This document shows, one piece after another, positions 1 to 64,000 of a stretch of DNA of 64,000 nucleotides. The position numbers and the translations under genes were made by a program. Below the pieces are notes generated by a model that searched no databases, was not told where the DNA came from, and saw only the letters and a list, made by a program, of their open reading frames with translations. How positions within the stretch are numbered: the first letter of the stretch is position 1; each line of letters opens with the position of its first letter. The stretch is taken from the IMG/VR virus record IMGVR_UViG_3300027770_001980, positions 1-64,000 of that record. The stretch is one strand, 5' to 3'.

Positions 1-228
1 GAAAGAAAATTTACCTGCGGCAAGACTAAATTTGTTCTCGAAGCATTAACTAAAAATGCCAAGGAAAAACCAATTTGGGCCGGCAAAGATGAGGAAACAG
101 GAACTGATACAGTGCTCATGGTAAATCTCGAAACCCTAACTTGGACTGTGGTACAATACGATAAAGAAATGGCCTGTGTACTACAAAACGGAGAAGGATT
201 CAAGATCAGAAGCAAGACGTTGGAATAG
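1..228 (+). CDS. partial hypothetical protein (C-terminus)
   Basis: Frame 1 is open from base 1 to TAG at 226-228 (ERKFTCGKTK...RSKTLE*). Confidence 0.6.
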   Translation, partial: ERKFTCGKTKFVLEALTKNAKEKPIWAGKDEETGTDTVLMVNLETLTWTVVQYDKEMACVLQNGEGFKIRSKTLE

Positions 229-241
229 ATGAATAAATAGG

Positions 242-270
242 TTGACATTTTAATAGTACATCTGTATTAT
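242..270 (+). promoter_or_regulatory. sigma70-type promoter
   Basis: TTGACA-17 bp-TATTAT. Confidence 0.7.
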
Positions 271-282
271 TAATGCATTATT

Positions 283-1824
283 ATGATTCAATCAATACCA
301 ATACAATTTAAAAAAACATTATCTCTAAAAAATCGTCATGTGGGATTAATCATTCCGCCATCGCCATTCTTATTGGATGAACGTGTATTTGTTAGTTTGG
401 GTATATTACGTGTCGCGGCAAGTTTAGAAGCCCAGGGAGTTGATGTAGGCGTATTGGATCTATCTGGTGTAAGTAATTATACCGAAGCATTAGAAACCTA
501 TATATCTGATGCTAAAATAGAATGGGTAGGAATTACATCAACCACGCCGCAGTTGCCAGCGGCAGTTAAATTAGCAAAATTAATAAAAGAAAAAGCACCA
601 TCATTACCAATTGTATTAGGTGGACCCCATGTGACTCTAACATATAGTGCTGTTAAAGTTGAACAAAAAGCCGGCATTATAAATGGCAGAGCAAGAAAAG
701 CTGCTAATTTATTAGAGTCATATTTCGACTATCTGGTATCAGGGGATGGCGAACTTGCTGTGTTAGAAATTTTTAAAGAAGATTGCCCCAAGGTTGTTGA
801 TGGCGACGACAACAGAGGCGATTTATTCATGACCGATGAAATATATGAAGAAACAGATATGCCGGCAAGGCATTTAGTTGATCTATCAAGTTATCATTAT
901 AGTATAGAAGGATTTCCTGCTACCAGCTTAATCGCACAATTAGGATGTCCATTTAAATGCGGATTTTGCGGAGGAAGGAATTCCAGAAGTTTAAGACTAA
1001 TCCGCACACGTAGCGAATTTTCTATTATCGAAGAAGTACGTTGGTTATATGAAAACTACGGTTATACTGGATTTATGTTCTACGATGATGAACTTAATGT
1101 TAGTAAAACTTTTATTAAATTATTAAATGGCCTATATGATTTACAAAAAGAACTCGGAGTTGAATTTCGACTTAGAGGATTTGTAAAAGCCGAATTGTTT
1201 AATGAAGCTCAAGCCGAGGCTATGTATAGAGCAGGGTTTCGTTGGATACTAAGTGGGTTTGAAGCAGCTAATCCCAGAATATTAAAGAACATTGAGAAGG
1301 TAGCAACCTTAGAAGATAATTCTCGGGTAGTTGAAATAGCACATAAGTACGGTCTAAAAGTAAAAGCATTAATGAGTGTTGGGCATCCAGGGGAAACCAA
1401 AGAGTCCATTTTAGATATAAAAGATTGGTTGATTCAGATGAAAGTTGATGATTTTGATTGTACAGTAATTACAACTTATCCAGGAACTCCATATTATGAT
1501 TTAGCTGTGCCCGATCCTACTAAACCTGGAGTATGGACATACACACACAAGAATGGTGATAAGCTTCATGCCTATGCACTGGATCATACCACTACAGCCG
1601 ATTATTATAAAGGTGATCCTAATGGAGGATACACCGCTTACGTTTTCACCGATACATTATCAGCAGAAGAAATCGTTAGTCTTAGAGACGAGGTTGAACG
1701 TGATGTTAGAGAAGCATTGAATATTCCATTTAATCCAGGCGGTGTATCTGTAAGGTTTGAACATAGTATGGGGCAAGGATTACCGGATGCTATATACAGA
1801 GAATCTAAATTGGTGAAAGAATGA
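283..1824 (+). CDS. cobalamin-binding radical SAM protein
   Basis: N-terminal B12-binding-like domain (SLGILRVAA, GITSTT, VLGGPH); CxxxCxxC motif CPFKCGFC; FYDDE. Confidence 0.85.
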   Translation: MIQSIPIQFKKTLSLKNRHVGLIIPPSPFLLDERVFVSLGILRVAASLEAQGVDVGVLDLSGVSNYTEALETYISDAKIEWVGITSTTPQLPAAVKLAKLIKEKAPSLPIVLGGPHVTLTYSAVKVEQKAGIINGRARKAANLLESYFDYLVSGDGELAVLEIFKEDCPKVVDGDDNRGDLFMTDEIYEETDMPARHLVDLSSYHYSIEGFPATSLIAQLGCPFKCGFCGGRNSRSLRLIRTRSEFSIIEEVRWLYENYGYTGFMFYDDELNVSKTFIKLLNGLYDLQKELGVEFRLRGFVKAELFNEAQAEAMYRAGFRWILSGFEAANPRILKNIEKVATLEDNSRVVEIAHKYGLKVKALMSVGHPGETKESILDIKDWLIQMKVDDFDCTVITTYPGTPYYDLAVPDPTKPGVWTYTHKNGDKLHAYALDHTTTADYYKGDPNGGYTAYVFTDTLSAEEIVSLRDEVERDVREALNIPFNPGGVSVRFEHSMGQGLPDAIYRESKLVKE

Positions 1825-2594
1825 GCAGAACATTAAAAATAATCTTAAGAACTTGTGGCAGTGTCCACGCCATACACGGTAACAGATACATCAATAAACC
1901 TAAACCGGAAATCATCAATGTATGTGTAAGCAGTCTAATCAACAGCATCAATCAAGTAACCAATCACAATATTGATTTGGTTGTTTTGGATGATCATAGT
2001 TCTCCGGAAGTAGTTGCTGATATCAAAAAAATATTAGGATACTGTAAATTTCCAAACAATTTTATCAGCGTGACCGATGGTACAGGAAATGGTCACACCA
2101 TGCGTAAGGTGTTTGAACAAGTAGAACAATCAACTGATCTTTGGTTACATATCGAAGATGATTACTTACACTTTCCGGAAAGCATACGAGATATGATTGA
2201 CACAGTTGATCAATTAGAGTCTAACACAGGGCAGCATGTGGCAATCAATCCACACGACGACATATGGCGATATACCAATCAGATATACGAAAGTTTTATC
2301 TTGTTAGGTCCATATCGTCATTATAGAACAGTCAAACATACCACATACACTTGTATGGCTACTCGTTCTATCTATGACAAGTATCGTAATCACTTCCAAG
2401 ATATCGTTACTCTTACAGAGCAGAGAGCAGATTGGGTAGAAGATAAGACTATCAACATGGTATGGAATAAGCCCGATGTCATGTTGTTCTCGCCCATCCC
2501 AAGTCTCGCATTGCATCTAATGGAAGAGAGTGGTAAGGATCCCTACATAGATGTCGAAGCATTATGGAACAGCGTTCCTAAACTATGGCAATGA
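1821..2594 (+). CDS. GT-A fold (GT2-like) glycosyltransferase
   Basis: VVLDDHS and HIEDDYLH motifs. Confidence 0.65.
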   Translation: MSRTLKIILRTCGSVHAIHGNRYINKPKPEIINVCVSSLINSINQVTNHNIDLVVLDDHSSPEVVADIKKILGYCKFPNNFISVTDGTGNGHTMRKVFEQVEQSTDLWLHIEDDYLHFPESIRDMIDTVDQLESNTGQHVAINPHDDIWRYTNQIYESFILLGPYRHYRTVKHTTYTCMATRSIYDKYRNHFQDIVTLTEQRADWVEDKTINMVWNKPDVMLFSPIPSLALHLMEESGKDPYIDVEALWNSVPKLWQ

Positions 2595-3967
2595 ATAAAT
2601 TAATCATATTCGACCTCGACGGGGTTTTAATAGACAGCAGAGAATTGCATTACTTCAGTCTTAATGAAGCATTGCATAGTATAGATCCAAAATATGTAAT
2701 AGGTAGGGATGAGCATCTATCTACATATGATGGACTTAACACTACAAGAAAGTTAAAGTTACTTTCTGAAACTAAATCATTACCTATTGAATGCCATGAT
2801 ATGGTATGGCAACGAAAACAATTGGCCACATTCGATTTGATTAAAAAATTTGATATTGATTACAAGTTAGTAGATATTTTTTCAAAACTTAAAGCATCTG
2901 GGTATATGATTGCAGTGGCCAGTAACAGTATAAGAGAAACTGTTAAACTTAGCCTATTAAGGATAGGGGTGATGGAATACGTTGATTATTATATTAGTAA
3001 TCAAGATGTTGTCCATGCTAAACCGTATCCTGAAATGTATTGGCAATGTATGACAGCGTTGAAAGTATTACCCAAAAACACACTCATCATAGAAGATAGT
3101 CACATCGGTAGACAAGCAGCCATGGATAGTGGTGCGGTATTATTGGCTGTAGAAAATCCAAATGATGTAACATGGGGGAAAATTAATTCAAGATTACAAC
3201 GTATGAATTCGCAAATGACATCAAATACTATCCCTTGGAAAGATAGCCGATTAAATGTTTTGGTGCCTATGGCAGGTGCAGGCAGTAGATTTGCCCAACA
3301 AGGATATACCTTTCCAAAACCATTGATTGAAGTTAATGGTAAGCCTATGATACAAGTGGTGGTGGAAAATTTAAACATAGAGGCTCATTACATTTTTATT
3401 GTACAGCAAGAGCACTATGAGAAGTACAATCTTAAATATCTTCTCAATCTCATTGCTCCAGGATGTGACATTGTACAGGTTAATGGAATCACTGAAGGTG
3501 CGGCATGTTCAACATTATTGGCCAAAGATTATATCAATAATGATGCTCCTTTGGTAATGGCCAATAGTGATCAATATGTAGAATGGAATAGTAACGAGTG
3601 CATGTATGCATTTTCAGCAGATGATATTGACGGCGGCATCTTAACTTTTGAAGCAAGCCATCCTAAATGGAGTTATGCGAAAATAGGTCAGGATGGATTT
3701 GTAAATGAAGTAGCCGAAAAGAAAGTTATCAGCAATGAAGCTACGGTGGGGGTCTATTATTGGAAGCACGGCAGTGATTATGTTAAATATGCCGAAGACA
3801 TGATTGCTAAGAATATTCGTGTAAATAATGAATTCTATGTTTGCCCTGTATTCAATCAAGCGATCAAAGACCATAAGAAGATCAAAGTGAAACGCATTAA
3901 TCGAATGTGGGGTATAGGTACCCCGGAAGATTTAAACAATTTTTTACAAAATTATAAAGGAAAATAA
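2585..3967 (+). CDS. HAD phosphatase / sugar-nucleotidyltransferase fusion
   Basis: N-terminal DLDGVL...KP...IEDS; C-terminal PMAGAGSRF...PKPLI...GTPEDL. Confidence 0.85.
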   Translation: MAMNKLIIFDLDGVLIDSRELHYFSLNEALHSIDPKYVIGRDEHLSTYDGLNTTRKLKLLSETKSLPIECHDMVWQRKQLATFDLIKKFDIDYKLVDIFSKLKASGYMIAVASNSIRETVKLSLLRIGVMEYVDYYISNQDVVHAKPYPEMYWQCMTALKVLPKNTLIIEDSHIGRQAAMDSGAVLLAVENPNDVTWGKINSRLQRMNSQMTSNTIPWKDSRLNVLVPMAGAGSRFAQQGYTFPKPLIEVNGKPMIQVVVENLNIEAHYIFIVQQEHYEKYNLKYLLNLIAPGCDIVQVNGITEGAACSTLLAKDYINNDAPLVMANSDQYVEWNSNECMYAFSADDIDGGILTFEASHPKWSYAKIGQDGFVNEVAEKKVISNEATVGVYYWKHGSDYVKYAEDMIAKNIRVNNEFYVCPVFNQAIKDHKKIKVKRINRMWGIGTPEDLNNFLQNYKGK

Positions 3968-3968
3968 A

Positions 3969-4559
3969 ATGAAAACAATTATCGAGGTAGGAGCAAATAA
4001 TGGACATGATACACTTCAATTTTTAAATGACACAAATAACAATGTTTTTTGCTTTGAACCTACTGTAGAATTACAAGTAGTATTACATAACAAATATAAA
4101 CATTTTAAAAACTTTCATCTAATCTCAGCTGCGGTTGATATCAATAACGGATTCCAATGGTTTAATATCGCCGGACAAGCAGATTGGGGATGTTCATCAC
4201 TATATGAATTTTCTGAAAATTTAGAACAGACATGGCCGGGCAGGCCCGATTTTAAAACTACAGATCAATATAAAGTAATGACCATGCGTCTGGATACTTT
4301 TTTTGAAAATTATAATATTACAGAAGTAGATTATTTGTGGATAGACGCTCAGGGAAATGATTTTAAAGTTTTGCAGAGTCTCGGAGATAAGATAAACATG
4401 GTTAAGAATGGTAAATGTGAAGCTGCCTATGAGACTGTTTTATATAAAAATACCAATAATAATGCTCATGATATTAAGGCATGGTTAGAGGAACGGAATT
4501 TTGAATGTCATTTCGAAAGTATATCACATGAGGCCGATGTGCATTTTAGAAGAAAATGA
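3969..4559 (+). CDS. FkbM-family methyltransferase
   Basis: EVGANNG, FEP, RLDTF, IDAQG motifs. Confidence 0.8.
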   Translation: MKTIIEVGANNGHDTLQFLNDTNNNVFCFEPTVELQVVLHNKYKHFKNFHLISAAVDINNGFQWFNIAGQADWGCSSLYEFSENLEQTWPGRPDFKTTDQYKVMTMRLDTFFENYNITEVDYLWIDAQGNDFKVLQSLGDKINMVKNGKCEAAYETVLYKNTNNNAHDIKAWLEERNFECHFESISHEADVHFRRK

Positions 4560-5011
4560 AACTAATCGCACATAGGGGACTAACCTACGGTCCAGATGTT
4601 AATCTCGAAAATCGACCTGAACAAATCGAACTGGCATTAAGTCAAGGGTTCGATTGTGAAATTGACCTCTGGGTAGTTAATTCAGAGTTCTATCTGGGGC
4701 ATGATAGACCAGACTACCCAGTTGATAAAAAATTCTTAGACAAATTTGGACTATGGATCCATGCCAAGAACCTACCAGCATTGCGGTGGTTAACTGATAC
4801 CAGCCTGTGCTACTTCTGGCATGAGAATGACGAATTCACATTGACCAGTAATAAACTTATATGGACTTATCCTGGTAAGGAATTAACTCAACGTAGCATA
4901 GCAGTATTGCCAGAGTGGCATGATCCTGAGTTCAACAACTTGCCAACTAACTGTTATGGAATTTGTAGTGACTTTGTTGTGAAAATACAACAAAAACAGG
5001 TTGACATATAG
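4556..5011 (+). CDS. GDPD/PLC-like phosphodiesterase domain protein
   Basis: IAHRG, EN, CEIDLW, LGHD, WIHAKN. Confidence 0.7.
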   Translation: MKLIAHRGLTYGPDVNLENRPEQIELALSQGFDCEIDLWVVNSEFYLGHDRPDYPVDKKFLDKFGLWIHAKNLPALRWLTDTSLCYFWHENDEFTLTSNKLIWTYPGKELTQRSIAVLPEWHDPEFNNLPTNCYGICSDFVVKIQQKQVDI

Positions 5012-5029
5012 AACATATCCACATACAAT
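5001..5029 (+). promoter_or_regulatory. sigma70 promoter P1 of tRNA array
   Basis: TTGACA-17-TACAAT. Confidence 0.7.
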
Positions 5030-5095
5030 TAGTCACATACACAGCAGCAAAGTCAAAAATATTTTTGTTTTTTTGTTCAAAAATGCAAAAACAGG

Positions 5096-5124
5096 TTGAC
5101 AGCGATGCTAAATAAATGTATAAT
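5096..5124 (+). promoter_or_regulatory. sigma70 promoter P2 of tRNA array
   Basis: Perfect TTGACA-17-TATAAT. Confidence 0.85.
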
Positions 5125-5182
5125 TAACACATACGCAGCAATAATGCAGTGTATGAAACTTAAAGGTAAATTGGAAAGTAAA

Positions 5183-5329
5183 ATGAACAACGTATCGTAT
5201 ATTAGACAACATTGCTCAATAGCCAAACAGGCAGGCTTTATGCCCTCTGCTTGGTTAGCGATTAATAGTCTGTCATATGATCGCACACCAGAGGGGAATA
5301 CCCCGGGGTCCCAGGAGACCAGAGTGTAA
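5183..5329 (+). CDS. putative attenuator leader peptide (48 aa, all 20 amino acids)
   Basis: MNNVSYIRQHCSIAKQAGFMPSAWLAINSLSYDRTPEGNTPGSQETRV*; lies between promoter and terminator. ORF track starts it upstream at a TTG inside the -35 box. Confidence 0.7.
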   Translation: MNNVSYIRQHCSIAKQAGFMPSAWLAINSLSYDRTPEGNTPGSQETRV

Positions 5330-5358
5330 TAAAATACACGCTAACTCCAAAGGACCCC
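5305..5358 (+). promoter_or_regulatory. putative antiterminator hairpin
   Basis: GGGGTCC (5305-11)/GGACCCC (5352-58), GGAG/CTCC and GTGTA/TACAC; sequesters the 5' arm of the terminator. Confidence 0.7.
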
Positions 5359-5382
5359 AGGACTAAACACCCTGGGGTTTTT
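5354..5382 (+). terminator. intrinsic terminator (attenuator)
   Basis: ACCCCAGG-actaaacac-CCTGGGGT followed by a T-tract. Confidence 0.8.
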
Positions 5383-5494
5383 GCTTTTCGAGTGTGAAGA
5401 TACAGGTAACGAGGACCTGACAGCGCACTATAAACATGCTGTAAACGGGCGGTGACGAGGATGGCTTATCTTCTTGTAGATAAAAAAATTCGTC

Positions 5495-5587
5495 ATATTA
5501 AAGCATATACTTGCCTGACTGTAAACGTCGTGGTAAACTACTAGAGAAAGGGGTTCGAATCCCCGGGACTGGTATGTGCTTTAATAT
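5495..5587 (+). repeat. inverted-repeat-bracketed cassette B1
   Basis: ATATTAAAGCATATAC / GTATGTGCTTTAATAT (16 bp); cargo has CTGTAAA and the T-arm GGGGTTCGAATCCCC. Confidence 0.75.
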
Positions 5588-5649
5588 ACACACTCGTTCT
5601 GAGTACATAGTACAAAGAGGCAGAAAGATAAACTGCTAGAGTGTGTTTT

Positions 5650-5735
5650 GGAGACGTGGCAGAGAGGTTGATTGCACCAGACTGTAAATCTGGCCCGTAA
5701 AAAGCACGATGGTTCGAATCCATCCGTCTCCACCA
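5650..5735 (+). tRNA. tRNA-Tyr(GTA)
   Basis: Cloverleaf, CCAGA-ctGTAaa-TCTGG, encoded CCA. Confidence 0.92.
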
Positions 5736-5741
5736 TATTTC

Positions 5742-5817
5742 GGGGGATTGGTATACTTGGCTAACACACCTGGTTTGCAACCAGGAGCAAACGGTTCGAA
5801 TCCGTTATCCTCCACCA
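5742..5817 (+). tRNA. tRNA-Ala(TGC)
   Basis: CCTGG-ttTGCaa-CCAGG, CCA. Confidence 0.9.
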
Positions 5818-5822
5818 AGTTT

Positions 5823-5896
5823 GCTCTGTTAGTATAATGGTATTACACCTGTTTTGTAATCAGGTTACGGCAGTTCGATTCTGTCACGGAGCACCA
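5823..5896 (+). tRNA. tRNA-Thr(TGT)
   Basis: ttTGTaa loop, TTCGATT, CCA. Confidence 0.88.
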
Positions 5897-5902
5897 AGTT
5901 AC

Positions 5903-5977
5903 GGCCTCATCATATAGTGGTTATTATACCGGCCTGTCTAGTCGGATATCGGAGTTCGATTCTCCGTGGGGTCGCCA
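5903..5977 (+). tRNA. tRNA-Asp(GTC)
   Basis: CCGGC-ctGTCta-GTCGG, CCA. Confidence 0.9.
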
Positions 5978-5982
5978 GTTTT

Positions 5983-6040
5983 AGGATAGCAACAGCAAAC
6001 TCAAAAATTTCAATGTTTATGAAACCAAAATGCTATCCTG
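5983..6040 (+). ncRNA. CAGCAA-handle RNA E1
   Basis: AGGATAGCA/TGCTATCCT helix, ACAGCAAA, hairpin TTTCA-atGTTta-TGAAA. Confidence 0.7.
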
Positions 6041-6049
6041 TTTTATTAT

Positions 6050-6124
6050 ACTCCGGTCGTCTAGTGGCTAGGACGCCAGCCTTTCAAGTTGGAGAAGCGG
6101 GATCGAAACCCGTTCGGAGTACCA
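6050..6124 (+). tRNA. tRNA-Glu(TTC)
   Basis: CCAGC-ctTTCaa-GTTGG; variant T-loop ATCGAAA. Confidence 0.88.
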
Positions 6125-6132
6125 AGTTTTAT

Positions 6133-6210
6133 CTGTGTGTGAGAAAGTCTGGTTAATCTACTCGCCTTGGAAGTGAGAAATCGTAGGTTCAAATCCTACC
6201 ACACAGACCA
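6133..6210 (+). tRNA. tRNA-Pro(TGG)
   Basis: CTCGC-ctTGGaa-GTGAG, CCA. Confidence 0.88.
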
Positions 6211-6215
6211 TATAT

Positions 6216-6290
6216 GCCGTTGTAGTCCTCTGGGAGGGCACTGGATTGTCTATCCAATTAAGGCGGGTTCGATTCCCGTCGACGGCGCCA
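6216..6290 (+). tRNA. tRNA-Asp(GTC), copy 2
   Basis: TGGA-ttGTCta-TCCA, CCA. Confidence 0.88.
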
Positions 6291-6297
6291 AGTTTAT

Positions 6298-6373
6298 GTC
6301 CCATTCATCTAGAGGCCTAGGATAGTACCCTTTCACGGTATTCACAGCGGTTCGAATCCGCTATGGGACGCCA
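6298..6373 (+). tRNA. tRNA-Glu(TTC), copy 2
   Basis: GTACC-ctTTCac-GGTAT, CCA. Confidence 0.9.
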
Positions 6374-6380
6374 AGTTTAT

Positions 6381-6451
6381 GCGCTGGATTGACATTGCGA
6401 GTTGGATTTGAAGCCAAACGCAGACAGGTTTGATTCCTGTCAGGTGCACCA
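6381..6451 (+). pseudogene. degenerate tRNA-like gene, anticodon unclear
   Basis: ACCA end, T-arm CAGG-TTTGATT-CCTG, 8-nt loop ATTTGAAG, poor D-arm. Confidence 0.55.
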
Positions 6452-6458
6452 AGTTTAT

Positions 6459-6535
6459 GCGTGGTTAGCTCAGTTTGGTAGAGCATCGGGTTGCCAACTC
6501 GAAGGTCGCAGGTTCGAACCCTGTACCCCGCACCA
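6459..6535 (+). tRNA. tRNA-Gly(GCC)
   Basis: TCGGG-ttGCCaa-CTCGA, CCA. Confidence 0.9.
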
Positions 6536-6544
6536 AAAATTTAT

Positions 6545-6622
6545 GTCTAGGTGGCGGAGTGGCCCAACGCGACAGTCTGCAAAACTGTAACACCGTCGGT
6601 TCAAATCCGACCCTAGATTCCA
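6545..6622 (+). tRNA. tRNA-Cys(GCA)
   Basis: ACAGT-ctGCAaa-ACTGT, TCCA. Confidence 0.9.
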
Positions 6623-6626
6623 ATAT

Positions 6627-6703
6627 GCGTGGTTAGTGTTTAACGGCGAGCACGGTTGGCTTCCACCCAGCAAGAAGGAGTTCGAATCTCCTACCCCGCA
6701 CCA
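6627..6703 (+). tRNA. tRNA-Gly(TCC)
   Basis: GTTGG-ctTCCac-CCAGC, CCA. Confidence 0.88.
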
Positions 6704-6707
6704 AGTT

Positions 6708-6902
6708 TTGTAAGTGTCAGCAAGAGAAAGACTCGCTAGGAAGATTCTTCGAAGGTCGACCCAGTGTAAAAGTAGATCCGGTTCGAATCCGGCTTGGCTA
6801 CGGAGCGTCTATGTCGAGTATCCCGAGTGACTTACCTCCTCCCGTCCGGACTTGCATGAATCGGGTGAATGGTTGCGATTACAGAGGTGCAACTACTTAC
6901 AA
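6708..6902 (+). ncRNA. large CAGCAA-handle RNA E2 (~195 nt)
   Basis: TTGTAAGTG/TACTTACAA closing helix, TCAGCAAG, internal T-arm CCGG-TTCGAAT-CCGG. Confidence 0.6.
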
Positions 6903-6906
6903 ATTC

Positions 6907-7069
6907 AATAAGTAAGAATCAAGTGGAAAGCAAGAGCCACAAAGTAAATAGTAGACTATCATGCTACCGCGGTAGTCTTTGCAGTGTATACTGCGTCGGT
7001 AAAGTGTAACAGCGGAATCGAGAAACACTGGGGTAAGAGTCCCAACGTAGCGGTAAGCAGAAATTTATT
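6907..7069 (+). ncRNA. unassigned structured RNA
   Basis: AATAAGT/ATTTATT closure; AGACTATC/GGTAGTCT, GCAGT/ACTGC and GGG-GTAAGAGT-CCC hairpins. Confidence 0.45.
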
Positions 7070-7144
7070 CCGCAGTAGCTCAGTCGGTAGAGTAGTTGAC
7101 TGTTAATCAATTGGTCCCTGGTTCGAGCCCAGGCTGTGGAGCCA
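7069..7144 (+). tRNA. tRNA-Asn(GTT)
   Basis: GTTGA-ctGTTaa-TCAAT, GCCA. Confidence 0.92.
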
Positions 7145-7150
7145 AGTTTA

Positions 7151-7211
7151 AGGATGCTAACCGCAAATTTATACTCTGAACTTTTAATTCAACCAGTAAA
7201 AATGCATCCTG
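7151..7211 (+). ncRNA. CAGCAA-handle RNA E3
   Basis: AGGATGC/GCATCCT helix, ACCGCAAA, hairpin TGAA-ctTTTaa-TTCA. Confidence 0.7.
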
Positions 7212-7222
7212 TTTTATTTTGT

Positions 7223-7298
7223 TGGGGTGTCGCCTAGTGGCCTAAGGCAACGGTCTTTGAAATCGTCATCATGAGTTCGAATCTCATCTCCCCTGCCA
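7223..7298 (+). tRNA. tRNA-Gln(TTG)
   Basis: ACGGT-ctTTGaa-ATCGT, GCCA; acceptor stem has mismatches. Confidence 0.82.
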
Positions 7299-7317
7299 AA
7301 CATATTAGGAGAATGCA

Positions 7318-7446
7318 ATGGCTCACAAGCAACAAGGTATTCTAACAAAGAGTCCCCAATGGTGGAAGCACCTCAAGGACTGGAAACGTGTGTTCTGGAA
7401 ATCAGAACGCCAAGCACAGAAACGTAACATTAAACAAGGAGAATGA
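7318..7446 (+). CDS. small Trp/Lys-rich protein (42 aa)
   Basis: AGGAG RBS; MAHKQQGILTKSPQWWKHLKDWKRVFWKSERQAQKRNIKQGE*. Confidence 0.6.
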   Translation: MAHKQQGILTKSPQWWKHLKDWKRVFWKSERQAQKRNIKQGE

Positions 7447-7537
7447 CATGAAACGTTCAGGTAAACGATAGTGTCAATCTTAGATCCCGTATATGGTCTA
7501 GGGTTGGCACATTAAAGACAATTTAATATGCAATCAA

Positions 7538-7611
7538 CCCTCACAAACATTAAGGTGATGTAACCGGCTCTTAACCGGTAAAACACGGATCGTTACCGTG
7601 GTGTGGGACCA
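7538..7611 (+). tRNA. tRNA-Lys(CTT)
   Basis: ACCGG-ctCTTaa-CCGGT; variant T-loop ATCGTTA. Confidence 0.8.
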
Positions 7612-7617
7612 ATATAT

Positions 7618-7691
7618 GGGATCGTAACTTAAAAGTAAAGTATCGGACTTTTAATCCGACTAAGAAGGGGCAGTACCTTCCGGTCTCACCA
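7618..7691 (+). tRNA. tRNA-Lys(TTT)
   Basis: TCGGA-ctTTTaa-TCCGA; variant T-loop GGCAGTA. Confidence 0.82.
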
Positions 7692-7770
7692 TATAAAAAC
7701 ACATTGTCCTAGGCTGTGACCTAGTCCATCAGAAGTCCTTTGAGACAGAAACAATGTGTTTCTATATGGT
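7689..7770 (+). repeat. inverted-repeat-bracketed cassette B2
   Basis: CCATATAAAAACACATTGT / ACAATGTGTTCTCTATATGG; cargo hairpin CTAGG-CTGTGA-CCTAG. Confidence 0.75.
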
Positions 7771-7910
7771 AAAGAAGAAGCCGACATGGAAAGGTAGTGC
7801 AAAGGTATACAGTTGGTCTGGTTCGAAACAGAGTAAACTGATTGTATAATGAGCGTAGCACAACCCGCATCGCACGGGTAGTTAGTGGGTTCGATTCCCA
7901 TCTTTGTTAT
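7767..7910 (+). ncRNA. unassigned structured RNA with two T-loop mimics
   Basis: TCTG-GTTCGAAA-CAGA, ACCCG-catcgca-CGGGT, GTGGG-TTCGATT-CCCAT. Confidence 0.45.
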
Positions 7911-8025
7911 CATACATGAACACATTCAACGGTAAACAGGATACCTGGCAACTGGACGCAGGGGCTATCCCGAAGATGTAGGGCACTACCACCGTAAAGT
8001 CAGGAAATGAGTGTGTTCCTATATG
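7911..8025 (+). repeat. inverted-repeat-bracketed cassette B3
   Basis: CATACATGAACACATTCA / TGAGTGTGTTCCTATATG; inner ACGGT/ACCGT helix. Confidence 0.7.
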
Positions 8026-8100
8026 GTGTCTTTAGTGTAGTGGCCTGCACCCTGCTCTGTGAAAGCGGTAGTACCGGATCGATACCGGTAAGGCACCCCA
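8025..8100 (+). tRNA. tRNA-His(GTG)
   Basis: G-1 and C73, CTGCT-ctGTGaa-AGCGG. Confidence 0.88.
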
Positions 8101-8143
8101 ATATTTATTGTAGAGCATAAATACATTTATAAGGTGCTCTGCA

Positions 8144-8527
8144 ATGTTAAACTCAATATGTAAAAATTGTTCAAAAGAATTTATTAAAGGTCGAAATACA
8201 ACAGGGACATACTGTTCACTACCTTGCACTTTTGAATCTCAAAAAAAAGAAAGAAGAGAAAATTTCTTAGAAGGAAAAATGGTTAACCGTGGATTAATGA
8301 AACAACATATGGTTGATATTCACAGTTGGCAATGTATGTGTTGTAAAAACACTGAATGGTTAGGAGTGCCAATTCCGTTGGAGTTGGATCACATTGATGG
8401 TAATGCAGGAGACAATCGACCTGAAAATTTGCGATTGCTATGTCCAAACTGCCATGCACAGACTCCAACACATAAAGCAAAGAATAAAGGCAATGGCCGC
8501 GGGAGTCGCGGATTGCCCTGGTATTAA
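8144..8527 (+). CDS. HNH endonuclease
   Basis: LELDHIDGNAGDNRPENLRLLCPNCHAQT with Cys pairs. Confidence 0.85.
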   Translation: MLNSICKNCSKEFIKGRNTTGTYCSLPCTFESQKKERRENFLEGKMVNRGLMKQHMVDIHSWQCMCCKNTEWLGVPIPLELDHIDGNAGDNRPENLRLLCPNCHAQTPTHKAKNKGNGRGSRGLPWY

Positions 8528-8529
8528 TT

Positions 8530-8603
8530 CCTCTTGTAGTTAAATGGTATAACGGCCTCTTGATAAGTGGTTATTACAAGTTCGATTCTTGTCGAGAGGA
8601 CCA
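8530..8603 (+). tRNA. tRNA-Ile(GAT)
   Basis: ttGATaa loop, ACCA. Confidence 0.85.
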
Positions 8604-8610
8604 AGTTTAC

Positions 8611-8685
8611 GCCTGGTTAGTTCAGCGGAAGAACGTCTGCCCGATTAGCGGAATGTTGTAGGTTCGACTCCTACACCGGGTACCA
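8611..8685 (+). tRNA. tRNA-Ile(GAT)-like with variant loop
   Basis: TCTGC-ccGATta-GCGGA (C33, U37); otherwise a normal cloverleaf. Confidence 0.7.
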
Positions 8686-8692
8686 AATCAAT

Positions 8693-8767
8693 GCGCCCGT
8701 AGTATAATGGATAATACACTAGGCTACGAACTTAGGAATGGTGGTTCGATTCCATCCGGGCGCACCA
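8693..8767 (+). tRNA. tRNA-Arg(ACG)
   Basis: CTAGG-ctACGaa-CTTAG. Confidence 0.9.
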
Positions 8768-8775
8768 ATAGTTAA

Positions 8776-8865
8776 GGAAGCGTGGCAGAGCCCGGCTTAT
8801 TGCAGCAGTCTTGAAAACTGCCGACCCGAAAGGGTCCGTGAGTTCGAATCTCACCGCTTCCGCCA
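8776..8865 (+). tRNA. tRNA-Ser(TGA)
   Basis: GCAGT-ctTGAaa-ACTGC, long variable arm. Confidence 0.92.
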
Positions 8866-8882
8866 ATACAATAAATAAGTCT

Positions 8883-9626
8883 ATGCGAATACATGAACTT
8901 ATTGTAGAAACTACTGAGGAAGATCGTGCTATCATTAGCCTTGCTGATGTTATCTATAAGGATCTACAGCAATATGCTGATACAGAATTAGACTACGATG
9001 AAACAGGTGTGATGCACATTGGACGCATCGGTGATCTGTTTGATACTCCGATTCCCGGACTTGATCGCGTGAGATTAGAAATATCTTCAGATGAGTCCAT
9101 AGTGGATCTGGCACGTAGACTTCACGGTAAGGCTACACCGTCAGATAGTCATTTTGGACAATGGGATCCTATGGAGAAGGCGATATCTTTAAATGCTGAT
9201 TACTTGAGCTCTAATCGTATGCGTAGTGTCATAGCACATGAATTAAGACATGCCATGGACGATATGAAATCGTTGAATAGGGCTAACCAAAGTACACGAT
9301 ATCGTACAGCAAGGAAGCCCGAGCATCAAGCAGATAAAGATGGTGCTTATCAAGCACAACCTGCAGAAATCAATGCTAGGTTTATCGAAGCGTTGAATGT
9401 GTTAGTGCCCGTCATACCAAAGTTGGCAAATTTAGAACCTGCTGCATTTAGAACAAAGATGACAGCATATATAAACAAAGCATTTGAACTTAAAGACATC
9501 GCAGATTATTATCCAGAAAAGACAGCAAGTCCACACTATAAGAGATTGCTGCAACGAGCATGGGCTTTTATTGAAAAAGAGCTGGCTCACATACGATCAC
9601 AAACAGTTGACACAGCGGCGGAATAA
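8883..9626 (+). CDS. putative Zn metallopeptidase-like protein
   Basis: HExxH (AHELRH) plus downstream EINA; start moved to MRIHEL because the track start lies inside the tRNA. Confidence 0.55.
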   Translation: MRIHELIVETTEEDRAIISLADVIYKDLQQYADTELDYDETGVMHIGRIGDLFDTPIPGLDRVRLEISSDESIVDLARRLHGKATPSDSHFGQWDPMEKAISLNADYLSSNRMRSVIAHELRHAMDDMKSLNRANQSTRYRTARKPEHQADKDGAYQAQPAEINARFIEALNVLVPVIPKLANLEPAAFRTKMTAYINKAFELKDIADYYPEKTASPHYKRLLQRAWAFIEKELAHIRSQTVDTAAE

Positions 9627-9635
9627 GTATATAAT
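9607..9635 (+). promoter_or_regulatory. sigma70 promoter (internal to array)
   Basis: TTGACA-17-TATAAT. Confidence 0.8.
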
Positions 9636-9641
9636 ATACTT

Positions 9642-9750
9642 GCGACCGTGAGTGGAACATGGCAGACCTCCGGACCGGGGATTCTCGGCGAGGGATGGGG
9701 CGAAGTCTTAGACACAGCCTTTGTAGGTTCAAACCCTACCGGTCGTACCA
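9642..9750 (+). ncRNA. Leu-type tRNA-like RNA with expanded central domain (109 nt)
   Basis: GCGACCG/CGGTCGT acceptor + ACCA, Leu-like D-loop, T-arm; no canonical anticodon arm. Confidence 0.6.
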
Positions 9751-9762
9751 GTTAAGAATTAA

Positions 9763-9851
9763 GGAATGGTCCCATAATGGTATTGGAGCAGATTGCTAAT
9801 CTGTCGGTCGTTTAATACGGCTTCCGAGTTCGAGTCTCGGTCATTCCGCCA
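9763..9851 (+). tRNA. tRNA-Ser(GCT)
   Basis: GCAGA-ttGCTaa-TCTGT, long variable arm. Confidence 0.9.
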
Positions 9852-9872
9852 AGTTGATAAAAGAAGAATTAT

Positions 9873-10670
9873 ATGATTTTAGATTGTGTTACATTTTTTA
9901 ATGAGTTAGAATTATTAGAGGGTAGATTAGAATACCTGTATGATACCGTAGACTATTTTATCATAGTTGAAAGTGATACAACTCATAGTGGTCACCCTAA
10001 ACCTTTAAACTATTTGCCTAACATACAGAGATATAAAAAATATCTGGACAAGATAATTTATTTTCCGTATCCGGCAGAAATTAAAGATCTAAATATCGAT
10101 CAAACTCTTGATAAATTTGATTACGATTCCGCACATTGGAAAATAGAGAAAAGACAAAGAAGTCATATTCTTAATGCGATAAAATTTTTCAAGGATGACG
10201 ATATAGTATTGATCAGTGATGTTGATGAGATTCCTTCTAAATCTGCTATCGAGATAGCATCCGAGCAGTTAGGAAAATCAGCAGCAGCATTTTCATTATC
10301 ACAGGATTTTTTCTTTTATAATTTTGCTCAGAGGCAAAGTTTTCCGTGGAAAGGTACTGTTGTTTCTACAAACAAATTTGTTCAACAACAAGGTCCGCAG
10401 TGGCTTCGTGATATGCGTTGGGATATTCCAACAATATTTCAAGGTGGATATCATTTGAGCTACTGGGGTGATCCAGAACGTATCGCAACTAAGATACAGA
10501 ACTTTGCACATCAGGAACTCAACAAAGAAACCTTTACAGATACCGAACGTATAAAAGAAAGAATTAAATCAGGTAACGATCCGTTTGATCGTCAACCATT
10601 GATTCCTGTAGAACCGGAATCAATTCCAAAAGACATTTATGACATATTCAACAAATATGGCAGTAGTTAA
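9873..10670 (+). CDS. GT17-family (GnT-III-like) glycosyltransferase
   Basis: FFNELELLEGRL, VESDTTHSG, SDVDEIP, GYHLSY, KIQNFAHQE. Confidence 0.8.
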   Translation: MILDCVTFFNELELLEGRLEYLYDTVDYFIIVESDTTHSGHPKPLNYLPNIQRYKKYLDKIIYFPYPAEIKDLNIDQTLDKFDYDSAHWKIEKRQRSHILNAIKFFKDDDIVLISDVDEIPSKSAIEIASEQLGKSAAAFSLSQDFFFYNFAQRQSFPWKGTVVSTNKFVQQQGPQWLRDMRWDIPTIFQGGYHLSYWGDPERIATKIQNFAHQELNKETFTDTERIKERIKSGNDPFDRQPLIPVEPESIPKDIYDIFNKYGSS

Positions 10671-10674
10671 TTTG

Positions 10675-10763
10675 TATCTCTGGTGTAATGGTATTGGAGC
10701 GGATTGCTAATCCGTCGAGTTGCGAAAGCAGCTTTCTGAGTTCGAGTCTCAGTCATTCCGCCA
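10675..10763 (+). pseudogene. chimeric tRNA-Ser(GCT) with foreign 5' end
   Basis: D-loop to CCA resembles the 9763 Ser; 5' TATCTCT cannot pair with 3' TCATTCC. Confidence 0.7.
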
Positions 10764-10770
10764 AATAAAT

Positions 10771-10847
10771 GAGTCAGTAGTTCCAATTGGCAGAACGTTG
10801 GTCTCCAAAACCAAATGTTGTAGGTTCAAATCCTACCTGGCTCGCCA
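10771..10847 (+). tRNA. tRNA-Trp(CCA)
   Basis: TTGGT-ctCCAaa-ACCAA. Confidence 0.92.
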
Positions 10848-10871
10848 AACAAAGATAGTAAATAATAGTAT

Positions 10872-10945
10872 GCGGGTATGATGTAAAGGTAACCTGAAAC
10901 CTTGCCAAGGTTTATTTGAGAGTTCGATTCTCTCTACCCGCTCCA
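10872..10945 (+). tRNA. tRNA-Gly(GCC), copy 2
   Basis: AAACC-ttGCCaa-GGTTT. Confidence 0.9.
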
Positions 10946-10949
10946 AATA

Positions 10950-11045
10950 GGCCGGACCTGTATCCATATTCCGGCTCCGCTGACGCGAAAACAGGATGGG
11001 CTGCGCTCACGGGGTTTGATTGTTTCCCGACACAACAATAACAAT
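10950..11045 (+). ncRNA. unassigned pseudoknot-forming RNA
   Basis: GCCGGA/TCCGGC stem whose loop CCTGT can pair with ACAGG (10991-95). Confidence 0.4.
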
Positions 11046-11059
11046 CACCAAACATATGG

Positions 11060-11104
11060 CCTCACCCTCTAGCAACATAGTTCTACGGTGAGGTTTTCTT
11101 TTTT
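11060..11104 (+). terminator. terminator-like hairpin inside array
   Basis: CCTCACC/GGTGAGG with a long loop, followed by a T-rich tract. Confidence 0.45.
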
Positions 11105-11165
11105 AGGATAGCAACAGCAAACATTTAAAAACTTTTCTTGAACAAAAGCCAAAAATGCTATCCTG
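11105..11165 (+). ncRNA. CAGCAA-handle RNA E4
   Basis: AGGATAGCA/TGCTATCCT helix, ACAGCAAA, hairpin CTTTT-ctTGAac-AAAAG. Confidence 0.7.
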
Positions 11166-11174
11166 TTTTATTAT

Positions 11175-11250
11175 GCCATAGTAGCTCCAATGGTAGAGCA
11201 GCGGACTGAAAATTCGTGTGTTGCTGGTTCGAATCCAGCCTATGGTACCA
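11175..11250 (+). tRNA. tRNA-Phe(GAA)
   Basis: GCGGA-ctGAAaa-TTCGT. Confidence 0.92.
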
Positions 11251-11258
11251 ATTTATAA

Positions 11259-11266
11259 TATAAATA
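11259..11266 (+). promoter_or_regulatory. T4-like late promoter TATAAATA
   Basis: Exact octamer just upstream of the ATG; it also occurs at 13684, 49547, 52268 (+) and 27083, 44861, 51988 (-). Confidence 0.6.
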
Positions 11267-11271
11267 TTTTT

Positions 11272-11991
11272 ATGAAAATTGCAATATTACTATCCGGACA
11301 ACCAAGATTTACTCAAGAGTTTCAATTATTTTTAGATAATTTAGTAGGTTATGATCAAGCAGATTGGTTTGTTTACATGACCAATAATAATCACGATCCT
11401 TTTAAAGATAATCGCATTAAAATTCCAGAGACCTGGATAAATTATGAAATAGATTGGGCCAGAGAGACTATAACAAGAAATCTTCCTCCTAACAATTTTC
11501 TCAGACGTTTCGAAATATCGAATGTACACGAACAAATTTTTCCAACTCTTCGAGAAGAACATCTATCTGGTAATCAAGCTATTTTCAAAATGCACTATAA
11601 TATATTTAAAACAAATCAATTAAGAGAAGAATATGAAACCTCTTATAATTTTAAATACGATGCAATTGTTAGAGCCCGCCCCGATGTTGGACTTAATCAG
11701 ATAATAGATCTTCGAAAATTTGATTTGTCGACCAGGGGAGTCTTTATGCCTTGCCCTTTTTATGGACACCCAGGGAGAGAGTCTAATGATTTGATTGGAT
11801 TTGGTAATTCGGAGGTCATGTCTATTTACAGTAATGCCTTACATCATTTCAAAGAATATAGTGATGCTGGAGAAATAGTTTGCCCTGAAACACTATTATC
11901 ACGGCACTTGATTACAAATAATGTATCACGTATAAAATCTGATTTTAGTCACATTTTTCGAACTCTGCCTTTAGATCCTAAATGGTTTTGA
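11272..11991 (+). CDS. glycosyltransferase-like protein, paralog 1
   Basis: MKIAILLSGQPRF...KYDAIVRARPD...NDLIGFG; start reassigned out of tRNA-Phe. Confidence 0.6.
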   Translation: MKIAILLSGQPRFTQEFQLFLDNLVGYDQADWFVYMTNNNHDPFKDNRIKIPETWINYEIDWARETITRNLPPNNFLRRFEISNVHEQIFPTLREEHLSGNQAIFKMHYNIFKTNQLREEYETSYNFKYDAIVRARPDVGLNQIIDLRKFDLSTRGVFMPCPFYGHPGRESNDLIGFGNSEVMSIYSNALHHFKEYSDAGEIVCPETLLSRHLITNNVSRIKSDFSHIFRTLPLDPKWF

Positions 11992-12010
11992 GTGTCTGAA
12001 CTAATTACAT

Positions 12011-12097
12011 GGAAGATAGAAGTGCCGGGCACTAAGCAACTTGGAAAGTTGTTCCACTCTGAAAGGGGTGACAGTTCGACTCTGTTATCTTCCTCCA
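12011..12097 (+). tRNA. tRNA-Ser(GGA)
   Basis: GCAAC-ttGGAaa-GTTGT, long variable arm, atypical D-arm. Confidence 0.8.
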
Positions 12098-12117
12098 ACA
12101 CACTAAAGGAGCATAAC

Positions 12118-12180
12118 ATGTTAGTAATAGGATTATTAGTAATCATGGGTATGCTCTATTTGATTATTAGAAAGTTATAA
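12118..12180 (+). CDS. 20-aa hydrophobic peptide
   Basis: AAGGAG RBS; MLVIGLLVIMGMLYLIIRKL*. Confidence 0.5.
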   Translation: MLVIGLLVIMGMLYLIIRKL

Positions 12181-12181
12181 T

Positions 12182-12257
12182 GGTAGAGTAGCATAGCGGC
12201 TAATGCACCAGCTTCATACGCTGTCGATCGTGGGTTCGAGTCCCACCTCTACTACCA
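12182..12257 (+). tRNA. tRNA-Met(CAT)
   Basis: CAGC-ttCATac-GCTG. Confidence 0.85.
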
Positions 12258-12262
12258 ATCAA

Positions 12263-12382
12263 TGTCGTTGTCGTCTAATGGTAGGACGCTTATAAAAGGT
12301 TATCCTGTTAAGGATACAGTCAGCACAATCAAATTCCATGTCAAGGAAGAGATCTGGGTTCGAATCCCAGCTGCGACCCCCA
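12263..12382 (+). ncRNA. tRNA-like RNA with branched anticodon domain (~120 nt)
   Basis: Acceptor, D-arm, T-arm and CCA present; the centre holds TATCC-TGTTAA-GGATA and TTCC-atGTCaa-GGAA hairpins. Confidence 0.65.
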
Positions 12383-12388
12383 GTTTAT

Positions 12389-12464
12389 GTACATGAGCCC
12401 GAAGATTGAGGGTACCGTTAATTGAGACGGCGAAAGGCGATTGAGATGATACCCATGTACGCCA
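12389..12464 (+). ncRNA. 76-nt tRNA-like RNA lacking a TPsiC loop
   Basis: Perfect GTACATG/CATGTAC + GCCA; GCCC/GGGT and CCGTT/GACGG arms. Confidence 0.55.
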
Positions 12465-12466
12465 AG

Positions 12467-12615
12467 TTTCGAGATAGACGTAGAGATCGAGTCCCCTGTA
12501 CGCTAGTGCCCTATTTCTTGAGCATGACACACCAGTAGCAGTATCGGGTCAAGCAAAACTCTCTCATACGAGACAAACCAATGAGTCCTTGAGAAAGATA
12601 GTTGGAGGCTCGAAA
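12467..12615 (+). ncRNA. unassigned structured RNA (~150 nt)
   Basis: TTTCGAG/CTCGAAA closure; CTTGA/TCAAG and CTCAT/ATGAG helices. Confidence 0.45.
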
Positions 12616-12623
12616 ACCTATAT

Positions 12624-12709
12624 GCTCTGGTGCAGGGAATTGGAAGACCGGCAACGTTGAGAACGTTGTGACCTAACAGGTGTGGGTTCGAGTCCCACCC
12701 AGAGCACCA
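12624..12709 (+). tRNA. tRNA-Leu(GAG)
   Basis: CAACG-ttGAGaa-CGTTG. Confidence 0.88.
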
Positions 12710-12713
12710 ATTT

Positions 12714-12787
12714 AGTTCCTTAGTTTAATGGCAGAACACTACCTCGACACGGTGACAATGAAAGTTCGATTCTTTCAGGAACTACCA
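12714..12787 (+). tRNA. tRNA-Val(GAC)
   Basis: TACC-tcGACac-GGTG (C33 variant). Confidence 0.8.
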
Positions 12788-12877
12788 TATATAAAAACAT
12801 ATTAGGCCCTCGGTCGTAGACTTGAGTTGCGGGTATAGTGCCTTCCAAGCCGTGGACTCGAATGTGTTTTTATATAT
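12787..12877 (+). repeat. inverted-repeat-bracketed cassette B4
   Basis: ATATATAAAAACATATT / AATGTGTTTTTATATAT (17 bp); cargo has tRNA-Gly-like GCGGGTATAGT and GC-ctTCCaa-GC. Confidence 0.75.
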
Positions 12878-12905
12878 GAAAGTTCGATTCTTTCAGGAAC
12901 TACCA
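12876..12905 (+). repeat. 30-bp direct repeat of the tRNA-Val 3' end
   Basis: ATGAAAGTTCGATTCTTTCAGGAACTACCA, identical to 12758-12787. Confidence 0.9.
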
Positions 12906-12906
12906 A

Positions 12907-12981
12907 CTCTCTATAGTTCAATGGATAGAACACATTCCTCCTAAGAATGGGATGCAGGTTCGATTCCTGCTGGAGAGACCA
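12907..12981 (+). tRNA. tRNA-Arg(CCT)
   Basis: CATTC-ctCCTaa-GAATG. Confidence 0.92.
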
Positions 12982-12993
12982 AATAAATATTAT

Positions 12994-13070
12994 GCCCCGT
13001 TACGCTAATTGGTAGTGCGGATTCTCTCAAAAGGAGTTGGCTGTCTGTTCGAATCAGACACGGGGTACCA
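12994..13070 (+). tRNA. tRNA-Leu(CAA), short variable arm
   Basis: ATTCT-ctCAAaa-GGAGT; 77 nt. Confidence 0.78.
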
Positions 13071-13075
13071 CTTAT

Positions 13076-13150
13076 CGGTCTTTAGTGAAATGGATATCAT
13101 CTTTGTCTTCGAAACAAAAGTTGTGGGTTCGATCCCTGCAAGACCGGCCA
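13076..13150 (+). tRNA. tRNA-Arg(TCG)
   Basis: TTTGT-ctTCGaa-ACAAA. Confidence 0.9.
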
Positions 13151-13154
13151 ATCT

Positions 13155-13228
13155 GCTCCTATAGGTAAATGGTATACCAGCACTTTGGTAAAGTGCAATT
13201 ACAAGTTCGATTCTTGTTAGGAGCACCA
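13155..13228 (+). tRNA. tRNA-Thr(GGT)
   Basis: GCACT-ttGGTaa-AGTGC. Confidence 0.9.
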
Positions 13229-13236
13229 AAAAAAAC

Positions 13237-13265
13237 TTGACACACCGACAGAAATACAGTATAAT
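13237..13265 (+). promoter_or_regulatory. sigma70 promoter (internal to array)
   Basis: TTGACA-17-TATAAT. Confidence 0.8.
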
Positions 13266-13330
13266 TACTACATAGACAGCAAACGATAGAGTTAGTTGTT
13301 GTGTGTTCATTAACAATACAAGTTGGTTTT

Positions 13331-13414
13331 GCGGGTGTGGTGGAATGGTATACACAGCAGACTTAAAATCTGCCGCTGAAAAGCATGCCGGTTCGAGTCC
13401 GGCCACCCGCACCA
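13331..13414 (+). tRNA. tRNA-Leu(TAA)
   Basis: GCAGA-ctTAAaa-TCTGC. Confidence 0.92.
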
Positions 13415-13518
13415 TATTGAAACACATTGTGGAGAGCACTGTGTAGATTGAGAAGGTTTGATTCCGACTCACTACATCACTCGGTATCCTGCGGCCGCAA
13501 CAGTGTGCTTCAATATGG
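13412..13518 (+). repeat. inverted-repeat-bracketed cassette B5
   Basis: CCATATTGAAACACATTGT / ACAGTGTGCTTCAATATGG; cargo TGTAG/CTACA helix with GGTTTGATTCC T-loop mimic. Confidence 0.75.
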
Positions 13519-13522
13519 TGTT

Positions 13523-13641
13523 ATATTAAAATATACTTTTCGTCTCCAGTAGCCCAAACCCGGGGGAATCGCATATTGAGAATGTGCATAGCACAACGGT
13601 ACAGCAAGCATAAGACACTTGTTGGAAGTATGTTTTAATAT
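13523..13641 (+). repeat. inverted-repeat-bracketed cassette B6
   Basis: ATATTAAAATATACTT / AAGTATGTTTTAATAT; cargo GCATATT/AATGTGC hairpin. Confidence 0.72.
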
Positions 13642-13647
13642 GATTCC

Positions 13648-13680
13648 CTGGCGTTCGTATAATGGATAATACAGGGGATT
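13648..13680 (+). pseudogene. 5' half of a split tRNA-Arg(TCT)
   Basis: CTGGCGT acceptor strand, D-arm, GGGGA-TT; its partner half is at 14447-14488. Confidence 0.8.
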
Positions 13681-13698
13681 TAGTATAAATAGATATAT

Positions 13699-13775
13699 GC
13701 GACTGTAGCTCAGTTGGATAGAGTACCCGGCTTCTACCCGGATTGTCGGGGGTTCGAATCCCTCCAGTCGCACCA
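13699..13775 (+). tRNA. tRNA-Arg(TCT), replacement copy inside the insertion
   Basis: CCGG-ctTCTac-CCGG, full cloverleaf. Confidence 0.88.
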
Positions 13776-13790
13776 TTTAGTAGAAAATGT

Positions 13791-14429
13791 ATGTATCAAA
13801 AACTAACAAACTGTAAGCATTGTAATATCTCTTTAGAGAGTATGAATGCCAACGAAAGGGCAAACCATTCGAGATGGTGTACATCAAACCCTAAACGGGT
13901 TGAATATGTAAATGCGCTGGCCAAGCATAGAGAAAATATTGTCGCTCCTCGAAATCAATTTGTTAAAGCAAAAGACGAGGGACGACCTGTTCCAAAAGGA
14001 ACAATGACCGGAAAACCCGGAACGATGTTAGGTAAGAAACATTCTCTGGAAACAAAGCAACATCTTAAAGAAAAAGCGTTAGCAAGCCCACATAGAAGAT
14101 TAGTTAGGTCCATTAGAAAATATACACAAAAGGATGGAACTATTGTTAATTTAGATTCTTCTTGGGAAGAAGCATTGGCAATTCGCCTTGATGAACTTAA
14201 TGTTAATTGGATCCGACCCAAGCCGATAAAATGGATAGATGACAATGGTATAACCCATAACTATTTTCCAGACTTTTATCTTGTTGATTTCGACGTATAT
14301 TTAGATCCAAAAAATCCTTATGCTATTAAGGCACAGGAAAGCAAAATAAAATGTTTGACAAAACAGATAAAAAATCTTATAATCATAAGAGGATTAGAAG
14401 AGTGTAAAAATTATACCCCTATAGTTTAA
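13791..14429 (+). CDS. putative homing endonuclease (NUMOD3-like repeat + PD-(D/E)xK domain)
   Basis: GKKHSLETKQHL; DSSWE...YFPDFYL...YLDPKN. Confidence 0.7.
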   Translation: MYQKLTNCKHCNISLESMNANERANHSRWCTSNPKRVEYVNALAKHRENIVAPRNQFVKAKDEGRPVPKGTMTGKPGTMLGKKHSLETKQHLKEKALASPHRRLVRSIRKYTQKDGTIVNLDSSWEEALAIRLDELNVNWIRPKPIKWIDDNGITHNYFPDFYLVDFDVYLDPKNPYAIKAQESKIKCLTKQIKNLIIIRGLEECKNYTPIV

Positions 14430-14488
14430 TGGTAAAACGGCGGATTTCTACTCCCTAAATAGCAGTTCGATTCTGTTACGCCGGACCA
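14415..14488 (+). pseudogene. chimeric tRNA: foreign 5' half + 3' half of Arg(TCT)
   Basis: 3' TCTAC-TCCCT...ACGCCGG-ACCA complements 13648-13680, not the adjacent ACCCCTAT...GGCGGATT. Confidence 0.75.
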
Positions 14489-14499
14489 AAGATTTTATT

Positions 14500-14589
14500 G
14501 CGAGCGAGACTTGGAGTCCGAGGGGTCTTATATGCCCTTTCCGCCAGATTAGCGGCTTTGAGAGAGTTCGATTCTCTCCGCTCGTACCA
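14500..14589 (+). tRNA. tRNA-Ile(TAT)-like with long variable arm
   Basis: GGGT-ctTATat-GCCC, short D-arm, extra CCGC-cagatta-GCGG hairpin. Confidence 0.65.
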
Positions 14590-14638
14590 CCTATCACAAT
14601 TAGGTTCTTTTGTTAAAATATCATATAATTAATATATT

Positions 14639-15340
14639 ATGAACAATGAAAAACATCAACCTATTACAGTGGTAGTGCCTACCATGTGGAGACATTCTCC
14701 ATTTTTAGATTTTGCACAGGACTTCTTAGAATTAAATGTAGTCGAACATTTAATCATCATCGACAATGATATCTCAAGAAGACCCAACCATCCGGTATTG
14801 ACCAATTCCAAAATAACTATTTTTGAATTTGGAAAAAATATATTTGTCAATCCTGCTTGGAACTTAGGAGTCAACAACAGCAAAACTAATATTGTTTGCA
14901 TATTGAATGATGATTTAAATTTTGATATCAGATTATTCAATAGAGTATCTAAGTTTATTAAACCTGATATGGGTGCAATAGGATTGAGTAACGGAATAGC
15001 AGAATTTGGACAAACAATTTTAACTGACGGAATGATCAATTTTGAACCATTTCATGGACAGATATGTGAAGGATTTGGTAATCTCATGTTTGTACATAAA
15101 TCTACATGGAAAGATATACCCGAAGGGTTGAATATCGCATATGGAGATAATTTCATTTTCGAACAAAATCTTTACAACAATCGAACAAACTATTTTATTG
15201 TTAATATGTTTCATCACCATGCAGCATCTACCACAGTTAAAGAAGTATTAAAAGATAAAGATGTGAAAGATGTTTTTTGGCTACGAGAAAGTCTTCTATA
15301 TAAAGACATCAAGGTCAAATTAATGAATAGAACATTTTAG
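14639..15340 (+). CDS. GT2-like glycosyltransferase
   Basis: VVVPTMW, IIDND, VNPAWNLG, LNDD, YGDNFI. Confidence 0.7.
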   Translation: MNNEKHQPITVVVPTMWRHSPFLDFAQDFLELNVVEHLIIIDNDISRRPNHPVLTNSKITIFEFGKNIFVNPAWNLGVNNSKTNIVCILNDDLNFDIRLFNRVSKFIKPDMGAIGLSNGIAEFGQTILTDGMINFEPFHGQICEGFGNLMFVHKSTWKDIPEGLNIAYGDNFIFEQNLYNNRTNYFIVNMFHHHAASTTVKEVLKDKDVKDVFWLRESLLYKDIKVKLMNRTF

Positions 15341-15350
15341 AAAGAATAGT

Positions 15351-15425
15351 GGGCTTTTAGCTTAATGGTAAAGCAGTCGACTCATAATCGATTGAGTGTA
15401 GGTTCAATTCCTACAAAGCCCACCA
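15351..15425 (+). tRNA. tRNA CAT (Ile2/lysidine-type or Met)
   Basis: GTCGA-ctCATaa-TCGAT; GGGC acceptor resembles Ile2. Confidence 0.82.
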
Positions 15426-15466
15426 TATCTCAAAGTTAGAGATAAATACTCTAACCGGAGCACGTA

Positions 15467-15895
15467 ATGTTAAAAGAATATACATGTAAAGATTGTGGTA
15501 AAGAAGGAAAAGAAAATTTTTATCAATATCGATATCAATGCAAATCTTGTTGGAATAAACGCACATATCAATCAAGTAGAGATAAATTAGATTTACTCAT
15601 ACACGAAAGAGGCGGAAAATGCGAAAGATGTGGATACAATAAATGCATGGATGCTTTACAGTGGCATCATATAGATCCTACAATTAAAGAGTTTGGAATA
15701 AGCAAACAACGAGGTGCATCGATAGAAGTATTACGAAAAGAAATTGATAAGTGTTCTTTATTATGTGCAAACTGTCATGTCGAGGTACATGCAGAAATGC
15801 GAAATAAAGGATATAAAGTTGTCAGAATTACCCATCCAGAATTTAAAGAAAGATATTTTTCTGGTAAGGGATTTTTAGATTTAATGCGGGTGTGA
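15467..15895 (+). CDS. HNH endonuclease
   Basis: CERCGYNKCMDALQWHHIDP...LLCANCHVEVH. Confidence 0.85.
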   Translation: MLKEYTCKDCGKEGKENFYQYRYQCKSCWNKRTYQSSRDKLDLLIHERGGKCERCGYNKCMDALQWHHIDPTIKEFGISKQRGASIEVLRKEIDKCSLLCANCHVEVHAEMRNKGYKVVRITHPEFKERYFSGKGFLDLMRV

Positions 15896-15972
15896 TGAAA
15901 TTGGTAGACTTCCGGTCCTTAGAAGTCCGGGTTCGAAAGAGCGTGCTGGTTCGAGTCCAGTCACCCGCACCA
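15886..15972 (+). tRNA. tRNA-Leu(TAG)
   Basis: ctTAGaa loop, long variable arm. Confidence 0.85.
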
Positions 15973-15979
15973 TTATAGG

Positions 15980-16008
15980 TTGACAACTTACCTACATAGT
16001 TGTATAAT
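15980..16008 (+). promoter_or_regulatory. sigma70 promoter
   Basis: TTGACA-17-TATAAT. Confidence 0.8.
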
Positions 16009-16029
16009 TAATTTTAATAAAAGGAAAGT

Positions 16030-16206
16030 ATGAAAACAACTGCAACATTTCGATTGAATAAGCGTTTCAAAACACTTATCTCTGCTATGCCATTTAAGAG
16101 CCAAGAACAACGTGACCATTTTCGTCACATGATGATCGAGGCACAGGTAGCAGCAAATACCATTGTCAAGAGTTCTAAGGACCGTAACAACAACCGAGGT
16201 GAATAA
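16030..16206 (+). CDS. hypothetical protein (58 aa)
   Basis: AAGGA RBS; MKTTATFRLNKRFK...RGE*; coupled to rpoZ. Confidence 0.65.
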   Translation: MKTTATFRLNKRFKTLISAMPFKSQEQRDHFRHMMIEAQVAANTIVKSSKDRNNNRGE

Positions 16207-16430
16207 TGAAAACTCCAGATTTTGTTAACAGTCTTGACACCGACAAGTGTGTGTCTAACATTGGTAGCCGATTTGATTTAGTTATTGTTGCTGCTATTCG
16301 TGCCCGCGAGTTGAATCGTGGTCATAGAAAAATGGTCAATAGTCCAAATGGTAATATTGTTAGTGCTCTGCAAGAAATCGAAGCAGGACACATTGGGCGT
16401 GATTACTTGCGAAAGGTTCGTCGACCATGA
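16206..16430 (+). CDS. rpoZ: RNA polymerase omega subunit homolog
   Basis: SRFDLVIVAAIRAREL...IVSALQEIEAGHI matches the RpoZ family core. Confidence 0.8.
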   Translation: MKTPDFVNSLDTDKCVSNIGSRFDLVIVAAIRARELNRGHRKMVNSPNGNIVSALQEIEAGHIGRDYLRKVRRP

Positions 16431-16603
16431 GCAAAGGTTCCAGACAGCGTCCAACAGATCTAAATAAGTTTCGATCAAACTACGATGCTATCTTCCGAAA
16501 GCCTTCTCCAAAAGAAGTAGATGATGCTCAAGCAGAAGATGAAGCATTCAAGAGAGTTGAAGAACAGCAATCACAAGTTCGAGACAGTGACCAAGGCGGC
16601 TAA
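16427..16603 (+). CDS. hypothetical protein (58 aa)
   Basis: MSKGSRQRPTDLNKFRSNYDAIFRK...GG*; ATGA overlap. Confidence 0.6.
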   Translation: MSKGSRQRPTDLNKFRSNYDAIFRKPSPKEVDDAQAEDEAFKRVEEQQSQVRDSDQGG

Positions 16604-16616
16604 TAAATAGAGATGC

Positions 16617-16690
16617 GCCCTACTAGTACAATGGTAGTACACTGGTTTTGTAATCCTGTGATGGCAGTTCGATTCTGTCGTAGGGCACCA
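16617..16690 (+). tRNA. tRNA-Thr(TGT), copy 2
   Basis: ttTGTaa loop; weak anticodon stem. Confidence 0.8.
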
Positions 16691-16698
16691 AGAGATAT

Positions 16699-16772
16699 GC
16701 GGGGTTCGTAAAATGGTATTACCTTAGCCTTCCAAGCTAAAGTCAGGAGTTCGATTCTCCTACCCCGCTCCA
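16699..16772 (+). tRNA. tRNA-Gly(TCC), copy 2
   Basis: TTAGC-ctTCCaa-GCTAA. Confidence 0.92.
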
Positions 16773-17041
16773 AGTCTATGCAATATGTTTAGTGCTCTAT
16801 TACGCAGCCGTTGAGTAAACTCCGACTCTGATAACACGCCTTTAGCAAGATTACACTTGCGACATGTTACTTGTAAGTTATTGAAATCAGTGGTGCCACC
16901 TTGTGATTCTGGAATGACATGATCCATATGTATTTCAGAGTCTGACAAATCGTCATCACAATAAACACAGTAGAGGCCATCGCGTTCAATAACTCTACGG
17001 CGTAGATTTAATGGTATGCGTTCTTTTTTTTGTAGCATCAA
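16760..17041 (-). CDS. HNH endonuclease
   Basis: RDGLYCVYC...MDHVIPESQGG...NLQVTCRKCNLAKG. Confidence 0.85.
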   Translation of the reverse strand: MMLQKKERIPLNLRRRVIERDGLYCVYCDDDLSDSEIHMDHVIPESQGGTTDFNNLQVTCRKCNLAKGVLSESEFTQRLRNRALNILHRLGAG

Positions 17042-17076
17042 AAATATTTAGTAAATAGAGTTTTAATGTATTAAGA

Positions 17077-17151
17077 GCCTGGTTAGCTCAGGGGGAGAGC
17101 GGCTGCTTTACACGCAGCGGGTCGGCGGTTCGAAACCGTCACCGGGTACCA
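17077..17151 (+). tRNA. tRNA-Val(TAC)
   Basis: GCTGC-ttTACac-GCAGC. Confidence 0.92.
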
Positions 17152-17159
17152 GTTTTATT

Positions 17160-17891
17160 TTAAATCCATCTTGGATCCAATGGTAAATCTCTCAGAGAAT
17201 TATCAAAATTTCCGGGTGTATAAGAAATTTTGTTTGAATTTAAATGATGTCCAAGAATAGCTTCTGGACCAAAATCCAATACTTGTTTTTCATATTCTTC
17301 AAGATGATTTATGACATCCGAATAGATTGTCATAACATCAGAGTTTCCAAATGCAAATTGATCGTTTGACTGAGAAACCTCTCCATACCATCTATTGCCA
17401 GGCATGATAACAACTTGAGAACTTAGATCATAATTGTTGATATTTAATTCAATTGGTAATCCAATATCAGTTCGTGTTCTAATTACTGCATCATATTTAA
17501 AATTATTCTCTTGTTCGTAGTTTACTCTTAACTGATTAACCTTGTATAGATTATAATACATATTGAATATATTATCGGTACCTATACCTCGATAATCTCG
17601 AACAGGAGGCCATTGTTGAAGATGAACATCGGATATTTCAAATTTTTTAAGAAAATTGTTGTTTGGTAAATTTTCAATTATTTTGGATGTAGCCCATTCA
17701 ATGTCATAATTAATCCATTTATCGTGAGGTGGAATAATATGAGAATTTTTTATTTTTAAGTCTTCTCTGGTAGGACTGTTGGTAAGATACACAAACCAAT
17801 CTGCCTGATTGTAACCTTTTAAATTATTTAGAAAATTTCTGAGGTCGCCGGTGAATCTCGGTTCTCCAGGAAGTAGTATAGCTATTCTCAT
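17160..17891 (-). CDS. glycosyltransferase-like protein, paralog 2
   Basis: MRIAILLPGEPRFTGD...KYDAVIRTRTD...NDQFAFG. Confidence 0.6.
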   Translation of the reverse strand: MRIAILLPGEPRFTGDLRNFLNNLKGYNQADWFVYLTNSPTREDLKIKNSHIIPPHDKWINYDIEWATSKIIENLPNNNFLKKFEISDVHLQQWPPVRDYRGIGTDNIFNMYYNLYKVNQLRVNYEQENNFKYDAVIRTRTDIGLPIELNINNYDLSSQVVIMPGNRWYGEVSQSNDQFAFGNSDVMTIYSDVINHLEEYEKQVLDFGPEAILGHHLNSNKISYTPGNFDNSLRDLPLDPRWI

Positions 17892-17922
17892 AAATAATAT
17901 TTATGTTAGCATATAACGATGA

Positions 17923-18159
17923 TTGATTGATTATTTATTGGCTTTTTTTGCTATCTTCTTCACTGACATCTTTTATACATATTACTTGAAGGCTGTGCAT
18001 GAAGAGCAAACACTAAAGGCCAGTTGCTGGGCAACGATAGTCTATGTGGTTGCGGCAGTGGCAATTATAGAGTATAATAGTAATCATATGTTATTGATTC
18101 CAGCGGCAGCGGGTGCATTTTGTGGCACTTGGGTTGGAATGAAAATTAGAAAGAGATAA
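17923..18159 (+). CDS. small membrane protein
   Basis: About three hydrophobic segments. Confidence 0.6.
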   Translation: MIDYLLAFFAIFFTDIFYTYYLKAVHEEQTLKASCWATIVYVVAAVAIIEYNSNHMLLIPAAAGAFCGTWVGMKIRKR

Positions 18160-18160
18160 T

Positions 18161-18239
18161 CTCCGGTTCGCCTAACCTGGTTATGGCACCTCGTTTGGGA
18201 CGAGGAATAATGTGAGTTCGAATCCCACACTGGAGACCA
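18161..18239 (+). tRNA. tRNA-Pro(TGG), copy 2
   Basis: CCTCG-ttTGGga-CGAGG. Confidence 0.88.
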
Positions 18240-18246
18240 AAGAACA

Positions 18247-18410
18247 GCGGATAAGTTACATTATCCAGTATGAGTCGCTAAGGTAGGTACCTAATCCTTA
18301 GGGCAAGTAATAGTACACAATAGCGATGTAACAGGAAGTAGTGATCTACTCACCGGGACGGGCCTCAAAACGAATCCCACCAAGTTAACTCGCCATGGCA
18401 CACGGCGTAC
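18247..18410 (+). ncRNA. unassigned structured RNA
   Basis: GGATAA/TTATCC, TAAGG/CCTTA, AGTAG/CTACT, GGGA/TCCC and CGCC/GGCG hairpins between two tRNAs. Confidence 0.45.
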
Positions 18411-18438
18411 AATAGGACAAATTGTGTGGCACGAATAT

Positions 18439-18512
18439 TGCGGGATAGAGTAACGGTAATTCAGAAGTCTCATAAGCTTCAAATCTTGGTTCGATTCCAG
18501 GTCCCGCTTCCA
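18439..18512 (+). tRNA. tRNA-Met(CAT), possibly initiator-like
   Basis: GAAGT-ctCATaa-GCTTC; 1:72 mismatch, but lacks the GGG/CCC anticodon stem. Confidence 0.8.
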
Positions 18513-18517
18513 GTTTT

Positions 18518-18624
18518 AGGATGCATCCAGCAAACACTTTTTGCCACCAAAATCAGGCAGGCCGTGCAATTGGGCACCGTAGTTGAAATAGGGGTTCGAT
18601 TCCCGGCGATACTACAGCATCCTG
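18518..18624 (+). ncRNA. CAGCAA-handle RNA E5 with tRNA-elbow mimic
   Basis: AGGATGC/GCATCCT helix, CCAGCAAA, D-arm-like GTGC-AATTGG-GCAC, T-arm GGG-TTCGATT-CCC. Confidence 0.7.
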
Positions 18625-18639
18625 TTTTCCCAAATTGTC

Positions 18640-18668
18640 TTGACAAGACGCGAGTTTTGTTATACAAT
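18640..18668 (+). promoter_or_regulatory. sigma70 promoter for E6-E7-DUF2828
   Basis: TTGACA-17-TACAAT. Confidence 0.75.
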
Positions 18669-18700
18669 ATGTACATGTTAAGAAATTAACAGTAAGTTTT

Positions 18701-18833
18701 AGGTTAGGTACAGCAACTATTCATTACTATGGACTGCTACTTATCACATTCGGACATCAAACTCCGAATTTAAGTAGATAGAGGAGTTTCGATAAGTCTC
18801 CTCGATAAAAATAAAAAGTAGACAACTAACCTG
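18701..18833 (+). ncRNA. CAGCAA-handle RNA E6
   Basis: AGGTTAG/CTAACCT helix, ACAGCAAC; CTACTTA/TAAGTAG, ATTCGGA/TCCGAAT and GAGGAG/CTCCTC arms. Confidence 0.7.
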
Positions 18834-18841
18834 TTGAATAT

Positions 18842-18896
18842 AGAATGTTAACAGCAATCTTATATTTCATTTATATCGAAAATAAAATACATTCTG
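18842..18896 (+). ncRNA. CAGCAA-handle RNA E7
   Basis: AGAATGT/ACATTCT helix, ACAGCAAT, TTTC-a-ttTATat-c-GAAA; ends about 15 nt before the DUF2828 ATG. Confidence 0.65.
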
Positions 18897-18910
18897 AAAG
18901 GTAAATTAAA

Positions 18911-20326
18911 ATGAACGCATTTGTAAACGCAATCGCAAACCAAGAAGCCCGTACTGCCAATGGCATGAAGGCTCGTAAGTCAACCGCCAACAAGTGTGTT
19001 GACCTGTTCTACAACATCGGTGCAAGCCGTGGTAAGAACATCATCCCTGCATTCACTGCGGCTTATGTTGAAAACTTTGACATGGCTCTGCGTATCGCAC
19101 AATGGGCTCGTGATGTCCGTGGTGGTGCAGGCGAACGTGAACTATTCCGTAGTGTACTTGTACACTTGGAAAAGACTGATCCAGATGCCGCTATGGCTCT
19201 GTTGAAGAAGATCCCAGAAGTGGGTCGTTGGGATGACATCTTTGTCTTTCAAACTCCTGCGTTGAAGTCTGCTGCTTACACAATGTTGGGTGACGCACTA
19301 CGTGCATCAAACGGATTGGCAGCTAAGTGGACACCACGTAAGGGCAAGATCGCAGCAGAAGTCCGTGAGTTCTTCGGAATGAGCCCAAAGTTCTACCGTA
19401 AGAGTCTTGTGGCTCTGACCAAGGTCGTTGAAACACAAATGTGTGCCAAGGACTGGGACAACATCAACTTCAGTCACGTACCAAGCGTGGCTGCTCGTAA
19501 CTACAAGAAGGCTTTCGGACGTAACACTCCAAAGTTTGCTGAGTACGTGGCTGCATTGGTTAAGGGCACACCTGGTGTGAAGGTTAACGCTAACGCGATT
19601 TTCCCACACGATGTGTTGAAGGGTCTAATTGGTTCGTACAACCGTACCAAGTTGTCTAAGACAGATCTGGATCACATCACTGCACAATGGAACGCTTTGC
19701 CAAACTACGTTGGAGATGCCAGCATCCTTCCAATCGTGGACGTAAGCGGCTCTATGAGTTGCAAGGCAGGTGGTGAAGGTACTGTTACCTGTATGGATAT
19801 TTCTGTTAGCCTTGGCTTGTACTTGGCTGATAAGAACAAGGGCGTGTTCAAGGACACATTCTTGACATTCAGTGACAAGCCTGATTTGATGACTCTTAAG
19901 GGCGACATCGTCCAAAAGTTGGATCAAATGGAAACAAGCGACTGGGGTATGAGCACAAATCTACACGCAGCATTTGAAAAGATTCTGAGTGTGGCAGTTA
20001 AGGGCAATGCTCCTCAAGAAGACATGCCAGCAATGGTACTAATCTTGAGCGACATGCAATTTAACCAATGTGTTAAGCATGACGACAGTGCCATGGAAAT
20101 GATCGAACGCAAGTTCGAAGCAGCCGGATACACTTGTCCAAAGGTTGTTTTCTGGAACCTAAACAGTTCTGGCAATGTACCAGTCAAGTCAGATAAGAGC
20201 GGTGCCGCTCTTGTAAGTGGATTTAGTCCAGCAATCATGGCCAGCTTGCTGGGTGCGGATGTGGAACAATTCACTCCAGAAGGTATCATGCGTAAGACTG
20301 TAATGGTTCCACGCTACGATCTGTAA
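18911..20326 (+). CDS. DUF2828-family Ro60/TROVE-like vWA protein
   Basis: T-NG start, VDLFYNIGASR, ARDVRGGAGER, GRWDD, AKWTPR, MIDAS DVSGSM, SDMQF, FWNL, LVSGFS; strongly biased codon usage. Confidence 0.8.
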   Translation: MNAFVNAIANQEARTANGMKARKSTANKCVDLFYNIGASRGKNIIPAFTAAYVENFDMALRIAQWARDVRGGAGERELFRSVLVHLEKTDPDAAMALLKKIPEVGRWDDIFVFQTPALKSAAYTMLGDALRASNGLAAKWTPRKGKIAAEVREFFGMSPKFYRKSLVALTKVVETQMCAKDWDNINFSHVPSVAARNYKKAFGRNTPKFAEYVAALVKGTPGVKVNANAIFPHDVLKGLIGSYNRTKLSKTDLDHITAQWNALPNYVGDASILPIVDVSGSMSCKAGGEGTVTCMDISVSLGLYLADKNKGVFKDTFLTFSDKPDLMTLKGDIVQKLDQMETSDWGMSTNLHAAFEKILSVAVKGNAPQEDMPAMVLILSDMQFNQCVKHDDSAMEMIERKFEAAGYTCPKVVFWNLNSSGNVPVKSDKSGAALVSGFSPAIMASLLGADVEQFTPEGIMRKTVMVPRYDL

Positions 20327-20347
20327 CAGTTATAGAGATATAACTCC

Positions 20348-20383
20348 AAACCCTGCCAACCTCGGTTGACAGGGTTTTTTTTT
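20348..20383 (+). terminator. intrinsic terminator overlapping next promoter
   Basis: AAACCCTGCCAAC-CTCG-GTTGACAGGGTTT + T-tract; TTGACA(20366)-17-TATAAT(20389). Confidence 0.85.
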
Positions 20384-20400
20384 GAGTGTATAATATAGTC

Positions 20401-20628
20401 ATGTATAAAGTAACTTATGACAACATAGAAATAAACTGTTCTTCATTGGAAGAAGCAATGTCTTTCTCAAAGAAGACTAACAAATTTGTAAACATCAAAG
20501 GTCCGGACTTCGAAGTCTGTGGTATATTCGGTGTTGACAGTGTTCGGGATGGTAAGACACCAGATGGAGTAGCATACACATGGAACAAGGCCAGCCGCAT
20601 TGGCCGTGTCCAGAAAGCACTTGTATAA
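20401..20628 (+). CDS. hypothetical protein
   Basis: ORF after promoter; start at MYKVTY. Confidence 0.6.
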   Translation: MYKVTYDNIEINCSSLEEAMSFSKKTNKFVNIKGPDFEVCGIFGVDSVRDGKTPDGVAYTWNKASRIGRVQKALV

Positions 20629-20632
20629 AATC

Positions 20633-21193
20633 ATGGATAAAAATCTCGAATCTTATGTAAGAGTATATACAGATGTGTTTAGCCATGATTTTTGTAAACA
20701 AGCCGTAGAAGAACTAAAAAATTCAAATTTTGAAATTCATAGATTTTATGACCCTAAAAAAAATTCATATCAATCATTTGATAAAGAATTATCGGTAAGC
20801 AATTATAAAATTTCAAGAGAGGTAGAATTATATGAAGGAGTATGGAATTCCTTACAAAATTATGTATATGATTTTAAATTTCCATGGTTCGCCGGATGGA
20901 ATGGTTTCCTTGAAATACGATTCAACCAGTACAAAATAAATACCCAAATGGCAGAACATTGTGATCACATTCATAGCATGTTTGATGGACAGAGAAAAGG
21001 AATACCGGTTTTGAGCGTGGTAGGAGTATTAAACGACGATTACGAAGGTGGTGAGTTTATTATGTGGCAGGACACCAAAATAGAACTTATAACCGGAGAT
21101 GTTTTGATATTTCCTTCTAATTTCTTGTACCCCCACCGTGTAAATGAAGTAACCAAAGGTACACGTAATACATTTGTATCCTGGGTATGGTAA
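20633..21193 (+). CDS. 2OG-Fe(II) oxygenase (P4H-like)
   Basis: HCD...LNDDYEGGEF...FPSNFLYPHRVNEVTKGTR. Confidence 0.88.
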   Translation: MDKNLESYVRVYTDVFSHDFCKQAVEELKNSNFEIHRFYDPKKNSYQSFDKELSVSNYKISREVELYEGVWNSLQNYVYDFKFPWFAGWNGFLEIRFNQYKINTQMAEHCDHIHSMFDGQRKGIPVLSVVGVLNDDYEGGEFIMWQDTKIELITGDVLIFPSNFLYPHRVNEVTKGTRNTFVSWVW

Positions 21194-21202
21194 GGATGAA
21201 TC

Positions 21203-21397
21203 ATGAAAATTAATAGAATAGTTAACGAACACTTAAAGGCTTACCAAATTACCCAACAGACTTTGGAAAAGCAAAAGGAACAACAGTTCCAACATGCTGT
21301 AGAAAAGAAAAGACTGGATAGGATTGAGGAAACCCGAGTCGAAAGAGCCAAAAGATTAGGACTGGATAAAGGTACTAATGTAGATTTAGATTGTTAA
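21203..21397 (+). CDS. hypothetical protein
   Basis: ORF with RBS. Confidence 0.6.
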   Translation: MKINRIVNEHLKAYQITQQTLEKQKEQQFQHAVEKKRLDRIEETRVERAKRLGLDKGTNVDLDC

Positions 21398-21411
21398 CAG
21401 AAAGGTAAATC

Positions 21412-21648
21412 ATGACATATAGAACAATTACCACAGATGTTGAAGTTGACTTGTCAGAGTTCGACACTGAGGATCTTATCGAAGAGTTAGAAGACCGGGG
21501 AGAATGGCCCGGAATCAGTTCCGGTGACGTTCAATTTGATGCTAAAGAATTGCTGGAAACAATCTGGAAGAAGCGTCGACTGGGAAACCACGATTACCAA
21601 ACAGAACTGGACCAGTTGATCTATGCTGTATTAGGTCATGTCATATAA
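21412..21648 (+). CDS. hypothetical protein
   Basis: Acidic ORF with RBS. Confidence 0.65.
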   Translation: MTYRTITTDVEVDLSEFDTEDLIEELEDRGEWPGISSGDVQFDAKELLETIWKKRRLGNHDYQTELDQLIYAVLGHVI

Positions 21649-21761
21649 TGTATATTACCAACCAGCGCGGCGACATTAAATTGCCATATGAACCCGGATT
21701 GTTAGAATGGTTGAATGAGAAATATCCATATTCAAAATATCGTATCGTAGAAAGTAAATAA
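21648..21761 (+). CDS. hypothetical 37-aa protein
   Basis: TAATG coupling at both ends; MYITNQRGDIKLPYEPGLLEWLNEKYPYSKYRIVESK*. Confidence 0.5.
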   Translation: MYITNQRGDIKLPYEPGLLEWLNEKYPYSKYRIVESK

Positions 21762-22222
21762 TGCCAAAATTGTATATGTTGGTTGGAGTGCCGTGTTCCG
21801 GTAAAAGTTCGTGGCATTGTGATCAAGAATGGCTGCAGGATGCTGCTTATATCTCCACAGATCGCTATGTTGAAGAATACGCTAAGAATGCAGGCAAGAC
21901 CTACAGCGAAGTCTTTAAAGAAGTCATGCCCGAATGCGTGAAATACATGACCGGAGATGTTGTCCATGCCCGTGAAGCAGGGCAAGATATCGTTTGGGAT
22001 CAGACCAGCACCACTGTGGCGAGTCGTGCTCGTAAGTTCAAGATGTTGCCCGATTACTATTCTATCGCAGTGGTATTCCGTACCCCTCCTCGAGATGAAT
22101 TGGATGTGCGACTGTCAGGCCGTCCTGGCAAGCATATTCCAAAATCGGTCATCGACAGCATGATCGAAGGATGGGAAGAACCCTCTATGGACGAAGGCTT
22201 TAAGGAAATTTGGTATGTCTAA
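21761..22222 (+). CDS. P-loop kinase (AAA_33 / polynucleotide kinase-like)
   Basis: LYMLVGVPCSGKSSW, ISTD, WDQT, R...R lid. Confidence 0.8.
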   Translation: MPKLYMLVGVPCSGKSSWHCDQEWLQDAAYISTDRYVEEYAKNAGKTYSEVFKEVMPECVKYMTGDVVHAREAGQDIVWDQTSTTVASRARKFKMLPDYYSIAVVFRTPPRDELDVRLSGRPGKHIPKSVIDSMIEGWEEPSMDEGFKEIWYV

Positions 22223-22472
22223 AGCAGAAATCGTACATAAAGACAAACTAGGACGAGTATTGAACATTGGAGATGCAGTTTGCTATCCGGATCGTAATAG
22301 TCTCGAGTTTGGAACTGTTAGGAAAATCAATCCCAAAATGATCACAGTTTGGGAAATGGGGTCTCACAGCACATGGTACACAGGCAGTAGAAAATACCCT
22401 CAGGATCTAATTAAAGTAGAGGGTCCAGAAGTTACTATGTATTTGCTCAAAATGAATGCTGCTGGCAATTAA
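22215..22472 (+). CDS. hypothetical SH3/KOW-like protein
   Basis: DKLGRVLNIGDAV pattern. Confidence 0.55.
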   Translation: MSKAEIVHKDKLGRVLNIGDAVCYPDRNSLEFGTVRKINPKMITVWEMGSHSTWYTGSRKYPQDLIKVEGPEVTMYLLKMNAAGN

Positions 22473-23287
22473 TGCCAGCTTGGATCATCTATAACGGTTC
22501 GACATAGTTGTCTAAATCCACCGCGTTGATAAGAAATATTATTCACAGTTAAATGATAACCTAACAACGTTTCTGGTCCAAGGTCTACTCCTCGATCATT
22601 ATACATTTTTATATGATTTACAAGATCAGTATATATGGTCATATTATCCGAGTTACCAAATGCAAATTGATCATTGATAGGAGTAGATGATCCATGCCAA
22701 TCGTTATCAGGCAGGATTATAGTATTAGGACCTAAATTAAAATTTCTTAAATCTACTTCATTTAATAATGCACTATCTGCCCTTGTCCTAATCACTAAGT
22801 CATATTTAAAATTATGTAATTTTTCATATTCGGTTCTTAGTTGATTCGATTTGAATATATTGTAGAATTGCGAAAATATCCTGCGAGGGGTATACCATTT
22901 CATGAGATCTGATTTTCCATACTTCTCGTATAACGATACCACATCCGGCCAGGTTTGACTTTCAACATCCGATATTTCAAATCCTTTAATAGAATTATTA
23001 GAAGGAAGGTGTTCTGTTATCTTATCGATAGCCCATTTTTTACCATAATTTGCCCACGAATTGGGTATAGTGCCGTGATGAAAACGTGGAGAGTTTTTCT
23101 CCCATTCCTCATCGGTATGTAAAGTGGGATCCCACTTTACTGTTTTATAAGAAGGATCGGGTGGTGTATAGTTATTAGTTAGATAACAAAACCAATCTGC
23201 TTGATCGTATCCTTTTAAATTATTTACAAATATACGAAAGTCTCCGGTGAATCTGGGTTCACCCGGTAATAAAATTGCTATTCTCAT
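22469..23287 (-). CDS. glycosyltransferase-like protein, paralog 3
   Basis: MRIAILLPGEPRFTGD...KYDLVIRTRAD...NDQFAFG. Confidence 0.6.
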   Translation of the reverse strand: MRIAILLPGEPRFTGDFRIFVNNLKGYDQADWFCYLTNNYTPPDPSYKTVKWDPTLHTDEEWEKNSPRFHHGTIPNSWANYGKKWAIDKITEHLPSNNSIKGFEISDVESQTWPDVVSLYEKYGKSDLMKWYTPRRIFSQFYNIFKSNQLRTEYEKLHNFKYDLVIRTRADSALLNEVDLRNFNLGPNTIILPDNDWHGSSTPINDQFAFGNSDNMTIYTDLVNHIKMYNDRGVDLGPETLLGYHLTVNNISYQRGGFRQLCRTVIDDPSWH

Positions 23288-23339
23288 GAAGTATTTAATT
23301 AAACACTATTCTTTCAATATAAAGTTTGAAAGTGTTTGG

Positions 23340-23368
23340 TTGACATCTAACGGTTTTTACTGTATAAT
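23340..23368 (+). promoter_or_regulatory. sigma70 promoter
   Basis: TTGACA-17-TATAAT; further TTGACA-17 promoters at 23989, 24776, 27865, 37260 and 63553. Confidence 0.75.
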
Positions 23369-23388
23369 AATAACATAAAGGAAACATC

Positions 23389-23979
23389 ATGCCAGCAGTA
23401 TTTTTAGTCAGTGACACACATTTTGGACACAAAGGTGTATGCCACTTCACACGGAATGACGGTGTGACCAAATTACGCCCATGGGATACGCCTGAGGAAA
23501 TGGACGAGGCCATGGTCAAGTCCTGGAACGAACGTGTGGGTCCCAAAGACAAAGTCTACCATTTAGGTGATGTTGTTATCAACCGTAAATCGTTGGTCAC
23601 CATGTCCAGATTAAATGGAGACAAGGTGTTAATCCGCGGCAACCACGATATCTTTCCAGATGATGAGTATCGCAAGTATTTCCGTGAATTACGGGCATAC
23701 CATGTGGTTGAAGGAATGATCATGAGCCACATCCCTATACATGAAGAATCATTGGGGAGGTTTGGTGTGAACATCCATGGTCACTTGCATGCCAACAGGG
23801 TCATGAAGCGTGGCCCAGCTGCTGGTGAATTTGTTACTCAAGTTGTTGATCCACGGTATCATTGTGTATGCGTAGAGCATACTGACTTCGCTCCTATCTT
23901 ATTTGAAGATGTTAAAAAGCGTATCGTCGATGAAGGTGGCGAGATTGGGTTTAGGAGCGGCAACGGTCCTACAATGTAA
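23389..23979 (+). CDS. calcineurin-like metallophosphoesterase
   Basis: SDTHFGH, LGD, GNHD, SH, HGHLH. Confidence 0.88.
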   Translation: MPAVFLVSDTHFGHKGVCHFTRNDGVTKLRPWDTPEEMDEAMVKSWNERVGPKDKVYHLGDVVINRKSLVTMSRLNGDKVLIRGNHDIFPDDEYRKYFRELRAYHVVEGMIMSHIPIHEESLGRFGVNIHGHLHANRVMKRGPAAGEFVTQVVDPRYHCVCVEHTDFAPILFEDVKKRIVDEGGEIGFRSGNGPTM

Positions 23980-24047
23980 ACAAGGTAGTTGACATCTTGA
24001 TAAAACCGTGCTATAATATTGTTTTAACTAAGCGATTTCGGAGTTGA

Positions 24048-24287
24048 ATGATGAACGAACGAATTAAACAACTTGCTCTACAGGCTGGATTTAATGAATA
24101 TATCAATGAAAATTTATGGCCTGAAGAACAACCTGAGTTTAATAACCTAATGGAAAAGTTTGCCGAGTTAATTGTTCAGGAATGTATTGATATTATTGCC
24201 CCTTATTCTGTTAGAATGATTAAACCAGGTGAAAGATACCTACACCCTATTCAAGAAATACAAAAAAATTTCGGAGTTGAAGAATGA
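24048..24287 (+). CDS. hypothetical protein (FGVEE family)
   Basis: EKFAELIVQEC...FGVEE. Confidence 0.65.
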   Translation: MMNERIKQLALQAGFNEYINENLWPEEQPEFNNLMEKFAELIVQECIDIIAPYSVRMIKPGERYLHPIQEIQKNFGVEE

Positions 24288-24541
24288 ACAAACAAATTCA
24301 AAAACTTTATGATCAGGCTGACAAGTTTGCCAAAGAGAATCGCACACAAAACATTGCTGCCCCAGGCAACAACTACTTTGAACTGTTTCACGAAAAGTTC
24401 GCCGAGTTGATTGTTCGGGAATGTGTTGACAGGGTAACATCAAAGGCAAATGGGTGGGGTGATATGACTGGGTTTGCGATCAAAGAATCTATCCTAGATT
24501 GTGCTAAAGATTTGAAAGAACATTTCGGAGTTGAAGAATGA
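24284..24541 (+). CDS. hypothetical protein (FGVEE family paralog)
   Basis: EKFAELIVREC...FGVEE. Confidence 0.65.
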   Translation: MNKQIQKLYDQADKFAKENRTQNIAAPGNNYFELFHEKFAELIVRECVDRVTSKANGWGDMTGFAIKESILDCAKDLKEHFGVEE

Positions 24542-24762
24542 TAGAAATTTTTATTCCCGTGCTGTTCATGTGCCTGAATGGCAACTGTGAGTTTATGCAG
24601 GCAAAGATACATTATCGCAACGAAGAAAAATGCAGAGAATCAATCGAAGAACAGAAAACCTATATGCTTACTATGGTCAAAAAGACCGGGAAGAAGGAAT
24701 TTGATGTTTTAGAGGGCACTTGTATTAATGCCAAAGTTGACGATATGAAAAATAAAGTATAA
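24538..24762 (+). CDS. hypothetical protein
   Basis: ORF with Cys pattern. Confidence 0.55.
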   Translation: MIEIFIPVLFMCLNGNCEFMQAKIHYRNEEKCRESIEEQKTYMLTMVKKTGKKEFDVLEGTCINAKVDDMKNKV

Positions 24763-24851
24763 ACACCGAAATCACTTGACATCATTAACTTTATAGTTTA
24801 TACTGGTAGATTGTTGATAACTACTTAACCGCTAACCAGAAGGAGGTCTTT

Positions 24852-25421
24852 ATGACTACTATCGAGCTAGAACGGGGAGAAAAAGATACAGGATCAGTCG
24901 CAAAAATACTCAATTGGGTGTTAATGATTGTGGCTCTTGTGTGTAGTGTATGGCTGCTAAACTGGGCAGTTGAAGATAAATTTTCCCGAAGTGATGTGCC
25001 TGAAAATTCTACAGTCACAGCAGAAATGCGAGAACGACAATTAGGTTGTCTTGCTAAAAATATATATTACGAAGCCGGAGGTGAACCTTTCGAAGGAAAG
25101 ATTGCTGTGGCACAAGTTACTATGAATCGTGTAAACAGCGGCCAATTTCCCGGCGATGTTTGTAAAGTCATTTACCAAAAGAATGTATTCTACGAAAAGG
25201 TAGTTTGCCAATTCAGTTGGGTTTGCGATCGTGTATCCGCATTTAAACCCGCTAATGGCAACAACTATGACGAAAGCATGGTTGCCGCACAGAAGGTGCT
25301 ATTAGAGGATTACCGTCTTCCGAGCCTGAAAGAAGCATTGTATTACCATGCTGACTATATAAACCCAGGGTGGAAGAAAGAGAAAGTTGCGAAAATCGGA
25401 CATCACATTTTTTACAAGTAA
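24852..25421 (+). CDS. SleB-like cell wall hydrolase
   Basis: TM anchor; CLAKNIYYEAGGE, VAQVTMNRV, CQFSW, YYHADY, IGHHIFY. Confidence 0.9.
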   Translation: MTTIELERGEKDTGSVAKILNWVLMIVALVCSVWLLNWAVEDKFSRSDVPENSTVTAEMRERQLGCLAKNIYYEAGGEPFEGKIAVAQVTMNRVNSGQFPGDVCKVIYQKNVFYEKVVCQFSWVCDRVSAFKPANGNNYDESMVAAQKVLLEDYRLPSLKEALYYHADYINPGWKKEKVAKIGHHIFYK

Positions 25422-25430
25422 GGAAATATT

Positions 25431-25757
25431 ATGAGCTCACCATTTTTGGATTATGTAGAACGCATTCCAAATAAAATCTATGTGTTTCTGGATGAACATC
25501 TTGGACACATCAGTGCCAGAACTTTGGGCTGGATCACTATCATCCTGCTACACTTTGCCAGTATTCCTACACTATTAGCAGTGTTGATGGCTAAAAGTGA
25601 TAGATTGCCTCCTATCGATCTAATGGTGTTTGTTTGGGCTGCTTTGATCACATTGTTCTTCAAGAGCTTGATTGAACGAAATACTTTGTATATCGCGACA
25701 ATCTGTATGGGATTTGCGGCACAGACTTTCTTGATGGGACTAATCCTTTTCAAATAA
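25431..25757 (+). CDS. membrane protein
   Basis: Three hydrophobic helices. Confidence 0.65.
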   Translation: MSSPFLDYVERIPNKIYVFLDEHLGHISARTLGWITIILLHFASIPTLLAVLMAKSDRLPPIDLMVFVWAALITLFFKSLIERNTLYIATICMGFAAQTFLMGLILFK

Positions 25758-25767
25758 TAAATACTTG

Positions 25768-26019
25768 ATGCAAATCAAGGAACTACTCGCCGAAAAGACT
25801 TTGCCCACACCCACTGCCAGTCAGTGTTCGATTGGGCATTCTCGTTTGAGCAATGTGCGTTATTCACAATGCGTCAGTCATGGATTATTGGCACATGACA
25901 GTGATCATACTGCTGGAACTGGAAAACAAGGTGTTAAAGGTTCCGGAGTGAAACTAAAAGGCAAAAAGATGAAAAGTGCTCGCCACGGTGGAACAGTCAA
26001 AGACTACAGCGGCAAGTAA
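25768..26019 (+). CDS. small basic protein
   Basis: MQIKELL start after TAAATA; K/G-rich tail. Confidence 0.55.
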   Translation: MQIKELLAEKTLPTPTASQCSIGHSRLSNVRYSQCVSHGLLAHDSDHTAGTGKQGVKGSGVKLKGKKMKSARHGGTVKDYSGK

Positions 26020-26388
26020 TCAATCGTCATCCATATTAAAGGTATCAACTGCCTTCTTCAACAATTCCTTGTGTGTTAGTCCAGCATATCTGTCATCCAA
26101 CTCATAGAATTTTTCTTCCTTGATATCGGGTAATTCAACACCCAACATCTCCATAAGTTCAAGATAACTGATTTCTTCACAGCGTAGTTGACTTACCCAT
26201 ATGCAGGTAATGAACATACACATGAATACGATTCGTTGATCGTCGACATAATTTTCATTACACCAATCTTGTGTTTTCTCAAGATAATGCGCGATGTCTT
26301 CTATGCGATCCTCTAATTGAGCAATCCATGCTTTAGTGTGTTCTCTGGACCAATAGTTCATACTCTGAAACTCTCTCCACATCCGCAT
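26020..26388 (-). CDS. hypothetical protein
   Basis: ORF downstream of iscA. Confidence 0.6.
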   Translation of the reverse strand: MRMWREFQSMNYWSREHTKAWIAQLEDRIEDIAHYLEKTQDWCNENYVDDQRIVFMCMFITCIWVSQLRCEEISYLELMEMLGVELPDIKEEKFYELDDRYAGLTHKELLKKAVDTFNMDDD

Positions 26389-26681
26389 CTGTCCCTCTCG
26401 TTAGGATTCTTGAATTCAAATCCTTCGTTAAGACCTTGTCTCACATAATCTATTTCCATATTTTGAAGATAGACTTCATGCTTGATATCAACTACAACAG
26501 CGAAGCTCGGTTGGATATAATTGATAACACCAGGCTCGGGCTCAAATTTATCGATGTATTCTAACACATAGGCCAGTCCGGAACAGCCTGTTGTTTTCAC
26601 TCCTACCTTGATACCAACCCCTCCACGCTGTTCTAACAAGCGTTTGATCTTATTCGTGGCTGCATCAGTTAGCGTGATCAT
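26358..26681 (-). CDS. iscA: Fe-S cluster A-type carrier (IscA/HesB)
   Basis: ITLTDAA, GCSGLAY, GFEFKNPN, CGCGESF. Confidence 0.92.
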   Translation of the reverse strand: MITLTDAATNKIKRLLEQRGGVGIKVGVKTTGCSGLAYVLEYIDKFEPEPGVINYIQPSFAVVVDIKHEVYLQNMEIDYVRQGLNEGFEFKNPNERDRCGCGESFRV

Positions 26682-27051
26682 GCTTTTCTCGATAGTCCTT
26701 TACCGCCGCTTTGATCGCATCCTCTGCAAGTATTGAACAATGAATTTTAACTGGGGGGAGGGCAAGTTCATTAGCGATTTCGCTATTTTTGATGCTGCCC
26801 GCTTGATCAAGACTCATCCCTTTAACCATTTCAGTAATGAGCGAACTGCTGGCAATGGCACTACCGCAACCGTATGTCTTGAATCGTGCATCTGTGATGA
26901 TACCATCCTTACCGACTTTGATTTGTAGTTTCATCACATCCCCACAAGCAGGTGCTCCCACCATACCTGTGCCAATTGTATCGTCGATATCAAATTTACC
27001 TACATTGCGTGGGTTTTCATAATGGTCAATCACTTTGTCGCTGTAAGCCAT
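26665..27051 (-). CDS. iscU: Fe-S scaffold protein IscU
   Basis: MAYSDKVIDHYENPRNVG, GAPACGD, FKTYGCGSAIAS, LPPVKIHCSILAED. Confidence 0.95.
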   Translation of the reverse strand: MAYSDKVIDHYENPRNVGKFDIDDTIGTGMVGAPACGDVMKLQIKVGKDGIITDARFKTYGCGSAIASSSLITEMVKGMSLDQAGSIKNSEIANELALPPVKIHCSILAEDAIKAAVKDYREKHDHAN

Positions 27052-27138
27052 AGTATCTTCCTTTTTTGTTGTATTGCCAAGGTATTTATAGTATAATAAA
27101 TTGTGGTACATAAATATATATGCTATCAAAGGAGCACT

Positions 27139-27864
27139 ATGGTCCCTACAGTCGATTGGTCATCGTTGGATCGAAAAGGCCTCGCCGAGTATATTTGGTC
27201 GCTGGCTCCGAAAATAATAAACCAACCTCTAAGTGTTGATCAATTCCACGGTATGATATATCGCCGTTTGAAAAAGCATCTTCCATTACGCATCACTAAA
27301 ACACGATACGATAAAGTAGAACCCAACACTGTATTCGTTGGTGGATGCTATTACAGCATATGGGACCAAAAGAATAAGAACTGTATCGAATTGTCATTGT
27401 TTTACAATCCCGTTGATAACCATTTAAAGATCAATGCCCGTAAATTTCAAAGAATATGCATAGTGATTGCAGACACAATACTGCATGAAATCATACATAT
27501 GAGACAATTCCGCAGACGTGATTTCAAAGATCTCCCAGATTATCCCAGCACAGCACGGAGAGCATCTAAACGAGAAGAACAGAGTTATTTGGGCAACAGT
27601 GACGAAATTGATGCATATGGATTCAACATAGCCTGCGATCTAATGGATAGATATCAACAAAATACCAACGATGTAGTCAAACATTTGAATCTGGATCAAC
27701 GAGACAAACGATTAAAATGTGACGAATGGTATATGTATCTCAAGGCATTTGATCACGATCACGATCATCCCATCATCAAAAAAGTAAAGAAGAAGGTTTT
27801 ACAATATCTACCAAATGCCATAATTGGTAAACCATATCGAGATCGGTATTGGATAAATCAATAA
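27139..27864 (+). CDS. putative Zn metallopeptidase-like protein
   Basis: HExxH (LHEIIH), YLGNSDEIDAY. Confidence 0.55.
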   Translation: MVPTVDWSSLDRKGLAEYIWSLAPKIINQPLSVDQFHGMIYRRLKKHLPLRITKTRYDKVEPNTVFVGGCYYSIWDQKNKNCIELSLFYNPVDNHLKINARKFQRICIVIADTILHEIIHMRQFRRRDFKDLPDYPSTARRASKREEQSYLGNSDEIDAYGFNIACDLMDRYQQNTNDVVKHLNLDQRDKRLKCDEWYMYLKAFDHDHDHPIIKKVKKKVLQYLPNAIIGKPYRDRYWINQ

Positions 27865-27899
27865 TTGACATAGTATAACATTCATGCTATACTGTTAGC

Positions 27900-28130
27900 A
27901 TGACATTTAAAACTCACCAAAGTCGGATACGAACTATTAAACCAGGTGATCCGCGATTTAACATTGTGGATAAATTTGTCACCGCTCCTCGAGCAGGATT
28001 TGAGATCAGTCAACGATGTCCGGAAAATTATCGTGACCTATTACAGGAATGTATTGGGCATGGTTGGATCAAACCTGTTGCTCATGTGCATGAGCGAGAA
28101 TTACTTTTTATGGGACTCAGTCAAGAATGA
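27900..28130 (+). CDS. hypothetical protein
   Basis: ORF after promoter. Confidence 0.6.
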   Translation: MTFKTHQSRIRTIKPGDPRFNIVDKFVTAPRAGFEISQRCPENYRDLLQECIGHGWIKPVAHVHERELLFMGLSQE

Positions 28131-28981
28131 ATATGCAGATGCCAGGCACCATGGGAGGTGCTAAACTAAACTTTGATAGACCAAAATACGATAGTATAGG
28201 AATTATAGGTCTAGGATTTGTGGGCACTGCCATCGAACGTTCTTTAGAATTTGATACAAAACTTGTCATCATGGATCCTGCCAAAGGCCATAATGCTACA
28301 TATAAAGATCTAATGGAATGTAGTGGAATCTTTGTATGTGTACCAACTCCGCAAGACGACGACGGTACTTGCGATACCAGTATAGTGGAGGAAATCCTAA
28401 ACAATTTATATGCTTGTAGATATCAAGGTGTCATTATCAGTAAATGCACAGCACCACCCGATCAGTATGACCTATGGAATCTACAACATCCCAATTTAGT
28501 TCATGCTCCAGAATTCCTTACTGCTGCCAATGCCAATGATGATTATGCGGTGGGCAAATTTGCTTTTGTTGGTGGCCGGGTTCCTGCTTATGTACGAGAG
28601 GCAGAAAGAATCATCCGCATGTCACAACGCAGTTTAGAAACCGTTGTTCATTGTACCGCAGGTGAAGCGGCAATGGCCAAATATGCCATCAATACGTTTA
28701 TGGCCACTAAAGTTGTGTTTATGAACGAGATACAAGAACTATGTTCTAAAACTGGCGTAGACTATAATCGGGTTGCTCATATGGTTGTACAAGACAATAG
28801 GATTGGTAAAAGCCATATGCAGGTGCCAGGGCCAGATGGTGCTTATGGATTTGGAGGTGCATGTTTCCCCAAAGATACCAGTGCCTTGTTGAAATATGCC
28901 GAACAGAATGGTTCCGTAATGAATGTTCTTGATGCAGCGGTAAAGAAAAATACAATACTTAGGTTGACGGAACCTAAATAA
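28127..28981 (+). CDS. UDP-glucose/GDP-mannose 6-dehydrogenase family protein
   Basis: GLGFVG, CVPTP, PEFL, AKYAINTFMATK, GFGGACFPKD. Confidence 0.9.
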   Translation: MNMQMPGTMGGAKLNFDRPKYDSIGIIGLGFVGTAIERSLEFDTKLVIMDPAKGHNATYKDLMECSGIFVCVPTPQDDDGTCDTSIVEEILNNLYACRYQGVIISKCTAPPDQYDLWNLQHPNLVHAPEFLTAANANDDYAVGKFAFVGGRVPAYVREAERIIRMSQRSLETVVHCTAGEAAMAKYAINTFMATKVVFMNEIQELCSKTGVDYNRVAHMVVQDNRIGKSHMQVPGPDGAYGFGGACFPKDTSALLKYAEQNGSVMNVLDAAVKKNTILRLTEPK

Positions 28982-29011
28982 CAATGTATTATAAAGCATT
29001 GGAGAATAAAA

Positions 29012-29815
29012 TTGACAGAAGAAAATAGAGTGTTTAAACCAGATCCGTTGTTATCAAACGAGTCTGAAGAGTTTGTTCCGTTAGAAGGACAAAGAATTTA
29101 TGTGAAGAAGAAAGATGCTCCCCAAGGTACATATCTTAGCACAGCCTTGCGAGAAAGGATGAAAACAGATGGTAAGAGATTCTGGGCAGGAGATAATGTC
29201 AGTGACTATATTACCGAATTGGACAAGGAACACCTGATCAACGAAGCAACAGCAGCATTTGAAAAGGTCTTAGATACATTGCTAATCGATCGTGAAAATG
29301 ATCCTAACAGCAAGGGCACGGCACGACGTTTGGCCAAGATGTATTTCAATGAAATCATGGCTGGTAGATATGAACCGGGTCCGGATGCAACCGCATTTCC
29401 GAATGATAGTGATGACAGATATGAAGGCATGTTAGTAGTTCGTAGTGAACTGAAATCCATGTGTAGTCATCATCACCAACCTGTTAGTGGTGTGGCTTAT
29501 ATCGGAATATTGGCCGCACAGAAGTTAATAGGATTAAGTAAGTATACACGCATCGCACAATGGTGTGCTAGACGCGGTACTCTACAAGAAGAACTTTGTA
29601 ACGACATTGCTCGTGAAATCATGAAAGCCACAGACAGCCAAAATGTTGCAGTCTATATCCAGGCCACTCATGGTTGCTGTGAGAACCGTGGTATAATGGC
29701 ACATAGTAGTCTAACCCAAACTACTGTATTGCGCGGCGCATTTAAAGATGATGCCAGCGTTAAGAAAGAGTTCTTTGACAATATCAAACTACAGCAAGAA
29801 TTCGCTCCGAGATAA
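29012..29815 (+). CDS. folE: GTP cyclohydrolase I
   Basis: SMCSHHHQP, GLSK, RRGTLQEEL, ATHGC. Confidence 0.95.
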   Translation: MTEENRVFKPDPLLSNESEEFVPLEGQRIYVKKKDAPQGTYLSTALRERMKTDGKRFWAGDNVSDYITELDKEHLINEATAAFEKVLDTLLIDRENDPNSKGTARRLAKMYFNEIMAGRYEPGPDATAFPNDSDDRYEGMLVVRSELKSMCSHHHQPVSGVAYIGILAAQKLIGLSKYTRIAQWCARRGTLQEELCNDIAREIMKATDSQNVAVYIQATHGCCENRGIMAHSSLTQTTVLRGAFKDDASVKKEFFDNIKLQQEFAPR

Positions 29816-29840
29816 AACCTAATAACATATAAGGATAAAA

Positions 29841-30605
29841 ATGAAAAAAGGTAAACTAAACATTCCAAGTCGCACCCCTATTGCAAATGCAGCTGGTGCT
29901 ATGCAACCACCATCCAGCTATATGCAAGCGGCAATGGGTCAACAGCAACAACCAATGCAAGCTCAGCGGCCATCCGGACAACGTCCAAGCGTTATGATCG
30001 CTGTTCCTGCTATGGAAATGGTTAATGCAGAATTTGCACAACATTTAGCAATGGCGGCTGCTAATATGGTTGCTAATGGAATTAAAATCAACTGTGCATT
30101 TAACATTGGATCAGTTATTACTATTGCTCGTCGTAATCTTGTTGATATCTTTATGAAATCAGACTTTGAGTATATCTGGTGGGTTGACAGTGATATGAAA
30201 TTTCCAATTGATGCACCATTACGTTTATTGAATCGTAACAAACCAATCGTAGGTGCTAACTATCGTCGTCGTCGTTTCCCTAATCCCAACTTCACCGGTA
30301 TGAGTGGTGGTGCAGGCACATTTACTGAATTTCAAACAACTGACAATAGTCCAGCAATGGAACTAATCGATGTTCTACCACATGGTATGGTATTGTGCAA
30401 ACGTGAAGTATATGAGAAGATTCCACAACCACATTACTTACAAGAATATATTCCTCACCTAAATCTCGAAATTGGTGAAGACATTTTCTTCTGTCAACAA
30501 GCACAGAAGGCAGGATATCAGTTGTGGTGTGATCAAGAACTAAGCCGCGAAATTGCACACATTGGTATTTTCCACTTTAACTACAACCTGAGTGTGCCTA
30601 AATAA
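29841..30605 (+). CDS. GT2-like protein with Q/P-rich N-terminus
   Basis: WVDSDMKFP, VGANY, GEDIFFC. Confidence 0.65.
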   Translation: MKKGKLNIPSRTPIANAAGAMQPPSSYMQAAMGQQQQPMQAQRPSGQRPSVMIAVPAMEMVNAEFAQHLAMAAANMVANGIKINCAFNIGSVITIARRNLVDIFMKSDFEYIWWVDSDMKFPIDAPLRLLNRNKPIVGANYRRRRFPNPNFTGMSGGAGTFTEFQTTDNSPAMELIDVLPHGMVLCKREVYEKIPQPHYLQEYIPHLNLEIGEDIFFCQQAQKAGYQLWCDQELSREIAHIGIFHFNYNLSVPK

Positions 30606-30619
30606 AAGAAAGGATTCCT

Positions 30620-30784
30620 ATGTTTGAATCTATTGAAATACGCAAAGTTAAAAACGGTGTTATCGTTACTTTGCGTAGCGACGACGATGAAGATCAAGAA
30701 TACGTTTATGATACCGATCGCAAGGCTATCAAATTCGTAAAAGATCTTCTTGACGTCAAAACTAAAGAGCAAGCCCCGGCTTGA
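30620..30784 (+). CDS. hypothetical 54-aa protein
   Basis: AGGA RBS; MFESIEIRKVKNGVIV... Confidence 0.6.
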   Translation: MFESIEIRKVKNGVIVTLRSDDDEDQEYVYDTDRKAIKFVKDLLDVKTKEQAPA

Positions 30785-30790
30785 TAAATT

Positions 30791-31276
30791 ATGACAGTTA
30801 AGAAAAAATATGCGGTAGGTGATACTGTTTGGATATACGGTATTAATAGACTTGATAACAAGTCTGTACAGGGTACTGTAATAAAAGTGTTTACCATTGA
30901 TTACGGCAACTATAATAAAGAGCCGAATTATCTTGTAGAAGTTCCTACCGAGATTGAACCATTGTTAGAAGTCCGTACATGGCATACTATTAGTCAAACC
31001 AAAGATGGCCATGTTGGCGGTATCCGTGATGCTTTTAGTAATACAGACGCTGCACATAAAATGTTGTTAAGAACCGGCGTGGCGATTATTTCAACAGATG
31101 ATGAAGTATCTGAAGATGGTACAGAAACTACCAATGAAGACGATATGTATGACGATGGACCAAGTCCTGAGCAAATTCATGCTGCTATGCTACGTTCACA
31201 AGAGTCCGGAACTGTTCCTCCCATGAGTCCTACCAAGTCATCTAAACGTCGATACTTTAAGAAAAAGAAAGTATGA
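30791..31276 (+). CDS. hypothetical protein
   Basis: ORF. Confidence 0.65.
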   Translation: MTVKKKYAVGDTVWIYGINRLDNKSVQGTVIKVFTIDYGNYNKEPNYLVEVPTEIEPLLEVRTWHTISQTKDGHVGGIRDAFSNTDAAHKMLLRTGVAIISTDDEVSEDGTETTNEDDMYDDGPSPEQIHAAMLRSQESGTVPPMSPTKSSKRRYFKKKKV

Positions 31277-31587
31277 CAACCGATCCATGGCAGCATATGC
31301 TTCGGCAACTCGAACCAAAATATCACAATTGGAAATATCTTTTGGAAAAGGATTCTGTTTTTGTAGTTAACATTCATAAACTTGGAAAGTTAGGATGGCG
31401 TATTCGAATTACAGAACAGAACGGGTTTACCTATCCCGAAGGGCTCGATGAATGTGTTGAATGGGCTACTGAACAATTAGCATCATGGCCCGACTGTAAA
31501 AAGATGGCATGGGATATGTGGGACTTTAAGCATCGTAGGGATGCTGAAAAATTTAAAACATTGTTTACATTAAAATGGGCAAGGTAA
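31273..31587 (+). CDS. hypothetical protein
   Basis: ORF, Trp-rich. Confidence 0.6.
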   Translation: MTTDPWQHMLRQLEPKYHNWKYLLEKDSVFVVNIHKLGKLGWRIRITEQNGFTYPEGLDECVEWATEQLASWPDCKKMAWDMWDFKHRRDAEKFKTLFTLKWAR

Positions 31588-31886
31588 GATGGGAACGATC
31601 CTACGATGGCGACCAAGTTGTCATCAAAGAGATTCATAAGGCTGTGGTTCATCGTTTTCGATTAGGTGATGTAGAAGACCCGGACTTGTATGCTGCTCAA
31701 CCTTTATACGAATGGGAAAAGAGTGACCCGGGCCAGTTTGTCATGAAACATGCCGTAGATAAACCGGAATGGCATAGGCATCTTGATCAGTTTAGTTACG
31801 GATATGAATATGCTATAGTAGCAGAGTTAGAGATGAAGAAGTTAAGTGAGTTTTATTTAAGGTGGGGACCGGTGGGGAAATTATAA
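31575..31886 (+). CDS. hypothetical protein
   Basis: ORF. Confidence 0.6.
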   Translation: MGKVRWERSYDGDQVVIKEIHKAVVHRFRLGDVEDPDLYAAQPLYEWEKSDPGQFVMKHAVDKPEWHRHLDQFSYGYEYAIVAELEMKKLSEFYLRWGPVGKL

Positions 31887-31898
31887 AAAGGAACAATA

Positions 31899-32867
31899 AT
31901 GAAAATACTATTTCACAATAATCAACTCGATATAAGAGGTACCACAGTATCTGTAACCGATTATGCAAGGTATAATCAAGAAATATTAGGTAATGAGAGT
32001 ATTATCTGCTACGATGCTACTATAAGACCAGATGGAAACAACGGAACAGATCCCGGGGTACGCGAAGGACTTGAAAACTCATTTAAAATAATTGGTCACC
32101 AAGGACCCGATGATGTTAAAAAAATCATCGATCGAGAAAAAATCGATTTTGCTTATTTCCAAAGAGGTGGGTGGCCTGAATTTATACCAGATAATTGCAA
32201 AACTGGAGTACATGCAGTATTTCAATGTAATGACCCACACGGTGATATATATGCCTATATATCAGAATGGTTATCTGAGGCCATGGCACAAAAGCACGGG
32301 ATATCTCCTCGACCGTGGGTTCCATACCCTGTATATCTTCCACCTCCTACAAGAAATTATAGAGAGGATTGGGGTATTCGCCCGGACCAATTTATTTTTG
32401 GTAGGCACGGTGGACGTTTTACTTTCGATTTAGGATTTGTTCAGAAACAAATTGCTTATCTGTTAGATACTCGAGATGATTTTGTTTTTGTATTCATGGG
32501 AACAGACCCTTGGATAAATCATCCTAATGTTAGATTTTTAAATCCAGTACATGATCTACAAACCAAATCTAATATCATAAACACCTGGGATGCAATGATA
32601 CACGGCAGATCACATGGGGAAAGTTTTGGTGCAGCGGTGGCAGAAGCATTGTTTTTAAATAAACCTGTACTATCGTGGGAGGGAGGAAATGATCTACATC
32701 ATGCTAAAGTTTTAAATAATTCCGGTTTACTTTATTCAGAAAATACACTTTGGGAAAAAATGAATAACATACGAGAATTGGCCAAGAAAGAAGATTGGTC
32801 AAAACGAGTAGAACAATTTAAACCAGCAGTGGTGATGGATAGATTTGATAAAGTTTTTTTAAGGTAA
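31899..32867 (+). CDS. GT-B (GT4-like) glycosyltransferase
   Basis: RGTTVSVTDYA, GRHGG, GESFGAAVAEA...KPVL. Confidence 0.75.
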   Translation: MKILFHNNQLDIRGTTVSVTDYARYNQEILGNESIICYDATIRPDGNNGTDPGVREGLENSFKIIGHQGPDDVKKIIDREKIDFAYFQRGGWPEFIPDNCKTGVHAVFQCNDPHGDIYAYISEWLSEAMAQKHGISPRPWVPYPVYLPPPTRNYREDWGIRPDQFIFGRHGGRFTFDLGFVQKQIAYLLDTRDDFVFVFMGTDPWINHPNVRFLNPVHDLQTKSNIINTWDAMIHGRSHGESFGAAVAEALFLNKPVLSWEGGNDLHHAKVLNNSGLLYSENTLWEKMNNIRELAKKEDWSKRVEQFKPAVVMDRFDKVFLR

Positions 32868-32871
32868 TATA

Positions 32872-33054
32872 ATGGAAGCACAATTTAAAGTAGGTGATCT
32901 TGTTGAAAAGGTTGGTGGTGACTACACATTCGTGGGTCATGTAGTAGCAGTATTTGCTAAACTAAGTGGAGCAATTCGTTTGGTCGTTGAAGATGATCGC
33001 GGTGTTCTTCATGTATATAGCGAAAAGATTCTTCGTTTGGTGGAGGCACAATGA
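32872..33054 (+). CDS. hypothetical protein
   Basis: FKVGDLVEKVGGDY. Confidence 0.65.
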   Translation: MEAQFKVGDLVEKVGGDYTFVGHVVAVFAKLSGAIRLVVEDDRGVLHVYSEKILRLVEAQ

Positions 33055-33410
33055 CCAATCCTTTTCGTGATCAAGAAAAATTTATGAGGGCTTGCGACCA
33101 AAGTGTCACAGGTGATCAAAAACAATACGATATGTACATCAGTCTAATTGAAGAAGAAGTTAACGAACTACAAGAAGCAGAAGATGATACAGAAACATTA
33201 GATGCACTTATTGATATACTTGTGGTCACCATTGGTGCTATCCATAGTATGGGTGCAGATGGTGAAGGTGCTTGGAAAGAAGTTATGGCAACTAACTTTG
33301 CCAAAATAGATCGAGAGACAGGTAAGGTACGCAAACGTGAGGATGGAAAAGTCTTAAAGCCTATTGGGTGGACACCTCCTGAGTTATCTCCATTTGTAAG
33401 GAAAGAATGA
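33051..33410 (+). CDS. MazG-like/PRA-PH NTP pyrophosphohydrolase
   Basis: LIEEEVNEL, DALIDILVV, N..K...R.DGKVLKP. Confidence 0.85.
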   Translation: MTNPFRDQEKFMRACDQSVTGDQKQYDMYISLIEEEVNELQEAEDDTETLDALIDILVVTIGAIHSMGADGEGAWKEVMATNFAKIDRETGKVRKREDGKVLKPIGWTPPELSPFVRKE

Positions 33411-33658
33411 TGGCAACTAAAAAGAAATCCAAAGTAATCGAATCTGCTGATGTAGCAGAAATGATTAATAAGCCTTCGGGCGGTTGGCCCATGATGAATC
33501 AAGGTACACATCTAACAGTAAAAACATTCGAAGATGGTAGAACTGAACTAATTTGGAACGATGCGGCATTGACACAAGAAGTTAATGCTGCTATACTAAG
33601 TACAGAGAATAAAACTATAGCGATTACATCAGAATCAAAACGTAAAAAAGTAAAATAA
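33407..33658 (+). CDS. hypothetical protein
   Basis: ORF. Confidence 0.55.
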   Translation: MMATKKKSKVIESADVAEMINKPSGGWPMMNQGTHLTVKTFEDGRTELIWNDAALTQEVNAAILSTENKTIAITSESKRKKVK

Positions 33659-33659
33659 A

Positions 33660-34388
33660 ATGTCAACAACAAAACAGGAAAACTATCCAAGCGATAAATC
33701 TTTTTGGCACGGATTTGATGAATTCTACGAAAAGTATTTTGAAAATAGAACATTTAATAACATTGCCGAAATTGGGGCTGCAGGTGGAGCATCGATCAGG
33801 TGGTTGTTGGAACGTTTTCCTAACAGTCACATTTATGGTGCAGACATTATTGGACGCACAAATAAATGCCCGGTTGACGACCGATATAAATTATTTCAAA
33901 TAGATCAAAGTAATGTTGAACAATTAAAATATTTCCTAACTCAAGCATCATATGATCTTATTATTGAAGATGGTTCCCATCATCCTGCCCATCAGATATT
34001 AAGTTTAATTGAGGGTATCAAGGTACTTGTACCTAAAGGTATCTATATATTAGAGGATATTCATACCAGTATGAGTGCAATCGCTTCCGGAAATGCCGGA
34101 AACGCATTATCAGTATTGTTGGGTATTCAGCATTACAGGAGATTAAATATTTCAATTGATAGAGGTATTGCTCAAAAAATATCTTACAATAGTTTAATGT
34201 CTATAGATGAGGTCTTACTATTAGAAGAACATATTGACACAATAGAACTATACAAGAGATCACGTCTGCCCGATTGGTGTGCTGTTTGTAAATCTATAGA
34301 CTTTAATTTTAGTCAGTTTAGATGCGGATGTGGAACAGGAATTTTTAGCTACGATGATAGCATGACCTTTGTTATCGTTAAAAAATAA
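33660..34388 (+). CDS. class I SAM-dependent methyltransferase
   Basis: EIGAAGG, IYGADI, IIEDGSH, GIYILEDI. Confidence 0.8.
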   Translation: MSTTKQENYPSDKSFWHGFDEFYEKYFENRTFNNIAEIGAAGGASIRWLLERFPNSHIYGADIIGRTNKCPVDDRYKLFQIDQSNVEQLKYFLTQASYDLIIEDGSHHPAHQILSLIEGIKVLVPKGIYILEDIHTSMSAIASGNAGNALSVLLGIQHYRRLNISIDRGIAQKISYNSLMSIDEVLLLEEHIDTIELYKRSRLPDWCAVCKSIDFNFSQFRCGCGTGIFSYDDSMTFVIVKK

Positions 34389-34410
34389 TTATATTAACAG
34401 GAGACAGAAA

Positions 34411-34623
34411 ATGGCAACAGCAAAATCGGTAAGCAATCTCAGCGACAAACTGGTAAAAGTAAATGAGAATTTCTCAATCAATATGTATGACAATGGCTTC
34501 ATGATTGAAGTCGGCGGTCGTAATAAAAAAGGCGATTATACCAATGCTAAAATCATGTGCTCAAATGTTGAGCAACTTGTAGCATTGGTAGCAGAAGCCT
34601 GCTCAATGGAACGTGACTCATAA
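34411..34623 (+). CDS. hypothetical protein
   Basis: AGGAG RBS. Confidence 0.65.
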   Translation: MATAKSVSNLSDKLVKVNENFSINMYDNGFMIEVGGRNKKGDYTNAKIMCSNVEQLVALVAEACSMERDS

Positions 34624-34907
34624 TGCAGATTAAAATCGCAGGTATCAAGTATGATATCATACTTAAATCAAGTGAAGAGATGCATGGTGGAATTGGCCTG
34701 GCTAATTTTAACACACAAGAAATTTGGGTCAATGAAACATTTTCTTCTCAAACTAAAACAATAGCATATTGGCATGAGACTATACATATCTTAAGTGATT
34801 CATATAATCTCAAATTAAATGAAGAGAACGTCAAATATTTGACTCATGCACTTATAGCATTGCTCGAAGATAACCCTGGAATAGTTGAACAATTTAAAGG
34901 AAATTAA
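34623..34907 (+). CDS. HExxH domain protein
   Basis: YWHETIH. Confidence 0.55.
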   Translation: MQIKIAGIKYDIILKSSEEMHGGIGLANFNTQEIWVNETFSSQTKTIAYWHETIHILSDSYNLKLNEENVKYLTHALIALLEDNPGIVEQFKGN

Positions 34908-34908
34908 A

Positions 34909-35415
34909 ATGGCAATCTGGACCGTTAGCACATACTACAAAAAATCTTGTCAAGAAGTTGAACATTGGGTCCGCCAAAATGGTGATGGTAAAATAATCAC
35001 AACCAACGGATTCCGTTTTGGTGAATGGACTGTGGAAACTACAGACGACAATCCTCCGGAGTTTGAATTCACTTATGTTCCAGGCGGTGATGGTCGTCGA
35101 GACAGCCTCGACATGTGCAACCTTGAAGGCAACAACATCGAAAGTTCAGAACTTGTTGAAATGTTCGACGGTGGTTGCTGGTTTGAAACTGATTTCTATG
35201 ACCTTGATGATGCGGAACAAGAAGAACTTGAAAACTTCATCGAAGAAAACAGCATCTATGATTTAGAGGATCGCGAAGATGATCCATGGTATCCGGATGA
35301 AACTGAATGGTGGATATGGGGACCTATTGAGATTAAGAACGCTGACGGCGACCGTGTGCGTATCATTATTGCAGACGACGACGGCAATGTCGTTGATTTT
35401 AAAGACGAAGAATAA
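34909..35415 (+). CDS. hypothetical acidic protein
   Basis: ORF. Confidence 0.7.
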   Translation: MAIWTVSTYYKKSCQEVEHWVRQNGDGKIITTNGFRFGEWTVETTDDNPPEFEFTYVPGGDGRRDSLDMCNLEGNNIESSELVEMFDGGCWFETDFYDLDDAEQEELENFIEENSIYDLEDREDDPWYPDETEWWIWGPIEIKNADGDRVRIIIADDDGNVVDFKDEE

Positions 35416-36260
35416 TGGCACAACACAGTAACTATTGGAGTTGTAGTCCTTTCGCAGATTGGATCCGAGGTACTACCAAATTAAAAATGGGTACCAGCGA
35501 AGAATGGCACGAGTGGGAATCTCGTGCAAAACGAGATTATCCCATCCGTTGGTGGATTGCAGAAGAAGGTCTTGGGCATCTACAAGACTTCGTTACATGG
35601 CCCGTAAGGAAAATATATGATATCAAATACTACATTAACAACCGTTGGATTAGTCACACTCATGCTCTTACCGCTCATCCCCGGGATATTAAGCCGGGTG
35701 AATGGAGGGATGTGGGCAACCGCTTTCTGCCTTGCTTATTCAATGAGTTGGTTGATTTTGTTGAAATAGAACAAGCCTGGCATCACATTGCCTGGAACGA
35801 TGAATCCAAAGAGAAGTTCAAAGCACCATTCTGGGCCAGTGGTTGGTTCCGTTGGAGAACTTGGCGTTGTCCCGAAGCAGGTATTGCTTCACTTGATTGG
35901 TCAATGAGTTTGGTTTGGGACAAGGACTGGGGTGTAGACGAAACAAGTCCAGAATTTGGCAAGCCTACCAGTCAAGCAATCCGTGCTAAGGAAATCAAAG
36001 AACTATATCTATGGTGGACCACTGTATATCCTGCTCGACCAGATCCCATGGATGCCAGTGGGTGGAGTGAATACTGCGATCGTCTGCGTATAGAACAAGG
36101 TAGTGACCGCTGGATTGGAATGAAATCAAAGAGCCCCGAGACCGAAAAGATGGGAAAGAAAGCACTCAAACTATCACAAAAGATTGAAGAGGCCTACGAT
36201 AAAGAAGATGAGGCTATGATGATTCGTTTGATTAAGATAAGAGATAGCCTATGGACCTAA
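35415..36260 (+). CDS. hypothetical Trp-rich protein
   Basis: ORF. Confidence 0.7.
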   Translation: MAQHSNYWSCSPFADWIRGTTKLKMGTSEEWHEWESRAKRDYPIRWWIAEEGLGHLQDFVTWPVRKIYDIKYYINNRWISHTHALTAHPRDIKPGEWRDVGNRFLPCLFNELVDFVEIEQAWHHIAWNDESKEKFKAPFWASGWFRWRTWRCPEAGIASLDWSMSLVWDKDWGVDETSPEFGKPTSQAIRAKEIKELYLWWTTVYPARPDPMDASGWSEYCDRLRIEQGSDRWIGMKSKSPETEKMGKKALKLSQKIEEAYDKEDEAMMIRLIKIRDSLWT

Positions 36261-36421
36261 GTTGCCCTAAATGCGATACAAAATCATACTCTTCTGAATA
36301 TGATACTTACTACTGCGAATCTTGTAACGAGTGGTTAGAGGACATCTGCACAGACCGAGATTGTAAATTTTGTAATAGTAGACCTGCCAAGCCCAATGAC
36401 CGACATATCCAGGAGTCCTAA
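36251..36421 (+). CDS. small Zn-finger-like protein
   Basis: CPKC, CESC, C..CKFC in 56 aa. Confidence 0.5.
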   Translation: MDLSCPKCDTKSYSSEYDTYYCESCNEWLEDICTDRDCKFCNSRPAKPNDRHIQES

Positions 36422-36983
36422 TCGGCATACCTTTCAAAGAGACAACTATATCAAACGTTGTCTCGAGGAAGGCAAAAGTCTCGACGATCCAAATGTTAAA
36501 GCTATGATTGATATGTATAACAGTTGGGCGCTTAGAGATGAAGAAAATCTAACCGACACCGAGTGGCAAGAGAACAATATGGAGTTCGATATGCGTAGTG
36601 CCGACTGGATGGTTGCCAAGGTCCGCGAAAGTCGAGTCTACGCTCAACACCTCTATGCTGCCATGTGCAATAATGAGTTCCAAAAACTCGAAGTGTTCCC
36701 TATTCTTAAAGACCAGCGTTGGAGTGCCAGTTGGAGATATGCTGGTGGCATAGTAGCGGACATGCGCGGAGAAGGTGATTACATCGATTGGTATTGCTCT
36801 GGTATTGGAAATAGCGATCCGTTAGAGGACGGTGAATGGGAACGAATGACCGCTGAGCAGCAAACCGTCTATAAAGAAAAAGAAGCATCTGTCGGCGAAG
36901 GCATGATCACTGATGAGATCAAAGATGACCTAAAGCGGTTAGGTTGGATATTCCGTGACGGCGATTTTGATGACATGCGATGA
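36396..36983 (+). CDS. hypothetical protein
   Basis: ORF. Confidence 0.7.
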   Translation: MTDISRSPNRHTFQRDNYIKRCLEEGKSLDDPNVKAMIDMYNSWALRDEENLTDTEWQENNMEFDMRSADWMVAKVRESRVYAQHLYAAMCNNEFQKLEVFPILKDQRWSASWRYAGGIVADMRGEGDYIDWYCSGIGNSDPLEDGEWERMTAEQQTVYKEKEASVGEGMITDEIKDDLKRLGWIFRDGDFDDMR

Positions 36984-37270
36984 GTAAACCTGTTGTCCTG
37001 ACCGAAGATCAATGGGCTAAAGTATACGATATCATTGCCAAAACCTATCCACATAGTGTGTTGTTAATACGCAACAGGATGAAGGAAGTTCTGGGTTTCA
37101 CTGTACGCAGACATGCAGAATGGCTCAAATATGATGGAGAGGATCACGAATTTGTCCCTCGACATTCATACAAAGAACTGATATGTTTAGATTTCTACAA
37201 TGAGCCAAAAAGAACCATGTTTTTGTTGAGATATTCGGACATAATTGGTAAAACCACTCTTGACAATTAG
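36980..37270 (+). CDS. hypothetical protein
   Basis: ORF. Confidence 0.6.
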   Translation: MSKPVVLTEDQWAKVYDIIAKTYPHSVLLIRNRMKEVLGFTVRRHAEWLKYDGEDHEFVPRHSYKELICLDFYNEPKRTMFLLRYSDIIGKTTLDN

Positions 37271-37321
37271 ACAAAATCGCTGTATAATTACTATATTGAA
37301 CAGCAACACTTGGAGTAATAT

Positions 37322-38524
37322 ATGGTAACAGCAGTTAAAAAAGTAGCAGTAAAGAAGGTTCGCGTAACTTCGCAAAGCATTCGTGAAAATGCCAAACGCG
37401 ATTTGAGCCCAAAATGGGACGGTGCTGGAGACATGAGCCCAACTGAATATGCTGCTTATTTCCGCGAAGCAATGAAATACTACCGTTTGGAAAGTTCTGG
37501 CAAAGAACTCAAGCCAAAAGTCATCGATTGGATGGGTCGTAACGATTACACCCGTGATCAAATACAAGCATTCAAGAAAACTAAAGAGTGGCGTTGTAAC
37601 CTGACCATGGGTGCTATCGCAAGTTGCTTGCTCAAAGGTATGCCAGCAACTAAACAAGGTTGGAACAACAATGCAAGTTCTGCAGAATGGCTCAAAGAGC
37701 AAATCGCCGATGCTGTAGAAGCAGGCAAGTGGGATATTGAGGAAGTCGAAGCGGTTAAGACTGCCAAAGCAGTGGCGCCAGTTATGAACATCCAAGATCG
37801 CATCCGTGAGCAGGCAGTGGGCATGAGCGATGAGATCGATGCTGCTATCGATTCGTGGATCGTTGATCCTAATGCTTTTGATCCCAAAGCATTCAAGATG
37901 GTTAGTCTGTTGCGTGGCAAGGGTGCCAAGGCAGCACAGGCTCGCTATATCAAAGGTTTCTTTGCTAACGGTCTGGCAGAACTCAAAGAACTCGCCAGTG
38001 GACATGCTGATGACCAATTGAAAGAAGGTTATCGACATGTTAGTCGTAAGAATGTCAACAAGTTGATCGAGTTCTACGAAAGCATTGCACAGGCTTGCGA
38101 GCAGATTGCCGCAGAAGCCAAAGTGTTGAAGAAGCCCCGTGCTAAAAAGGTCAAGCCCGCAGAGGAATTGGTCAAGCGTATCAAGTTTAAGATGACTGAT
38201 GACAAGTTGGGTGTGGCTTCAGTGCCGGCTGCTGGTTTGATTGGTGCCCAGGCTGCTATTGTTTACAATTCCAAGACTCGCAAGTTTGGTATGTATATCG
38301 CTAAAACTTCAGCAGGCTTGAATGTTAAAGGTACCAGCATCATCGACTTTACTGAGAAATCAGTACAGAAAACTTTGCGTAAGCCTGCAGAACAGTTGAA
38401 AGACTTTAAACTGCAAAATACGCAACGGCGTGTTGAGACTTGGTTGGGTGCCATCAAGGCCACTGATACTATGTTGAATGGACGCATGAATGCAGACATC
38501 ATGATCTTAAAAGTGTTCAAGTGA
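37322..38524 (+). CDS. hypothetical 400-aa protein, probably highly expressed early gene
   Basis: Own sigma70 promoter, GGAG RBS, biased codon usage. Confidence 0.75.
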   Translation: MVTAVKKVAVKKVRVTSQSIRENAKRDLSPKWDGAGDMSPTEYAAYFREAMKYYRLESSGKELKPKVIDWMGRNDYTRDQIQAFKKTKEWRCNLTMGAIASCLLKGMPATKQGWNNNASSAEWLKEQIADAVEAGKWDIEEVEAVKTAKAVAPVMNIQDRIREQAVGMSDEIDAAIDSWIVDPNAFDPKAFKMVSLLRGKGAKAAQARYIKGFFANGLAELKELASGHADDQLKEGYRHVSRKNVNKLIEFYESIAQACEQIAAEAKVLKKPRAKKVKPAEELVKRIKFKMTDDKLGVASVPAAGLIGAQAAIVYNSKTRKFGMYIAKTSAGLNVKGTSIIDFTEKSVQKTLRKPAEQLKDFKLQNTQRRVETWLGAIKATDTMLNGRMNADIMILKVFK

Positions 38525-38661
38525 TCAACAGAGATATTATTTTAGCGGTAAGAGAAATGACTGATCGTCATTTCACAGTATCGGATATTGCTGCTAAACT
38601 TAATATCGGCGTTGAACTTGTTCAAATGGCTATTGATTTTATTAACAATATGTTAACATAG
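38521..38661 (+). CDS. small HTH-like protein
   Basis: GTG start; TVSDIAAKLNIGVELV. Confidence 0.45.
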   Translation: MINRDIILAVREMTDRHFTVSDIAAKLNIGVELVQMAIDFINNMLT

Positions 38662-38668
38662 GTGTAAT

Positions 38669-39025
38669 ATGACAGGCTGGAATACAATCAAAAATCTTCG
38701 AGATATTGAAGCACGGGCAGACTTGCTGGGTATGATGTTGGCACCTTACCGTCATGATGATCGTTATGGCGAAAATGTAGCACTGGTGCCCAAGGATCAG
38801 AACTCATTGCCCATCTACACCCGTGATGCTCAGCTATTTGCTGGCTCACTCGAAGGTGCTAATCATTTCATGCAAGGTATCATGTGGGCACGAGATTACG
38901 ATCTTTTCACCATTGATAAAAATCTCAATGCCAAGCGAGCTCGAAAAGAACAAGACCTGCGTAATAAAGAATTGATGGAAATTATTAAAAATAGTGATAA
39001 GCGAGATAAAAATGAAACTGTCTGA
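38669..39025 (+). CDS. hypothetical protein
   Basis: ORF. Confidence 0.65.
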   Translation: MTGWNTIKNLRDIEARADLLGMMLAPYRHDDRYGENVALVPKDQNSLPIYTRDAQLFAGSLEGANHFMQGIMWARDYDLFTIDKNLNAKRARKEQDLRNKELMEIIKNSDKRDKNETV

Positions 39026-39428
39026 TCATAGTAAACAACGACTGCAGGCGACTTTTACTGAATGGGGCGTGGACGAATTGGACTACATGGGCCCTATGTA
39101 TGAATATTTGATCAATGGATTTGAGCCAGGTAGTTTCTTTACTGCGGTGTTGGCTAATAACTTCATGGATGCCGTGAGGTCCAGCCATCCTGCTAACACT
39201 ATTCCTGCTCTTAAAAAATTAGCAGGATGGATTACTGAACACATGCCCAAGCAAGCCTGGGGCAGTTACAATCAAGTGAAATCCTGGCTGGCCTTGGCAG
39301 ATCACGAGCGTAGAGCAATATTGGAAGAATGTCGTCTGATCTATACGACCAAACAGGAAGTCATGTTGATCTTGAAGGGTATGCCTGTCATACACACTGA
39401 TGATTTTTTGAGAATGGAGAATTGCTAA
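39012..39428 (+). CDS. hypothetical protein
   Basis: GFEPGSFFTAVLANNF. Confidence 0.65.
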   Translation: MKLSDHSKQRLQATFTEWGVDELDYMGPMYEYLINGFEPGSFFTAVLANNFMDAVRSSHPANTIPALKKLAGWITEHMPKQAWGSYNQVKSWLALADHERRAILEECRLIYTTKQEVMLILKGMPVIHTDDFLRMENC

Positions 39429-39429
39429 T

Positions 39430-39720
39430 ATGAGCACAGAAGAAGATAAATTCAAACACAGCCGGCGATTGCTCAAAGACGATAATGCTGTAAAGAAACA
39501 GACTAAGATTGCTAAAACTTTTGGAGTGCCGGTTAAGGAGCCACATAAGTTTGCTAAACAACATGCTATGGATTGCGGTAATCCACAATGTTTGCTTTGC
39601 TCAAGTGAAAAAGTTTTAGGAAGAAAGACTATTAAAGAAAGACGATTTGATCAAGATGTGGATACACCTTCCGACCGACGCAGTAATGGAGTAAAACCCA
39701 ATGAAGAAGATCTACTATGA
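39430..39720 (+). CDS. hypothetical protein
   Basis: H...CGNPQCLLC Zn-binding-like motif. Confidence 0.65.
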   Translation: MSTEEDKFKHSRRLLKDDNAVKKQTKIAKTFGVPVKEPHKFAKQHAMDCGNPQCLLCSSEKVLGRKTIKERRFDQDVDTPSDRRSNGVKPNEEDLL

Positions 39721-40156
39721 AAAAGTCGGCGCACGGTATGTTCCCGTAGCCGAATATGATAGCGAATACTTGGATAGTTTCTCCAAAGGTACTCACATTG
39801 TCATGTGCTATCCAGGTGGACAAAGTCGTAGATACAACATCGATCCTGACTATGCTGGAATGATTGCCGCCGGGCGTGTGGCCGAAGAAGCCATGGGCAA
39901 GGCCATGTATGACGCCAGTCAACTGAAGCCAAGCAAGAAACCAATTACATCTGGACAACGACGAGCATGGCGGAAACTGGCCAAAGAGTTTGGTGAGGAA
40001 CTATATCAATTGAATGGAGTCAGCACACACGATATTGTCCAAGAAGGCCTAAAGGCTTTACATAAGGAAGCAGATGTGTTATACTCTAATCCAGCAGTGA
40101 AAAAAGCATACGATCACTTTATTTTAATGTGTAAACTAACCAAGGAACAATCATGA
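39701..40156 (+). CDS. hypothetical protein
   Basis: ORF. Confidence 0.65.
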   Translation: MKKIYYEKVGARYVPVAEYDSEYLDSFSKGTHIVMCYPGGQSRRYNIDPDYAGMIAAGRVAEEAMGKAMYDASQLKPSKKPITSGQRRAWRKLAKEFGEELYQLNGVSTHDIVQEGLKALHKEADVLYSNPAVKKAYDHFILMCKLTKEQS

Positions 40157-40689
40157 TCACTCTTAAAGATTTTATGGAAACAGTCAACTACCGTATCACA
40201 GAAGGTAGCAACTATGGCTGGAGTTGTTTTGGATTCAATGCCTATATATTGGATTATTGGAATGGTGACCATAGTGGTTACAGCATGGTCATCACATTTG
40301 ATACTAAAACTCAAGTGGTTTACATGGTAGAGGCACACGATTTTAAAAATCAGAGAGCATATCGTATGATCAACCCTGCCTTCACAGCGGCACACGATAC
40401 TGAAGTTAAGACCCGTGGTATTGAAGATCAAGCATGGGAAGATGATAACGGCGAGCCTGTCAAATACACTGATCTCGATGTAGATGCTGACTTCTTAGAA
40501 AAGGCTCGTGCTATCGTTGCTGGTGAAGACTACGATACTCGTGTCCAGATTTCAGTTGATTTCACGAATGAAGAACTATTGCAGTATGCTATAATGGCAC
40601 ATGAACAAGATATCACCCTGAATGCACTTATCGAAGGTGCTCTTCGTGATATGATTGACCGCCACGATTTATTGAAAGAATGGAAGTAA
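40153..40689 (+). CDS. hypothetical protein
   Basis: ORF. Confidence 0.7.
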   Translation: MITLKDFMETVNYRITEGSNYGWSCFGFNAYILDYWNGDHSGYSMVITFDTKTQVVYMVEAHDFKNQRAYRMINPAFTAAHDTEVKTRGIEDQAWEDDNGEPVKYTDLDVDADFLEKARAIVAGEDYDTRVQISVDFTNEELLQYAIMAHEQDITLNALIEGALRDMIDRHDLLKEWK

Positions 40690-40962
40690 ATGACATTGCC
40701 CGATGAACGCTATCGTGCGGTCATGGAAACTATGCGTTTCCTTACAGATTTACAATCCACAGAAGTATATCCCAGGGTGCCTAAAATAGTGAGGAAACAT
40801 GCCCTAAGCCTGTTGCGTCATTATCCCAGTGCTTGGGATATGAAGGTAGCATCTGAGAATGCGCCAAATATATTCCAAAAAGAAATGGAACCACTTTATC
40901 GTATGGTTAAGAAATACGATATGGAAAAGAAAGAACAGAATGAAAATCGGCCTGAGTTATAG
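40690..40962 (+). CDS. hypothetical protein
   Basis: MTLPDERYRAV...LLRHYP. Confidence 0.65.
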   Translation: MTLPDERYRAVMETMRFLTDLQSTEVYPRVPKIVRKHALSLLRHYPSAWDMKVASENAPNIFQKEMEPLYRMVKKYDMEKKEQNENRPEL

Positions 40963-41362
40963 TCGTTGTATCCGAGACATCGTCGACGGTGTTGTGGATA
41001 TCGATGATGTATTAGTAGTCATCTCCCGTACCAACTTTGATCCCAAAGATGACGAGCAGTGGGCGGGCATTTGGGCGGGCTATCACGACCGTAGCGGAGG
41101 ATGGAGCAATAGCGAATGGTACGGCTATCCAGACACCGACGAAGTTAAATTCCGCGATGTAACAATCAAACTATGGGATGCTGGTAAGTTCCATCAACCT
41201 CGCAAGTTCGGAGCAAACCCTGCTCGCCGTCCAGAATACTGGTTAGAGACTTGTTTGCCAAGCAGTGAGTTAGAGCGTAATCCAGCAGCCAAGATCGCAT
41301 GGAATAACTTCCAAGTGGTTGCAGGATTGACCAATGTGACATTAGACAAAGATTATCAATAA
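40940..41362 (+). CDS. hypothetical protein
   Basis: Start at MKIGLSYSRC. Confidence 0.65.
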   Translation: MKIGLSYSRCIRDIVDGVVDIDDVLVVISRTNFDPKDDEQWAGIWAGYHDRSGGWSNSEWYGYPDTDEVKFRDVTIKLWDAGKFHQPRKFGANPARRPEYWLETCLPSSELERNPAAKIAWNNFQVVAGLTNVTLDKDYQ

Positions 41363-41371
41363 GGACATATT

Positions 41372-41956
41372 ATGTTAGTACCAATGGTAGTAGAGAAGAC
41401 AGGTCAAGGCGAACGAGCCTTTGACATTTTTAGTAGATTATTGAACGAAAGAATTGTATTCCTAAATGGAGGAGTGGACGATCACAGTAGCAATCTTGTA
41501 GTGGCACAGATGCTACATTTAGAGAGTGCCGATAGTGAGAAGGATATCCACTTTTATATCAACAGCCCCGGTGGCGTGATTACCAGTGGCATGGCTATCT
41601 ACGATGTCATGCAATTTGTCAAACCAGATGTATGCACTTATGTCATGGGTCAAGCCTGTAGCATGGGCAGTTTCTTGGCACAGGCAGGAGCTAAAGATAA
41701 GCGTTATATCTTACCACATGCTCGCCATATGATACACCAACCCAGTGGTGGTGCTCGTGGTATGCAGAGTGACATTGAGATCCAATACAAAGAAATCACA
41801 CAGATGAAGAAGATGTTGACAGACTTGTATGTTCAACATAATACGGCAGGCAAGACCTATGCTGACTTCGAGCGTGATATGGATCGTGATACATTTATGA
41901 GTGCTGAAGAAGCATTGGCATATGGATTGGTTGACAAAATTATCGATAAGCGTTAA
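41372..41956 (+). CDS. clpP: ATP-dependent Clp protease proteolytic subunit
   Basis: [33 protein letters not shown]. Confidence 0.95.
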
Positions 41957-41975
41957 ACTTACGATAAATATCAAC

Positions 41976-42035
41976 AGCGGTCTCCGAGCATCAACCCGCT
42001 ATACAAATTCTGCTGCCTATGCTATAACATAGGAG
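41976..42035 (+). promoter_or_regulatory. putative riboswitch-like leader of queD
   Basis: AGCGG/CCGCT stem, loop AGCA can pair with TGCT; CCTATG/CATAGG hairpin buries the SD AGGAG. Confidence 0.45.
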
Positions 42036-42042
42036 AAAAAGC

Positions 42043-42549
42043 ATGTCAACATTACAACCTGTACAATATAAGTACACCAGCACCAAAGAATACATCGACG
42101 CATTTCCATGCGCCTATCGACAATGGAGAGCCGATAGTCATTGCAATATGAATCACGGTTATTCATTTAGTATGAAGTTTTACTTTGGAACCAACGAGTT
42201 AGATGTCCGTAATTGGGCGGCAGACTATGGAGGATTGAAGGAACTTAAAAAAATCCTCGAAGATCAATTTGATCATACTACATTGGTCGCTTACGATGAT
42301 CCAGAACTCGAGTTCTATAAAGAAATGGAACGCCGCAAGTTAGCCAAACTTACAATCCTACCAAGATTAGGTTGTGAGAGTCTGGCAGACATGCTGTACA
42401 AGTATGTAAATGGTGTTTATATTCCAGACTACTGGGGTGAAGGTGAGAGTAAGCGTCTATGGTGCTATCGCGTAGAAGTTCGCGAGACACAGGCTAATAT
42501 GGCTTTCCGTGAAGGACATCGTGAGTGGAATGAGGATCTGTTTGAATGA
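42043..42549 (+). CDS. queD: 6-carboxytetrahydropterin synthase (PTPS/QueD)
   Basis: AHRQ-like CAYRQW, SHCNMNHGYS, DYGGLK, FDHT, VEVRET. Confidence 0.85.
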   Translation: MSTLQPVQYKYTSTKEYIDAFPCAYRQWRADSHCNMNHGYSFSMKFYFGTNELDVRNWAADYGGLKELKKILEDQFDHTTLVAYDDPELEFYKEMERRKLAKLTILPRLGCESLADMLYKYVNGVYIPDYWGEGESKRLWCYRVEVRETQANMAFREGHREWNEDLFE

Positions 42550-42818
42550 ACGATAAAGAAAAAGAAGTAATGGACATTCTTCAAGAGGAATGTGCCGAAG
42601 TGATCCAAGCGGTTAGTAAATGTAGCCGCTTTGGTATCGACAATTACAAACCCGGCAAACCCTTAACCAACAGAGAGCACCTTGAAGAAGAACTCGGTGA
42701 CCTGTTGGCTATGGTTGATATCATGCTGGAACAAGGCATTGTAAGTATGGCCAAGTTAGATGAAGCCAAAGCAAATAAAAAACACAAACTCAGGAAATGG
42801 TCTACCATTTATGACTAA
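42546..42818 (+). CDS. MazG-like pyrophosphatase
   Basis: [11 protein letters not shown]...LEEELGDL. Confidence 0.75.
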
Positions 42819-43740
42819 AAAAGTATTAGTAACAGGTGGGGCTGGTTTCTTAGGAAGCCATCTTTGTGATAGATTAGTAGCACAGGGTCATCATGTTCTA
42901 TGTGTTGACAACTACTTTACGGGTAGTAAGAAAAACATTGAACATCTGTTGGATCATAAGAACTTCGAAGTGATCCGACAAGACATTTGTATTCCACTAT
43001 ATGTCGAAGTAGATGAGATTTACAATCTCGCTTGTCCAGCAAGTCCACAGCATTATCAGCACGATCCAATCCAAACAATGAAAACATCAGTTATTGGGGC
43101 TTTCAATATGCTGGGTTTGGCCAAACGTACCGGTGCTAAGATTCTACAGGCCAGTACAAGTGAGTGTTATGGTGATCCAACTGTGCATCCACAACCTGAA
43201 GAATATTGGGGTAACGTGAATCCTGTAGGAATACGTAGTTGTTACGATGAAGGTAAACGTGCTGCTGAAACATTGTTTATGGACTATCACCGTAAACATA
43301 ATGTCGATACTCGAATCATGCGTATCTTCAATACCTACGGTCCGAGGATGGCAGAAGGTGACGGCCGAGTAGTCAGTAACTTCATTGTGCAGGCTCTGCG
43401 TGGTGAAGATATCACCATTTACGGTGACGGAAGTCAAACTCGCAGTTTCTGTTACTATGAAGATAACTTAGATGGTATGATGGCGCTAATGGCGAGTGAT
43501 TATCATGACCCAGTTAACATCGGCAATCCTGATGAGTTTACCATAAAAGAACTGGCCGAAGCTGTAGTTTATATGATCAAAAGCCCCAGTAAAATCATAT
43601 ATTTGCCCTTGCCACAGGATGATCCAAAACAAAGAAAACCCGATATCGCCAGAGCGAAAGAGATTTTAAATTGGGAACCCTCGGTACTGTTAGCAATTGG
43701 ATTGGATAAAACGATTGACTATTTCCGTGAAATCGTGTAA
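42811..43740 (+). CDS. UDP-glucuronate decarboxylase-like NAD-dependent epimerase/dehydratase
   Basis: [50 protein letters not shown]. Confidence 0.92.
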
Positions 43741-43749
43741 AATAATACT

Positions 43750-43866
43750 ATGAACTATACTATTCGCTGGCAACAATTTTATCACAATTGGCAACCTATT
43801 GAGTTACCGATTACTGATTTTACTGAAGCATTGGCGGTTATTAACATGATTAAGGCAAAGAAATGA
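43750..43866 (+). CDS. hypothetical 38-aa protein
   Basis: MNYTIRWQQFYHNWQPIELP... Confidence 0.45.
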   Translation: MNYTIRWQQFYHNWQPIELPITDFTEALAVINMIKAKK

Positions 43867-44042
43867 CAACTACAGCAACATCCTGGACAGTTACATTAGA
43901 AGAAGCAGACGACGGTAGCGGCGACCTTGTCATGCCATTGCCCGAAGAGTTCTTAGCCATGCAAGGATGGAAAGAAGGCGATACGCTGGATTGGCAAGAT
44001 AACGAAGACGGTTCATGGACTCTATCGAAAGTTGAAAAATGA
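43863..44042 (+). CDS. AbrB/MazE-like small protein
   Basis: GDLVMPLPEE...GWKEGDTLDW. Confidence 0.6.
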   Translation: MTTTATSWTVTLEEADDGSGDLVMPLPEEFLAMQGWKEGDTLDWQDNEDGSWTLSKVEK

Positions 44043-44082
44043 CTAATTCCACCGAGATGTGATCATTCCTTTTTTCCAACCT

Positions 44083-44841
44083 TTAAAGAATTTTATTTTT
44101 ACATTGGTTACCGTGCCATCTTTTATACATAGACGGACTTGCTAGTTTGTTACAGTGTCCGCATTTAATCTTAGGAATATTTTTCAATTTTTGTTTATGT
44201 TCTTCGGATAATTTTTTACCTTTTAATTTTTCTGATATTGCTTTCTTATGATCTTCTGATTTTAATATCCCCTTATTGTAAGAATGCCCGGCATTTTTAT
44301 TAGATATTAATTTTTTAGATTCGTCTGAATGAGTCTTTCCAAACATAAAATTATTTTCACCCGAATTAGATTTAGAAATTTTTTGTTTATGGGCATCTGT
44401 TAACACTTTTCCAGAATTCCATGGTTGTTTTCCTAAGTGAGCATTAGACATTCTTTGTCTAGACTCAAGTGAATGAAATTTTCCATACATTGGATTCCCT
44501 GATCTGGACATAGCCATAGACTGTTCGTTTGCAAATATTTTCCTCGAGTTCTCATACAACTTTGATCTATATCTATTTTGATAAGGATTGTTAAGATTTG
44601 ATAGCGCATTGAGCGCAAAAATCATCGATCTTTTATTTTTTCCAAAAGTAATTTTAGTTAATAATAGATGGCAAATAAAATGTTCTTTGGCAGTTAGGTC
44701 TACTAAATTTTCTTTATTGTTTGACCCTCCCATTGACCTTGGAATAATATGATGTGATTCAACATATCCGTCGATAACTCTTGACTTTGCCCTATATATG
44801 ATGTTATAATAATATTTGAAATACTTATTTTCGACGAACAT
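44083..44841 (-). CDS. HNH homing endonuclease with NUMOD3 repeats
   Basis: ESHHIIPRSMGG.N...NLVDLTAKEHFICH; GKTHSDESKK repeats. Confidence 0.9.
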   Translation of the reverse strand: MFVENKYFKYYYNIIYRAKSRVIDGYVESHHIIPRSMGGSNNKENLVDLTAKEHFICHLLLTKITFGKNKRSMIFALNALSNLNNPYQNRYRSKLYENSRKIFANEQSMAMSRSGNPMYGKFHSLESRQRMSNAHLGKQPWNSGKVLTDAHKQKISKSNSGENNFMFGKTHSDESKKLISNKNAGHSYNKGILKSEDHKKAISEKLKGKKLSEEHKQKLKNIPKIKCGHCNKLASPSMYKRWHGNQCKNKIL

Positions 44842-45914
44842 TGCAATCTCCCTGTGTGTTTATTTATACTAACGAAGTCCTACTTGTTTACAAAATGACA
44901 ATCAAAAAAATTGGGTTTGCTTGCAAAATTTCAGAATTTAATTCTAAAAATGAAGTAGTATCTATCCCAGAATATAATTCTAGAAGCACTACAGTCTCTT
45001 GGTTAAATAGACAGAGTAAAGATGTTGCTGAAACAAAATTGTGGGAATTAATGGAACACAATATTGAAGCGGCTAAAAAGGCGGTAGAATATGTTGGAAA
45101 TTTGGAAAAAAGTCTTAGGTGTTTTCGCCTTAGTAGCGATATGCTGCCTGTTTATACCCAGTCTGATTGGAGTTATTTCTGGCGTAGGAATGATGTTCGC
45201 GACTATTGTGATCGCAATCTTCTCGTTGTTGGGGATAGTGCTCGTAGCAATAATGTACGCCTTAGCTTTCATCCTGGGCAGTTCACTGTTCTTGCTTCTA
45301 TTAATCCCGGTATTGTTGACAGGTCTATAGATGAGTTCGAATATCACGCCGATCTCGCCCGCTGGATGGGTTTTGGAAAATCGTTCCAAGATTTCAAAAT
45401 CAACGTCCACATATCGGGTAAAGAAGGCCCTGATGGTATCCGCCGCGCCTACAACCGACTTAGCACCGAAGCCCGTAATTGTATTACGATTGAAAACGAA
45501 GAGAACGCATGGGGATTAAATGATTGTCTTACACTTACTGATATCTTACCTATCGTCCTTGATGTCCATCATCATTGGATCAACTCGGGAGAATATATTT
45601 CCCCTAATGACCCGCGTGTTCAACAAGTTATTAATAGTTGGAGGGGTGTTCGCCCTACTATGCATTACAGTGTTAGCCGCGAAGATATACTCCCAGGCTT
45701 TTCCACTGTTGATCGCCCAGAGTTGGAGTTATTGCTAGAAGATGGATACAAAAAGCAGAAACTCAGAGCACATTCTGATTTCTACTGGAATACAGCAGTG
45801 AACGAATGGGCACTGAGCTTTTTGGATCGATTCGACATCATGGCAGAGAGTAAAGGCAAGAATTTAGCCAGCTTCGCATTGCACGAGCAGGCTAAACAAT
45901 TAGGCCTTCTGTGA
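44841..45914 (-). CDS. uvsE: UV-damage endonuclease
   Basis: IGFACK, FRLSSD, RLSFHPGQF, TIENEE, LDVHHH, MHYS, HSD. Confidence 0.9.
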
Positions 45915-46253
45915 TTTAGTTTTCTTTTCAGCTTTAACAACTGTTAATTTAGGAGCCTTGGCTTTTGCCGGGGCTTTTTCTTTAACAGGTTTTTCCGCAA
46001 CTACTGCTACCTTAGGGGTACGTGGTTTACGTGGCTTCTTGGCAGGTTCCGCAACAACTTCAGGAGCAGTAACTGCTGGTGGAATAAATTCCAATGTAGT
46101 CATTCCCTGAGTTGGAGGAACATCATATGCATGAGACACTGGTGGTTCAACTTTATATGGTGCAGCAGGTGTAGTCACTGCATCTAATGGATGAGCAAAA
46201 TTACGTTCACTTGCGGGTTTACCTACGAAAAACTCTTTGATTTTTTTAAACAT
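45900..46253 (-). CDS. K/A/P-rich histone-like protein
   Basis: PAKKPRKPR...KAPAKAKAPK tail. Confidence 0.55.
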   Translation of the reverse strand: MFKKIKEFFVGKPASERNFAHPLDAVTTPAAPYKVEPPVSHAYDVPPTQGMTTLEFIPPAVTAPEVVAEPAKKPRKPRTPKVAVVAEKPVKEKAPAKAKAPKLTVVKAEKKTKSQKA

Positions 46254-46326
46254 GATTCATTTCCTTTAAGAATTAAATGTTACTATTATTTACCTCGGCT
46301 AAATATCTGACAATAAAAATATATAT

Positions 46327-46536
46327 ATGATTGATCAAAATGACGAGGAAGTACACGATTATGATGACGAATTTGGACCCGGAGACTTTGGTTTTGTGAT
46401 AGGACCAGATGGGGAATTAAAAAGTATGATGATTCCAGAGGATTTAATGGAAGATCCTCCAAAAAATATCAAAAGAATAATGAAAATATTTGGTATACGT
46501 GATCTTCAAGAGGTCACAATTAAAACTCTGCACTAA
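46327..46536 (+). CDS. hypothetical acidic protein
   Basis: ORF after TAAATA. Confidence 0.6.
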   Translation: MIDQNDEEVHDYDDEFGPGDFGFVIGPDGELKSMMIPEDLMEDPPKNIKRIMKIFGIRDLQEVTIKTLH

Positions 46537-46602
46537 TTTCAAGTTAATATTTAAGTACCTAAATTAATAAATAAGGTATAGATTAACTATGGACACCAAA
46601 TT

Positions 46603-49551
46603 ATGACCGTAAGAGCACCCCTATCAGAAGTTTTAGCAGACCCAGGGCTAACCAATCCCACATTAGCAGACACACTTTTTATAGTCGCTCAGGGTGGGGT
46701 AGAGCAAAAACTTACTGCGACTCGTGCAGGTTTATTGTTGAGTAACACCGGTTATGTAGGAAGTCGAGGATATACTGGATTTACTGGCAGTTATGGATAT
46801 ACTGGAAGTCGAGGATATACTGGAAGTACCGGTTATGTAGGAAGTCGAGGATATGCCGGAAGTTATGGATATACTGGAAGTTATGGATACACTGGTTCAA
46901 GAAGTACAGCAACCGGATATACTGGTAGTTATGGTTATTCGGGTAGTAGGGGATTCAGTTATGCGGGTAGTAGAGGAATAACCGGATATGCCGGTAGTAA
47001 AGGTGATCAAGGACCTCCAGGAAATAGCGTTCCAAATCCATACTCTAATACAACAACAAATATTGCCGGAGGAATAGCTGGAAATATACCTATACAACGA
47101 GCTACCAGTTCAACAGCATTTATATCAACTGGCTCTATAGGCAGTTTATTACAATATCAGGCAGGAAATACTGCCACCTGGGTTAGTACTTCTACTCTTA
47201 AAGTAGGAATTTCCGGAAAAAGTGATCAAATTTACGTAACAAGTCTTCCGGCTTCAGGAAGAACCGGAGATCAATACCTAATGCTATCGAATGGTGTTAG
47301 TGACTATTATGGGGCTGGAATACAATCAGACATAACATATAATGTTACTAATAAGGTATTAACTGTTCCATACGTATCTATAACAAGCACAGACGAATCA
47401 TTGTCAACTATTACCGGTGCATTACAAGTTGTCGGCGGTGTTGGTATAGGTGGTTCTATAAATGTATTCAATACTGCTACAATATTTAATAATACCCCGT
47501 CTATATCTACAGTAACAGGTGCATTGATCGTAACAGGCGGGGGCGGGATCGGAGGTGATTTGTGGGTTGGTGGAATAATCCATGGGACAATATCAGGAAG
47601 TATTTCTTCAGCAAACGATATTAATGGAGGAACCGCTGGACGATTATTATATCAAAGAGCAGTCAATGATACCGACTTTCTAAGTGCTGGAAACAGTGGA
47701 CAAATATTAATTAGTGCAGGAGCATCGGCAAATGGGCCGACATGGACAAATACATCAAGCCTAAGAGTAGGATATGCTACAAATATCATAGGTGGTAGAG
47801 CAGGATATATGCCTTATCAATCCGCAGTTGATGCAACACGATTCCTTGCTATAGGTACAGCAGGATATGTATTAACTGTTAATGCTGCTGGAACCGCTCC
47901 GGAGTGGGCCGAAAATACAGGTGGCGGTGGCGGTAGTGTAAATGTTGATACTGCTAACAATTTAGCAGGTGGACTTTCTGGCGTTATACCTTACCAACAA
48001 CTTGCAGGCTTGACAGGATTTACAGCACAAGGAAATATCGGTGATGTATTAACCAGTGGAGGTACTGGTGAGCCAACTTGGGCCGCTGCCAATAGTGTAA
48101 TAACCGACTTCCAGGGCGGGGCAGCAGGTAGTTTAATTTACCAATCGGCAACTGATAACACGGCATTTTTAGATATCGGAACAGCGGATCAGGTATTGGT
48201 TGTGAATGCAGGTGCAACTGCGCCTCAATGGAAAACATTAACAAGTTTAAATGCCGATTATGCAGGAACTGCTACAAATATAAAAAATGGATCAGCAAGT
48301 CAGATTCCTTACCAGGTAAGTGCAGGCTTAACTGCATTCTTTGGTCCAGGTACCAAAGGACAATTATTAGTTAGTGCTGGTACTACTTCAACTGGTCCTG
48401 TATTTACAAATACGGCCAGTATTATAGTCGGCTATTCTTCAAATATTGTAAATGGAACCATTGGGCAATTATTATATCAATCCAGCACCAGTACTACTGG
48501 TTTCGTTGGACCCGGCACCACAGGACAGCTTTTAGTTAGTCAGGGATCAGCTGCACCACAATATAAAGGTGCATCAACTATAACAGTTGGATACGCAAGT
48601 AATTTAGCAGGCGGTGGTGTAGGACAAATACCTTATCAAAATGGAGTTGGAAGTACAAGATTCACCAACACCGGTACGACCGGGCAAATTCTAATGAGTG
48701 ACGGAGTAAATGGCCCTTATTGGATCAATACCTCAACTTTAAAGTCCAATAGTACCAATTATGCTGATATTGCTGGTTCTCTTACCAATTCGTTAACAAT
48801 CGGTACAGGGTTATCAGGAAGTACAAGCAGTACATATAATGGATCTGCTGCAATTACAATTACCAATGCCGGTGTTACCAGTAATGTAGCAGGTACCGGC
48901 ATTGGAGTAAATAGTTCAACCGGTGCTGTTACTATTACAAACAATGGTGTTACCAGTATAATAGCAGGTACCGCTATTGGGGTAGATAGTTCAACAGGTG
49001 CGGTCACAATTACAAACAATGGTGTAACCAGTGCAGTAGCAGGTACTGGAGTTGGTGTATCAGGATCGACCGGTGCGGTTACATTCAGCATTGGGCAAGC
49101 AGTCGGTACTGGAGATAACGTACAATTTAATAGTTTAGGTGTTGGAACAGCAGGAAGCGGCACCACTGGTGAGATACGTGCTACTAATGAAATTACAGCT
49201 TACTATTCAGACCGTAGACTCAAAGAAAATGTTAAAGTTATTAATAACGCAGTTGAAAAAGTATTAAAATTAAACGGCATTACCTATACACCAAACGATC
49301 TTGCCGAATCATATGGATATGATAAAACTAAAAAATTAGTTGGACTATTTGCCGATGAAGTTGAAGCAGTTTTACCAGAAGCAACACGCCCTGCACCATT
49401 TGATACTGATGAGAATGGAAATAGTAAATCTGGTGAAAATTATAAAACTATTCAATATGAAAAACTTGTTCCATTGTTAATTGAGGCAATAAAAGAATTG
49501 TCCAACGAAATTAATAATTTAAAAAATAAAGCCGGTAATCGTATCCTATAA
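46603..49551 (+). CDS. tail fibre with collagen-like repeats and C-terminal intramolecular chaperone
   Basis: GY(T/A)GS triplet repeats, repeated GG.AG.IPYQ units, YYSDRRLKEN (S74-like) and coiled-coil end. Confidence 0.85.
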   Translation: MTVRAPLSEVLADPGLTNPTLADTLFIVAQGGVEQKLTATRAGLLLSNTGYVGSRGYTGFTGSYGYTGSRGYTGSTGYVGSRGYAGSYGYTGSYGYTGSRSTATGYTGSYGYSGSRGFSYAGSRGITGYAGSKGDQGPPGNSVPNPYSNTTTNIAGGIAGNIPIQRATSSTAFISTGSIGSLLQYQAGNTATWVSTSTLKVGISGKSDQIYVTSLPASGRTGDQYLMLSNGVSDYYGAGIQSDITYNVTNKVLTVPYVSITSTDESLSTITGALQVVGGVGIGGSINVFNTATIFNNTPSISTVTGALIVTGGGGIGGDLWVGGIIHGTISGSISSANDINGGTAGRLLYQRAVNDTDFLSAGNSGQILISAGASANGPTWTNTSSLRVGYATNIIGGRAGYMPYQSAVDATRFLAIGTAGYVLTVNAAGTAPEWAENTGGGGGSVNVDTANNLAGGLSGVIPYQQLAGLTGFTAQGNIGDVLTSGGTGEPTWAAANSVITDFQGGAAGSLIYQSATDNTAFLDIGTADQVLVVNAGATAPQWKTLTSLNADYAGTATNIKNGSASQIPYQVSAGLTAFFGPGTKGQLLVSAGTTSTGPVFTNTASIIVGYSSNIVNGTIGQLLYQSSTSTTGFVGPGTTGQLLVSQGSAAPQYKGASTITVGYASNLAGGGVGQIPYQNGVGSTRFTNTGTTGQILMSDGVNGPYWINTSTLKSNSTNYADIAGSLTNSLTIGTGLSGSTSSTYNGSAAITITNAGVTSNVAGTGIGVNSSTGAVTITNNGVTSIIAGTAIGVDSSTGAVTITNNGVTSAVAGTGVGVSGSTGAVTFSIGQAVGTGDNVQFNSLGVGTAGSGTTGEIRATNEITAYYSDRRLKENVKVINNAVEKVLKLNGITYTPNDLAESYGYDKTKKLVGLFADEVEAVLPEATRPAPFDTDENGNSKSGENYKTIQYEKLVPLLIEAIKELSNEINNLKNKAGNRIL
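46747..47020 (+). repeat. coding tandem repeats (GYTGS/GSRGY)
   Basis: 9/18-bp units such as GGATATACTGGAAGT. Confidence 0.8.
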
Positions 49552-49577
49552 ATAATATAAACAACCGGAGTTAAACC

Positions 49578-49910
49578 GTGTCAAGCACAATAACAAATTA
49601 TAGTAATTTAATCGATGTAAATTTTCCTGTACCAGGGGCAGATAATGATACTCAAGGATTTAGGACCAATTTTATTGAGATCCAAGAAGCATTAAAAGTT
49701 GCCAGTAACGAGATAACTGCTCTACAATTGGCTAATAGTAATCCTTCTAACGTCAAGCTGAATAGTTATTCAGCAACAGAACTTAGTAATTTAGGAACCA
49801 ACCTCGATGATGGTACTATGGTGTTTTTAGCCAGTGGGTATAATAGACCCGCATATTTCCATTCCGGTACATGGTATATAACTACCGGAACTGCTATTTC
49901 TCTTACATAA
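49578..49910 (+). CDS. hypothetical virion-associated protein
   Basis: FPVPGADNDTQGFRTNF; TATAAATA upstream. Confidence 0.6.
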   Translation: MSSTITNYSNLIDVNFPVPGADNDTQGFRTNFIEIQEALKVASNEITALQLANSNPSNVKLNSYSATELSNLGTNLDDGTMVFLASGYNRPAYFHSGTWYITTGTAISLT

Positions 49911-50156
49911 ATGTTTCATCCATTGCTTCCGGATTTGTCAACATTAAAAGACGAAGACGTAGACAAAAAAATAACCGAATTAATGCAGAAATATTTCCAA
50001 GCATCGAGATCCGGACAGAGCGGTGTGATGCAACAAATCTCCGTTATTTTGGAATCTTATAAAAACGAACAATATGCCAGGCAAAAAAGAGCCAGCGAGA
50101 AATTGATGCAGAATAGAAATCAAGATCTGGACAGTTTTATCAATGTAGATCGTTGA
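49911..50156 (+). CDS. hypothetical protein
   Basis: ORF. Confidence 0.65.
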   Translation: MFHPLLPDLSTLKDEDVDKKITELMQKYFQASRSGQSGVMQQISVILESYKNEQYARQKRASEKLMQNRNQDLDSFINVDR

Positions 50157-50187
50157 CATCTTAGAAAAGATAGTATAAACTACTAAG

Positions 50188-50706
50188 ATGAATATTGATA
50201 AATTTGGTGCTGTATTTGTGTCTGCTGAGGAAATGTTTGATAGCATTTATTCAGGTAAGATCAAAACATTCGATAATATCTACTTAGATAAAACAACCGT
50301 AAATCAATTTAATTCGGCAAAAAATACCAACAGAGATAAATTTGATTCTTTCAAAGAACAAGATCCTAATGATATATCGTTAGAGAAATTTGATACCAAT
50401 TTACAAAACAATTGGTTTATGCCCGAGAAATATAAGAGTTTTGATATCAAAGGGTGGTGTTTAGATTGCTGTACAACACCTACACAAATTGCCCGGGTAA
50501 ATGAAGAATTAGAATTATTTGCCCAATATGATATGATCGACCTGTTGTGTTATCTTAAATACTTGGTAGATACAATGAGAGAGCACAATATAGTATGGGG
50601 AGTAGGTCGTGGTAGTAGCGTAGCCAGTTATTGCTTATACTTGTTAGGTGTTCATAAAATAGACAGTATTAAATACGATCTCGATATTCGAGAATTCTTA
50701 AAATAA
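50188..50706 (+). CDS. stand-alone fragment of DNA polymerase III alpha (DnaE)
   Basis: RVNEELELF...LVDTMRE...GVGRGSSVASYCLYLLGVH.ID. Confidence 0.8.
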   Translation: MNIDKFGAVFVSAEEMFDSIYSGKIKTFDNIYLDKTTVNQFNSAKNTNRDKFDSFKEQDPNDISLEKFDTNLQNNWFMPEKYKSFDIKGWCLDCCTTPTQIARVNEELELFAQYDMIDLLCYLKYLVDTMREHNIVWGVGRGSSVASYCLYLLGVHKIDSIKYDLDIREFLK

Positions 50707-50716
50707 GGAGAATTAA

Positions 50717-51019
50717 ATGGGAATTATACATAGAACCATGCAAGGAAAAGTAGTTGACATGGAAAAATTAATGAGCCAACATGAGCTCATGCCAGCCATC
50801 GGTAACGTAAAAGTAAATGCCAGAGGCGACGAATTAGGACCCGGCGGTAAAATTATTAAAAAGCGCGAGGATATCATGGCCGAATATTACGAAAGTAATC
50901 CTAAAGCCGTTCCTGAAAACTCTCGCCCTGTACAGGCAAAACCTCCAAGAGAAGCTCCTGTACAACAAGAGGCAGTGACTCCTACCAGAAAAACAAAGGC
51001 CAATACTGATGAAAGTTAA
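50717..51019 (+). CDS. hypothetical protein
   Basis: RTMQGKVVDME...VNARGDELGPGG. Confidence 0.7.
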   Translation: MGIIHRTMQGKVVDMEKLMSQHELMPAIGNVKVNARGDELGPGGKIIKKREDIMAEYYESNPKAVPENSRPVQAKPPREAPVQQEAVTPTRKTKANTDES

Positions 51020-51347
51020 AGGTAAAATTATTCCGATACGAGATTCGGTAATTGTGTCGGATATGAATTTCGATATGGAGAGAACTACCACTGGACTTTA
51101 TATCCCAACCGACAATGGTAAAACACAAGGTATACACCCTCGATGGGGCCGTGTATGGGCTATTGGTCCTGATCAACAGGATGTTGCTATCGGTGATTGG
51201 GTTTTAGTAGAACATGGTCGATGGACAAGAACTATAGAGTTTGAAGTCGATAATGGTAATATCGTTGAACTACGTAGAGTAGATACTAATGCTATCATGG
51301 CAACTGCTGAGGAAAAACCGCAAGACTGGATGCGGTCCATAGCATAA
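51009..51347 (+). CDS. groES: GroES-like co-chaperonin
   Basis: PIRDSVIV, TTTGLYIP, GRVWAIGP, V.IGDWV. Confidence 0.75.
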   Translation: MKVKGKIIPIRDSVIVSDMNFDMERTTTGLYIPTDNGKTQGIHPRWGRVWAIGPDQQDVAIGDWVLVEHGRWTRTIEFEVDNGNIVELRRVDTNAIMATAEEKPQDWMRSIA

Positions 51348-51351
51348 AAAT

Positions 51352-51378
51352 AAAAGGGCTTATTAAGCCCTTTTTTTA
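51352..51378. terminator. bidirectional intrinsic terminator
   Basis: AAAAGGGCTT-ATT-AAGCCCTTTTTTT between convergent genes. Confidence 0.8.
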
Positions 51379-51381
51379 CGA

Positions 51382-51963
51382 TTAAACAAAATTCTTTTTA
51401 ATTAGTTCTATTATGTTGGGATCTCTCGAAGCAACTCCAAGTCCTGCAGAATGAATAAAATTTATTTTATAGGGCATTTCAAATTCATGAAAAAATCTGC
51501 CAACGTCTGCCGGAAATGCTTCAGTATCATGAAACATAACTACTGACTCATCTTTTAGAAAATCTTTCCAGGTGTTCCAATCATATGTCACTGCATCATA
51601 TGTATGAAATCCATCGATATGTAATATATCAATTTTCTTTTGCCATGTTTTTGCTACCTGATCAAAGAACCCTTTAATAAATGTAATATTATTAAATTCA
51701 TATTTGTCTTTTGTGGTATTAACATATTGGAAAGTATCCCTAATACCTGCATGATAGTCACCTTCGAAACTATCAACACCATATACATTTCCAATACCCA
51801 TTTCGGCAAGATAAAAAGTACTATGTCCAAAATCTACACCTAAATCAACTGTGATATCCGGTCTCATAGTTTTTACTAACCAGTTGGCAAAACTTCTATG
51901 ACCTAACCATGCACTCGGCCGTTCTTGAGTAATTATATCACATGCTAAATGTTTGTTTGACAT
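51382..51963 (-). CDS. class I SAM methyltransferase (Methyltransf_24-like)
   Basis: VDLGVDFG, GVDSF, LHIDG.HTY, FHD. Confidence 0.85.
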   Translation of the reverse strand: MSNKHLACDIITQERPSAWLGHRSFANWLVKTMRPDITVDLGVDFGHSTFYLAEMGIGNVYGVDSFEGDYHAGIRDTFQYVNTTKDKYEFNNITFIKGFFDQVAKTWQKKIDILHIDGFHTYDAVTYDWNTWKDFLKDESVVMFHDTEAFPADVGRFFHEFEMPYKINFIHSAGLGVASRDPNIIELIKKNFV

Positions 51964-52035
51964 AGAATCCTTTATATTGGTATATTATATTTATAAACCC
52001 GTTGACTTATAGACTAACAAATTGTATAATATAGT

Positions 52036-52239
52036 ATGAAGACAAGAGAACAAATTATTACCGGTATGTGCATGACTTACAGGCACGATTACGGTTTAGA
52101 CAAACATCCTGACGATGCTGCTTTTGTGGCAGGTATGACCGGATCTCAACGCAAAGCATTATGGAATCAAATGGCACAAATATTTGATAACGACATTTGG
52201 CCACACATGATGTTTCGATACGGGGATGACTGGCGATGA
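52036..52239 (+). CDS. hypothetical protein
   Basis: ORF after TTGACT-17-TATAAT. Confidence 0.6.
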   Translation: MKTREQIITGMCMTYRHDYGLDKHPDDAAFVAGMTGSQRKALWNQMAQIFDNDIWPHMMFRYGDDWR

Positions 52240-52293
52240 TTAACTTTTGAGATATTACATGTCTGAGTATAAATAGTATTTTAGGATACTATT

Positions 52294-53016
52294 ATGAGCA
52301 AAAAAGCAACCTTATCAGAATTTATAGTAAAAGCAGAAAATATACATAAAAAATTTTATACATATGAAAATGCTGTATATATTGATGCATTAACAAAGTT
52401 ATCTATCACATGCAAAGAACATGGAGAATTCTGGCAAACTCCTGGTGATCATGTTTATGGACACGGATGTCCGCAATGCAAGGCGGTTAAAAGATCATGT
52501 AAATGGACTGATATAATTTTGTTATTTCAAGAAAAACATAATGGGTACTATTCATACGACGAAACTACATACATAAGAAATAGCATAAAAATGAGAATAA
52601 TATGCCCCGTGCATGGAGAATTTTGGCAAAAACCCGAGTTGCATAAAAACGGATCAGGCTGTAAACTATGTACTGCAAGTGGTGGTCCCGGAAAGTATTG
52701 CGAAACAATTTTTAATAGAAATCCTGAACTCAAGTTAAAGAATGGATATTTGTATTTTATAGAATTACATGATGCAGATGGTTCTAAATTTTATAAAATA
52801 GGAATTACTGTTTCAATGAAAAATAGATTTTATAAATTTATAGAAAAAAATAATGGAAAAATATGTTGGATCAATGAAGATACATTATACAACTGTTTTT
52901 TAAAAGAACAATATGTACTTAAAAAATATAAACATGTATCATACATACCTTCCAGTTTAAAAATAGGAGGAAAACACGAATGCTTTTCAAAGGAATTATA
53001 TACAGATGATATTTAA
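52294..53016 (+). CDS. putative homing endonuclease with Zn-ribbon repeats
   Basis: Two C..HGEFWQ.P..H..G.GC..C repeats; C-terminal LYFIEL...YKIGIT. Confidence 0.7.
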   Translation: MSKKATLSEFIVKAENIHKKFYTYENAVYIDALTKLSITCKEHGEFWQTPGDHVYGHGCPQCKAVKRSCKWTDIILLFQEKHNGYYSYDETTYIRNSIKMRIICPVHGEFWQKPELHKNGSGCKLCTASGGPGKYCETIFNRNPELKLKNGYLYFIELHDADGSKFYKIGITVSMKNRFYKFIEKNNGKICWINEDTLYNCFLKEQYVLKKYKHVSYIPSSLKIGGKHECFSKELYTDDI

Positions 53017-53470
53017 CAAACTCAAAGATCTTAAATCTCAAAATAAAAAAATTGGTATTGTTTTTAGTGCATGGGACCTTTTTCATGCTGGCCATATTGC
53101 TATGTTAGCAGAAGCAAAGAATCATTGTGATTACTTGATTGCAGCATTACAAACTGATCCAACCATTGATCGCCCAGACAGTAAAAATCCACCAATCCAA
53201 ACTATTGTAGAACGACAAATACAGGTCAGCACTAATCGCAATGTGGACGAAGTAGTTGTATATCAGACAGAAAAAGACTTGGAAGACCTCTTGCTTATTT
53301 TGCCTGTTGATGTTAGAATATTAGGTGTAGAGTATAAAGACAAAGACTTCACTGGTAAGGATATTTGTCTCAAGCGCGGAATTGAAATTGTCTACAATGG
53401 ACGAGATCATTCCTTTAGTAGTAGCAGCCTACGCAAGCGTGTGGCAGAAGCAGAAGGAAGAAAGAAATGA
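53006..53470 (+). CDS. glycerol-3-phosphate cytidylyltransferase-like (TagD family)
   Basis: DLFHAGH, ALQTDP, R.H.FSSS. Confidence 0.85.
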   Translation: MIFNKLKDLKSQNKKIGIVFSAWDLFHAGHIAMLAEAKNHCDYLIAALQTDPTIDRPDSKNPPIQTIVERQIQVSTNRNVDEVVVYQTEKDLEDLLLILPVDVRILGVEYKDKDFTGKDICLKRGIEIVYNGRDHSFSSSSLRKRVAEAEGRKK

Positions 53471-53760
53471 ACTGGTTAAAACGACGACTACGTATTTGGG
53501 CATTTAGCGACAATGAATCCGACCTGATAACATCAAATAAGGTAAGGAAGGGATCCCTTACTATATCCGCCGACGAAACTCTTAGCTCAGACCCATTACG
53601 TCTAAGCATCTATCGTGCCAACGGTGGAATAGTTGTTGAGACTCGTACATATGATCGTCAGAAGGATCGTAATCAAACTCAACTACACATCGTAGGGCAT
53701 GATGAAGATCTCGGTCGCAGTCTAAGTAAAATCATCACCATGGAGTCATTACGTGGATAA
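53467..53760 (+). CDS. hypothetical protein
   Basis: ORF. Confidence 0.65.
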   Translation: MNWLKRRLRIWAFSDNESDLITSNKVRKGSLTISADETLSSDPLRLSIYRANGGIVVETRTYDRQKDRNQTQLHIVGHDEDLGRSLSKIITMESLRG

Positions 53761-54004
53761 GTGTACCATCTGTAAAAAAGAATATAGTCCAGATTGCGAC
53801 TACAATCAAGGACGCTGCCCACATCATCCACCAATGCTGAATATCCAACCCAAAGATACCAGCAAAGGACATTTTTATGTTAGTATTGTAAAGAGTATGT
53901 TTCGTATTGGGGCAGGCGGATGCCTAATGCAAGGCAACTTGTTTTTTGCCGGCTTCTTACTAATCTTTGCGGAAATATTAGGCATTGTCGAGGAGTTAGT
54001 GTAA
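53753..54004 (+). CDS. hypothetical membrane protein
   Basis: Cys-rich N-terminus, hydrophobic C-terminus. Confidence 0.6.
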   Translation: MDKCTICKKEYSPDCDYNQGRCPHHPPMLNIQPKDTSKGHFYVSIVKSMFRIGAGGCLMQGNLFFAGFLLIFAEILGIVEELV

Positions 54005-54005
54005 A

Positions 54006-54197
54006 ATGTATGATAAAGAAGCAGTAAGAAAACGCATGAATGAATTAATGGAACCAATTGATCGTCAGATTATGATGAGTGATTCCAGAGAAGAATTGTT
54101 GATGTTGGCATGTGCTATGCAACAACGCACAACTGAAATTTTTGATGCCGAACTTGGTGTGAATGGTAGAAAACGAATGTATGAGGATTATGTATGA
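54006..54197 (+). CDS. hypothetical protein
   Basis: ORF. Confidence 0.6.
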   Translation: MYDKEAVRKRMNELMEPIDRQIMMSDSREELLMLACAMQQRTTEIFDAELGVNGRKRMYEDYV

Positions 54198-55114
54198 TTG
54201 AATTATGGGTCGAGGCATATAGGCCAAAAAAAGTCAGCGACTATGTGTTCAGAGATGACGCACAGCGTAGACAAGTTAACTCTTGGATCAAGGAAGGCAG
54301 TATTCCTCATCTATTGTTGAGCGGTGCGGCTGGCATTGGCAAGACCACGTTGGCCAAAGTTCTATGCAATGAACTCAACATCGAAGAATATGATATATTA
54401 GAGATCAATGCGTCGCGTGATAACAACGTAGAAACGGTACGTGATAAGATCATCAACTTTGTGCAGATGATTCCGTTTGGTCCTTTTAAGGTAGTATTAT
54501 TAGATGAAGCAGATTATCTCACTCCTAACGCACAGGCAATCCTACGAGGAGTTATGGAGACCTACAGTAACCATAGTAGGTTTATTCTTACTTGCAATTA
54601 TCCGAATAGAATTATTCCTGCTCTCCATAGCCGCTGCCAGGGCTTTCACATCGAAAAAACCGATCTAACTGAATACACGGCACGGGTGGCTACTATTCTT
54701 GTAGAAGAGGCTGTAGAGTTTGATCTCGATACATTGGATACATATGTCAAAGTAGCATATCCAGATTTACGTAAATGTATTAATATGGTACAGCAAAATG
54801 TCAGCGACGGTCGACTACAAACTCCCACAGCAGGTGAAGAAGGTGTAAGTGACTACAAGATCGAAATGGTTGAGTTGTTTAAGAAAGGCAAGATTAAAGA
54901 AGCAAGGACATTGCTATGTGGTCGTGCTCGCCCAGAAGAAATGGGTGATATCTTTAGATGGTTATATGACAACTTAGATCTATTTGGCAAGACTGAAGAA
55001 CAGAAAGATTCGGCATTGTTGATCATCAAACAAGGACTGTGTGACCATGCGATTTGTGCCGACAGCGAGATAAATTTAGCAGCAACTTTGACAAAACTGG
55101 CTCGTCTACAATAA
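54194..55114 (+). CDS. clamp loader subunit (RFC small subunit / T4 gp44-like)
   Basis: LWVEAYRP, GAAGIGKTT, EINAS, LDEAD, SRC, DLRK. Confidence 0.92.
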   Translation: MIELWVEAYRPKKVSDYVFRDDAQRRQVNSWIKEGSIPHLLLSGAAGIGKTTLAKVLCNELNIEEYDILEINASRDNNVETVRDKIINFVQMIPFGPFKVVLLDEADYLTPNAQAILRGVMETYSNHSRFILTCNYPNRIIPALHSRCQGFHIEKTDLTEYTARVATILVEEAVEFDLDTLDTYVKVAYPDLRKCINMVQQNVSDGRLQTPTAGEEGVSDYKIEMVELFKKGKIKEARTLLCGRARPEEMGDIFRWLYDNLDLFGKTEEQKDSALLIIKQGLCDHAICADSEINLAATLTKLARLQ

Positions 55115-55116
55115 AC

Positions 55117-55155
55117 AAACCGCACAGTCGATGCAGGTCGAATACTGTGCGGTTT
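55117..55155. terminator. hairpin between convergent genes
   Basis: AAACCGCACAGT / ACTGTGCGGTTT. Confidence 0.7.
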
Positions 55156-55176
55156 ATCGTTGTTATTGTAAGTTAG

Positions 55177-55941
55177 TTAATCGCTGGTTTCTTCCTTATA
55201 GATTTTTAATACTTCCTTAACGACTGGATGTCGTTCAATATCTCGAGTTTCAAATCTCGCCATTGCGATCATTCGGCAATCACCTCCTCCATCGAACAAT
55301 CCGCAAAACTCTAGGAGACCGTTTTCACTAGGACGGTCGGCTTGGTTTAAATCTCCAGTAACTACCATACGAGAATTGTTACCAATTCTTGTTAATAGCA
55401 TCTTCATCTGACTCGGTGTAGCATTTTGCATTTCGTCAGCAATGACAAAAGCATTTTTAAATGTTCTACCTCTCATGTATGCCAATGGTGAAATCTCAAT
55501 AGATCCATCCTCTAACATACTGGCTATCTCTTTAGGATGATAGTATTCTTCAAAGACATCAAATATAGGTCTTGTCCAGGGTGCCATTTTGGCATTTAGA
55601 TCCCCGGGTAAAAACCCATGTTCTTCATCTACCGAAACAGCGGGGCGGGTTACAATTATCTTACTGATAGACCCTTCCTTGTACAATTTAATTGCCATCT
55701 GTACGGCCAACATTGTTTTGCCCGTACCGGCTGGGCCGATGGCTAAAATAATGTATTTCTTGGGGTTTTTTAGCAATTCAAGATAGTTCTCTTGACTTAG
55801 GTTACGTGGAACTATATTGACTTGCTGGCTGCGTTTTAAGTAGGTCTTAATTTGTATTAAGTTACTATGTGGTTCTTTATGGAATCGTGGATCTCGTTGT
55901 TCACTCATATCCCTGTCCCTTCTTCTATTAGCTCTAGGCAA
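55177..55941 (-). CDS. phoH: PhoH-like ATPase
   Basis: GPAGTGKT, TRPAV, GFLPG, AYMRGRTF, DEMQN, GDLNQAD; TTG start after GGAGG. Confidence 0.93.
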   Translation of the reverse strand: MPRANRRRDRDMSEQRDPRFHKEPHSNLIQIKTYLKRSQQVNIVPRNLSQENYLELLKNPKKYIILAIGPAGTGKTMLAVQMAIKLYKEGSISKIIVTRPAVSVDEEHGFLPGDLNAKMAPWTRPIFDVFEEYYHPKEIASMLEDGSIEISPLAYMRGRTFKNAFVIADEMQNATPSQMKMLLTRIGNNSRMVVTGDLNQADRPSENGLLEFCGLFDGGGDCRMIAMARFETRDIERHPVVKEVLKIYKEETSD

Positions 55942-56087
55942 TTTTACCTCCTTGGTGAAGATCGACCTGCAACAATATTTAAAAGTTATTTCAAAATACC
56001 CGCTCAAAGGCATTGATTTTGGATCCCGGCTGATTTAAGGGTTAGTATCGGTTGAGAATGGATAAATATTCTATATAGAGAACCCCT

Positions 56088-56609
56088 ATGCACGACATTA
56101 TAGACGTAATTAAAAACCTACAAACACTGAGTGAAAACAATAGTGCATTTAAAGTGCTCAAAGACTTTGAAAGAGTCATTGACGAATTAGATGTTTATGT
56201 GTTTAAAAATTGGGAAGAAGGCGAACTTATCGCCGGACCTGATGTAAATCGCTATGATGTAAAATGTAAGTTTATGTGGACACGCGAAAACATGCCTGAT
56301 CCTAAAGGTGGCAAACGATTAGTAGACTACGGTTGTCAAGTGGTATTTGCTAAAGAATCAGTTATGATTCCACGTAAGATTAAAGAACCAGGTGATTTCC
56401 GTCCTGGCACAAAGAAAGGCAAGATTGATGCACATCCTATTTGGACTGTGACTATTACTATGCCAAAAAAATTAATGCAAGATGTTTATGTGGGTAAAGA
56501 AAACAAAGAGAATAACCGAATGGCAGAATTAATGAAATATAGCCAACAAGATGCAGAAGTTGAAAATACCGCACAGGAATCACCAGAGGAGGCACCAACT
56601 AATGCGTAA
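56088..56609 (+). CDS. hypothetical protein
   Basis: ORF after TAAATA. Confidence 0.7.
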   Translation: MHDIIDVIKNLQTLSENNSAFKVLKDFERVIDELDVYVFKNWEEGELIAGPDVNRYDVKCKFMWTRENMPDPKGGKRLVDYGCQVVFAKESVMIPRKIKEPGDFRPGTKKGKIDAHPIWTVTITMPKKLMQDVYVGKENKENNRMAELMKYSQQDAEVENTAQESPEEAPTNA

Positions 56610-57342
56610 TTTAAATGAAGGACTAAGATCCGGAGACCTTGAAAACTATGTTTCGGAACTCTTTACTGTTGACCAATATAGAAGCAAAATGGGCGAAGAC
56701 AGTGATGTTATAGTTTTAGGATTCCATGTGCGTGAAAAGAATCCTGCTATTGATATGATGGAATTTATCGAACGTGGATATGATTTTATTCTCGACGCCG
56801 ACATGAGTGCCGGTGAAGAAAATGACGGACAATATCAAGTGTTTGTTGAAATTGAAAGAACCCCTAATCTCAAAACACAATTGAAAGAATTGTTAGGCGG
56901 AGTTGGACAATTATGTAATTGCAGTGAATGGAGATTCCGCTATCAGAAGTCTAAAAATAGTTTGGAATTTAATGAAGAAAATATTACCGAGGCTATCCCA
57001 ATGACTAAACAAGATTACGAAGGCAAGATTATGGAAATTAAAAATACCGATATTAGAGAATTCTTTGATCAAGGTATAGTCAATGTCGATCTTGCGGAGG
57101 ATAACACACTGATATTCAGCAAACCATATGCTGGCGATATCGCTGCTAAATTTATCGCGATTGGCGATTATGAAGATGTTAAGAATACTGTTCCTGGACC
57201 TATCTCTTTAGATGAGAGCAGCCAAAGCCAAATGTTCTTCTTGACCAAATATATTGGCAATTATGAAATTAATAAAATTGGTAATAAATTCCTAATCAGG
57301 AATGGAGATAGGGCAGTAGTCTTAGAAAAAGATAGGTGGTAA
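56602..57342 (+). CDS. hypothetical protein
   Basis: Start at MRNLNEGL. Confidence 0.7.
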   Translation: MRNLNEGLRSGDLENYVSELFTVDQYRSKMGEDSDVIVLGFHVREKNPAIDMMEFIERGYDFILDADMSAGEENDGQYQVFVEIERTPNLKTQLKELLGGVGQLCNCSEWRFRYQKSKNSLEFNEENITEAIPMTKQDYEGKIMEIKNTDIREFFDQGIVNVDLAEDNTLIFSKPYAGDIAAKFIAIGDYEDVKNTVPGPISLDESSQSQMFFLTKYIGNYEINKIGNKFLIRNGDRAVVLEKDRW

Positions 57343-57343
57343 C

Positions 57344-57805
57344 ATGTGGTTAATGGATTTCATGCCTGACTGGATATTCCACGCAATACTATTGGCAGGT
57401 TCACTGGGCTTAATAGCCAGTTTCATATTAAATTTTATTCCTACTTTCAAACTTTATCATTTACCTCTGCAGGTCATATCTGTATTGCTAATCGCATTAG
57501 GTATTTGGTTCGAAGGTGCTATGAGTAATCAAGCAGAATGGGAGGCTAAGGTTAAAGATTTAGAAGTCAAGGTAGCAGAAGCACAGGCACAAAGCCAAGA
57601 AGAAAATATCAAGATCGTAACTAAAACGGTTAAACAAATACAAGTGATTCGAGAACAAGGACAAAATATTATCACCTATGTGGATAAGGAAGTAGTCAAG
57701 GACCGAGAGGTCGTTAAGTTTGTAGAGAACTGCCCTATTCCCGAAATCATCATCAGCACACATAATGCAGCAGCATTGAATAAAATCATCGAGGATAAGA
57801 AATGA
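57344..57805 (+). CDS. putative inner-membrane spanin (Rz-like)
   Basis: N-terminal TM helices, coiled coil, C-terminal Cys; precedes a lipoprotein and the endolysin. Confidence 0.55.
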   Translation: MWLMDFMPDWIFHAILLAGSLGLIASFILNFIPTFKLYHLPLQVISVLLIALGIWFEGAMSNQAEWEAKVKDLEVKVAEAQAQSQEENIKIVTKTVKQIQVIREQGQNIITYVDKEVVKDREVVKFVENCPIPEIIISTHNAAALNKIIEDKK

Positions 57806-58092
57806 ACTTGATTAAATTATTCGTCCTGGTAATTTTTATCATACTGGCATTTTTAATGACAGGATGTAGCACTACTGTTCCTGTAACAGCAAGATTCCCA
57901 GATGCACCTGTGTTGATATTAGAAAAATGTCCACCATTGAAAACCATCGAAGGTGAAAAAGTTTCTATCACTGATCTCATTAAAACCGTCACCCAAAATT
58001 ATACTACATATTACGAATGTGCAGAAAAGAATAATGCTTGGGTAGAATGGTATCAAACACAAAAACCAATATTTGAAAAGGTAGGAAAATAA
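57802..58092 (+). CDS. putative outer-membrane spanin (Rz1-like lipoprotein)
   Basis: Lipobox LMTG-C, Pro-rich segment. Confidence 0.65.
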   Translation: MNLIKLFVLVIFIILAFLMTGCSTTVPVTARFPDAPVLILEKCPPLKTIEGEKVSITDLIKTVTQNYTTYYECAEKNNAWVEWYQTQKPIFEKVGK

Positions 58093-58716
58093 ATGTCAAA
58101 CTTTATTTTAAACAAATCACAGTTATCACAACTTATCCCAGGTAATCCATATATTGATTATTGGTATCACGCATTAGAACAAGCATTGCCGGATTATGAT
58201 ATTAATACTCCAAACCGTGTCGCTGCTTTCATGGCACAATGTGCTCACGAATCCGGTGGGTTTAGAGCACTGAAGGAGAACTTGAATTATCGTGCCGTTA
58301 CGTTAAGAAAAGTATTTCCTAAATATTTCCCCAGTGACGATATCGCTAACGCATATGCAGGTAAACAAGAAATGATCGCTAACCGTGTTTATGGTGGACG
58401 TATGGGCAATGGAGATGAAAATAGTGGAGATGGATTTCGTTATTGTGGACGTGGTTTGATACAACTTACCGGTAAACAAAATTATCAAGCATTTGCCGAC
58501 AGTATTGAAACACCAGTAGAAGATTTGCCAGAATATTTGGCCACATTTGAAGGTGCTGTCCAAAGTGCTTGCTGGTTCTGGGAAAGTAACAATTTAAATC
58601 AATTTGCCGACAAAGGTGATATTTTAACAATGACTAAACGTATCAACGGTGGTACTATTGGTTTAGAGGATCGTATCAAACACTACGAACATGCATTACA
58701 TGTATTAGGAGCATAA
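58093..58716 (+). CDS. GH19 family endolysin
   Basis: FMAQCAHESGGF, ENLNY, YCGRGLIQLTG, TKRINGG. Confidence 0.92.
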   Translation: MSNFILNKSQLSQLIPGNPYIDYWYHALEQALPDYDINTPNRVAAFMAQCAHESGGFRALKENLNYRAVTLRKVFPKYFPSDDIANAYAGKQEMIANRVYGGRMGNGDENSGDGFRYCGRGLIQLTGKQNYQAFADSIETPVEDLPEYLATFEGAVQSACWFWESNNLNQFADKGDILTMTKRINGGTIGLEDRIKHYEHALHVLGA

Positions 58717-58717
58717 C

Positions 58718-59170
58718 ATGTCAACACAAGAACATGATATTGAAGCATTAGTTAAAGATGTAAAAGAATTACGGGATGCTCAGATGGCTGCTGCCAGTAA
58801 AGGTGGCCTGGTCGAGAAGATAACCTTTGCAGGAATACCCATCATGTTTTCATGCATAGTGTATCTCATGACGGCATTGAGTGCAGCCAGTCATGATCTA
58901 ACTGTGCTACAAAGCAAAATCAATGTGGTAGTGAGTGCCGAAAACAAGGCCATTCCGCCTCAAGGCACCACTATCGAGATGGAAAAGATCAAGGAAGAAG
59001 CAGCACTGGCCCGAGCAGCAATGACCCTGGAGCGTGTGAAAGACTTTGCTGCCATGAGAGAAGAATCAGCATTGAGCCGAGCAAAAATCCGTGAAGACTC
59101 GGCCTTGGCCCGTGCAGATTTGGATAGTCGCATTGATTTACTTGAATACAAAGTATTTGGCAAAAGATAA
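58718..59170 (+). CDS. membrane protein with coiled coil
   Basis: One TM segment. Confidence 0.6.
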   Translation: MSTQEHDIEALVKDVKELRDAQMAAASKGGLVEKITFAGIPIMFSCIVYLMTALSAASHDLTVLQSKINVVVSAENKAIPPQGTTIEMEKIKEEAALARAAMTLERVKDFAAMREESALSRAKIREDSALARADLDSRIDLLEYKVFGKR

Positions 59171-59181
59171 AGGAGCAGAAC

Positions 59182-59718
59182 ATGGCAGACGAAGCAAAAC
59201 CATTATCACGTAGCGAGCGTGAAGCACAGATCAAAGACAAGTCGGGATTAGTCATTGTCTTTATGGCATTATTTTTAGCAGGTAATACCTACATTGCTAA
59301 TAACTTTAGCAGTATTGCTCAAACTAACTTATTAAAAGCCAGTAACACATATGGATTTTATCAATCTAAAAGTATCAAGCAAAGTATTGCTGAAGGGCAA
59401 TTAGAAGATGCCAAACGAGATAAGGACAAAGATCGTATCGCTAAATTAGAAGCAAAGATTGCTCGATATGAAAGTGAACCTGACAAAGGTGAAGGTAAGA
59501 AAGAACTTCTTGAAAAAGCAAGAGCACAAGACGCTGCTCGCGATGAAGCAAGATTGCATACTCCATGGCTAACATTTGCTGGTATGTTATTCCAATTAGC
59601 AATCGTGTTGTTATCTGCCGCTATATTAACTGTCAATAACAACATGTATAGAGCCAGTTGGGTAGTCGGCGGAGTAGGACTGTTTCTAATGGCACAGGGC
59701 TATTGGCTATTCTTTTAA
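59182..59718 (+). CDS. DUF4337-like membrane protein
   Basis: YQSKSIKQ, FQLAIVLLS, three TM segments. Confidence 0.6.
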   Translation: MADEAKPLSRSEREAQIKDKSGLVIVFMALFLAGNTYIANNFSSIAQTNLLKASNTYGFYQSKSIKQSIAEGQLEDAKRDKDKDRIAKLEAKIARYESEPDKGEGKKELLEKARAQDAARDEARLHTPWLTFAGMLFQLAIVLLSAAILTVNNNMYRASWVVGGVGLFLMAQGYWLFF

Positions 59719-59785
59719 CTAAACTACATACTTAACTTTCCGCTCTACCGCTTTAAATAATAGCATACTATTATGGAGCGGCACA

Positions 59786-59989
59786 ATGTGGATTACAAAA
59801 CCCGGAATAATGATCTCCGCAATCGCGACATTATTCCTTACGACCGCTGATCCACAACCAAAAAGCCCTGATAAAAATAAAGAATACGTATGTGTTCGTT
59901 GGTCAGGTTCCGGTGACTTTAGTCAAAATCAACCCAGCATCTGTTTACAATGGGAACTAAAGGATAAGCCTTGGTTTAGGAAGACTTAA
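59786..59989 (+). CDS. small exported protein
   Basis: Signal-like N-terminus, two Cys. Confidence 0.5.
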   Translation: MWITKPGIMISAIATLFLTTADPQPKSPDKNKEYVCVRWSGSGDFSQNQPSICLQWELKDKPWFRKT

Positions 59990-60481
59990 ATGATAGATCC
60001 GTTTACCGCCTTTGCGTTGGCCCAAGGTGCTGTTGCTGGTATCAAACAGGCTGTGAAACTGGGCAAAGACATCAACGGACTCATACACGAGTTTAGTGAT
60101 TTTTATAAGGCCGCAGATGAAGTTCATAATGCCAGTATAAAATTAAAAGTTCAAAGCATCAGGATGAGTGATGCCGAAATTGGAGCACAGGCTTTGAAAA
60201 TGGCTATGGCATCCAGAGCATTAAGACAGCATGAAAAAGAATTAAAAGATATATTGTTCTGGTCCGGCAATGCTGATGTTTACTATGAAATGCAGGCCGA
60301 ACGCAAACGCATGATGGAAGAACGTCAGGCAGAAGAAAAACGTATAGAAGAACAGAAACAAAAAGACCGAGAGATGAAGGCTCAGGCTATAATGGCCACA
60401 CTATGGCTCATGGGAAGCCTTTGTATCGTCATTCCCCTCTGCACTATCCTATTCCAATTAATAACCGTAAAACATCTGTAA
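59990..60481 (+). CDS. membrane-anchored coiled-coil protein
   Basis: MIDPFTAFA; C-terminal TM. Confidence 0.65.
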   Translation: MIDPFTAFALAQGAVAGIKQAVKLGKDINGLIHEFSDFYKAADEVHNASIKLKVQSIRMSDAEIGAQALKMAMASRALRQHEKELKDILFWSGNADVYYEMQAERKRMMEERQAEEKRIEEQKQKDREMKAQAIMATLWLMGSLCIVIPLCTILFQLITVKHL

Positions 60482-60528
60482 ATCCTAAAAGTGCATAAAT
60501 ACTGATACACTACACTAGGAGCGTTATC

Positions 60529-62586
60529 GTGATTCAGAAAATAAAAAGTGGCCTCATGGCCGCCTTACTTGCCTTCGCGACCATTGGTCAGGCACAAAAT
60601 GTAATAATAGAAAATGAATATGTTAGAGCAGGTGTTAACTTGTCTACAGGAACGTTGGGCTCAGGGGGTGCCACACGTCCTGGACTACAATACGATAACA
60701 CCGGAACGCATACTTGGCCTTGCAGTAGTTGCCAAGGCGACTATCTAACACCAGGTAGCCCATTTGAAGGCTTTACTGTTAGAATAGAAGATAGTTCAGG
60801 AACATTGATCCGTTCATATACAAATAATAACACCGGAACTAAAAGTATCACAGGTGGTGTTTGGTCAGGAAGTCCTACAGCAGCCAGTGCCATATGGGCT
60901 GCATCTACAGTAGACTTTGATATTACACATACCTACAGTCTACCAAGCGGACAGAAATACATTGATATAAACACACAATTTACTGCATTGGCTGCTATGC
61001 CAAAGTTATATTTTGGTCGTTATATTGACCCGGACGCGATGCCTATGACAGGCGATACCAGTGCTACTGATAACGTATTAGGTTATGGTGCCATCCCTGC
61101 AAAGAACGTGGTATTCTCCGAAGCCACTGTCAGTCGTTATGCATTGGGCTTATACACATCACAAACCACAGGTAGTTATGGTGCAGGTATCAGTTCATCA
61201 TGGTCTACTAATCCAAAAGATTATCTTAATAACACTGGAGGACTAACTGTAGTTAGAGGTGACTATACTATTGGATTAGGATTCATGGTAAGTGGAGTTA
61301 GCATAGGCGACATCGTTAATTTCCAATATGCTTACATATTTGGACCAAATGCATTTAGTGCAGCAGATTCAGCAGTGACAGGTGGTGCCGGTGGTGGAAC
61401 ATCAGGTACAGTACCAGGCGGCGGCACATTAGTCGACGTTGGAAGTGCTACATCATCTGGTGGTAGTTCATCCACTTCTACTCCTACCGTAACTGGCACA
61501 AGCACAGCAACTATTACAGTTTCCGATACTACCGCGGCTTCAACAACATTGCCGGTGGTAAGAGGATCTTTAGCACATCATACAGCAAGCGAAAGTGATA
61601 CTACACAAACTATCGCAAGAGAAACAACAACTACAGTAACAACTCCAATGGAAAGAAGATTGGTCACAAAAGTTAGAACAACTACTACATGGAGTGATGG
61701 TACTACAACTACAAGCGATAGTGCTACTACTACAACTACTACTGTATCAAATTCAGTAGCGACCAGCGTAGCGAATGCAAGTTTCTCCGGACGTATTGAT
61801 CAAGCAAGCCAACTATCCGGTATAAACAAAGATCTATTAAGTGGTATTGCTGTAAATCCATTCCGTGGAGATATGGTAGCAACTGAAGATGGACACTTTT
61901 TCATAGGTGGTGGACAAGCGACATCGGAGATGAAAAAGGGTTATGGTGCCAGCAGCGATTCCTTTAAACTTGGTGGAGATTTGAATATCAATAGTGATTG
62001 GCGTTTGGGTCTAAACTACAACAAAATTGATACTACTCTTACAGGGTCTGATAGCAAGACCAAACAAGATAAACAGGCAGTGGGTCTATACAGCATCTAC
62101 AAAACTGACGGCGATATTGTAATGGTGAATAATTTTAACTATGGACAAAATGACATCAGCAATAGTCGTAGCGTAGGCGGATTGTTCAACAATGCCTATA
62201 CAACAACGGGAAGTGATTTATGGGTTAACCACAGAGTTTATGCTCCTGAAATTGACAATGCAATTCGTCCTTTTGCTGGATATTCTGTAATACATTCAGA
62301 AACAAATGGTTACAAAGAGTCCGGTAGTGTACAAAGTGCAAGAACAGTGGGCAGCACCAGCAGCGATACTGGATATGCAGAAGCAGGCGTTCGTGTTAGC
62401 AAAAGAATCAACGATTTTGCTGTAACAGGCGAATTTGCTATGAATTCTGATACAAAAGTTACTGCTGAAGCAGGTATTACATATTCTCCATACAAAGATA
62501 TGAGTGTTGGTTTATATGGAACTACCCAACAAGGGCTTGAAAATAAGACAGATACGTGGGCTTTAAAAGGTGTAATGAGATTTTAA
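60529..62586 (+). CDS. autotransporter-like outer membrane protein
   Basis: Signal peptide, Thr/Ser-rich linker, amphipathic beta-strand C-terminal domain ending W-x-L-x-G-x-x-x-F. Confidence 0.65.
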   Translation: MIQKIKSGLMAALLAFATIGQAQNVIIENEYVRAGVNLSTGTLGSGGATRPGLQYDNTGTHTWPCSSCQGDYLTPGSPFEGFTVRIEDSSGTLIRSYTNNNTGTKSITGGVWSGSPTAASAIWAASTVDFDITHTYSLPSGQKYIDINTQFTALAAMPKLYFGRYIDPDAMPMTGDTSATDNVLGYGAIPAKNVVFSEATVSRYALGLYTSQTTGSYGAGISSSWSTNPKDYLNNTGGLTVVRGDYTIGLGFMVSGVSIGDIVNFQYAYIFGPNAFSAADSAVTGGAGGGTSGTVPGGGTLVDVGSATSSGGSSSTSTPTVTGTSTATITVSDTTAASTTLPVVRGSLAHHTASESDTTQTIARETTTTVTTPMERRLVTKVRTTTTWSDGTTTTSDSATTTTTTVSNSVATSVANASFSGRIDQASQLSGINKDLLSGIAVNPFRGDMVATEDGHFFIGGGQATSEMKKGYGASSDSFKLGGDLNINSDWRLGLNYNKIDTTLTGSDSKTKQDKQAVGLYSIYKTDGDIVMVNNFNYGQNDISNSRSVGGLFNNAYTTTGSDLWVNHRVYAPEIDNAIRPFAGYSVIHSETNGYKESGSVQSARTVGSTSSDTGYAEAGVRVSKRINDFAVTGEFAMNSDTKVTAEAGITYSPYKDMSVGLYGTTQQGLENKTDTWALKGVMRF

Positions 62587-62629
62587 TCCAAAAGATAATA
62601 AATATCAGTACACTTAACTGGAGTACACT

Positions 62630-63196
62630 ATGGCCGACGAAGAAGTCAAAATGAGCGCAAGCGAGAAGAAAAAAGAAGATTGGATGAATTCAAAATGGCG
62701 TCCAATGATGGGCTGGATGTACATGTCCGTATGTACTTTTGATTTTGTACTTGCACCTGTTATGTGGAGTCTATTACAAAGTCTAAGCCACGGATCTGTG
62801 CAAACACAATGGCAACCATTGACGTTACAAGGTGCTGGTTTATTCCACATCGCAATGGGTGCTGTTCTTGGTATTGCTGCACACGGTCGTACACAGGAAA
62901 AACTAAATGGTGCTAACAACGGTGGAATGCAACTCCCTTCTAATGCAGGAACTACATATGTTCCACCGGGAGCAACACCACAAGCAGGAGGTATGAACAA
63001 TGGCGGATTCAATGTACAAACAAGCAGTCCGTCAGCATTTGGCTCTCAGGCAGCAGGAGGAGTTAGCAACTCCGGTGGATTTGGCGCATCAGCACCAACA
63101 GGCTTTAATAGCAATCCAGGCTTTGGACCGCCTGCGGTTACTACAGGATTTGGAGGAAAACCAGCACCTGTACAACCACCACAACCTTTACTATAA
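62630..63196 (+). CDS. putative 3-TM holin with low-complexity tail
   Basis: WRPMMGW...WQPLTLQGAGLFH.AMGAVLG. Confidence 0.6.
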   Translation: MADEEVKMSASEKKKEDWMNSKWRPMMGWMYMSVCTFDFVLAPVMWSLLQSLSHGSVQTQWQPLTLQGAGLFHIAMGAVLGIAAHGRTQEKLNGANNGGMQLPSNAGTTYVPPGATPQAGGMNNGGFNVQTSSPSAFGSQAAGGVSNSGGFGASAPTGFNSNPGFGPPAVTTGFGGKPAPVQPPQPLL

Positions 63197-63205
63197 GGAG
63201 TAGGT

Positions 63206-63328
63206 ATGTTAGAAACATTATTTTGGATCATCGTTGGAGCATTTATAGGATGGAATTTTCCACAACCTGCTTATGCTAAAATGCTACAAGAAAAATACTT
63301 ACAAAAGTATATAGATAAATTTAAATAG
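63206..63328 (+). CDS. small membrane protein (40 aa)
   Basis: AAGGAG RBS; MLETLFWIIVGAFIGWNFPQP. Confidence 0.55.
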   Translation: MLETLFWIIVGAFIGWNFPQPAYAKMLQEKYLQKYIDKFK

Positions 63329-63336
63329 GAGTTGGT

Positions 63337-63546
63337 ATGAATAAACTATTAGAAATATTGTTATTAAGCATGGTAGTCAGCACAGCATATGCTGGTGGCG
63401 AGATGAAAGAAGTATGCCACGATAAAATGGACAAGGCCGGCAAGCCTGTAATGAAGAACGGTCAGCCCGTTCAAGAGTGTAAGAAAATCAAAGTGCATAA
63501 GAAATTAGAAGGCACCGCGGTTCCAGAGGATAAGAAAAAGAAATAA
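63337..63546 (+). CDS. small exported basic protein
   Basis: Signal peptide, two Cys. Confidence 0.6.
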   Translation: MNKLLEILLLSMVVSTAYAGGEMKEVCHDKMDKAGKPVMKNGQPVQECKKIKVHKKLEGTAVPEDKKKK

Positions 63547-63604
63547 AAGTTCTTGACATCACTCGGAAGGTATAGTATAATTACTACTATACCTTTTTTC
63601 TATT

Positions 63605-64000
63605 ATGGATCATTATACAACTTTAGGCGTTGACAGAAACGCAGGACCAGAAGACATCAAGCAGGCCTATCGAAAATTGGCCATGAAACATCACCCTGAC
63701 CGAAATGGCGGAGATGATAGCAAATTCAAACAACTACAGGAAGCATACGATACCTTGAGTGATCCGGGCAAACGTCAACAATACGACAACCCAATGCCAC
63801 AAGGTTTCCACGGTGGACCTCCTCCGGGATTTGAAGACATGTTCTCACATATGTTTGGAGGAAATCATCCATTTGGCGACATATTTGGACGTAGGCCACA
63901 ACCTGTGAGAAACAGGAATTTGAATATGCAAACAGATATTACCTTTGAAGAGTCATTCTTTGGTAAGAATCTCATTGCCACTATCCAACTACCGTCGGGT
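63605..64000 (+). CDS. dnaJ: DnaJ-class J-domain protein (partial)
   Basis: HYTTLGV...[16 protein letters not shown]; G/F-rich linker; runs off the window. Confidence 0.9.

What the first reader, a model, noticed from the sequence alone, without database searches (positions are those of the whole stretch)
5983..20326. Seven covarying 'helix + CAGCAA' RNAs linked to a Ro60/TROVE-like (DUF2828) gene: candidate phage Y-RNA-like RNP system
Seen: E1 5983, E2 6708, E3 7151, E4 11105, E5 18518, E6 18701 and E7 18842 each start with a 7-9 bp helix formed by the RNA's 5' and 3' ends. The helix sequence changes compensatorily (AGGATAGC/GCTATCCT, AGGATGC/GCATCCT, AGGTTAG/CTAACCT, AGAATGT/ACATTCT, TTGTAAGT/ACTTACAA), while C(A/C)GCAA starts exactly 10 nt from the helix start in all seven. 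The interiors vary from 40 to 175 nt; E2 and E5 carry T-arm mimics. E6 and E7 sit between a promoter and the DUF2828 start, and that protein has a vWA MIDAS motif (DVSGSM). Known: bacterial Ro60 (Rsr) binds the terminal bulged helix of adjacent Y RNAs, some of which carry tRNA-like modules, and is linked to RNA repair. Inference: CAGCAA is the binding handle and the interiors are interchangeable effector modules; E6/E7 may also autoregulate the gene.
Basis: partly seen in the sequence, partly recalled or inferred. Interest (0 to 1): 0.9.

Follow-up and report, generated by a model that had tools for sequence, protein, structure and literature searches.

The report
Small RNAs partnering phage Ro-like protein
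Seven small structured RNAs in this phage's tRNA cluster belong to a large, apparently undescribed RNA family that sits beside a Ro60-like (DUF2828) gene in phages and bacteria and has the same design as the orphan 'Class I' RNAs of social amoebae, which points to an ancient Ro/Y-RNA-type particle linked to RNA repair.

Summary
All seven elements have a 7-9 bp terminal helix, with C(A/C)GCAA starting exactly 10 nt from the helix start.

The design recurs beside the DUF2828 gene, on the gene's strand, in every phage clade examined. In GTDB genome assemblies, 62 of 80 loci have it (141 hits on the gene strand, 5 on the opposite strand). The G after the helix is 96% conserved, although no search required it.

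The predicted protein structure matches only Ro60 structures over its full length. Mid-size elements carry a permuted tRNA-like domain (T arm, hairpin, D arm), as in bacterial YrlA Y RNAs. In Clostridia the RNAs and the gene sit in operons with the RtcB RNA ligase and RlaP.

Two results were unexpected:
- The best Rfam family for the short elements is Dictyostelium Class I RNA. It shares the stem, ACAGCAA and the CUG(U) end, but scores fall below Rfam's threshold.
- A dictyostelid, Tieghemostelium lacteum, encodes a full-length homologue of the protein (32% identity).

Best reading: these are Y-RNA-like partners of a Ro60 paralogue, acting in RNA surveillance, repair or counter-defence. Binding and expression are untested. 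No paper or Rfam family found describes the phage and bacterial RNAs.

The parts
5650..18512 (+). Array of 41 tRNA genes, all on the + strand, in which E1-E4 are embedded and which E5 directly follows
   Evidence: ARAGORN; Rfam tRNA hits
5983..6039 (+). E1, short type (57 nt): 9-bp helix AGGATAGCA/TGCTATCCT, ACAGCAA, weak AU-rich hairpin, followed by GTTTT. It starts 5 nt after tRNA-Asp
   Evidence: z -3.9; R1 60.4 bits, a training member; RF01414 16.0 bits, end to end
6708..6902 (+). E2, long divergent type (195 nt): helix TTGTAAGT/ACTTACAA, CAGCAA at +10, internal T-arm-like hairpin
   Evidence: conserved in L017, L064, L078
7151..7210 (+). E3, short type (60 nt): helix AGGATGC/GCATCCT, variant core CCGCAA, extended hairpin with a 7-nt loop CUUUUAA
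   Evidence: (61.8 bits, a training member)
11105..11164 (+). E4, short type (60 nt): same helix as E1, placed directly before tRNA-Phe
18518..18623 (+). E5, mid-size type (106 nt): helix AGGATGC/GCATCCT, CAGCAA, T-arm-like GGGGTTCGATTCCC. It starts 5 nt after tRNA-Met
18640..18668 (+). Sigma-70-like promoter (TTGACA-17-TACAAT) driving E6, E7 and the DUF2828 gene
18701..18832 (+). E6, long type (132 nt): helix AGGTTAG/CTAACCT, ACAGCAA, three internal hairpins
   Evidence: z -4.05; orthologues with two covarying helix pairs
18842..18895 (+). E7, short type (54 nt): helix AGAATGT/ACATTCT, ACAGCAA. Its 3' strand ends 15 nt before the ATG, just before the SD
   Evidence: present in 68 of 68 related loci; RF01414 20.8 bits, end to end
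18911..20326 (+). Gene for the 471-aa DUF2828 + DUF7788 (vWA-like) protein, with a predicted Ro60-like ring plus vWA fold
   Evidence: Pfam; PHROG 850; AF2; Foldseek
19739..19756 (+). Codons for the MIDAS-type motif DVSGSM (residues 277-282). D277, S279, S281 and M282 are invariant across 21 distant homologues

Best explanation
The seven elements are genes for small non-coding RNAs of one modular family.

Anatomy (shown): a constant module and a variable interior. The constant module is a 7-9 bp helix formed by the two ends, usually preceded by A or U and followed by G(U). A 2-3 nt linker then leads to a single-stranded ACAGCAA on the 5' side, opposite an A-rich 3' side. The interior is either a weak hairpin (about 50-65 nt RNAs), a permuted tRNA-like T arm / hairpin / D arm domain (about 105-135 nt), or a larger fold.

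Expression (inferred): they are transcribed with the phage tRNAs (E1-E5) or from the DUF2828 gene's own promoter (E6, E7), then cut out of the precursor.

Function (inferred): the constant module is the docking site for the adjacent DUF2828 protein, a Ro60 paralogue (helical ring plus vWA/MIDAS). The result is Y-RNA-like particles whose variable modules gate the ring or tether it to other factors, such as exoribonucleases or tRNA-handling and repair enzymes. The particle works on damaged or misfolded RNA, probably tRNA, during infection, that is, in RNA surveillance or repair serving counter-defence. Copies lying on the gene's ribosome-binding region (E7) could let the protein repress its own translation.
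For: RNA nature and reality of the elements:
- They lie on the gene strand. The strict descriptor hits gene strand versus opposite strand 250:0, 84:4 and 61:0 in three phage clades and 141:5 in GTDB loci.
- An unbiased tally of all 7-bp inverted repeats followed by G gives CAGCAA at +10 372 times. The next hexamer has 34, and the top hexamer on the opposite strand has 16.
- There are 65 distinct helix heptamers.
- Helices that were not used to pick the elements contain G-U pairs and covary: 97.7% of cells are paired against 32-46% in slid controls.

Link to the protein:
- An element lies within 1.5 kb of the gene in 68/68, 24/24, 24/24 and 4/4 loci of four clades.
- It is also present beside the gene in Synechococcus, Listeria, Staphylococcus, Campylobacter, Bacillus and Enterococcus phages, with weaker 6-bp-helix candidates in Vibrio phage VH7D and Lak-B5. 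It lies upstream in some and downstream in others.
- In the first 50 kb of phage Alf5 the only four hits lie just after the gene.

The protein is Ro60-like:
- The AF2 model has pLDDT 80.6 and pTM 0.80.
- The top 12 PDB matches are all Ro60 over the full length, E 1e-7 to 3e-5, TM 0.46-0.62.

Y-RNA likeness:
- Mid-size elements have the T / hairpin / D order of YrlA.
- Rfam YrlA aligns end to end with the Faith1 element.
- Known Y RNAs carry a short conserved 5'-proximal motif that Ro60 contacts (PMC4201824).

Repair and defence context:
- RtcB is the commonest neighbour (28 of the 99 loci compared), and RlaP and a WYL regulator also recur. This parallels the rsr-yrlBA-rtcBA operon (PMC7790460).
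- The Bas63 homologue gp130 counters the Ppl defence system (PMC11482910).
Against: - There is no expression, end-mapping or binding data; everything is comparative.
- The protein has no sequence-level match to TROVE or to Ro60 chains. TM-scores are moderate.
- The RNAs lack the GNCGAA/GGUCCGA Ro60-binding motif and score far below the YrlA threshold (21.7 bits against 69).
- 18 of 80 GTDB loci and 6 of 6 giant-virus-like loci have no strict element near the gene.
- No RtcB is found in this window.
- In Dictyostelium the only protein shown to bind a Class I RNA directly is the RRM protein Rnp1A/CIBP.
- Covariation counts for the terminal helix are inflated, because elements were picked for perfect helices.
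Confidence: 0.7

Rival explanations
1. The RNAs act on their own or with a host protein, for example as tRNA-mimic decoys or competitive inhibitors of tRNA-cleaving defence nucleases. They sit beside DUF2828 only because both belong to one co-regulated RNA-damage response, without forming a complex with it.
For: - They are embedded in tRNA arrays, and many carry T and D arms.
- Some short ones have 5-bp stems with 7-nt CU-NNN-AA loops resembling anticodon loops.
- Hughes et al. proposed that the YrlA tRNA-like domain might inhibit an anticodon nuclease (PMC7790460).
- In Dictyostelium the proven direct binder is an RRM protein.
Against: - The invariant part is the helix plus ACAGCAA, not the tRNA-like part, which is absent from most members (3 of 243 short elements).
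- Adjacency to one particular protein family persists through 28-40% protein identity and through changes of gene order. Simple co-regulation does not predict that.
Confidence: 0.13
2. The elements are purely cis-acting parts of the transcripts, such as processing, stability or translational-operator signals for the DUF2828 mRNA and the tRNA precursors, and not stand-alone RNAs.
For: - E7-type copies end 14-16 nt before the ATG in most of the 68 related loci (median 16).
- In VH7D the 3' strand of a mini-element includes the start codon and the loop holds the SD.
- E6 and E7 lie in the 5' leader behind a promoter.
Against: - E1-E4 lie 7-13 kb from the gene, between tRNAs.
- In Felixounavirus, actinophages and Staphylococcus phages the copies lie downstream of the gene.
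- There are up to six tandem copies with different interiors.
- RNAs of the same design in Dictyostelium are abundant free cytoplasmic species.
Confidence: 0.1
3. They are DNA-level repeats, such as recombination or homing-endonuclease targets, origin or promoter/terminator elements, or small mobile inverted-repeat elements.
For: - They have terminal inverted repeats and occur in several copies.
- HNH endonuclease genes are scattered through the tRNA array.
Against: - Strand bias relative to the gene and the tRNAs is extreme.
- The asymmetric conserved ACAGCAA lies on one arm only.
- G-U pairs outnumber A-C pairs among single mismatches, 9 to 3, and G-U pairs occur in the internal helices.
- The tRNA-like domains are conserved.
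Confidence: 0.03

Closest known systems
Dictyostelium Class I RNAs (Rfam RF01414; Aspegren 2004, Avesson 2011, Kjellin 2021, PMC7919456)
   Same: - A short stem joins the 5' and 3' ends, with its structure conserved and its sequence free to vary.
- A conserved unpaired motif lies next to the 5' stem strand: CCUUACAGCAA in D. discoideum, N-W-A-CAGCAA here.
- The conserved ends match: (A)AG...CUGU there, A|A-R-G...C-Y-U|G-U here.
- Both are about 55-60 nt, AU-rich, multicopy, with a variable remainder.
- RF01414 is the best-scoring Rfam family for short elements of four clades, always aligned end to end.
- A dictyostelid also encodes the DUF2828 protein.
   Different: - Scores are 14-21 bits against a gathering score of 41.5.
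- The hosts are phages and bacteria, whereas the family was reported as unique to Dictyostelia.
- There is no DUSE promoter.
- Many members here are much longer and carry tRNA-like domains.
- They are genomically coupled to DUF2828 and RtcB, which has not been reported for Class I RNAs.
- Whether the likeness reflects common descent or convergence on one protein family is open.
Bacterial Y RNAs of the YrlA type with Ro60/Rsr (Rfam RF02553; Chen 2014, PMC4201824), including the rsr-yrlBA-rtcBA operon (PMC7790460)
   Same: - They are encoded next to, and on the same strand as, a ring-plus-vWA protein, often with RtcB.
- The ends pair into a stem, with a short conserved 5'-proximal motif.
- The mid-size class has the permuted tRNA-like T arm / hairpin / D arm domain.
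- Each genome carries several different RNAs.
   Different: - The conserved motif is ACAGCAA in a loop, not GNCGAAN0-1G or GGUCCGA within the stem.
- The Rfam score is 21.7 against 69.
- The protein matches Pfam DUF2828/DUF7788, not TROVE.
- Most members are minimal and lack any tRNA-like domain.
- Copies are interspersed in phage tRNA arrays.
Thermus phage phiLo Ro60 with Yrl1/Yrl2 (PMC12135203; PDB 9KOP, 9L5Y)
   Same: - It is a phage-encoded Ro60-fold protein with small RNAs encoded directly upstream.
- It is the best structural match to the model here (9l5y_A, E 1.1e-7).
   Different: - phiLo Ro60 is a recognisable Ro60 homologue, and its RNAs carry the CGAA motif.
- Sequence identity to the protein here is only about 17% in the structural alignment.
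Bas63 gp130 (Felixounavirus), an anti-Ppl counter-defence gene (PhageMaP preprint, PMC11482910)
   Same: - The authors describe gp130 as Ro60-like and as lying directly upstream of the tRNA genes. That is the position of the DUF2828 gene in the related Felixounavirus Alf5.
- The authors guessed that some 'tRNA genes' might be Y RNAs.
   Different: - They did not identify the RNAs. Here they are located in Felixounavirus Alf5 (L082 4716-4781, 4882-4939, 5337-5403, 5423-5548).

Membership tests
Y RNA / YrlA (RF02553) | Encoded near, and on the same strand as, a Ro60-type protein gene | tested here: met
   Adjacency and co-orientation hold in all phage clades and in 62 of 80 GTDB loci. The protein is Ro60-like by predicted structure only.
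Y RNA / YrlA (RF02553) | 5'-proximal Ro60-binding motif GNCGAAN0-1G (bacteria) or GGUCCGA (animals) | tested here: not met
   The conserved motif is (A)CAGCAA. CAGCAA accounts for 372 of the enriched hexamers, with variants CAGCAG (15) and CAGCAT (10). The definition comes from PMC4201824.
Y RNA / YrlA (RF02553) | Permuted tRNA-like domain (T arm, acceptor-like hairpin, D arm) | tested here: met
   Met for the mid-size subclass only: T arm in 51 of 131, and four helices 97.7% paired with covariation score 0.89. It is absent from the short elements E1, E3, E4 and E7.
Y RNA / YrlA (RF02553) | Score at or above Rfam's gathering threshold (69 bits) | tested here: not met
   The best score is 21.7 bits, aligned end to end, on L083:4533-4657. 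Nothing in the window passes.
Y RNA / YrlA (RF02553) | Physical binding to the Ro60-type protein | not testable with these tools
   This needs RIP, EMSA or a structure.
Dictyostelium Class I RNA (RF01414) | Short stem joining the 5' and 3' ends, with compensatory changes | tested here: met
Dictyostelium Class I RNA (RF01414) | Conserved roughly 11-nt unpaired motif next to the 5' stem strand (CCUUACAGCAA, with C6, C9, A10, A11 nearly invariant) | tested here: met
   N-W-A-CAGCAA lies at a fixed offset. E3's variant CCGCAA keeps C6, C9, A10 and A11. The definition comes from PMC7919456.
Dictyostelium Class I RNA (RF01414) | Conserved termini AAG ... CUGU | tested here: met
   A before the helix 73%, A-R-G at the start, C-Y-U at the end, G after the helix 96%, then U 59%. 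This phage's clade reads AGG...CCUGU.
Dictyostelium Class I RNA (RF01414) | Score at or above Rfam's gathering threshold (41.5 bits) | tested here: not met
   Scores are 20.8, 19.6, 18.9, 16.0 and 14.3 bits, all aligned end to end.
Dictyostelium Class I RNA (RF01414) | DUSE promoter about 60 nt upstream; restricted to Dictyostelia | tested here: not met
   These are bacterial and phage loci with sigma-70-like promoters or tRNA-operon context.
Ro60 / TROVE proteins | Helical-repeat ring followed by a vWA domain with a MIDAS motif | tested here: met
   The AF2 model has Ro60 as its top 12 Foldseek hits, aligned over the full length. DVSGSM is conserved.
Ro60 / TROVE proteins | Sequence match to Pfam TROVE or to Ro60 chains | tested here: not met
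   Pfam gives only DUF2828, DUF7788 and a sub-threshold VWA_2. There is no PDB sequence match.

The most novel reading that the evidence does not exclude
The phage and bacterial helix-ACAGCAA RNAs and the dictyostelid Class I RNAs are one ancient family, and their cognate protein in all of these hosts is the DUF2828 Ro60 paralogue. On this reading Class I RNAs, abundant, needed for normal early development, of unknown mechanism and thought unique to Dictyostelia, are Y-RNA-like subunits of a Ro-type RNA surveillance or repair particle. That particle is shared with, or exchanged between, amoebae, bacteria and phages. The unnamed pull-down protein DDB_G0281243 may be its protein subunit.

Support: the RNA design is the same. 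A full-length DUF2828/DUF7788 gene lies among ordinary nuclear genes of Tieghemostelium lacteum, with further homologues in other Amoebozoa.

Not excluded: convergence, or a different partner protein in amoebae.
Probability: 0.45. Interest if true: 0.95.

Novelty: new variant of a known kind. Interest (0 to 1): 0.87.

Why it matters
- It would supply the missing RNA partner for a protein family present in 711 of 50,697 deposited phage genomes. These include Felixounavirus, Herelleviridae, KVP40-like, Campylobacter and cluster-L phages. One reported member, Bas63 gp130, is a validated counter-defence gene.
- It extends the Ro60/Y-RNA principle to a second protein family with a different RNA recognition motif. 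It also shows the same Ro-RNA-RtcB(-RlaP) repair grouping in Clostridia.
- It gives a concrete, testable hypothesis for the function of Dictyostelium Class I RNAs, open since 2004, and contradicts the view that they are confined to social amoebae.
- It flags dozens of wrongly called small ORFs, and unannotated RNA genes, in phage genomes.

Tried and rejected
- Megablast of the locus against deposited phages found no match.
- A sequence search of the protein against PDB found nothing relevant. NCBIfam gave nothing.
- Rfam at gathering thresholds reported only tRNAs.
- A descriptor that allowed G-U pairs was too permissive, giving 38 hits in the window, and was replaced by the strict Watson-Crick version.
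- Covariance model R1, built from short elements, recovers only the four short copies in the window and misses E2, E5 and E6. It found nothing in the 21.5 kb around the T. lacteum gene. Long members were therefore traced with the descriptor.
- 'CAGCAA' about 10 nt after three promoters (5045, 5136, 13277) has no closing helix, so these are not elements.
- The giant-virus-like homologues (L143-L148) have no element nearby.
- RtcB, RlaP, the WYL protein and the 303-aa neighbour have no homologue in the window.
- Avesson 2011 is not held, so the identity of DDB_G0281243 could not be checked.
- The first attempt to reach eukaryotic homologues, starting from a giant-virus protein, returned only environmental sequences. 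A second route through the representative library and an amoebozoan query succeeded.
- Literature searches for DUF2828, PF11443, ACAGCAA with phage, and Ro-like phage ncRNA found no description of these RNAs.

Full report
**Setting.** The window comes from a 221-kb IMG/VR viral contig, IMGVR_UViG_3300027770_001980. No deposited phage genome is a close DNA relative. Positions 5650-18512 hold 41 tRNA genes, all on the + strand. HNH endonuclease genes and other small ORFs are interspersed. The finding concerns seven non-tRNA elements in and just after this array, together with the gene at 18911-20326.

**Observation.**
- Each begins with a perfect 7-9 bp helix closed by its own 3' end. C(A/C)GCAA starts exactly 10 nt after the first helix base.
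- The pattern AGRWT-N5-CMGCAA occurs 7 times against 0.37 expected.
- A strict descriptor (7-bp Watson-Crick helix, CMGCAA at +10, closing strand within 330 nt) hits 8 times on +, 2 on -. The expectation is 1.4 for both strands together.
- The eighth + hit (43863) and the two - hits fit chance.
- E1-E5 occupy tRNA-like slots. They start 5-9 nt after a tRNA's CCA or are followed within about 10 nt by the next tRNA, with the same U-rich spacers as between tRNAs.
- E6 and E7 follow a TTGACA-17-TACAAT promoter. E7 ends 15 nt before the ATG.

**Conservation in this phage's clade.** Eighty IMG/VR contigs encode the protein at 79-93% identity.
- In them the 5' pattern occurs 270 times on the gene strand and twice on the other.
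- Nearly all copies have a perfect closing strand, and the helix varies through compensatory changes (AGGATCG/CGATCCT, AGGATGA/TCATCCT, AGGTTAT/ATAACCT and others).
- The base after the helix is G in every unique copy, followed by T in 92%. Neither was part of the search.
- An E7-type copy lies just before the gene in most of these loci. In all 68 loci with enough flank, the nearest strict element lies upstream, at a median of 16 nt and a range of 14-626 nt from the ATG.

**Conservation far beyond the clade.** The protein has homologues in 711 of 50,697 deposited phage genomes. I read the flanks of distant ones, at 25-48% protein identity, and the same design lies beside the gene in each.

| Phage or group | Elements beside the gene |
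|---|---|
| Synechococcus phage BUCT-ZZ01 | three, upstream |
| Felixounavirus Alf5 | four, in the tRNA array just downstream |
| Mycobacterium phage Faith1 | three, just downstream |
| Listeria phage A511 | three tandem, upstream |
| Staphylococcus Sextaecvirus phage | three tandem, downstream |
| Campylobacter Fletchervirus phage | two, upstream |
| Bacillus phage PK-3 | five, upstream |
| Enterococcus Schiekvirus phage | three, upstream |
| Vibrio phage VH7D | a 6-bp candidate mini-element spanning the SD and ATG |
| Lak megaphage | one candidate with a 6-bp helix |

- Hits on the gene strand versus the opposite strand are 250:0, 84:4 and 61:0 in three clades.
- In the first 50 kb of Alf5, on both strands, the only four hits are the ones next to the gene.
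- In an independent collection, GTDB genome assemblies, 80 loci give 141 hits on the gene strand and 5 on the other. Of these loci, 62 have at least one strict copy, and some have up to six in tandem.
- Six giant-virus-like homologues have none.

**An unbiased motif test.** I collected every perfect 7-bp inverted repeat spanning 40-140 nt and followed by G, then tallied the hexamer at +10. CAGCAA occurs 372 times on the gene strand. The next hexamer occurs 34 times, and the top hexamer on the opposite strand 16 times. The motif therefore emerges without being assumed.

**Family consensus.** Weighting 75 lineages equally gives 5'-A | A-R-G-N-Y-N-C, N-W-A, CAGCAA ... G-N-R-N-C-Y-U | G-U.
- The G after the helix is 96% conserved and the A before it 73%. 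Neither was imposed by the search.
- Within one genome the outer 4-5 helix pairs are shared and the inner two vary.
- That pattern fits sequence-specific recognition that co-evolves with the protein. It also fits duplication, so it decides nothing.

**RNA rather than DNA.**
- The conserved motif is asymmetric, and strand bias is extreme.
- Among near-perfect helices, G-U pairs outnumber A-C pairs 9 to 3.
- The internal helices of the mid-size class were not used for selection. They contain many G-U pairs and covary strongly.

**Modularity and the tRNA-like domain.** Lengths run from 37 to 324 nt, with a median of 67.
- Short members have only a weak AU-rich hairpin.
- Among 71-140 nt members, 51 of 131 carry a canonical T arm (5-bp stem ending in G-C, loop UUCRANN). 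Only 3 of 243 short members do, and 0 of 478 reverse complements.
- An alignment of 18 such RNAs from eight lineages shows, after the constant module, a T arm, then a 6-bp hairpin, then a D arm (UAGCUCAAUGGUAGAGC).
- For that structure 97.7% of cells are paired, against 32-46% in slid controls. The covariation score is 0.89 against at most 0.17, and 0 of 500 shuffles reach the observed value.
- This T / hairpin / D order is the permuted tRNA-like domain that defines bacterial YrlA Y RNAs (PMC4201824).
- Rfam's YrlA model aligns end to end with the Faith1 element, but at only 21.7 bits against a threshold of 69.
- E5 in the window belongs loosely to this class, and E2 is a larger relative with a T arm.

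**The protein.**
- Pfam assigns DUF2828 plus DUF7788, with a sub-threshold vWA hit. PHROG 850 calls it an 'RNA-binding protein'. SEA-PHAGES annotators call the actinophage members 'Ro-like RNA binding protein'.
- It has no sequence match to any PDB chain.
- An AlphaFold2 model built from 21 diverse homologues has pLDDT 80.6 and pTM 0.80.
- The 12 best PDB matches are all Ro60: phage phiLo, Xenopus, Deinococcus and human. They align over the full length with E 1e-7 to 3e-5 and TM 0.46-0.62. Isolated vWA domains follow only at E 3e-3 or weaker.
- The MIDAS-type motif DVSGSM is invariant.
- It is therefore a Ro60 paralogue by predicted fold, but not a TROVE member by sequence.

**Neighbours.** I clustered the ORFs around 99 loci.
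- The commonest neighbour is the RNA ligase RtcB, in 28 loci on the same strand. A WYL-domain protein (25 loci), an unknown 303-aa protein (20) and RlaP (6) follow.
- In Ruminococcus, Lachnospiraceae and Oscillospiraceae assemblies the order is WYL, unknown protein, 1-6 RNAs, DUF2828, RtcB, (RlaP). In some loci RtcB comes before the RNAs and DUF2828 instead.
- This mirrors the Salmonella rsr-yrlBA-rtcBA RNA-repair operon (PMC7790460).
- RlaP adds nucleotides to the 3' ends of damaged tRNA halves (bioRxiv 10.64898/2025.12.29.696909).
- A511 also has RtcB 1.3 kb downstream. The window has none.
- A PhageMaP preprint reports that Bas63 gp130, which its authors describe as Ro60-like and directly upstream of the tRNA genes, is needed to overcome the Ppl defence system. 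Its authors guessed that some 'tRNAs' might be Y RNAs without finding them (PMC11482910).

**The unexpected relative.** When short elements are scanned alone, the best Rfam family is always RF01414, Dictyostelium Class I RNA, aligned over its whole length.

| Element | Score (bits) |
|---|---|
| E7 | 20.8 |
| a Ruminococcus element | 19.6 |
| Faith1 elements | 18.9 and 14.3 |
| E1 | 16.0 |

- These scores are well below the 41.5-bit threshold and come from very small search spaces, so taken alone they are weak.
- The published definition of Class I RNAs nevertheless matches point for point (PMC7919456). [quoted passage not shown]
- It also specifies an unpaired 11-nt motif beside the 5' stem strand (CCUUACAGCAA, with C6, C9, A10, A11 nearly invariant), conserved termini AAG...CUGU, and a variable remainder.
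- That paper concluded that the class is unique to Dictyostelia. Its function is unknown.
- A pull-down with one Class I RNA recovered Rnp1A/CIBP, GuaB, NdkC and an uncharacterised protein, DDB_G0281243 (bioRxiv 10.1101/2020.04.05.026054).

**Do dictyostelids have the protein?** Yes, at least one does.
- Tieghemostelium (Dictyostelium) lacteum encodes KYR00564.1, of 504 aa, with PF11443 and PF25043.
- The gene is a single exon among ordinary nuclear genes on a 1.2-Mb contig.
- The protein is 32% identical to the window's protein over its full length (E 1e-68), and the MIDAS motif is kept.
- Other Amoebozoa (Cavostelium, Nematostelium, Rhizamoeba, Flabellula), a chytrid and an ichthyosporean also have homologues.
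- Whether DDB_G0281243 is the D. discoideum orthologue could not be checked.

**Mechanism.**
- Shown: a modular RNA family with a constant terminal module; strict genomic coupling to a protein of predicted Ro60 fold; a YrlA-type tRNA-like module in one subclass; and a recurrent RtcB/RlaP context.
- Inferred: the protein binds the constant module, as Ro60 binds the 5'-proximal motif and stem of Y RNAs. The variable module gates or tethers the particle. The particle acts on damaged or misfolded RNA, probably tRNA, during infection.
- Also inferred: copies placed over the gene's ribosome-binding region allow feedback.
- I give the core claim, a cognate RNA-protein particle, a confidence of 0.7.

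**Comparison and novelty.** This works like a Ro60/Y-RNA system. It fails two defining tests for membership of YrlA, namely the binding motif and the Rfam score. It meets the structural definition of Class I RNA but not its Rfam score or its taxonomic and promoter features. I therefore file it as a new variant of a known kind. I found no paper or Rfam family that describes the phage and bacterial RNAs. That absence covers only the libraries searched.

**Caveats.**
- All evidence is computational.
- Terminal-helix covariation counts come from elements chosen for perfect helices.
- Some GTDB loci may be prophages or contaminating phage DNA.
- The Rfam matches are sub-threshold.

Noticed in passing
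L150:6507-7058 (Listeria phage A511): This stretch matches Rfam ROOL RNA (RF03087) at 87.5 bits, E 3.5e-16, just under the gathering score of 99.1. It lies about 1 kb upstream of the DUF2828 gene and its three RNAs.
   Followed up: no
L189, L204, L221, L223, L225 and other GTDB loci: Clostridia assemblies (Ruminococcus, Lachnospiraceae, Oscillospiraceae) share an apparent operon: WYL-domain protein, unknown 303-aa protein, 1-6 helix-ACAGCAA RNAs, DUF2828, RtcB, RlaP. The 303-aa protein has no Pfam or NCBIfam match.
   Followed up: partly
window 5190-5650: About 450 nt upstream of the first tRNA have no convincing ORF. The stretch contains a T-arm-like GGGGTTCGAATCCCC at about 5551-5567. It may be another tRNA-like non-coding RNA.
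   Followed up: no
window 6904-7068, 10946-11100, 18240-18438: These non-coding stretches inside the tRNA array are neither tRNAs nor helix-ACAGCAA elements, and no family was assigned.
   Followed up: no
window 5003-5052, 5098-5141, 13238-13282: Three sigma-70-like promoters are each followed about 10 nt after the -10 box by ACATA-N1-3-CAGCAA without a closing helix. This may be a shared initial transcribed sequence or chance.
   Followed up: partly
window 12264-12378 and 7788-7909: The tRNA covariance model matches stretches of 115 and 122 nt, which suggests tRNA genes with long insertions, possibly introns. ARAGORN did not call them.
   Followed up: no
L081:4600-4790 (Synechococcus phage BUCT-ZZ01): Two adjacent tRNA-like genes downstream of the DUF2828 gene carry the same roughly 30-nt insert in the anticodon region.
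   Followed up: no
L151:8807-9154 (Staphylococcus phage S-CoN_Ph1); L082:5324-5647 (Alf5 gp133, opposite strand): Annotated tiny 'hypothetical protein' CDSs coincide with the RNA elements and are probably mis-annotations.
   Followed up: partly
L082:4705-4790, 4870-4945, 5330-5410, 5415-5555 (Alf5): In Felixounavirus a second, outer helix (GAC/GTC, TAC/GTA, GAGC/GCTC) flanks the element. It leaves AGA on the 5' side and the conserved G on the 3' side as an internal loop, so the mature ends may differ between clades.
   Followed up: partly
window 43863-43933: This stretch fits the strict helix + CAGCAA descriptor but lies far from the cluster and probably within coding sequence. It is most likely chance, given 1.4 expected per window.
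   Followed up: no

What the first reader, a model, noticed from the sequence alone, without database searches (positions are those of the whole stretch)
5983..18896. Small CAGCAA RNAs each present one anticodon-loop mimic (possible anticodon-nuclease decoys)
Seen: the ~55-60 nt members contain a single hairpin with a 7-nt loop and U at position 33. E3 has TGAA-ctTTTaa-TTCA, identical to the Lys(UUU) loop at 7618. E4 has CTTTT-ctTGAac-AAAAG (Ser UGA), E1 has TTTCA-atGTTta-TGAAA (Asn GUU), and E7 has tt-TAT-at, which is weaker (closing mismatch) but matches the phage Ile(UAU) loop. Known: PrrC and PARIS AriB target tRNA-Lys(UUU), and colicin E5 targets GUN anticodons; isolated anticodon stem-loops can be substrates. 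Inference: these are non-aminoacylated decoys or sensors for tRNA-cleaving defences.
Basis: partly seen in the sequence, partly recalled or inferred. Interest (0 to 1): 0.8.

Follow-up and report, generated by a model that had tools for sequence, protein, structure and literature searches.

The report
Phage Y-like RNAs displaying anticodon-arm mimics
A giant freshwater phage carries, inside its 41-gene tRNA array, a family of small structured RNAs that share a conserved stem plus ACAGCAA signature, sit next to a Ro60-like ring-protein gene, and in their short versions each display a copy of one tRNA anticodon arm; this looks like a new, modular kind of Y RNA that may protect or police tRNAs during infection.

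Summary
E1 (5983-6039), E3 (7151-7210) and E4 (11105-11164) each have a covarying terminal stem, an unpaired ACAGCAA-type motif and one 4-5 bp hairpin with a 7-nt loop (AUGUUUA, CUUUUAA, CUUGAAC). Among 155 unique short relatives, 86 carry a CU-NNN-AA loop on a stem of at least 4 bp (shuffles 1.9, max 7). The loops match those of real phage tRNAs, and positions 34-36 change between near-identical orthologues. The same scaffold frames two longer RNAs (18518-18623, 18701-18832) and E7 (18842-18895), which lie directly upstream of ORF 18911-20326. That ORF's predicted fold matches Ro60/TROVE plus vWA (top six PDB hits). In relatives the long members are permuted tRNA-like RNAs that align full-length to Rfam YrlA below threshold. 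E7 abuts the Shine-Dalgarno and is conserved with compensatory changes, so it is probably an autoregulatory operator. Best reading: a Y-RNA-like family for a phage Ro60-like protein with interchangeable tRNA-part modules. The anticodon-nuclease bait role is plausible but untested. The scaffold also resembles Dictyostelium Class I RNAs below threshold. Verdict: a new variant of a known kind, of high interest.

The parts
5650..18512 (+). Array of 41 tRNA genes, all on the + strand, in which the small RNAs are embedded
   Evidence: ARAGORN and Rfam tRNA hits. There are six perfect TTGACA-17-TATAAT promoter-like sites on the + strand.
5983..6039 (+). E1, a short scaffold RNA. Its stem is AGGATAGCA/TGCTATCCT, followed by ACAGCAA. 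The hairpin is 6008-6024 with loop ATGTTTA (GUU at 34-36, but A32 and U37). The tail GTTTTATT is at 6040-6047.
   Evidence: Sequence. Fold z-score -3.4. CM R1 72 bits. Orthologue loops are AUGUUUA, ACGUUUA, ACGUUAA, CUUUUAA, CUGUAAA, CUGUUAA and CUGCAAA.
7151..7210 (+). E3, a short scaffold RNA. Its stem is AGGATGC/GCATCCT, with motif AACCGCAA. The hairpin is 7177-7191 with loop CTTTTAA, which equals the Lys(UUU) anticodon loop.
   Evidence: Sequence. Fold z-score -3.0. CM R1 62.9 bits. In the E3-like group, C32 is 35/36, U33 36/36, U36 36/36 and A37 35/36, while position 35 takes all four bases.
11105..11164 (+). E4, a short scaffold RNA. Its stem is AGGATAGCA/TGCTATCCT, followed by ACAGCAA. 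The hairpin is 11132-11148 with loop CTTGAAC (UGA at 34-36).
   Evidence: Sequence. CM R1 88.1 bits. Orthologues with the same stem carry CUUGAAA, CUGUAAA and CUCGAAA.
18518..18623 (+). Longer member with the same ends (AGGATGC...GCATCCT, CCAGCAA). Its interior contains a T-arm-like hairpin, GGGGTTCGATTCCC.
   Evidence: Sequence and scaffold scan. There is no Rfam hit in this copy.
18640..18668 (+). Promoter-like site TTGACA-17-TACAAT upstream of the next two members and the Ro60-like gene
   Evidence: Consensus scan, 11 of 12 matches. This is a pattern match only.
18701..18832 (+). Large member (AGGTTAGGT-ACAGCAA...AACTAACCT-GTT). It is the syntenic RNA found just upstream of the Ro60-like gene in relatives.
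   Evidence: Sequence. In 55 of 66 relatives with enough upstream DNA, a member ends 78-355 nt before the gene.
18842..18895 (+). E7, a scaffold element in the 5' UTR. Its arms are AGAATGT/ACATTCT with ACAGCAA. It is followed by G and the Shine-Dalgarno AAAGG (18897-18901), 15 nt before the ATG.
   Evidence: It is conserved in 49 of 50 unique upstream regions, with compensatory arm changes AGAATGC/GCATTCT, AGGTTAT/ATAACCT and TGAATGC/GCATTCA. It gives a full-length sub-threshold hit to Rfam RF01414.
18911..20326 (+). 471-aa Ro60-like protein (Pfam DUF2828 + DUF7788): a helical-repeat ring plus a vWA domain with a DxSxS MIDAS motif
   Evidence: Pfam. AF2 pLDDT 90.6. The Foldseek top six PDB hits are all Ro60/TROVE, probability 1.0. 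D277, S279 and S281 are invariant. Mycobacteriophage homologues are annotated 'Ro-like RNA binding protein'.
7618..7688 (+). The phage's own tRNA-Lys(UUU), whose anticodon loop CTTTTAA is copied in E3. The counterparts for E1 and E4 are tRNA-Asn(GUU) at 7069-7144 and tRNA-Ser(UGA) at 8776-8865.
   Evidence: Rfam tRNA, ARAGORN and sequence.

Best explanation
The 'CAGCAA RNAs' are a phage family of Y-RNA-like small RNAs. They are probably the partners of the Ro60-like ring protein encoded at 18911-20326.

SHOWN:
- Every member has a terminal helix joining its 5' and 3' ends. The helix covaries and is followed on the 5' side by an unpaired (A)CAGCAA motif and on the 3' side by GUU.
- Members lie on the tRNA strand, in tRNA-like slots of the array and directly upstream of the Ro60-like gene.
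- Between the two scaffold halves sits an exchangeable module. In short members (E1, E3, E4) it is a 4-5 bp / 7-nt hairpin whose loop copies a tRNA anticodon loop. In long relatives it is a circularly permuted T-arm / acceptor hairpin / D-arm, as in YrlA.
- One member (E7) is fused to the ribosome-binding site of the Ro60-like gene.

INFERRED:
- The RNAs are co-transcribed with the tRNAs and cut out at the same AU-rich spacers.
- The helix plus ACAGCAA is the docking site for the Ro60-like protein. This parallels the terminal helix plus CGAA/GNCGAA bulge of known Y RNAs.
- Binding of the protein at E7 represses its own translation.
- The module decides what the RNP touches. Short members offer a non-chargeable anticodon arm (Lys UUU, Ser UGA, Asn GUU here) to proteins that read anticodon loops.

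Most likely use (about 0.3 on its own): bait, competitive inhibitor or sentinel for host anticodon-directed defence nucleases, as part of the phage's protection of its tRNA pool.
For: Scaffold as a real structured RNA:
- With only the outer 3 bp, the motif and GTT used as anchors, 286 of 395 unique instances pair at all four variable stem positions (49 expected with permuted partners). There are 27 compensatory 4-mer combinations.
- On a CM alignment, 85.3% of cells are paired against 68.9% in shuffles (0/500). The covariation score is 0.346, against 0.120 for shuffles and at most 0.081 for slid controls.

Link to the Ro60-like gene:
- In 55 of 66 loci a member ends 78-355 nt upstream on the same strand.
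- 65 of 80 protein-fetched loci contain members.
- 30 of 109 RNA-fetched loci with a true element contain the gene within about 9 kb, against 0 of 115 chance-match loci.
- The protein fold matches Ro60 and has a MIDAS motif. Profile search of PDB sequences puts Ro60/TROVE chains in the top four, though weakly (E 0.03-0.09).

Y-RNA architecture:
- L032:4002-4117 aligns to all 114 positions of Rfam YrlA, with T, AS and D arms in YrlA order.
- Published Y-like RNAs are a 5'-3' stem flanking a bulge with a conserved CGAA motif (PMC4201824, PMC12135203).
- E7 conservation and covariation at the SD.

Anticodon-arm mimicry.

Generality:
- The same ACAGCAA scaffold occurs four times in the tRNA array next to the Ro-like gene of coliphage garuso.
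- A Lys-loop member lies about 100 nt upstream of the gene in Synechococcus phage BUCT-ZZ01.

Counter-defence precedent: the Ro60-like gp130 of Felixounavirus Bas63, located upstream of its tRNAs, counters the Ppl defence system (PMC11482910).
Against: - No binding, expression or processing data exist. RNA-library contigs only show that related sequence is present in lake metatranscriptomes.
- The conserved motif is ACAGCAA, not the GNCGAA/CGAA of known Y RNAs.
- No member reaches an Rfam gathering score (best YrlA score 34.7 against 69).
- The window's own long members give no YrlA hit.
- Pfam TROVE itself is not matched by the protein.
- E1, E3 and E4 lie 7.7-13 kb from the gene, further than the 4 kb typical for YrlA.
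- About a third of short members have other loops (AUUGG-type, 9-nt loops, GCUAA...UAGC hairpins), so 'one anticodon mimic each' is not universal.
- Ppl, the only defence shown to be countered by a homologue, is not known to cut tRNA.
- Mimic anticodons coincide with the phage's own tRNAs only slightly more often than permuted sets do (111 against 101 +/- 5).
Confidence: 0.6

Rival explanations
1. These are free-standing anticodon-nuclease decoys or sensors. The hairpins soak up or report PrrC-, AriB- or colicin-type nucleases on their own, and the scaffold serves only for stability and excision.
For: The loops equal real anticodon loops, and positions 34-36 turn over between close relatives. 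Lys UUU is the commonest mimic (30 of 103) and, from general knowledge, a frequent nuclease target. The elements lack CCA and T/D arms.
Against: The scaffold is the most conserved part, it is shared with non-ASL members, and it is tightly syntenic with the Ro60-like gene, including a copy on that gene's RBS. A mere stabilising stem would not need an invariant unpaired ACAGCAA. No nuclease data exist.
Confidence: 0.12
2. The elements are tethers for tRNA maturation or quality control. The anticodon-arm module recruits an anticodon-reading host enzyme (a modification enzyme or a synthetase) or the RNP's own clients. This would let the Ro60-like ring inspect, stabilise or degrade phage tRNAs, with no role against defence nucleases.
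For: In bacteria, Y RNAs tether Ro60 to other proteins and carry tRNA-like modules that tRNA enzymes recognise (PMC4201824). The phage makes 41 tRNAs. The mimics are dominated by U36-A37-A38 and A36-A37-A38 loops, which from general knowledge are the contexts of position-37 modifications. The mimicked anticodons are ones the phage itself encodes.
Against: The AU-rich composition alone favours U/A at position 36. The rapid switching of 34-36 between near-identical orthologues fits conflict better than housekeeping. A homologous protein acts as a counter-defence factor.
Confidence: 0.15
3. The elements are U-turn 'kissing' regulators. The YUNR-type 7-nt loops would be fast RNA-RNA recognition loops that pair with short complementary sequences in target RNAs, and the likeness to anticodon loops would be structural convergence.
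For: From general knowledge of antisense RNAs, 7-nt loops with U at the second position and a purine three bases on form U-turns. The variable triplet is displayed like a recognition loop.
Against: The whole heptamer, including C32, A37 and A38, equals real tRNA loops. A34 is avoided as in tRNAs. Three to five variable bases give little specificity. Other members carry T/D-arm mimics, which points to tRNA mimicry as the theme.
Confidence: 0.05
4. The elements are non-functional remnants or punctuation: decayed tRNA genes, processing spacers or terminators of the tRNA operons.
For: They occupy tRNA-like slots between AU-rich spacers. The stem is followed by GTTTTATT in E1, E3 and E4.
Against: Compensatory evolution occurs in two helices across hundreds of copies. 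The motif is invariant. The tail is only GUU in most relatives (GTTGAAT, GTTAGTC and others). No terminator-like call was made at any member.
Confidence: 0.04

Closest known systems
Bacterial and phage Y RNAs (YrlA/YrlB, Yrl1/Yrl2) with Ro60/Rsr (Rfam RF02553; PMC4201824; PMC12135203)
   Same: - They are encoded next to, and on the same strand as, a Ro60-fold protein.
- The 5' and 3' ends form a helix that flanks an unpaired conserved motif.
- They have a variable effector module.
- Long members carry a permuted T-arm / acceptor hairpin / D-arm.
- There are several RNAs per locus.
   Different: - The motif is ACAGCAA rather than GNCGAA/CGAA.
- The protein is the divergent DUF2828/DUF7788 clade and gives no Pfam TROVE hit.
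- Copies are scattered through a 13-kb tRNA array.
- Short members carry an anticodon arm, which is the one tRNA part that YrlA lacks.
- One copy is fused to the gene's RBS.
- All Rfam scores are below threshold.
Dictyostelium Class I RNAs (Rfam RF01414; PMC7919456)
   Same: - They are 42-65 nt long.
- A short covarying terminal stem starts GAU... and ends ...AUC followed by UG(U).
- A conserved motif ending ACAGCAA lies directly after the 5' stem.
- The interior is variable and they are AU-rich.
- Five phage elements give full-length hits of 20.8-29.4 bits to this one model out of 4227.
   Different: - They are eukaryotic, nuclear-encoded with a DUSE promoter, and reported as unique to dictyostelids.
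- The known direct binder is an RRM protein (CIBP/Rnp1A).
- The phage scores are below the gathering score of 41.5, and E1 scores only 16 bits.
- No anticodon-like module has been described in them.
- Homology and convergence cannot be told apart here.
Phage-encoded tRNAs that escape anticodon nucleases (van den Berg 2023, as cited in PMC11482910; T5 tRNA-Lys versus PARIS, PMC12409363)
   Same: They are phage tRNA-array products whose anticodon loops are the interface with host defence. Lys(UUU) is prominent.
   Different: Those are complete, chargeable tRNAs that replace cleaved host tRNAs. The elements here have no acceptor end, D arm or T arm and cannot decode.
Bas63 gp130, a Ro60-like counter-defence protein of Felixounavirus (PMC11482910)
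   Same: It is a Ro60-like protein gene adjoining the phage tRNA array. The garuso homologue (38% identity to the window protein) is followed by four ACAGCAA-scaffold RNAs. The preprint's authors guessed that some 'tRNAs' there are Y RNAs.
   Different: Orthology of gp130 to the garuso gene is inferred from genus and position, not checked. The Felixounavirus short members do not show clear anticodon loops. The countered system (Ppl) is not known to target tRNA.

Membership tests
Y RNA / YrlA (RF02553) | Encoded close to, and on the same strand as, a Ro60 orthologue | tested here: met
   Y-T, Y-L and E7 lie 15-393 nt upstream of the ORF. 55 of 66 relatives show the same arrangement. E1, E3 and E4 are 7.7-13 kb away but share the scaffold.
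Y RNA / YrlA (RF02553) | Helix formed by the 5' and 3' ends, flanking an unpaired conserved protein-binding motif (GNCGAA / CGAA) | tested here: inconclusive
   The helix with compensatory changes is met. An unpaired conserved motif is present, but it reads ACAGCAA, not GNCGAA.
Y RNA / YrlA (RF02553) | tRNA-like module with T arm, acceptor-like hairpin and D arm | tested here: not met
   It is absent from E1, E3, E4 and E7. It is present in long relatives (L032, L058, L075, L051) and in garuso. The window's 18518-18623 member has only a T-arm-like hairpin.
Y RNA / YrlA (RF02553) | Rfam gathering score (69 bits) | tested here: not met
   The best score is 34.7 bits for L032. The window's members give no hit.
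Y RNA / YrlA (RF02553) | Bound and stabilised by the Ro60 protein | not testable with these tools
   This needs EMSA, RIP or CLIP.
Ro60 / TROVE protein | Ring of helical repeats plus a C-terminal vWA domain with a MIDAS motif | tested here: met
   The AF2 model has pLDDT 90.6 and pTM 0.89. The top six Foldseek PDB hits are Ro60/TROVE over about 510-566 aligned columns, TM 0.41-0.59. DxSxS is invariant.
Ro60 / TROVE protein | Sequence match to Pfam TROVE or to solved Ro60 chains | tested here: not met
   Pfam gives only DUF2828 and DUF7788. The single sequence finds no Ro60 in the PDB. The family profile puts Ro60/TROVE chains in the top four, but at E 0.03-0.09.
Dictyostelium Class I RNA (RF01414) | About 60-nt RNA with a short covarying terminal stem and a conserved motif next to the 5' stem | tested here: met
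   Members are 47-67 nt with a 7-9 bp covarying stem, and ACAGCAA lies directly after it.
Dictyostelium Class I RNA (RF01414) | Rfam gathering score (41.5 bits) | tested here: not met
   Scores are 16 bits (E1), 20.8 (E7), 25.5 and 27.1 (L127) and 29.4 twice (L258).
Dictyostelium Class I RNA (RF01414) | Dictyostelid nuclear gene with an upstream DUSE element | tested here: not met
   The element is in a phage contig, transcribed from sigma-70-like promoters within a tRNA array.
tRNA | Cloverleaf with acceptor stem/CCA, D arm and T arm | tested here: not met
   Neither ARAGORN nor Rfam calls a tRNA at E1, E3, E4 or E7. The 3' side is GUU, not CCA.
tRNA | Anticodon arm: 5-bp stem and a 7-nt loop with Y32, U33 and R37 | tested here: met
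   E3 and E4 meet it fully. E1 does so only partly (A32, U37). 103 of 155 relatives meet it.
Intrinsic terminator | GC-rich hairpin followed by a U run | tested here: not met
   No terminator-like call falls at any member. The tails in relatives are GUU followed by varied bases.

The most novel reading that the evidence does not exclude
The ACAGCAA-scaffold RNAs are one ancient family that pairs with DUF2828-type Ro60-like proteins in phages and in eukaryotes. Under this reading, the functionally unexplained Class I RNAs of dictyostelid amoebae are their cousins. The phage short members are programmable anticodon-arm baits: the scaffold loads them on the Ro-like ring, and the exchangeable triplet sets which anticodon-directed defence nuclease is trapped or sensed.
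Probability: 0.12. Interest if true: 0.92.

Novelty: new variant of a known kind. Interest (0 to 1): 0.78.

Why it matters
Y RNAs are known to carry a tRNA 'elbow' mimic, but what the module is for remains open. Here the same scaffold carries either the elbow or the anticodon arm. The anticodon triplet is swapped between near-identical phages, which turns the question into simple experiments such as loop swaps, binding assays and plating on defence-armed hosts.

The work also gives a likely RNA partner and a likely binding motif to DUF2828/DUF7788. This is a very large family of phage proteins: 6146 clusters at 50% identity, and 711 cultured-phage records, including Felix O1-like, T4-like, Listeria, Staphylococcus and Campylobacter phages. 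One member of the family is already reported to defeat a bacterial defence system.

If the resemblance to Dictyostelium Class I RNAs reflects common descent or a shared protein partner, it would offer the first mechanistic lead for those RNAs.

Tried and rejected
- Rfam at a permissive threshold on 5000-20000 found only tRNAs at first. The YrlA and Class I resemblances appeared only in relatives or in small search spaces.
- Megablast of the Ro-like region against GenBank phages found nothing. Single-sequence phmmer against the PDB found nothing relevant.
- My first fold of E7 started two bases too late, which made it look unstructured. This was corrected with relatives.
- MFE folding and a 'longest stem' rule mis-assign hairpins in these AU-rich RNAs. 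I replaced them with explicit 7-nt-loop and flank-pairing tests with controls.
- A first test of the closing stem assumed 8 contiguous pairs and seemed to fail, because many helices are 7 bp. It was redone in the proper register.
- The regex grouping of 'E4-like' members was contaminated by alternative readings of E1-like hairpins, so only the E3-like group is quoted.
- RNA-library contigs gave presence only. They gave no ends or strand.
- Testing whether mimic anticodons match the phage's own tRNAs gave a weak signal.
- The terminator reading was rejected.
- A literature search for DUF2828 and for DDB_G0281243, an uncharacterised Class I RNA-associated protein, gave nothing usable. I could not determine whether dictyostelids encode a DUF2828 protein.
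- The CAGCAA sites at 6668, 6718, 13277 and 13602 and those inside ORFs have no closing stem and are not members.

Full report
WHAT IS THERE

The window is the first 64 kb of a 221-kb IMG/VR contig from lake water. It is a jumbo phage. It has 41 tRNA genes on the + strand between 5650 and 18512. These are driven by several perfect TTGACA-17-TATAAT promoter-like sites.

E1 (5983-6039), E3 (7151-7210) and E4 (11105-11164) share five features:
- a 7-9 bp helix joining the two ends (AGGAT.../...ATCCT);
- an unpaired (A)C(A/C)GCAA directly after the 5' arm;
- one internal hairpin;
- an A-rich 3' linker;
- GTT after the 3' arm.

A scan for this scaffold finds three more members in the window:
- 18518-18623, whose interior has a T-arm-like hairpin;
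- 18701-18832, a 132-nt member;
- E7 at 18842-18895, which I first misjudged because I folded it from 18845.

Other CAGCAA occurrences have no closing stem.

THE OBSERVATION

The four hairpins are as described.
- E3's loop CTTTTAA is identical to that of the phage tRNA-Lys(UUU) at 7618-7688.
- E4's CTTGAAC differs from the phage tRNA-Ser(UGA) loop only at position 38.
- E1's ATGTTTA keeps GUU but has A32 and U37.
- E7 has a closing mismatch.

To judge chance I collected relatives in three ways:
- 80 loci through the neighbouring protein;
- about 220 loci through two exact scaffold patterns that do not include the loop;
- cultured phages.

The results on 155 unique short members were as follows.
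- 86 have a stem of at least 4 bp closing a CU-NNN-AA loop (1.9 +/- 1.25 in dinucleotide shuffles, max 7). 103 have YU-NNN-R-N (10.3 +/- 2.8, max 20).
- A test that does not presuppose a stem gives the same answer. CTNNNAA heptamers inside members are flanked by at least 4 of 5 pairs in 70% of cases. The figure is 9.2% in the rest of the same loci and 83% in the 2890 real tRNAs found there.
- Position 34 almost never holds A (2 of 77), as in real tRNAs.
- The heptamers are the same as those of real phage tRNAs with that anticodon, while the stems are different and AU-rich.
- Near-identical orthologues differ mainly in the triplet. E4-type copies carry UGA, GUA or CGA on an unchanged CTTTT/AAAAG stem. 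The E3-type group has C32, U33, U36, A37 and A38 essentially fixed, with all four bases at position 35.
- U33 is not absolute. C33 occurs in E1's lineage.
- About a third of short members carry other loops, such as AUUGG-type loops, 9-nt loops and a GCUAA...UAGC hairpin.

The sequences are not all independent, because many are close orthologues.

The ORF starting 15 nt after E7 (18911-20326) matches Pfam DUF2828 and DUF7788. Its family is very large, with 6146 clusters at 50% identity.

An AlphaFold model built on 60 homologues is confident (pLDDT 90.6). Its six best matches in the PDB are all Ro60/TROVE proteins over the full length. They are Xenopus and human Ro60, Deinococcus Rsr, and Thermus phage phiLo Ro60.

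The vWA MIDAS motif DxSxS is invariant. Homologues in mycobacteriophages are annotated 'Ro-like RNA binding protein'. Sequence-level matches to TROVE are absent or marginal.

Ro60 proteins work with Y RNAs. Published Y-like RNAs have a 5'-3' stem flanking a bulge with a conserved CGAA/GNCGAA motif, are encoded beside the gene, and in bacteria often carry a permuted tRNA-like module (PMC4201824; PMC12135203). The phage family fits this architecture point by point, apart from the motif sequence.
- The terminal helix shows abundant compensatory change. 286 of 395 instances are fully paired at four unconstrained positions, against 49 with permuted partners, in 27 combinations. Covariation is 0.346, against 0.120 for shuffles and at most 0.081 for slid controls.
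- Long relatives contain a T arm, an acceptor-like hairpin and a D arm in YrlA order. They align to all 114 positions of Rfam YrlA at 34.7 bits, below the gathering score.
- In 55 of 66 relatives a member ends 78-355 nt upstream of the gene.
- Among loci fetched by RNA pattern alone, 30 of 109 with a true element contain the gene within about 9 kb, against 0 of 115 chance matches. Loci with elements hold a median of 15 tRNAs, against 0.

E7

In 49 of 50 distinct upstream regions the gene is preceded by AGAATGT-TA-ACAGCAA...ACATTCT-G(T)-AAAGG. The last block is the Shine-Dalgarno.

The arms change in a compensatory way: AGAATGC/GCATTCT, AGGTTAT/ATAACCT, TGAATGC/GCATTCA and AGGTTAA/TTAACCT.

A copy of the presumed binding site fused to the protein's own ribosome-binding site is the classic layout of translational autoregulation by an RNA-binding protein. 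This is inference. It is also independent support that the scaffold is what the protein recognises.

HOW IT MOST LIKELY WORKS

Shown: a covarying scaffold, its synteny with a Ro60-fold gene, and exchangeable tRNA-part modules that include faithful anticodon-arm copies.

Inferred:
- The RNAs are co-transcribed with the tRNAs and excised at the same AU-rich spacers.
- They dock on the Ro60-like ring through the helix plus ACAGCAA.
- The module determines the RNP's contacts.

For the short members the module is a non-chargeable anticodon arm. It can only be meaningful to proteins that read anticodon loops.

I favour host anticodon-directed defence nucleases as the target, with the RNA acting as bait, inhibitor or sentinel. 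There are three reasons, none of them proof:
- The triplet turns over quickly on an otherwise fixed RNA.
- Lys(UUU) is the commonest mimic.
- The Ro60-like gp130 of Felixounavirus Bas63, which sits next to that phage's tRNAs, has been reported to counter the Ppl defence system (PMC11482910).

The main rival is a housekeeping role in maturation or surveillance of the phage's own tRNAs.

I put the Y-like identity at about 0.75, functional anticodon-arm mimicry at about 0.7, and the nuclease-bait role at about 0.3.

BREADTH

The same signature occurs in several cultured phages.
- Coliphage garuso has it four times in the tRNA array directly after the Ro-like (vWFA) gene, as AGACCnnn-ACAGCAA...nnnGGTCT-GGT. 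One of these copies has T, acceptor and D arms.
- Synechococcus phage BUCT-ZZ01 has a short member with a Lys-like loop (CTTTTAC) about 100 nt upstream of the gene.
- Aeromonas phage Ahp1 has a candidate with ACTGCAA, and Vibrio phage nt-1 also has a candidate.

These phages offer tractable test systems.

AN UNEXPECTED RESEMBLANCE

Rfam's model of Dictyostelium Class I RNAs (RF01414) has the consensus stem GAUCUC/GAGAUC, then CUUACAGCAA, and a 3' UG. It gives full-length sub-threshold hits to E7 (20.8 bits) and to four short members in relatives (25.5-29.4 bits). E1 scores only 16 bits.

Class I RNAs are 42-65 nt with a short covarying terminal stem, a conserved motif next to the 5' stem and a variable interior. 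Their function is unknown, and they were reported as unique to dictyostelids (PMC7919456).

Repeated hits to one model out of 4227, always on independently defined elements and in the right orientation, are unlikely to be random. Convergence and homology cannot be separated here, however. I could not establish whether dictyostelids have a DUF2828 protein.

VERDICT

The elements are not members of YrlA, Class I RNA or tRNA by the curated thresholds. They work like Y RNAs and are best filed as a new variant of that kind.

Noticed in passing
window 18842-18895; L127:263-315 and 456-510 (minus strand); L258:1936-1996 and 3243-3297 (minus strand): These elements give full-length sub-threshold hits (20.8-29.4 bits, gathering score 41.5) to Rfam RF01414, the Dictyostelium Class I RNA model. 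That family shares the size, the terminal stem GAU.../...AUC, the ACAGCAA motif after the 5' stem and the UG(U) 3' end.
   Followed up: partly
window 5045, 5136 and 13277: CAGCAA also lies 12-16 nt downstream of the -10 box of three strong promoter-like sites (5001-5029, 5096-5124, 13237-13265), in the shared context CATA-N(1-3)-CAGCAA. None of the three has a closing stem. This could be a leader signal or a second kind of binding site.
   Followed up: no
window 7688-7770, 12779-12885 and 13410-13520: A second repeat family is present. It consists of 20-25 nt inverted repeats (ACCATATAAAAACACATTGT / ACAATGTGTTTCTATATGGT type) that start at the CCA end of tRNA genes. The copy at 12779-12885 is flanked by an exact 30-nt duplication of the tRNA-Val 3' end (12758-12787 = 12876-12905), like a target-site duplication.
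   Followed up: partly
window 6380-6450, 6704-6800, 7788-7909, 12264-12378 and 14422-14477: These are degenerate or interrupted tRNA-like sequences with T-arm motifs. Rfam tRNA hits are weak or very long (27-39 bits), and ARAGORN does not call them. They may be pseudo-tRNAs, intron-containing tRNAs or further tRNA-like RNAs.
   Followed up: no
window 8144-8527, 13743-14429 and 15467-15895: Small ORFs are interspersed in the tRNA array. By eye, the one at 8144-8527 and probably the one at 15467-15895 have HNH-type endonuclease motifs, as in the tRNA regions of Felix O1-like phages (garuso_99). The array also holds glycosyltransferase-like ORFs (9873-10670, Pfam GT17) and an RNA polymerase omega/Rpb6-like ORF (16206-16430).
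   Followed up: partly
L093, minus strand, element starting at 1010 (91 nt): One member holds a D-like hairpin, an anticodon arm with a Phe-type loop (CTGAAAA) and a T arm in normal tRNA order. The ACAGCAA scaffold stands in place of the acceptor stem. This suggests the modules are captured from tRNA genes.
   Followed up: no
L307:8705-9702 (Escherichia phage garuso); L308:14837-14897, 8494-8568 and 5723-5787 (Synechococcus phage BUCT-ZZ01); L306:891-1013 (Aeromonas phage Ahp1): Cultured phages with a DUF2828 Ro-like gene carry unannotated ACAGCAA-scaffold RNAs in or beside their tRNA arrays. The BUCT-ZZ01 copy next to the gene has a Lys-like 7-nt loop.
   Followed up: partly
window 20600-21193, 21761-22222 and 29012-29815: Downstream of the Ro-like gene lie three ORFs: a 2OG-Fe(II) oxygenase, an AAA_33 P-loop kinase (the fold class of polynucleotide kinases) and a GTP cyclohydrolase I. 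No RNA ligase was seen among the ORFs scanned.
   Followed up: no
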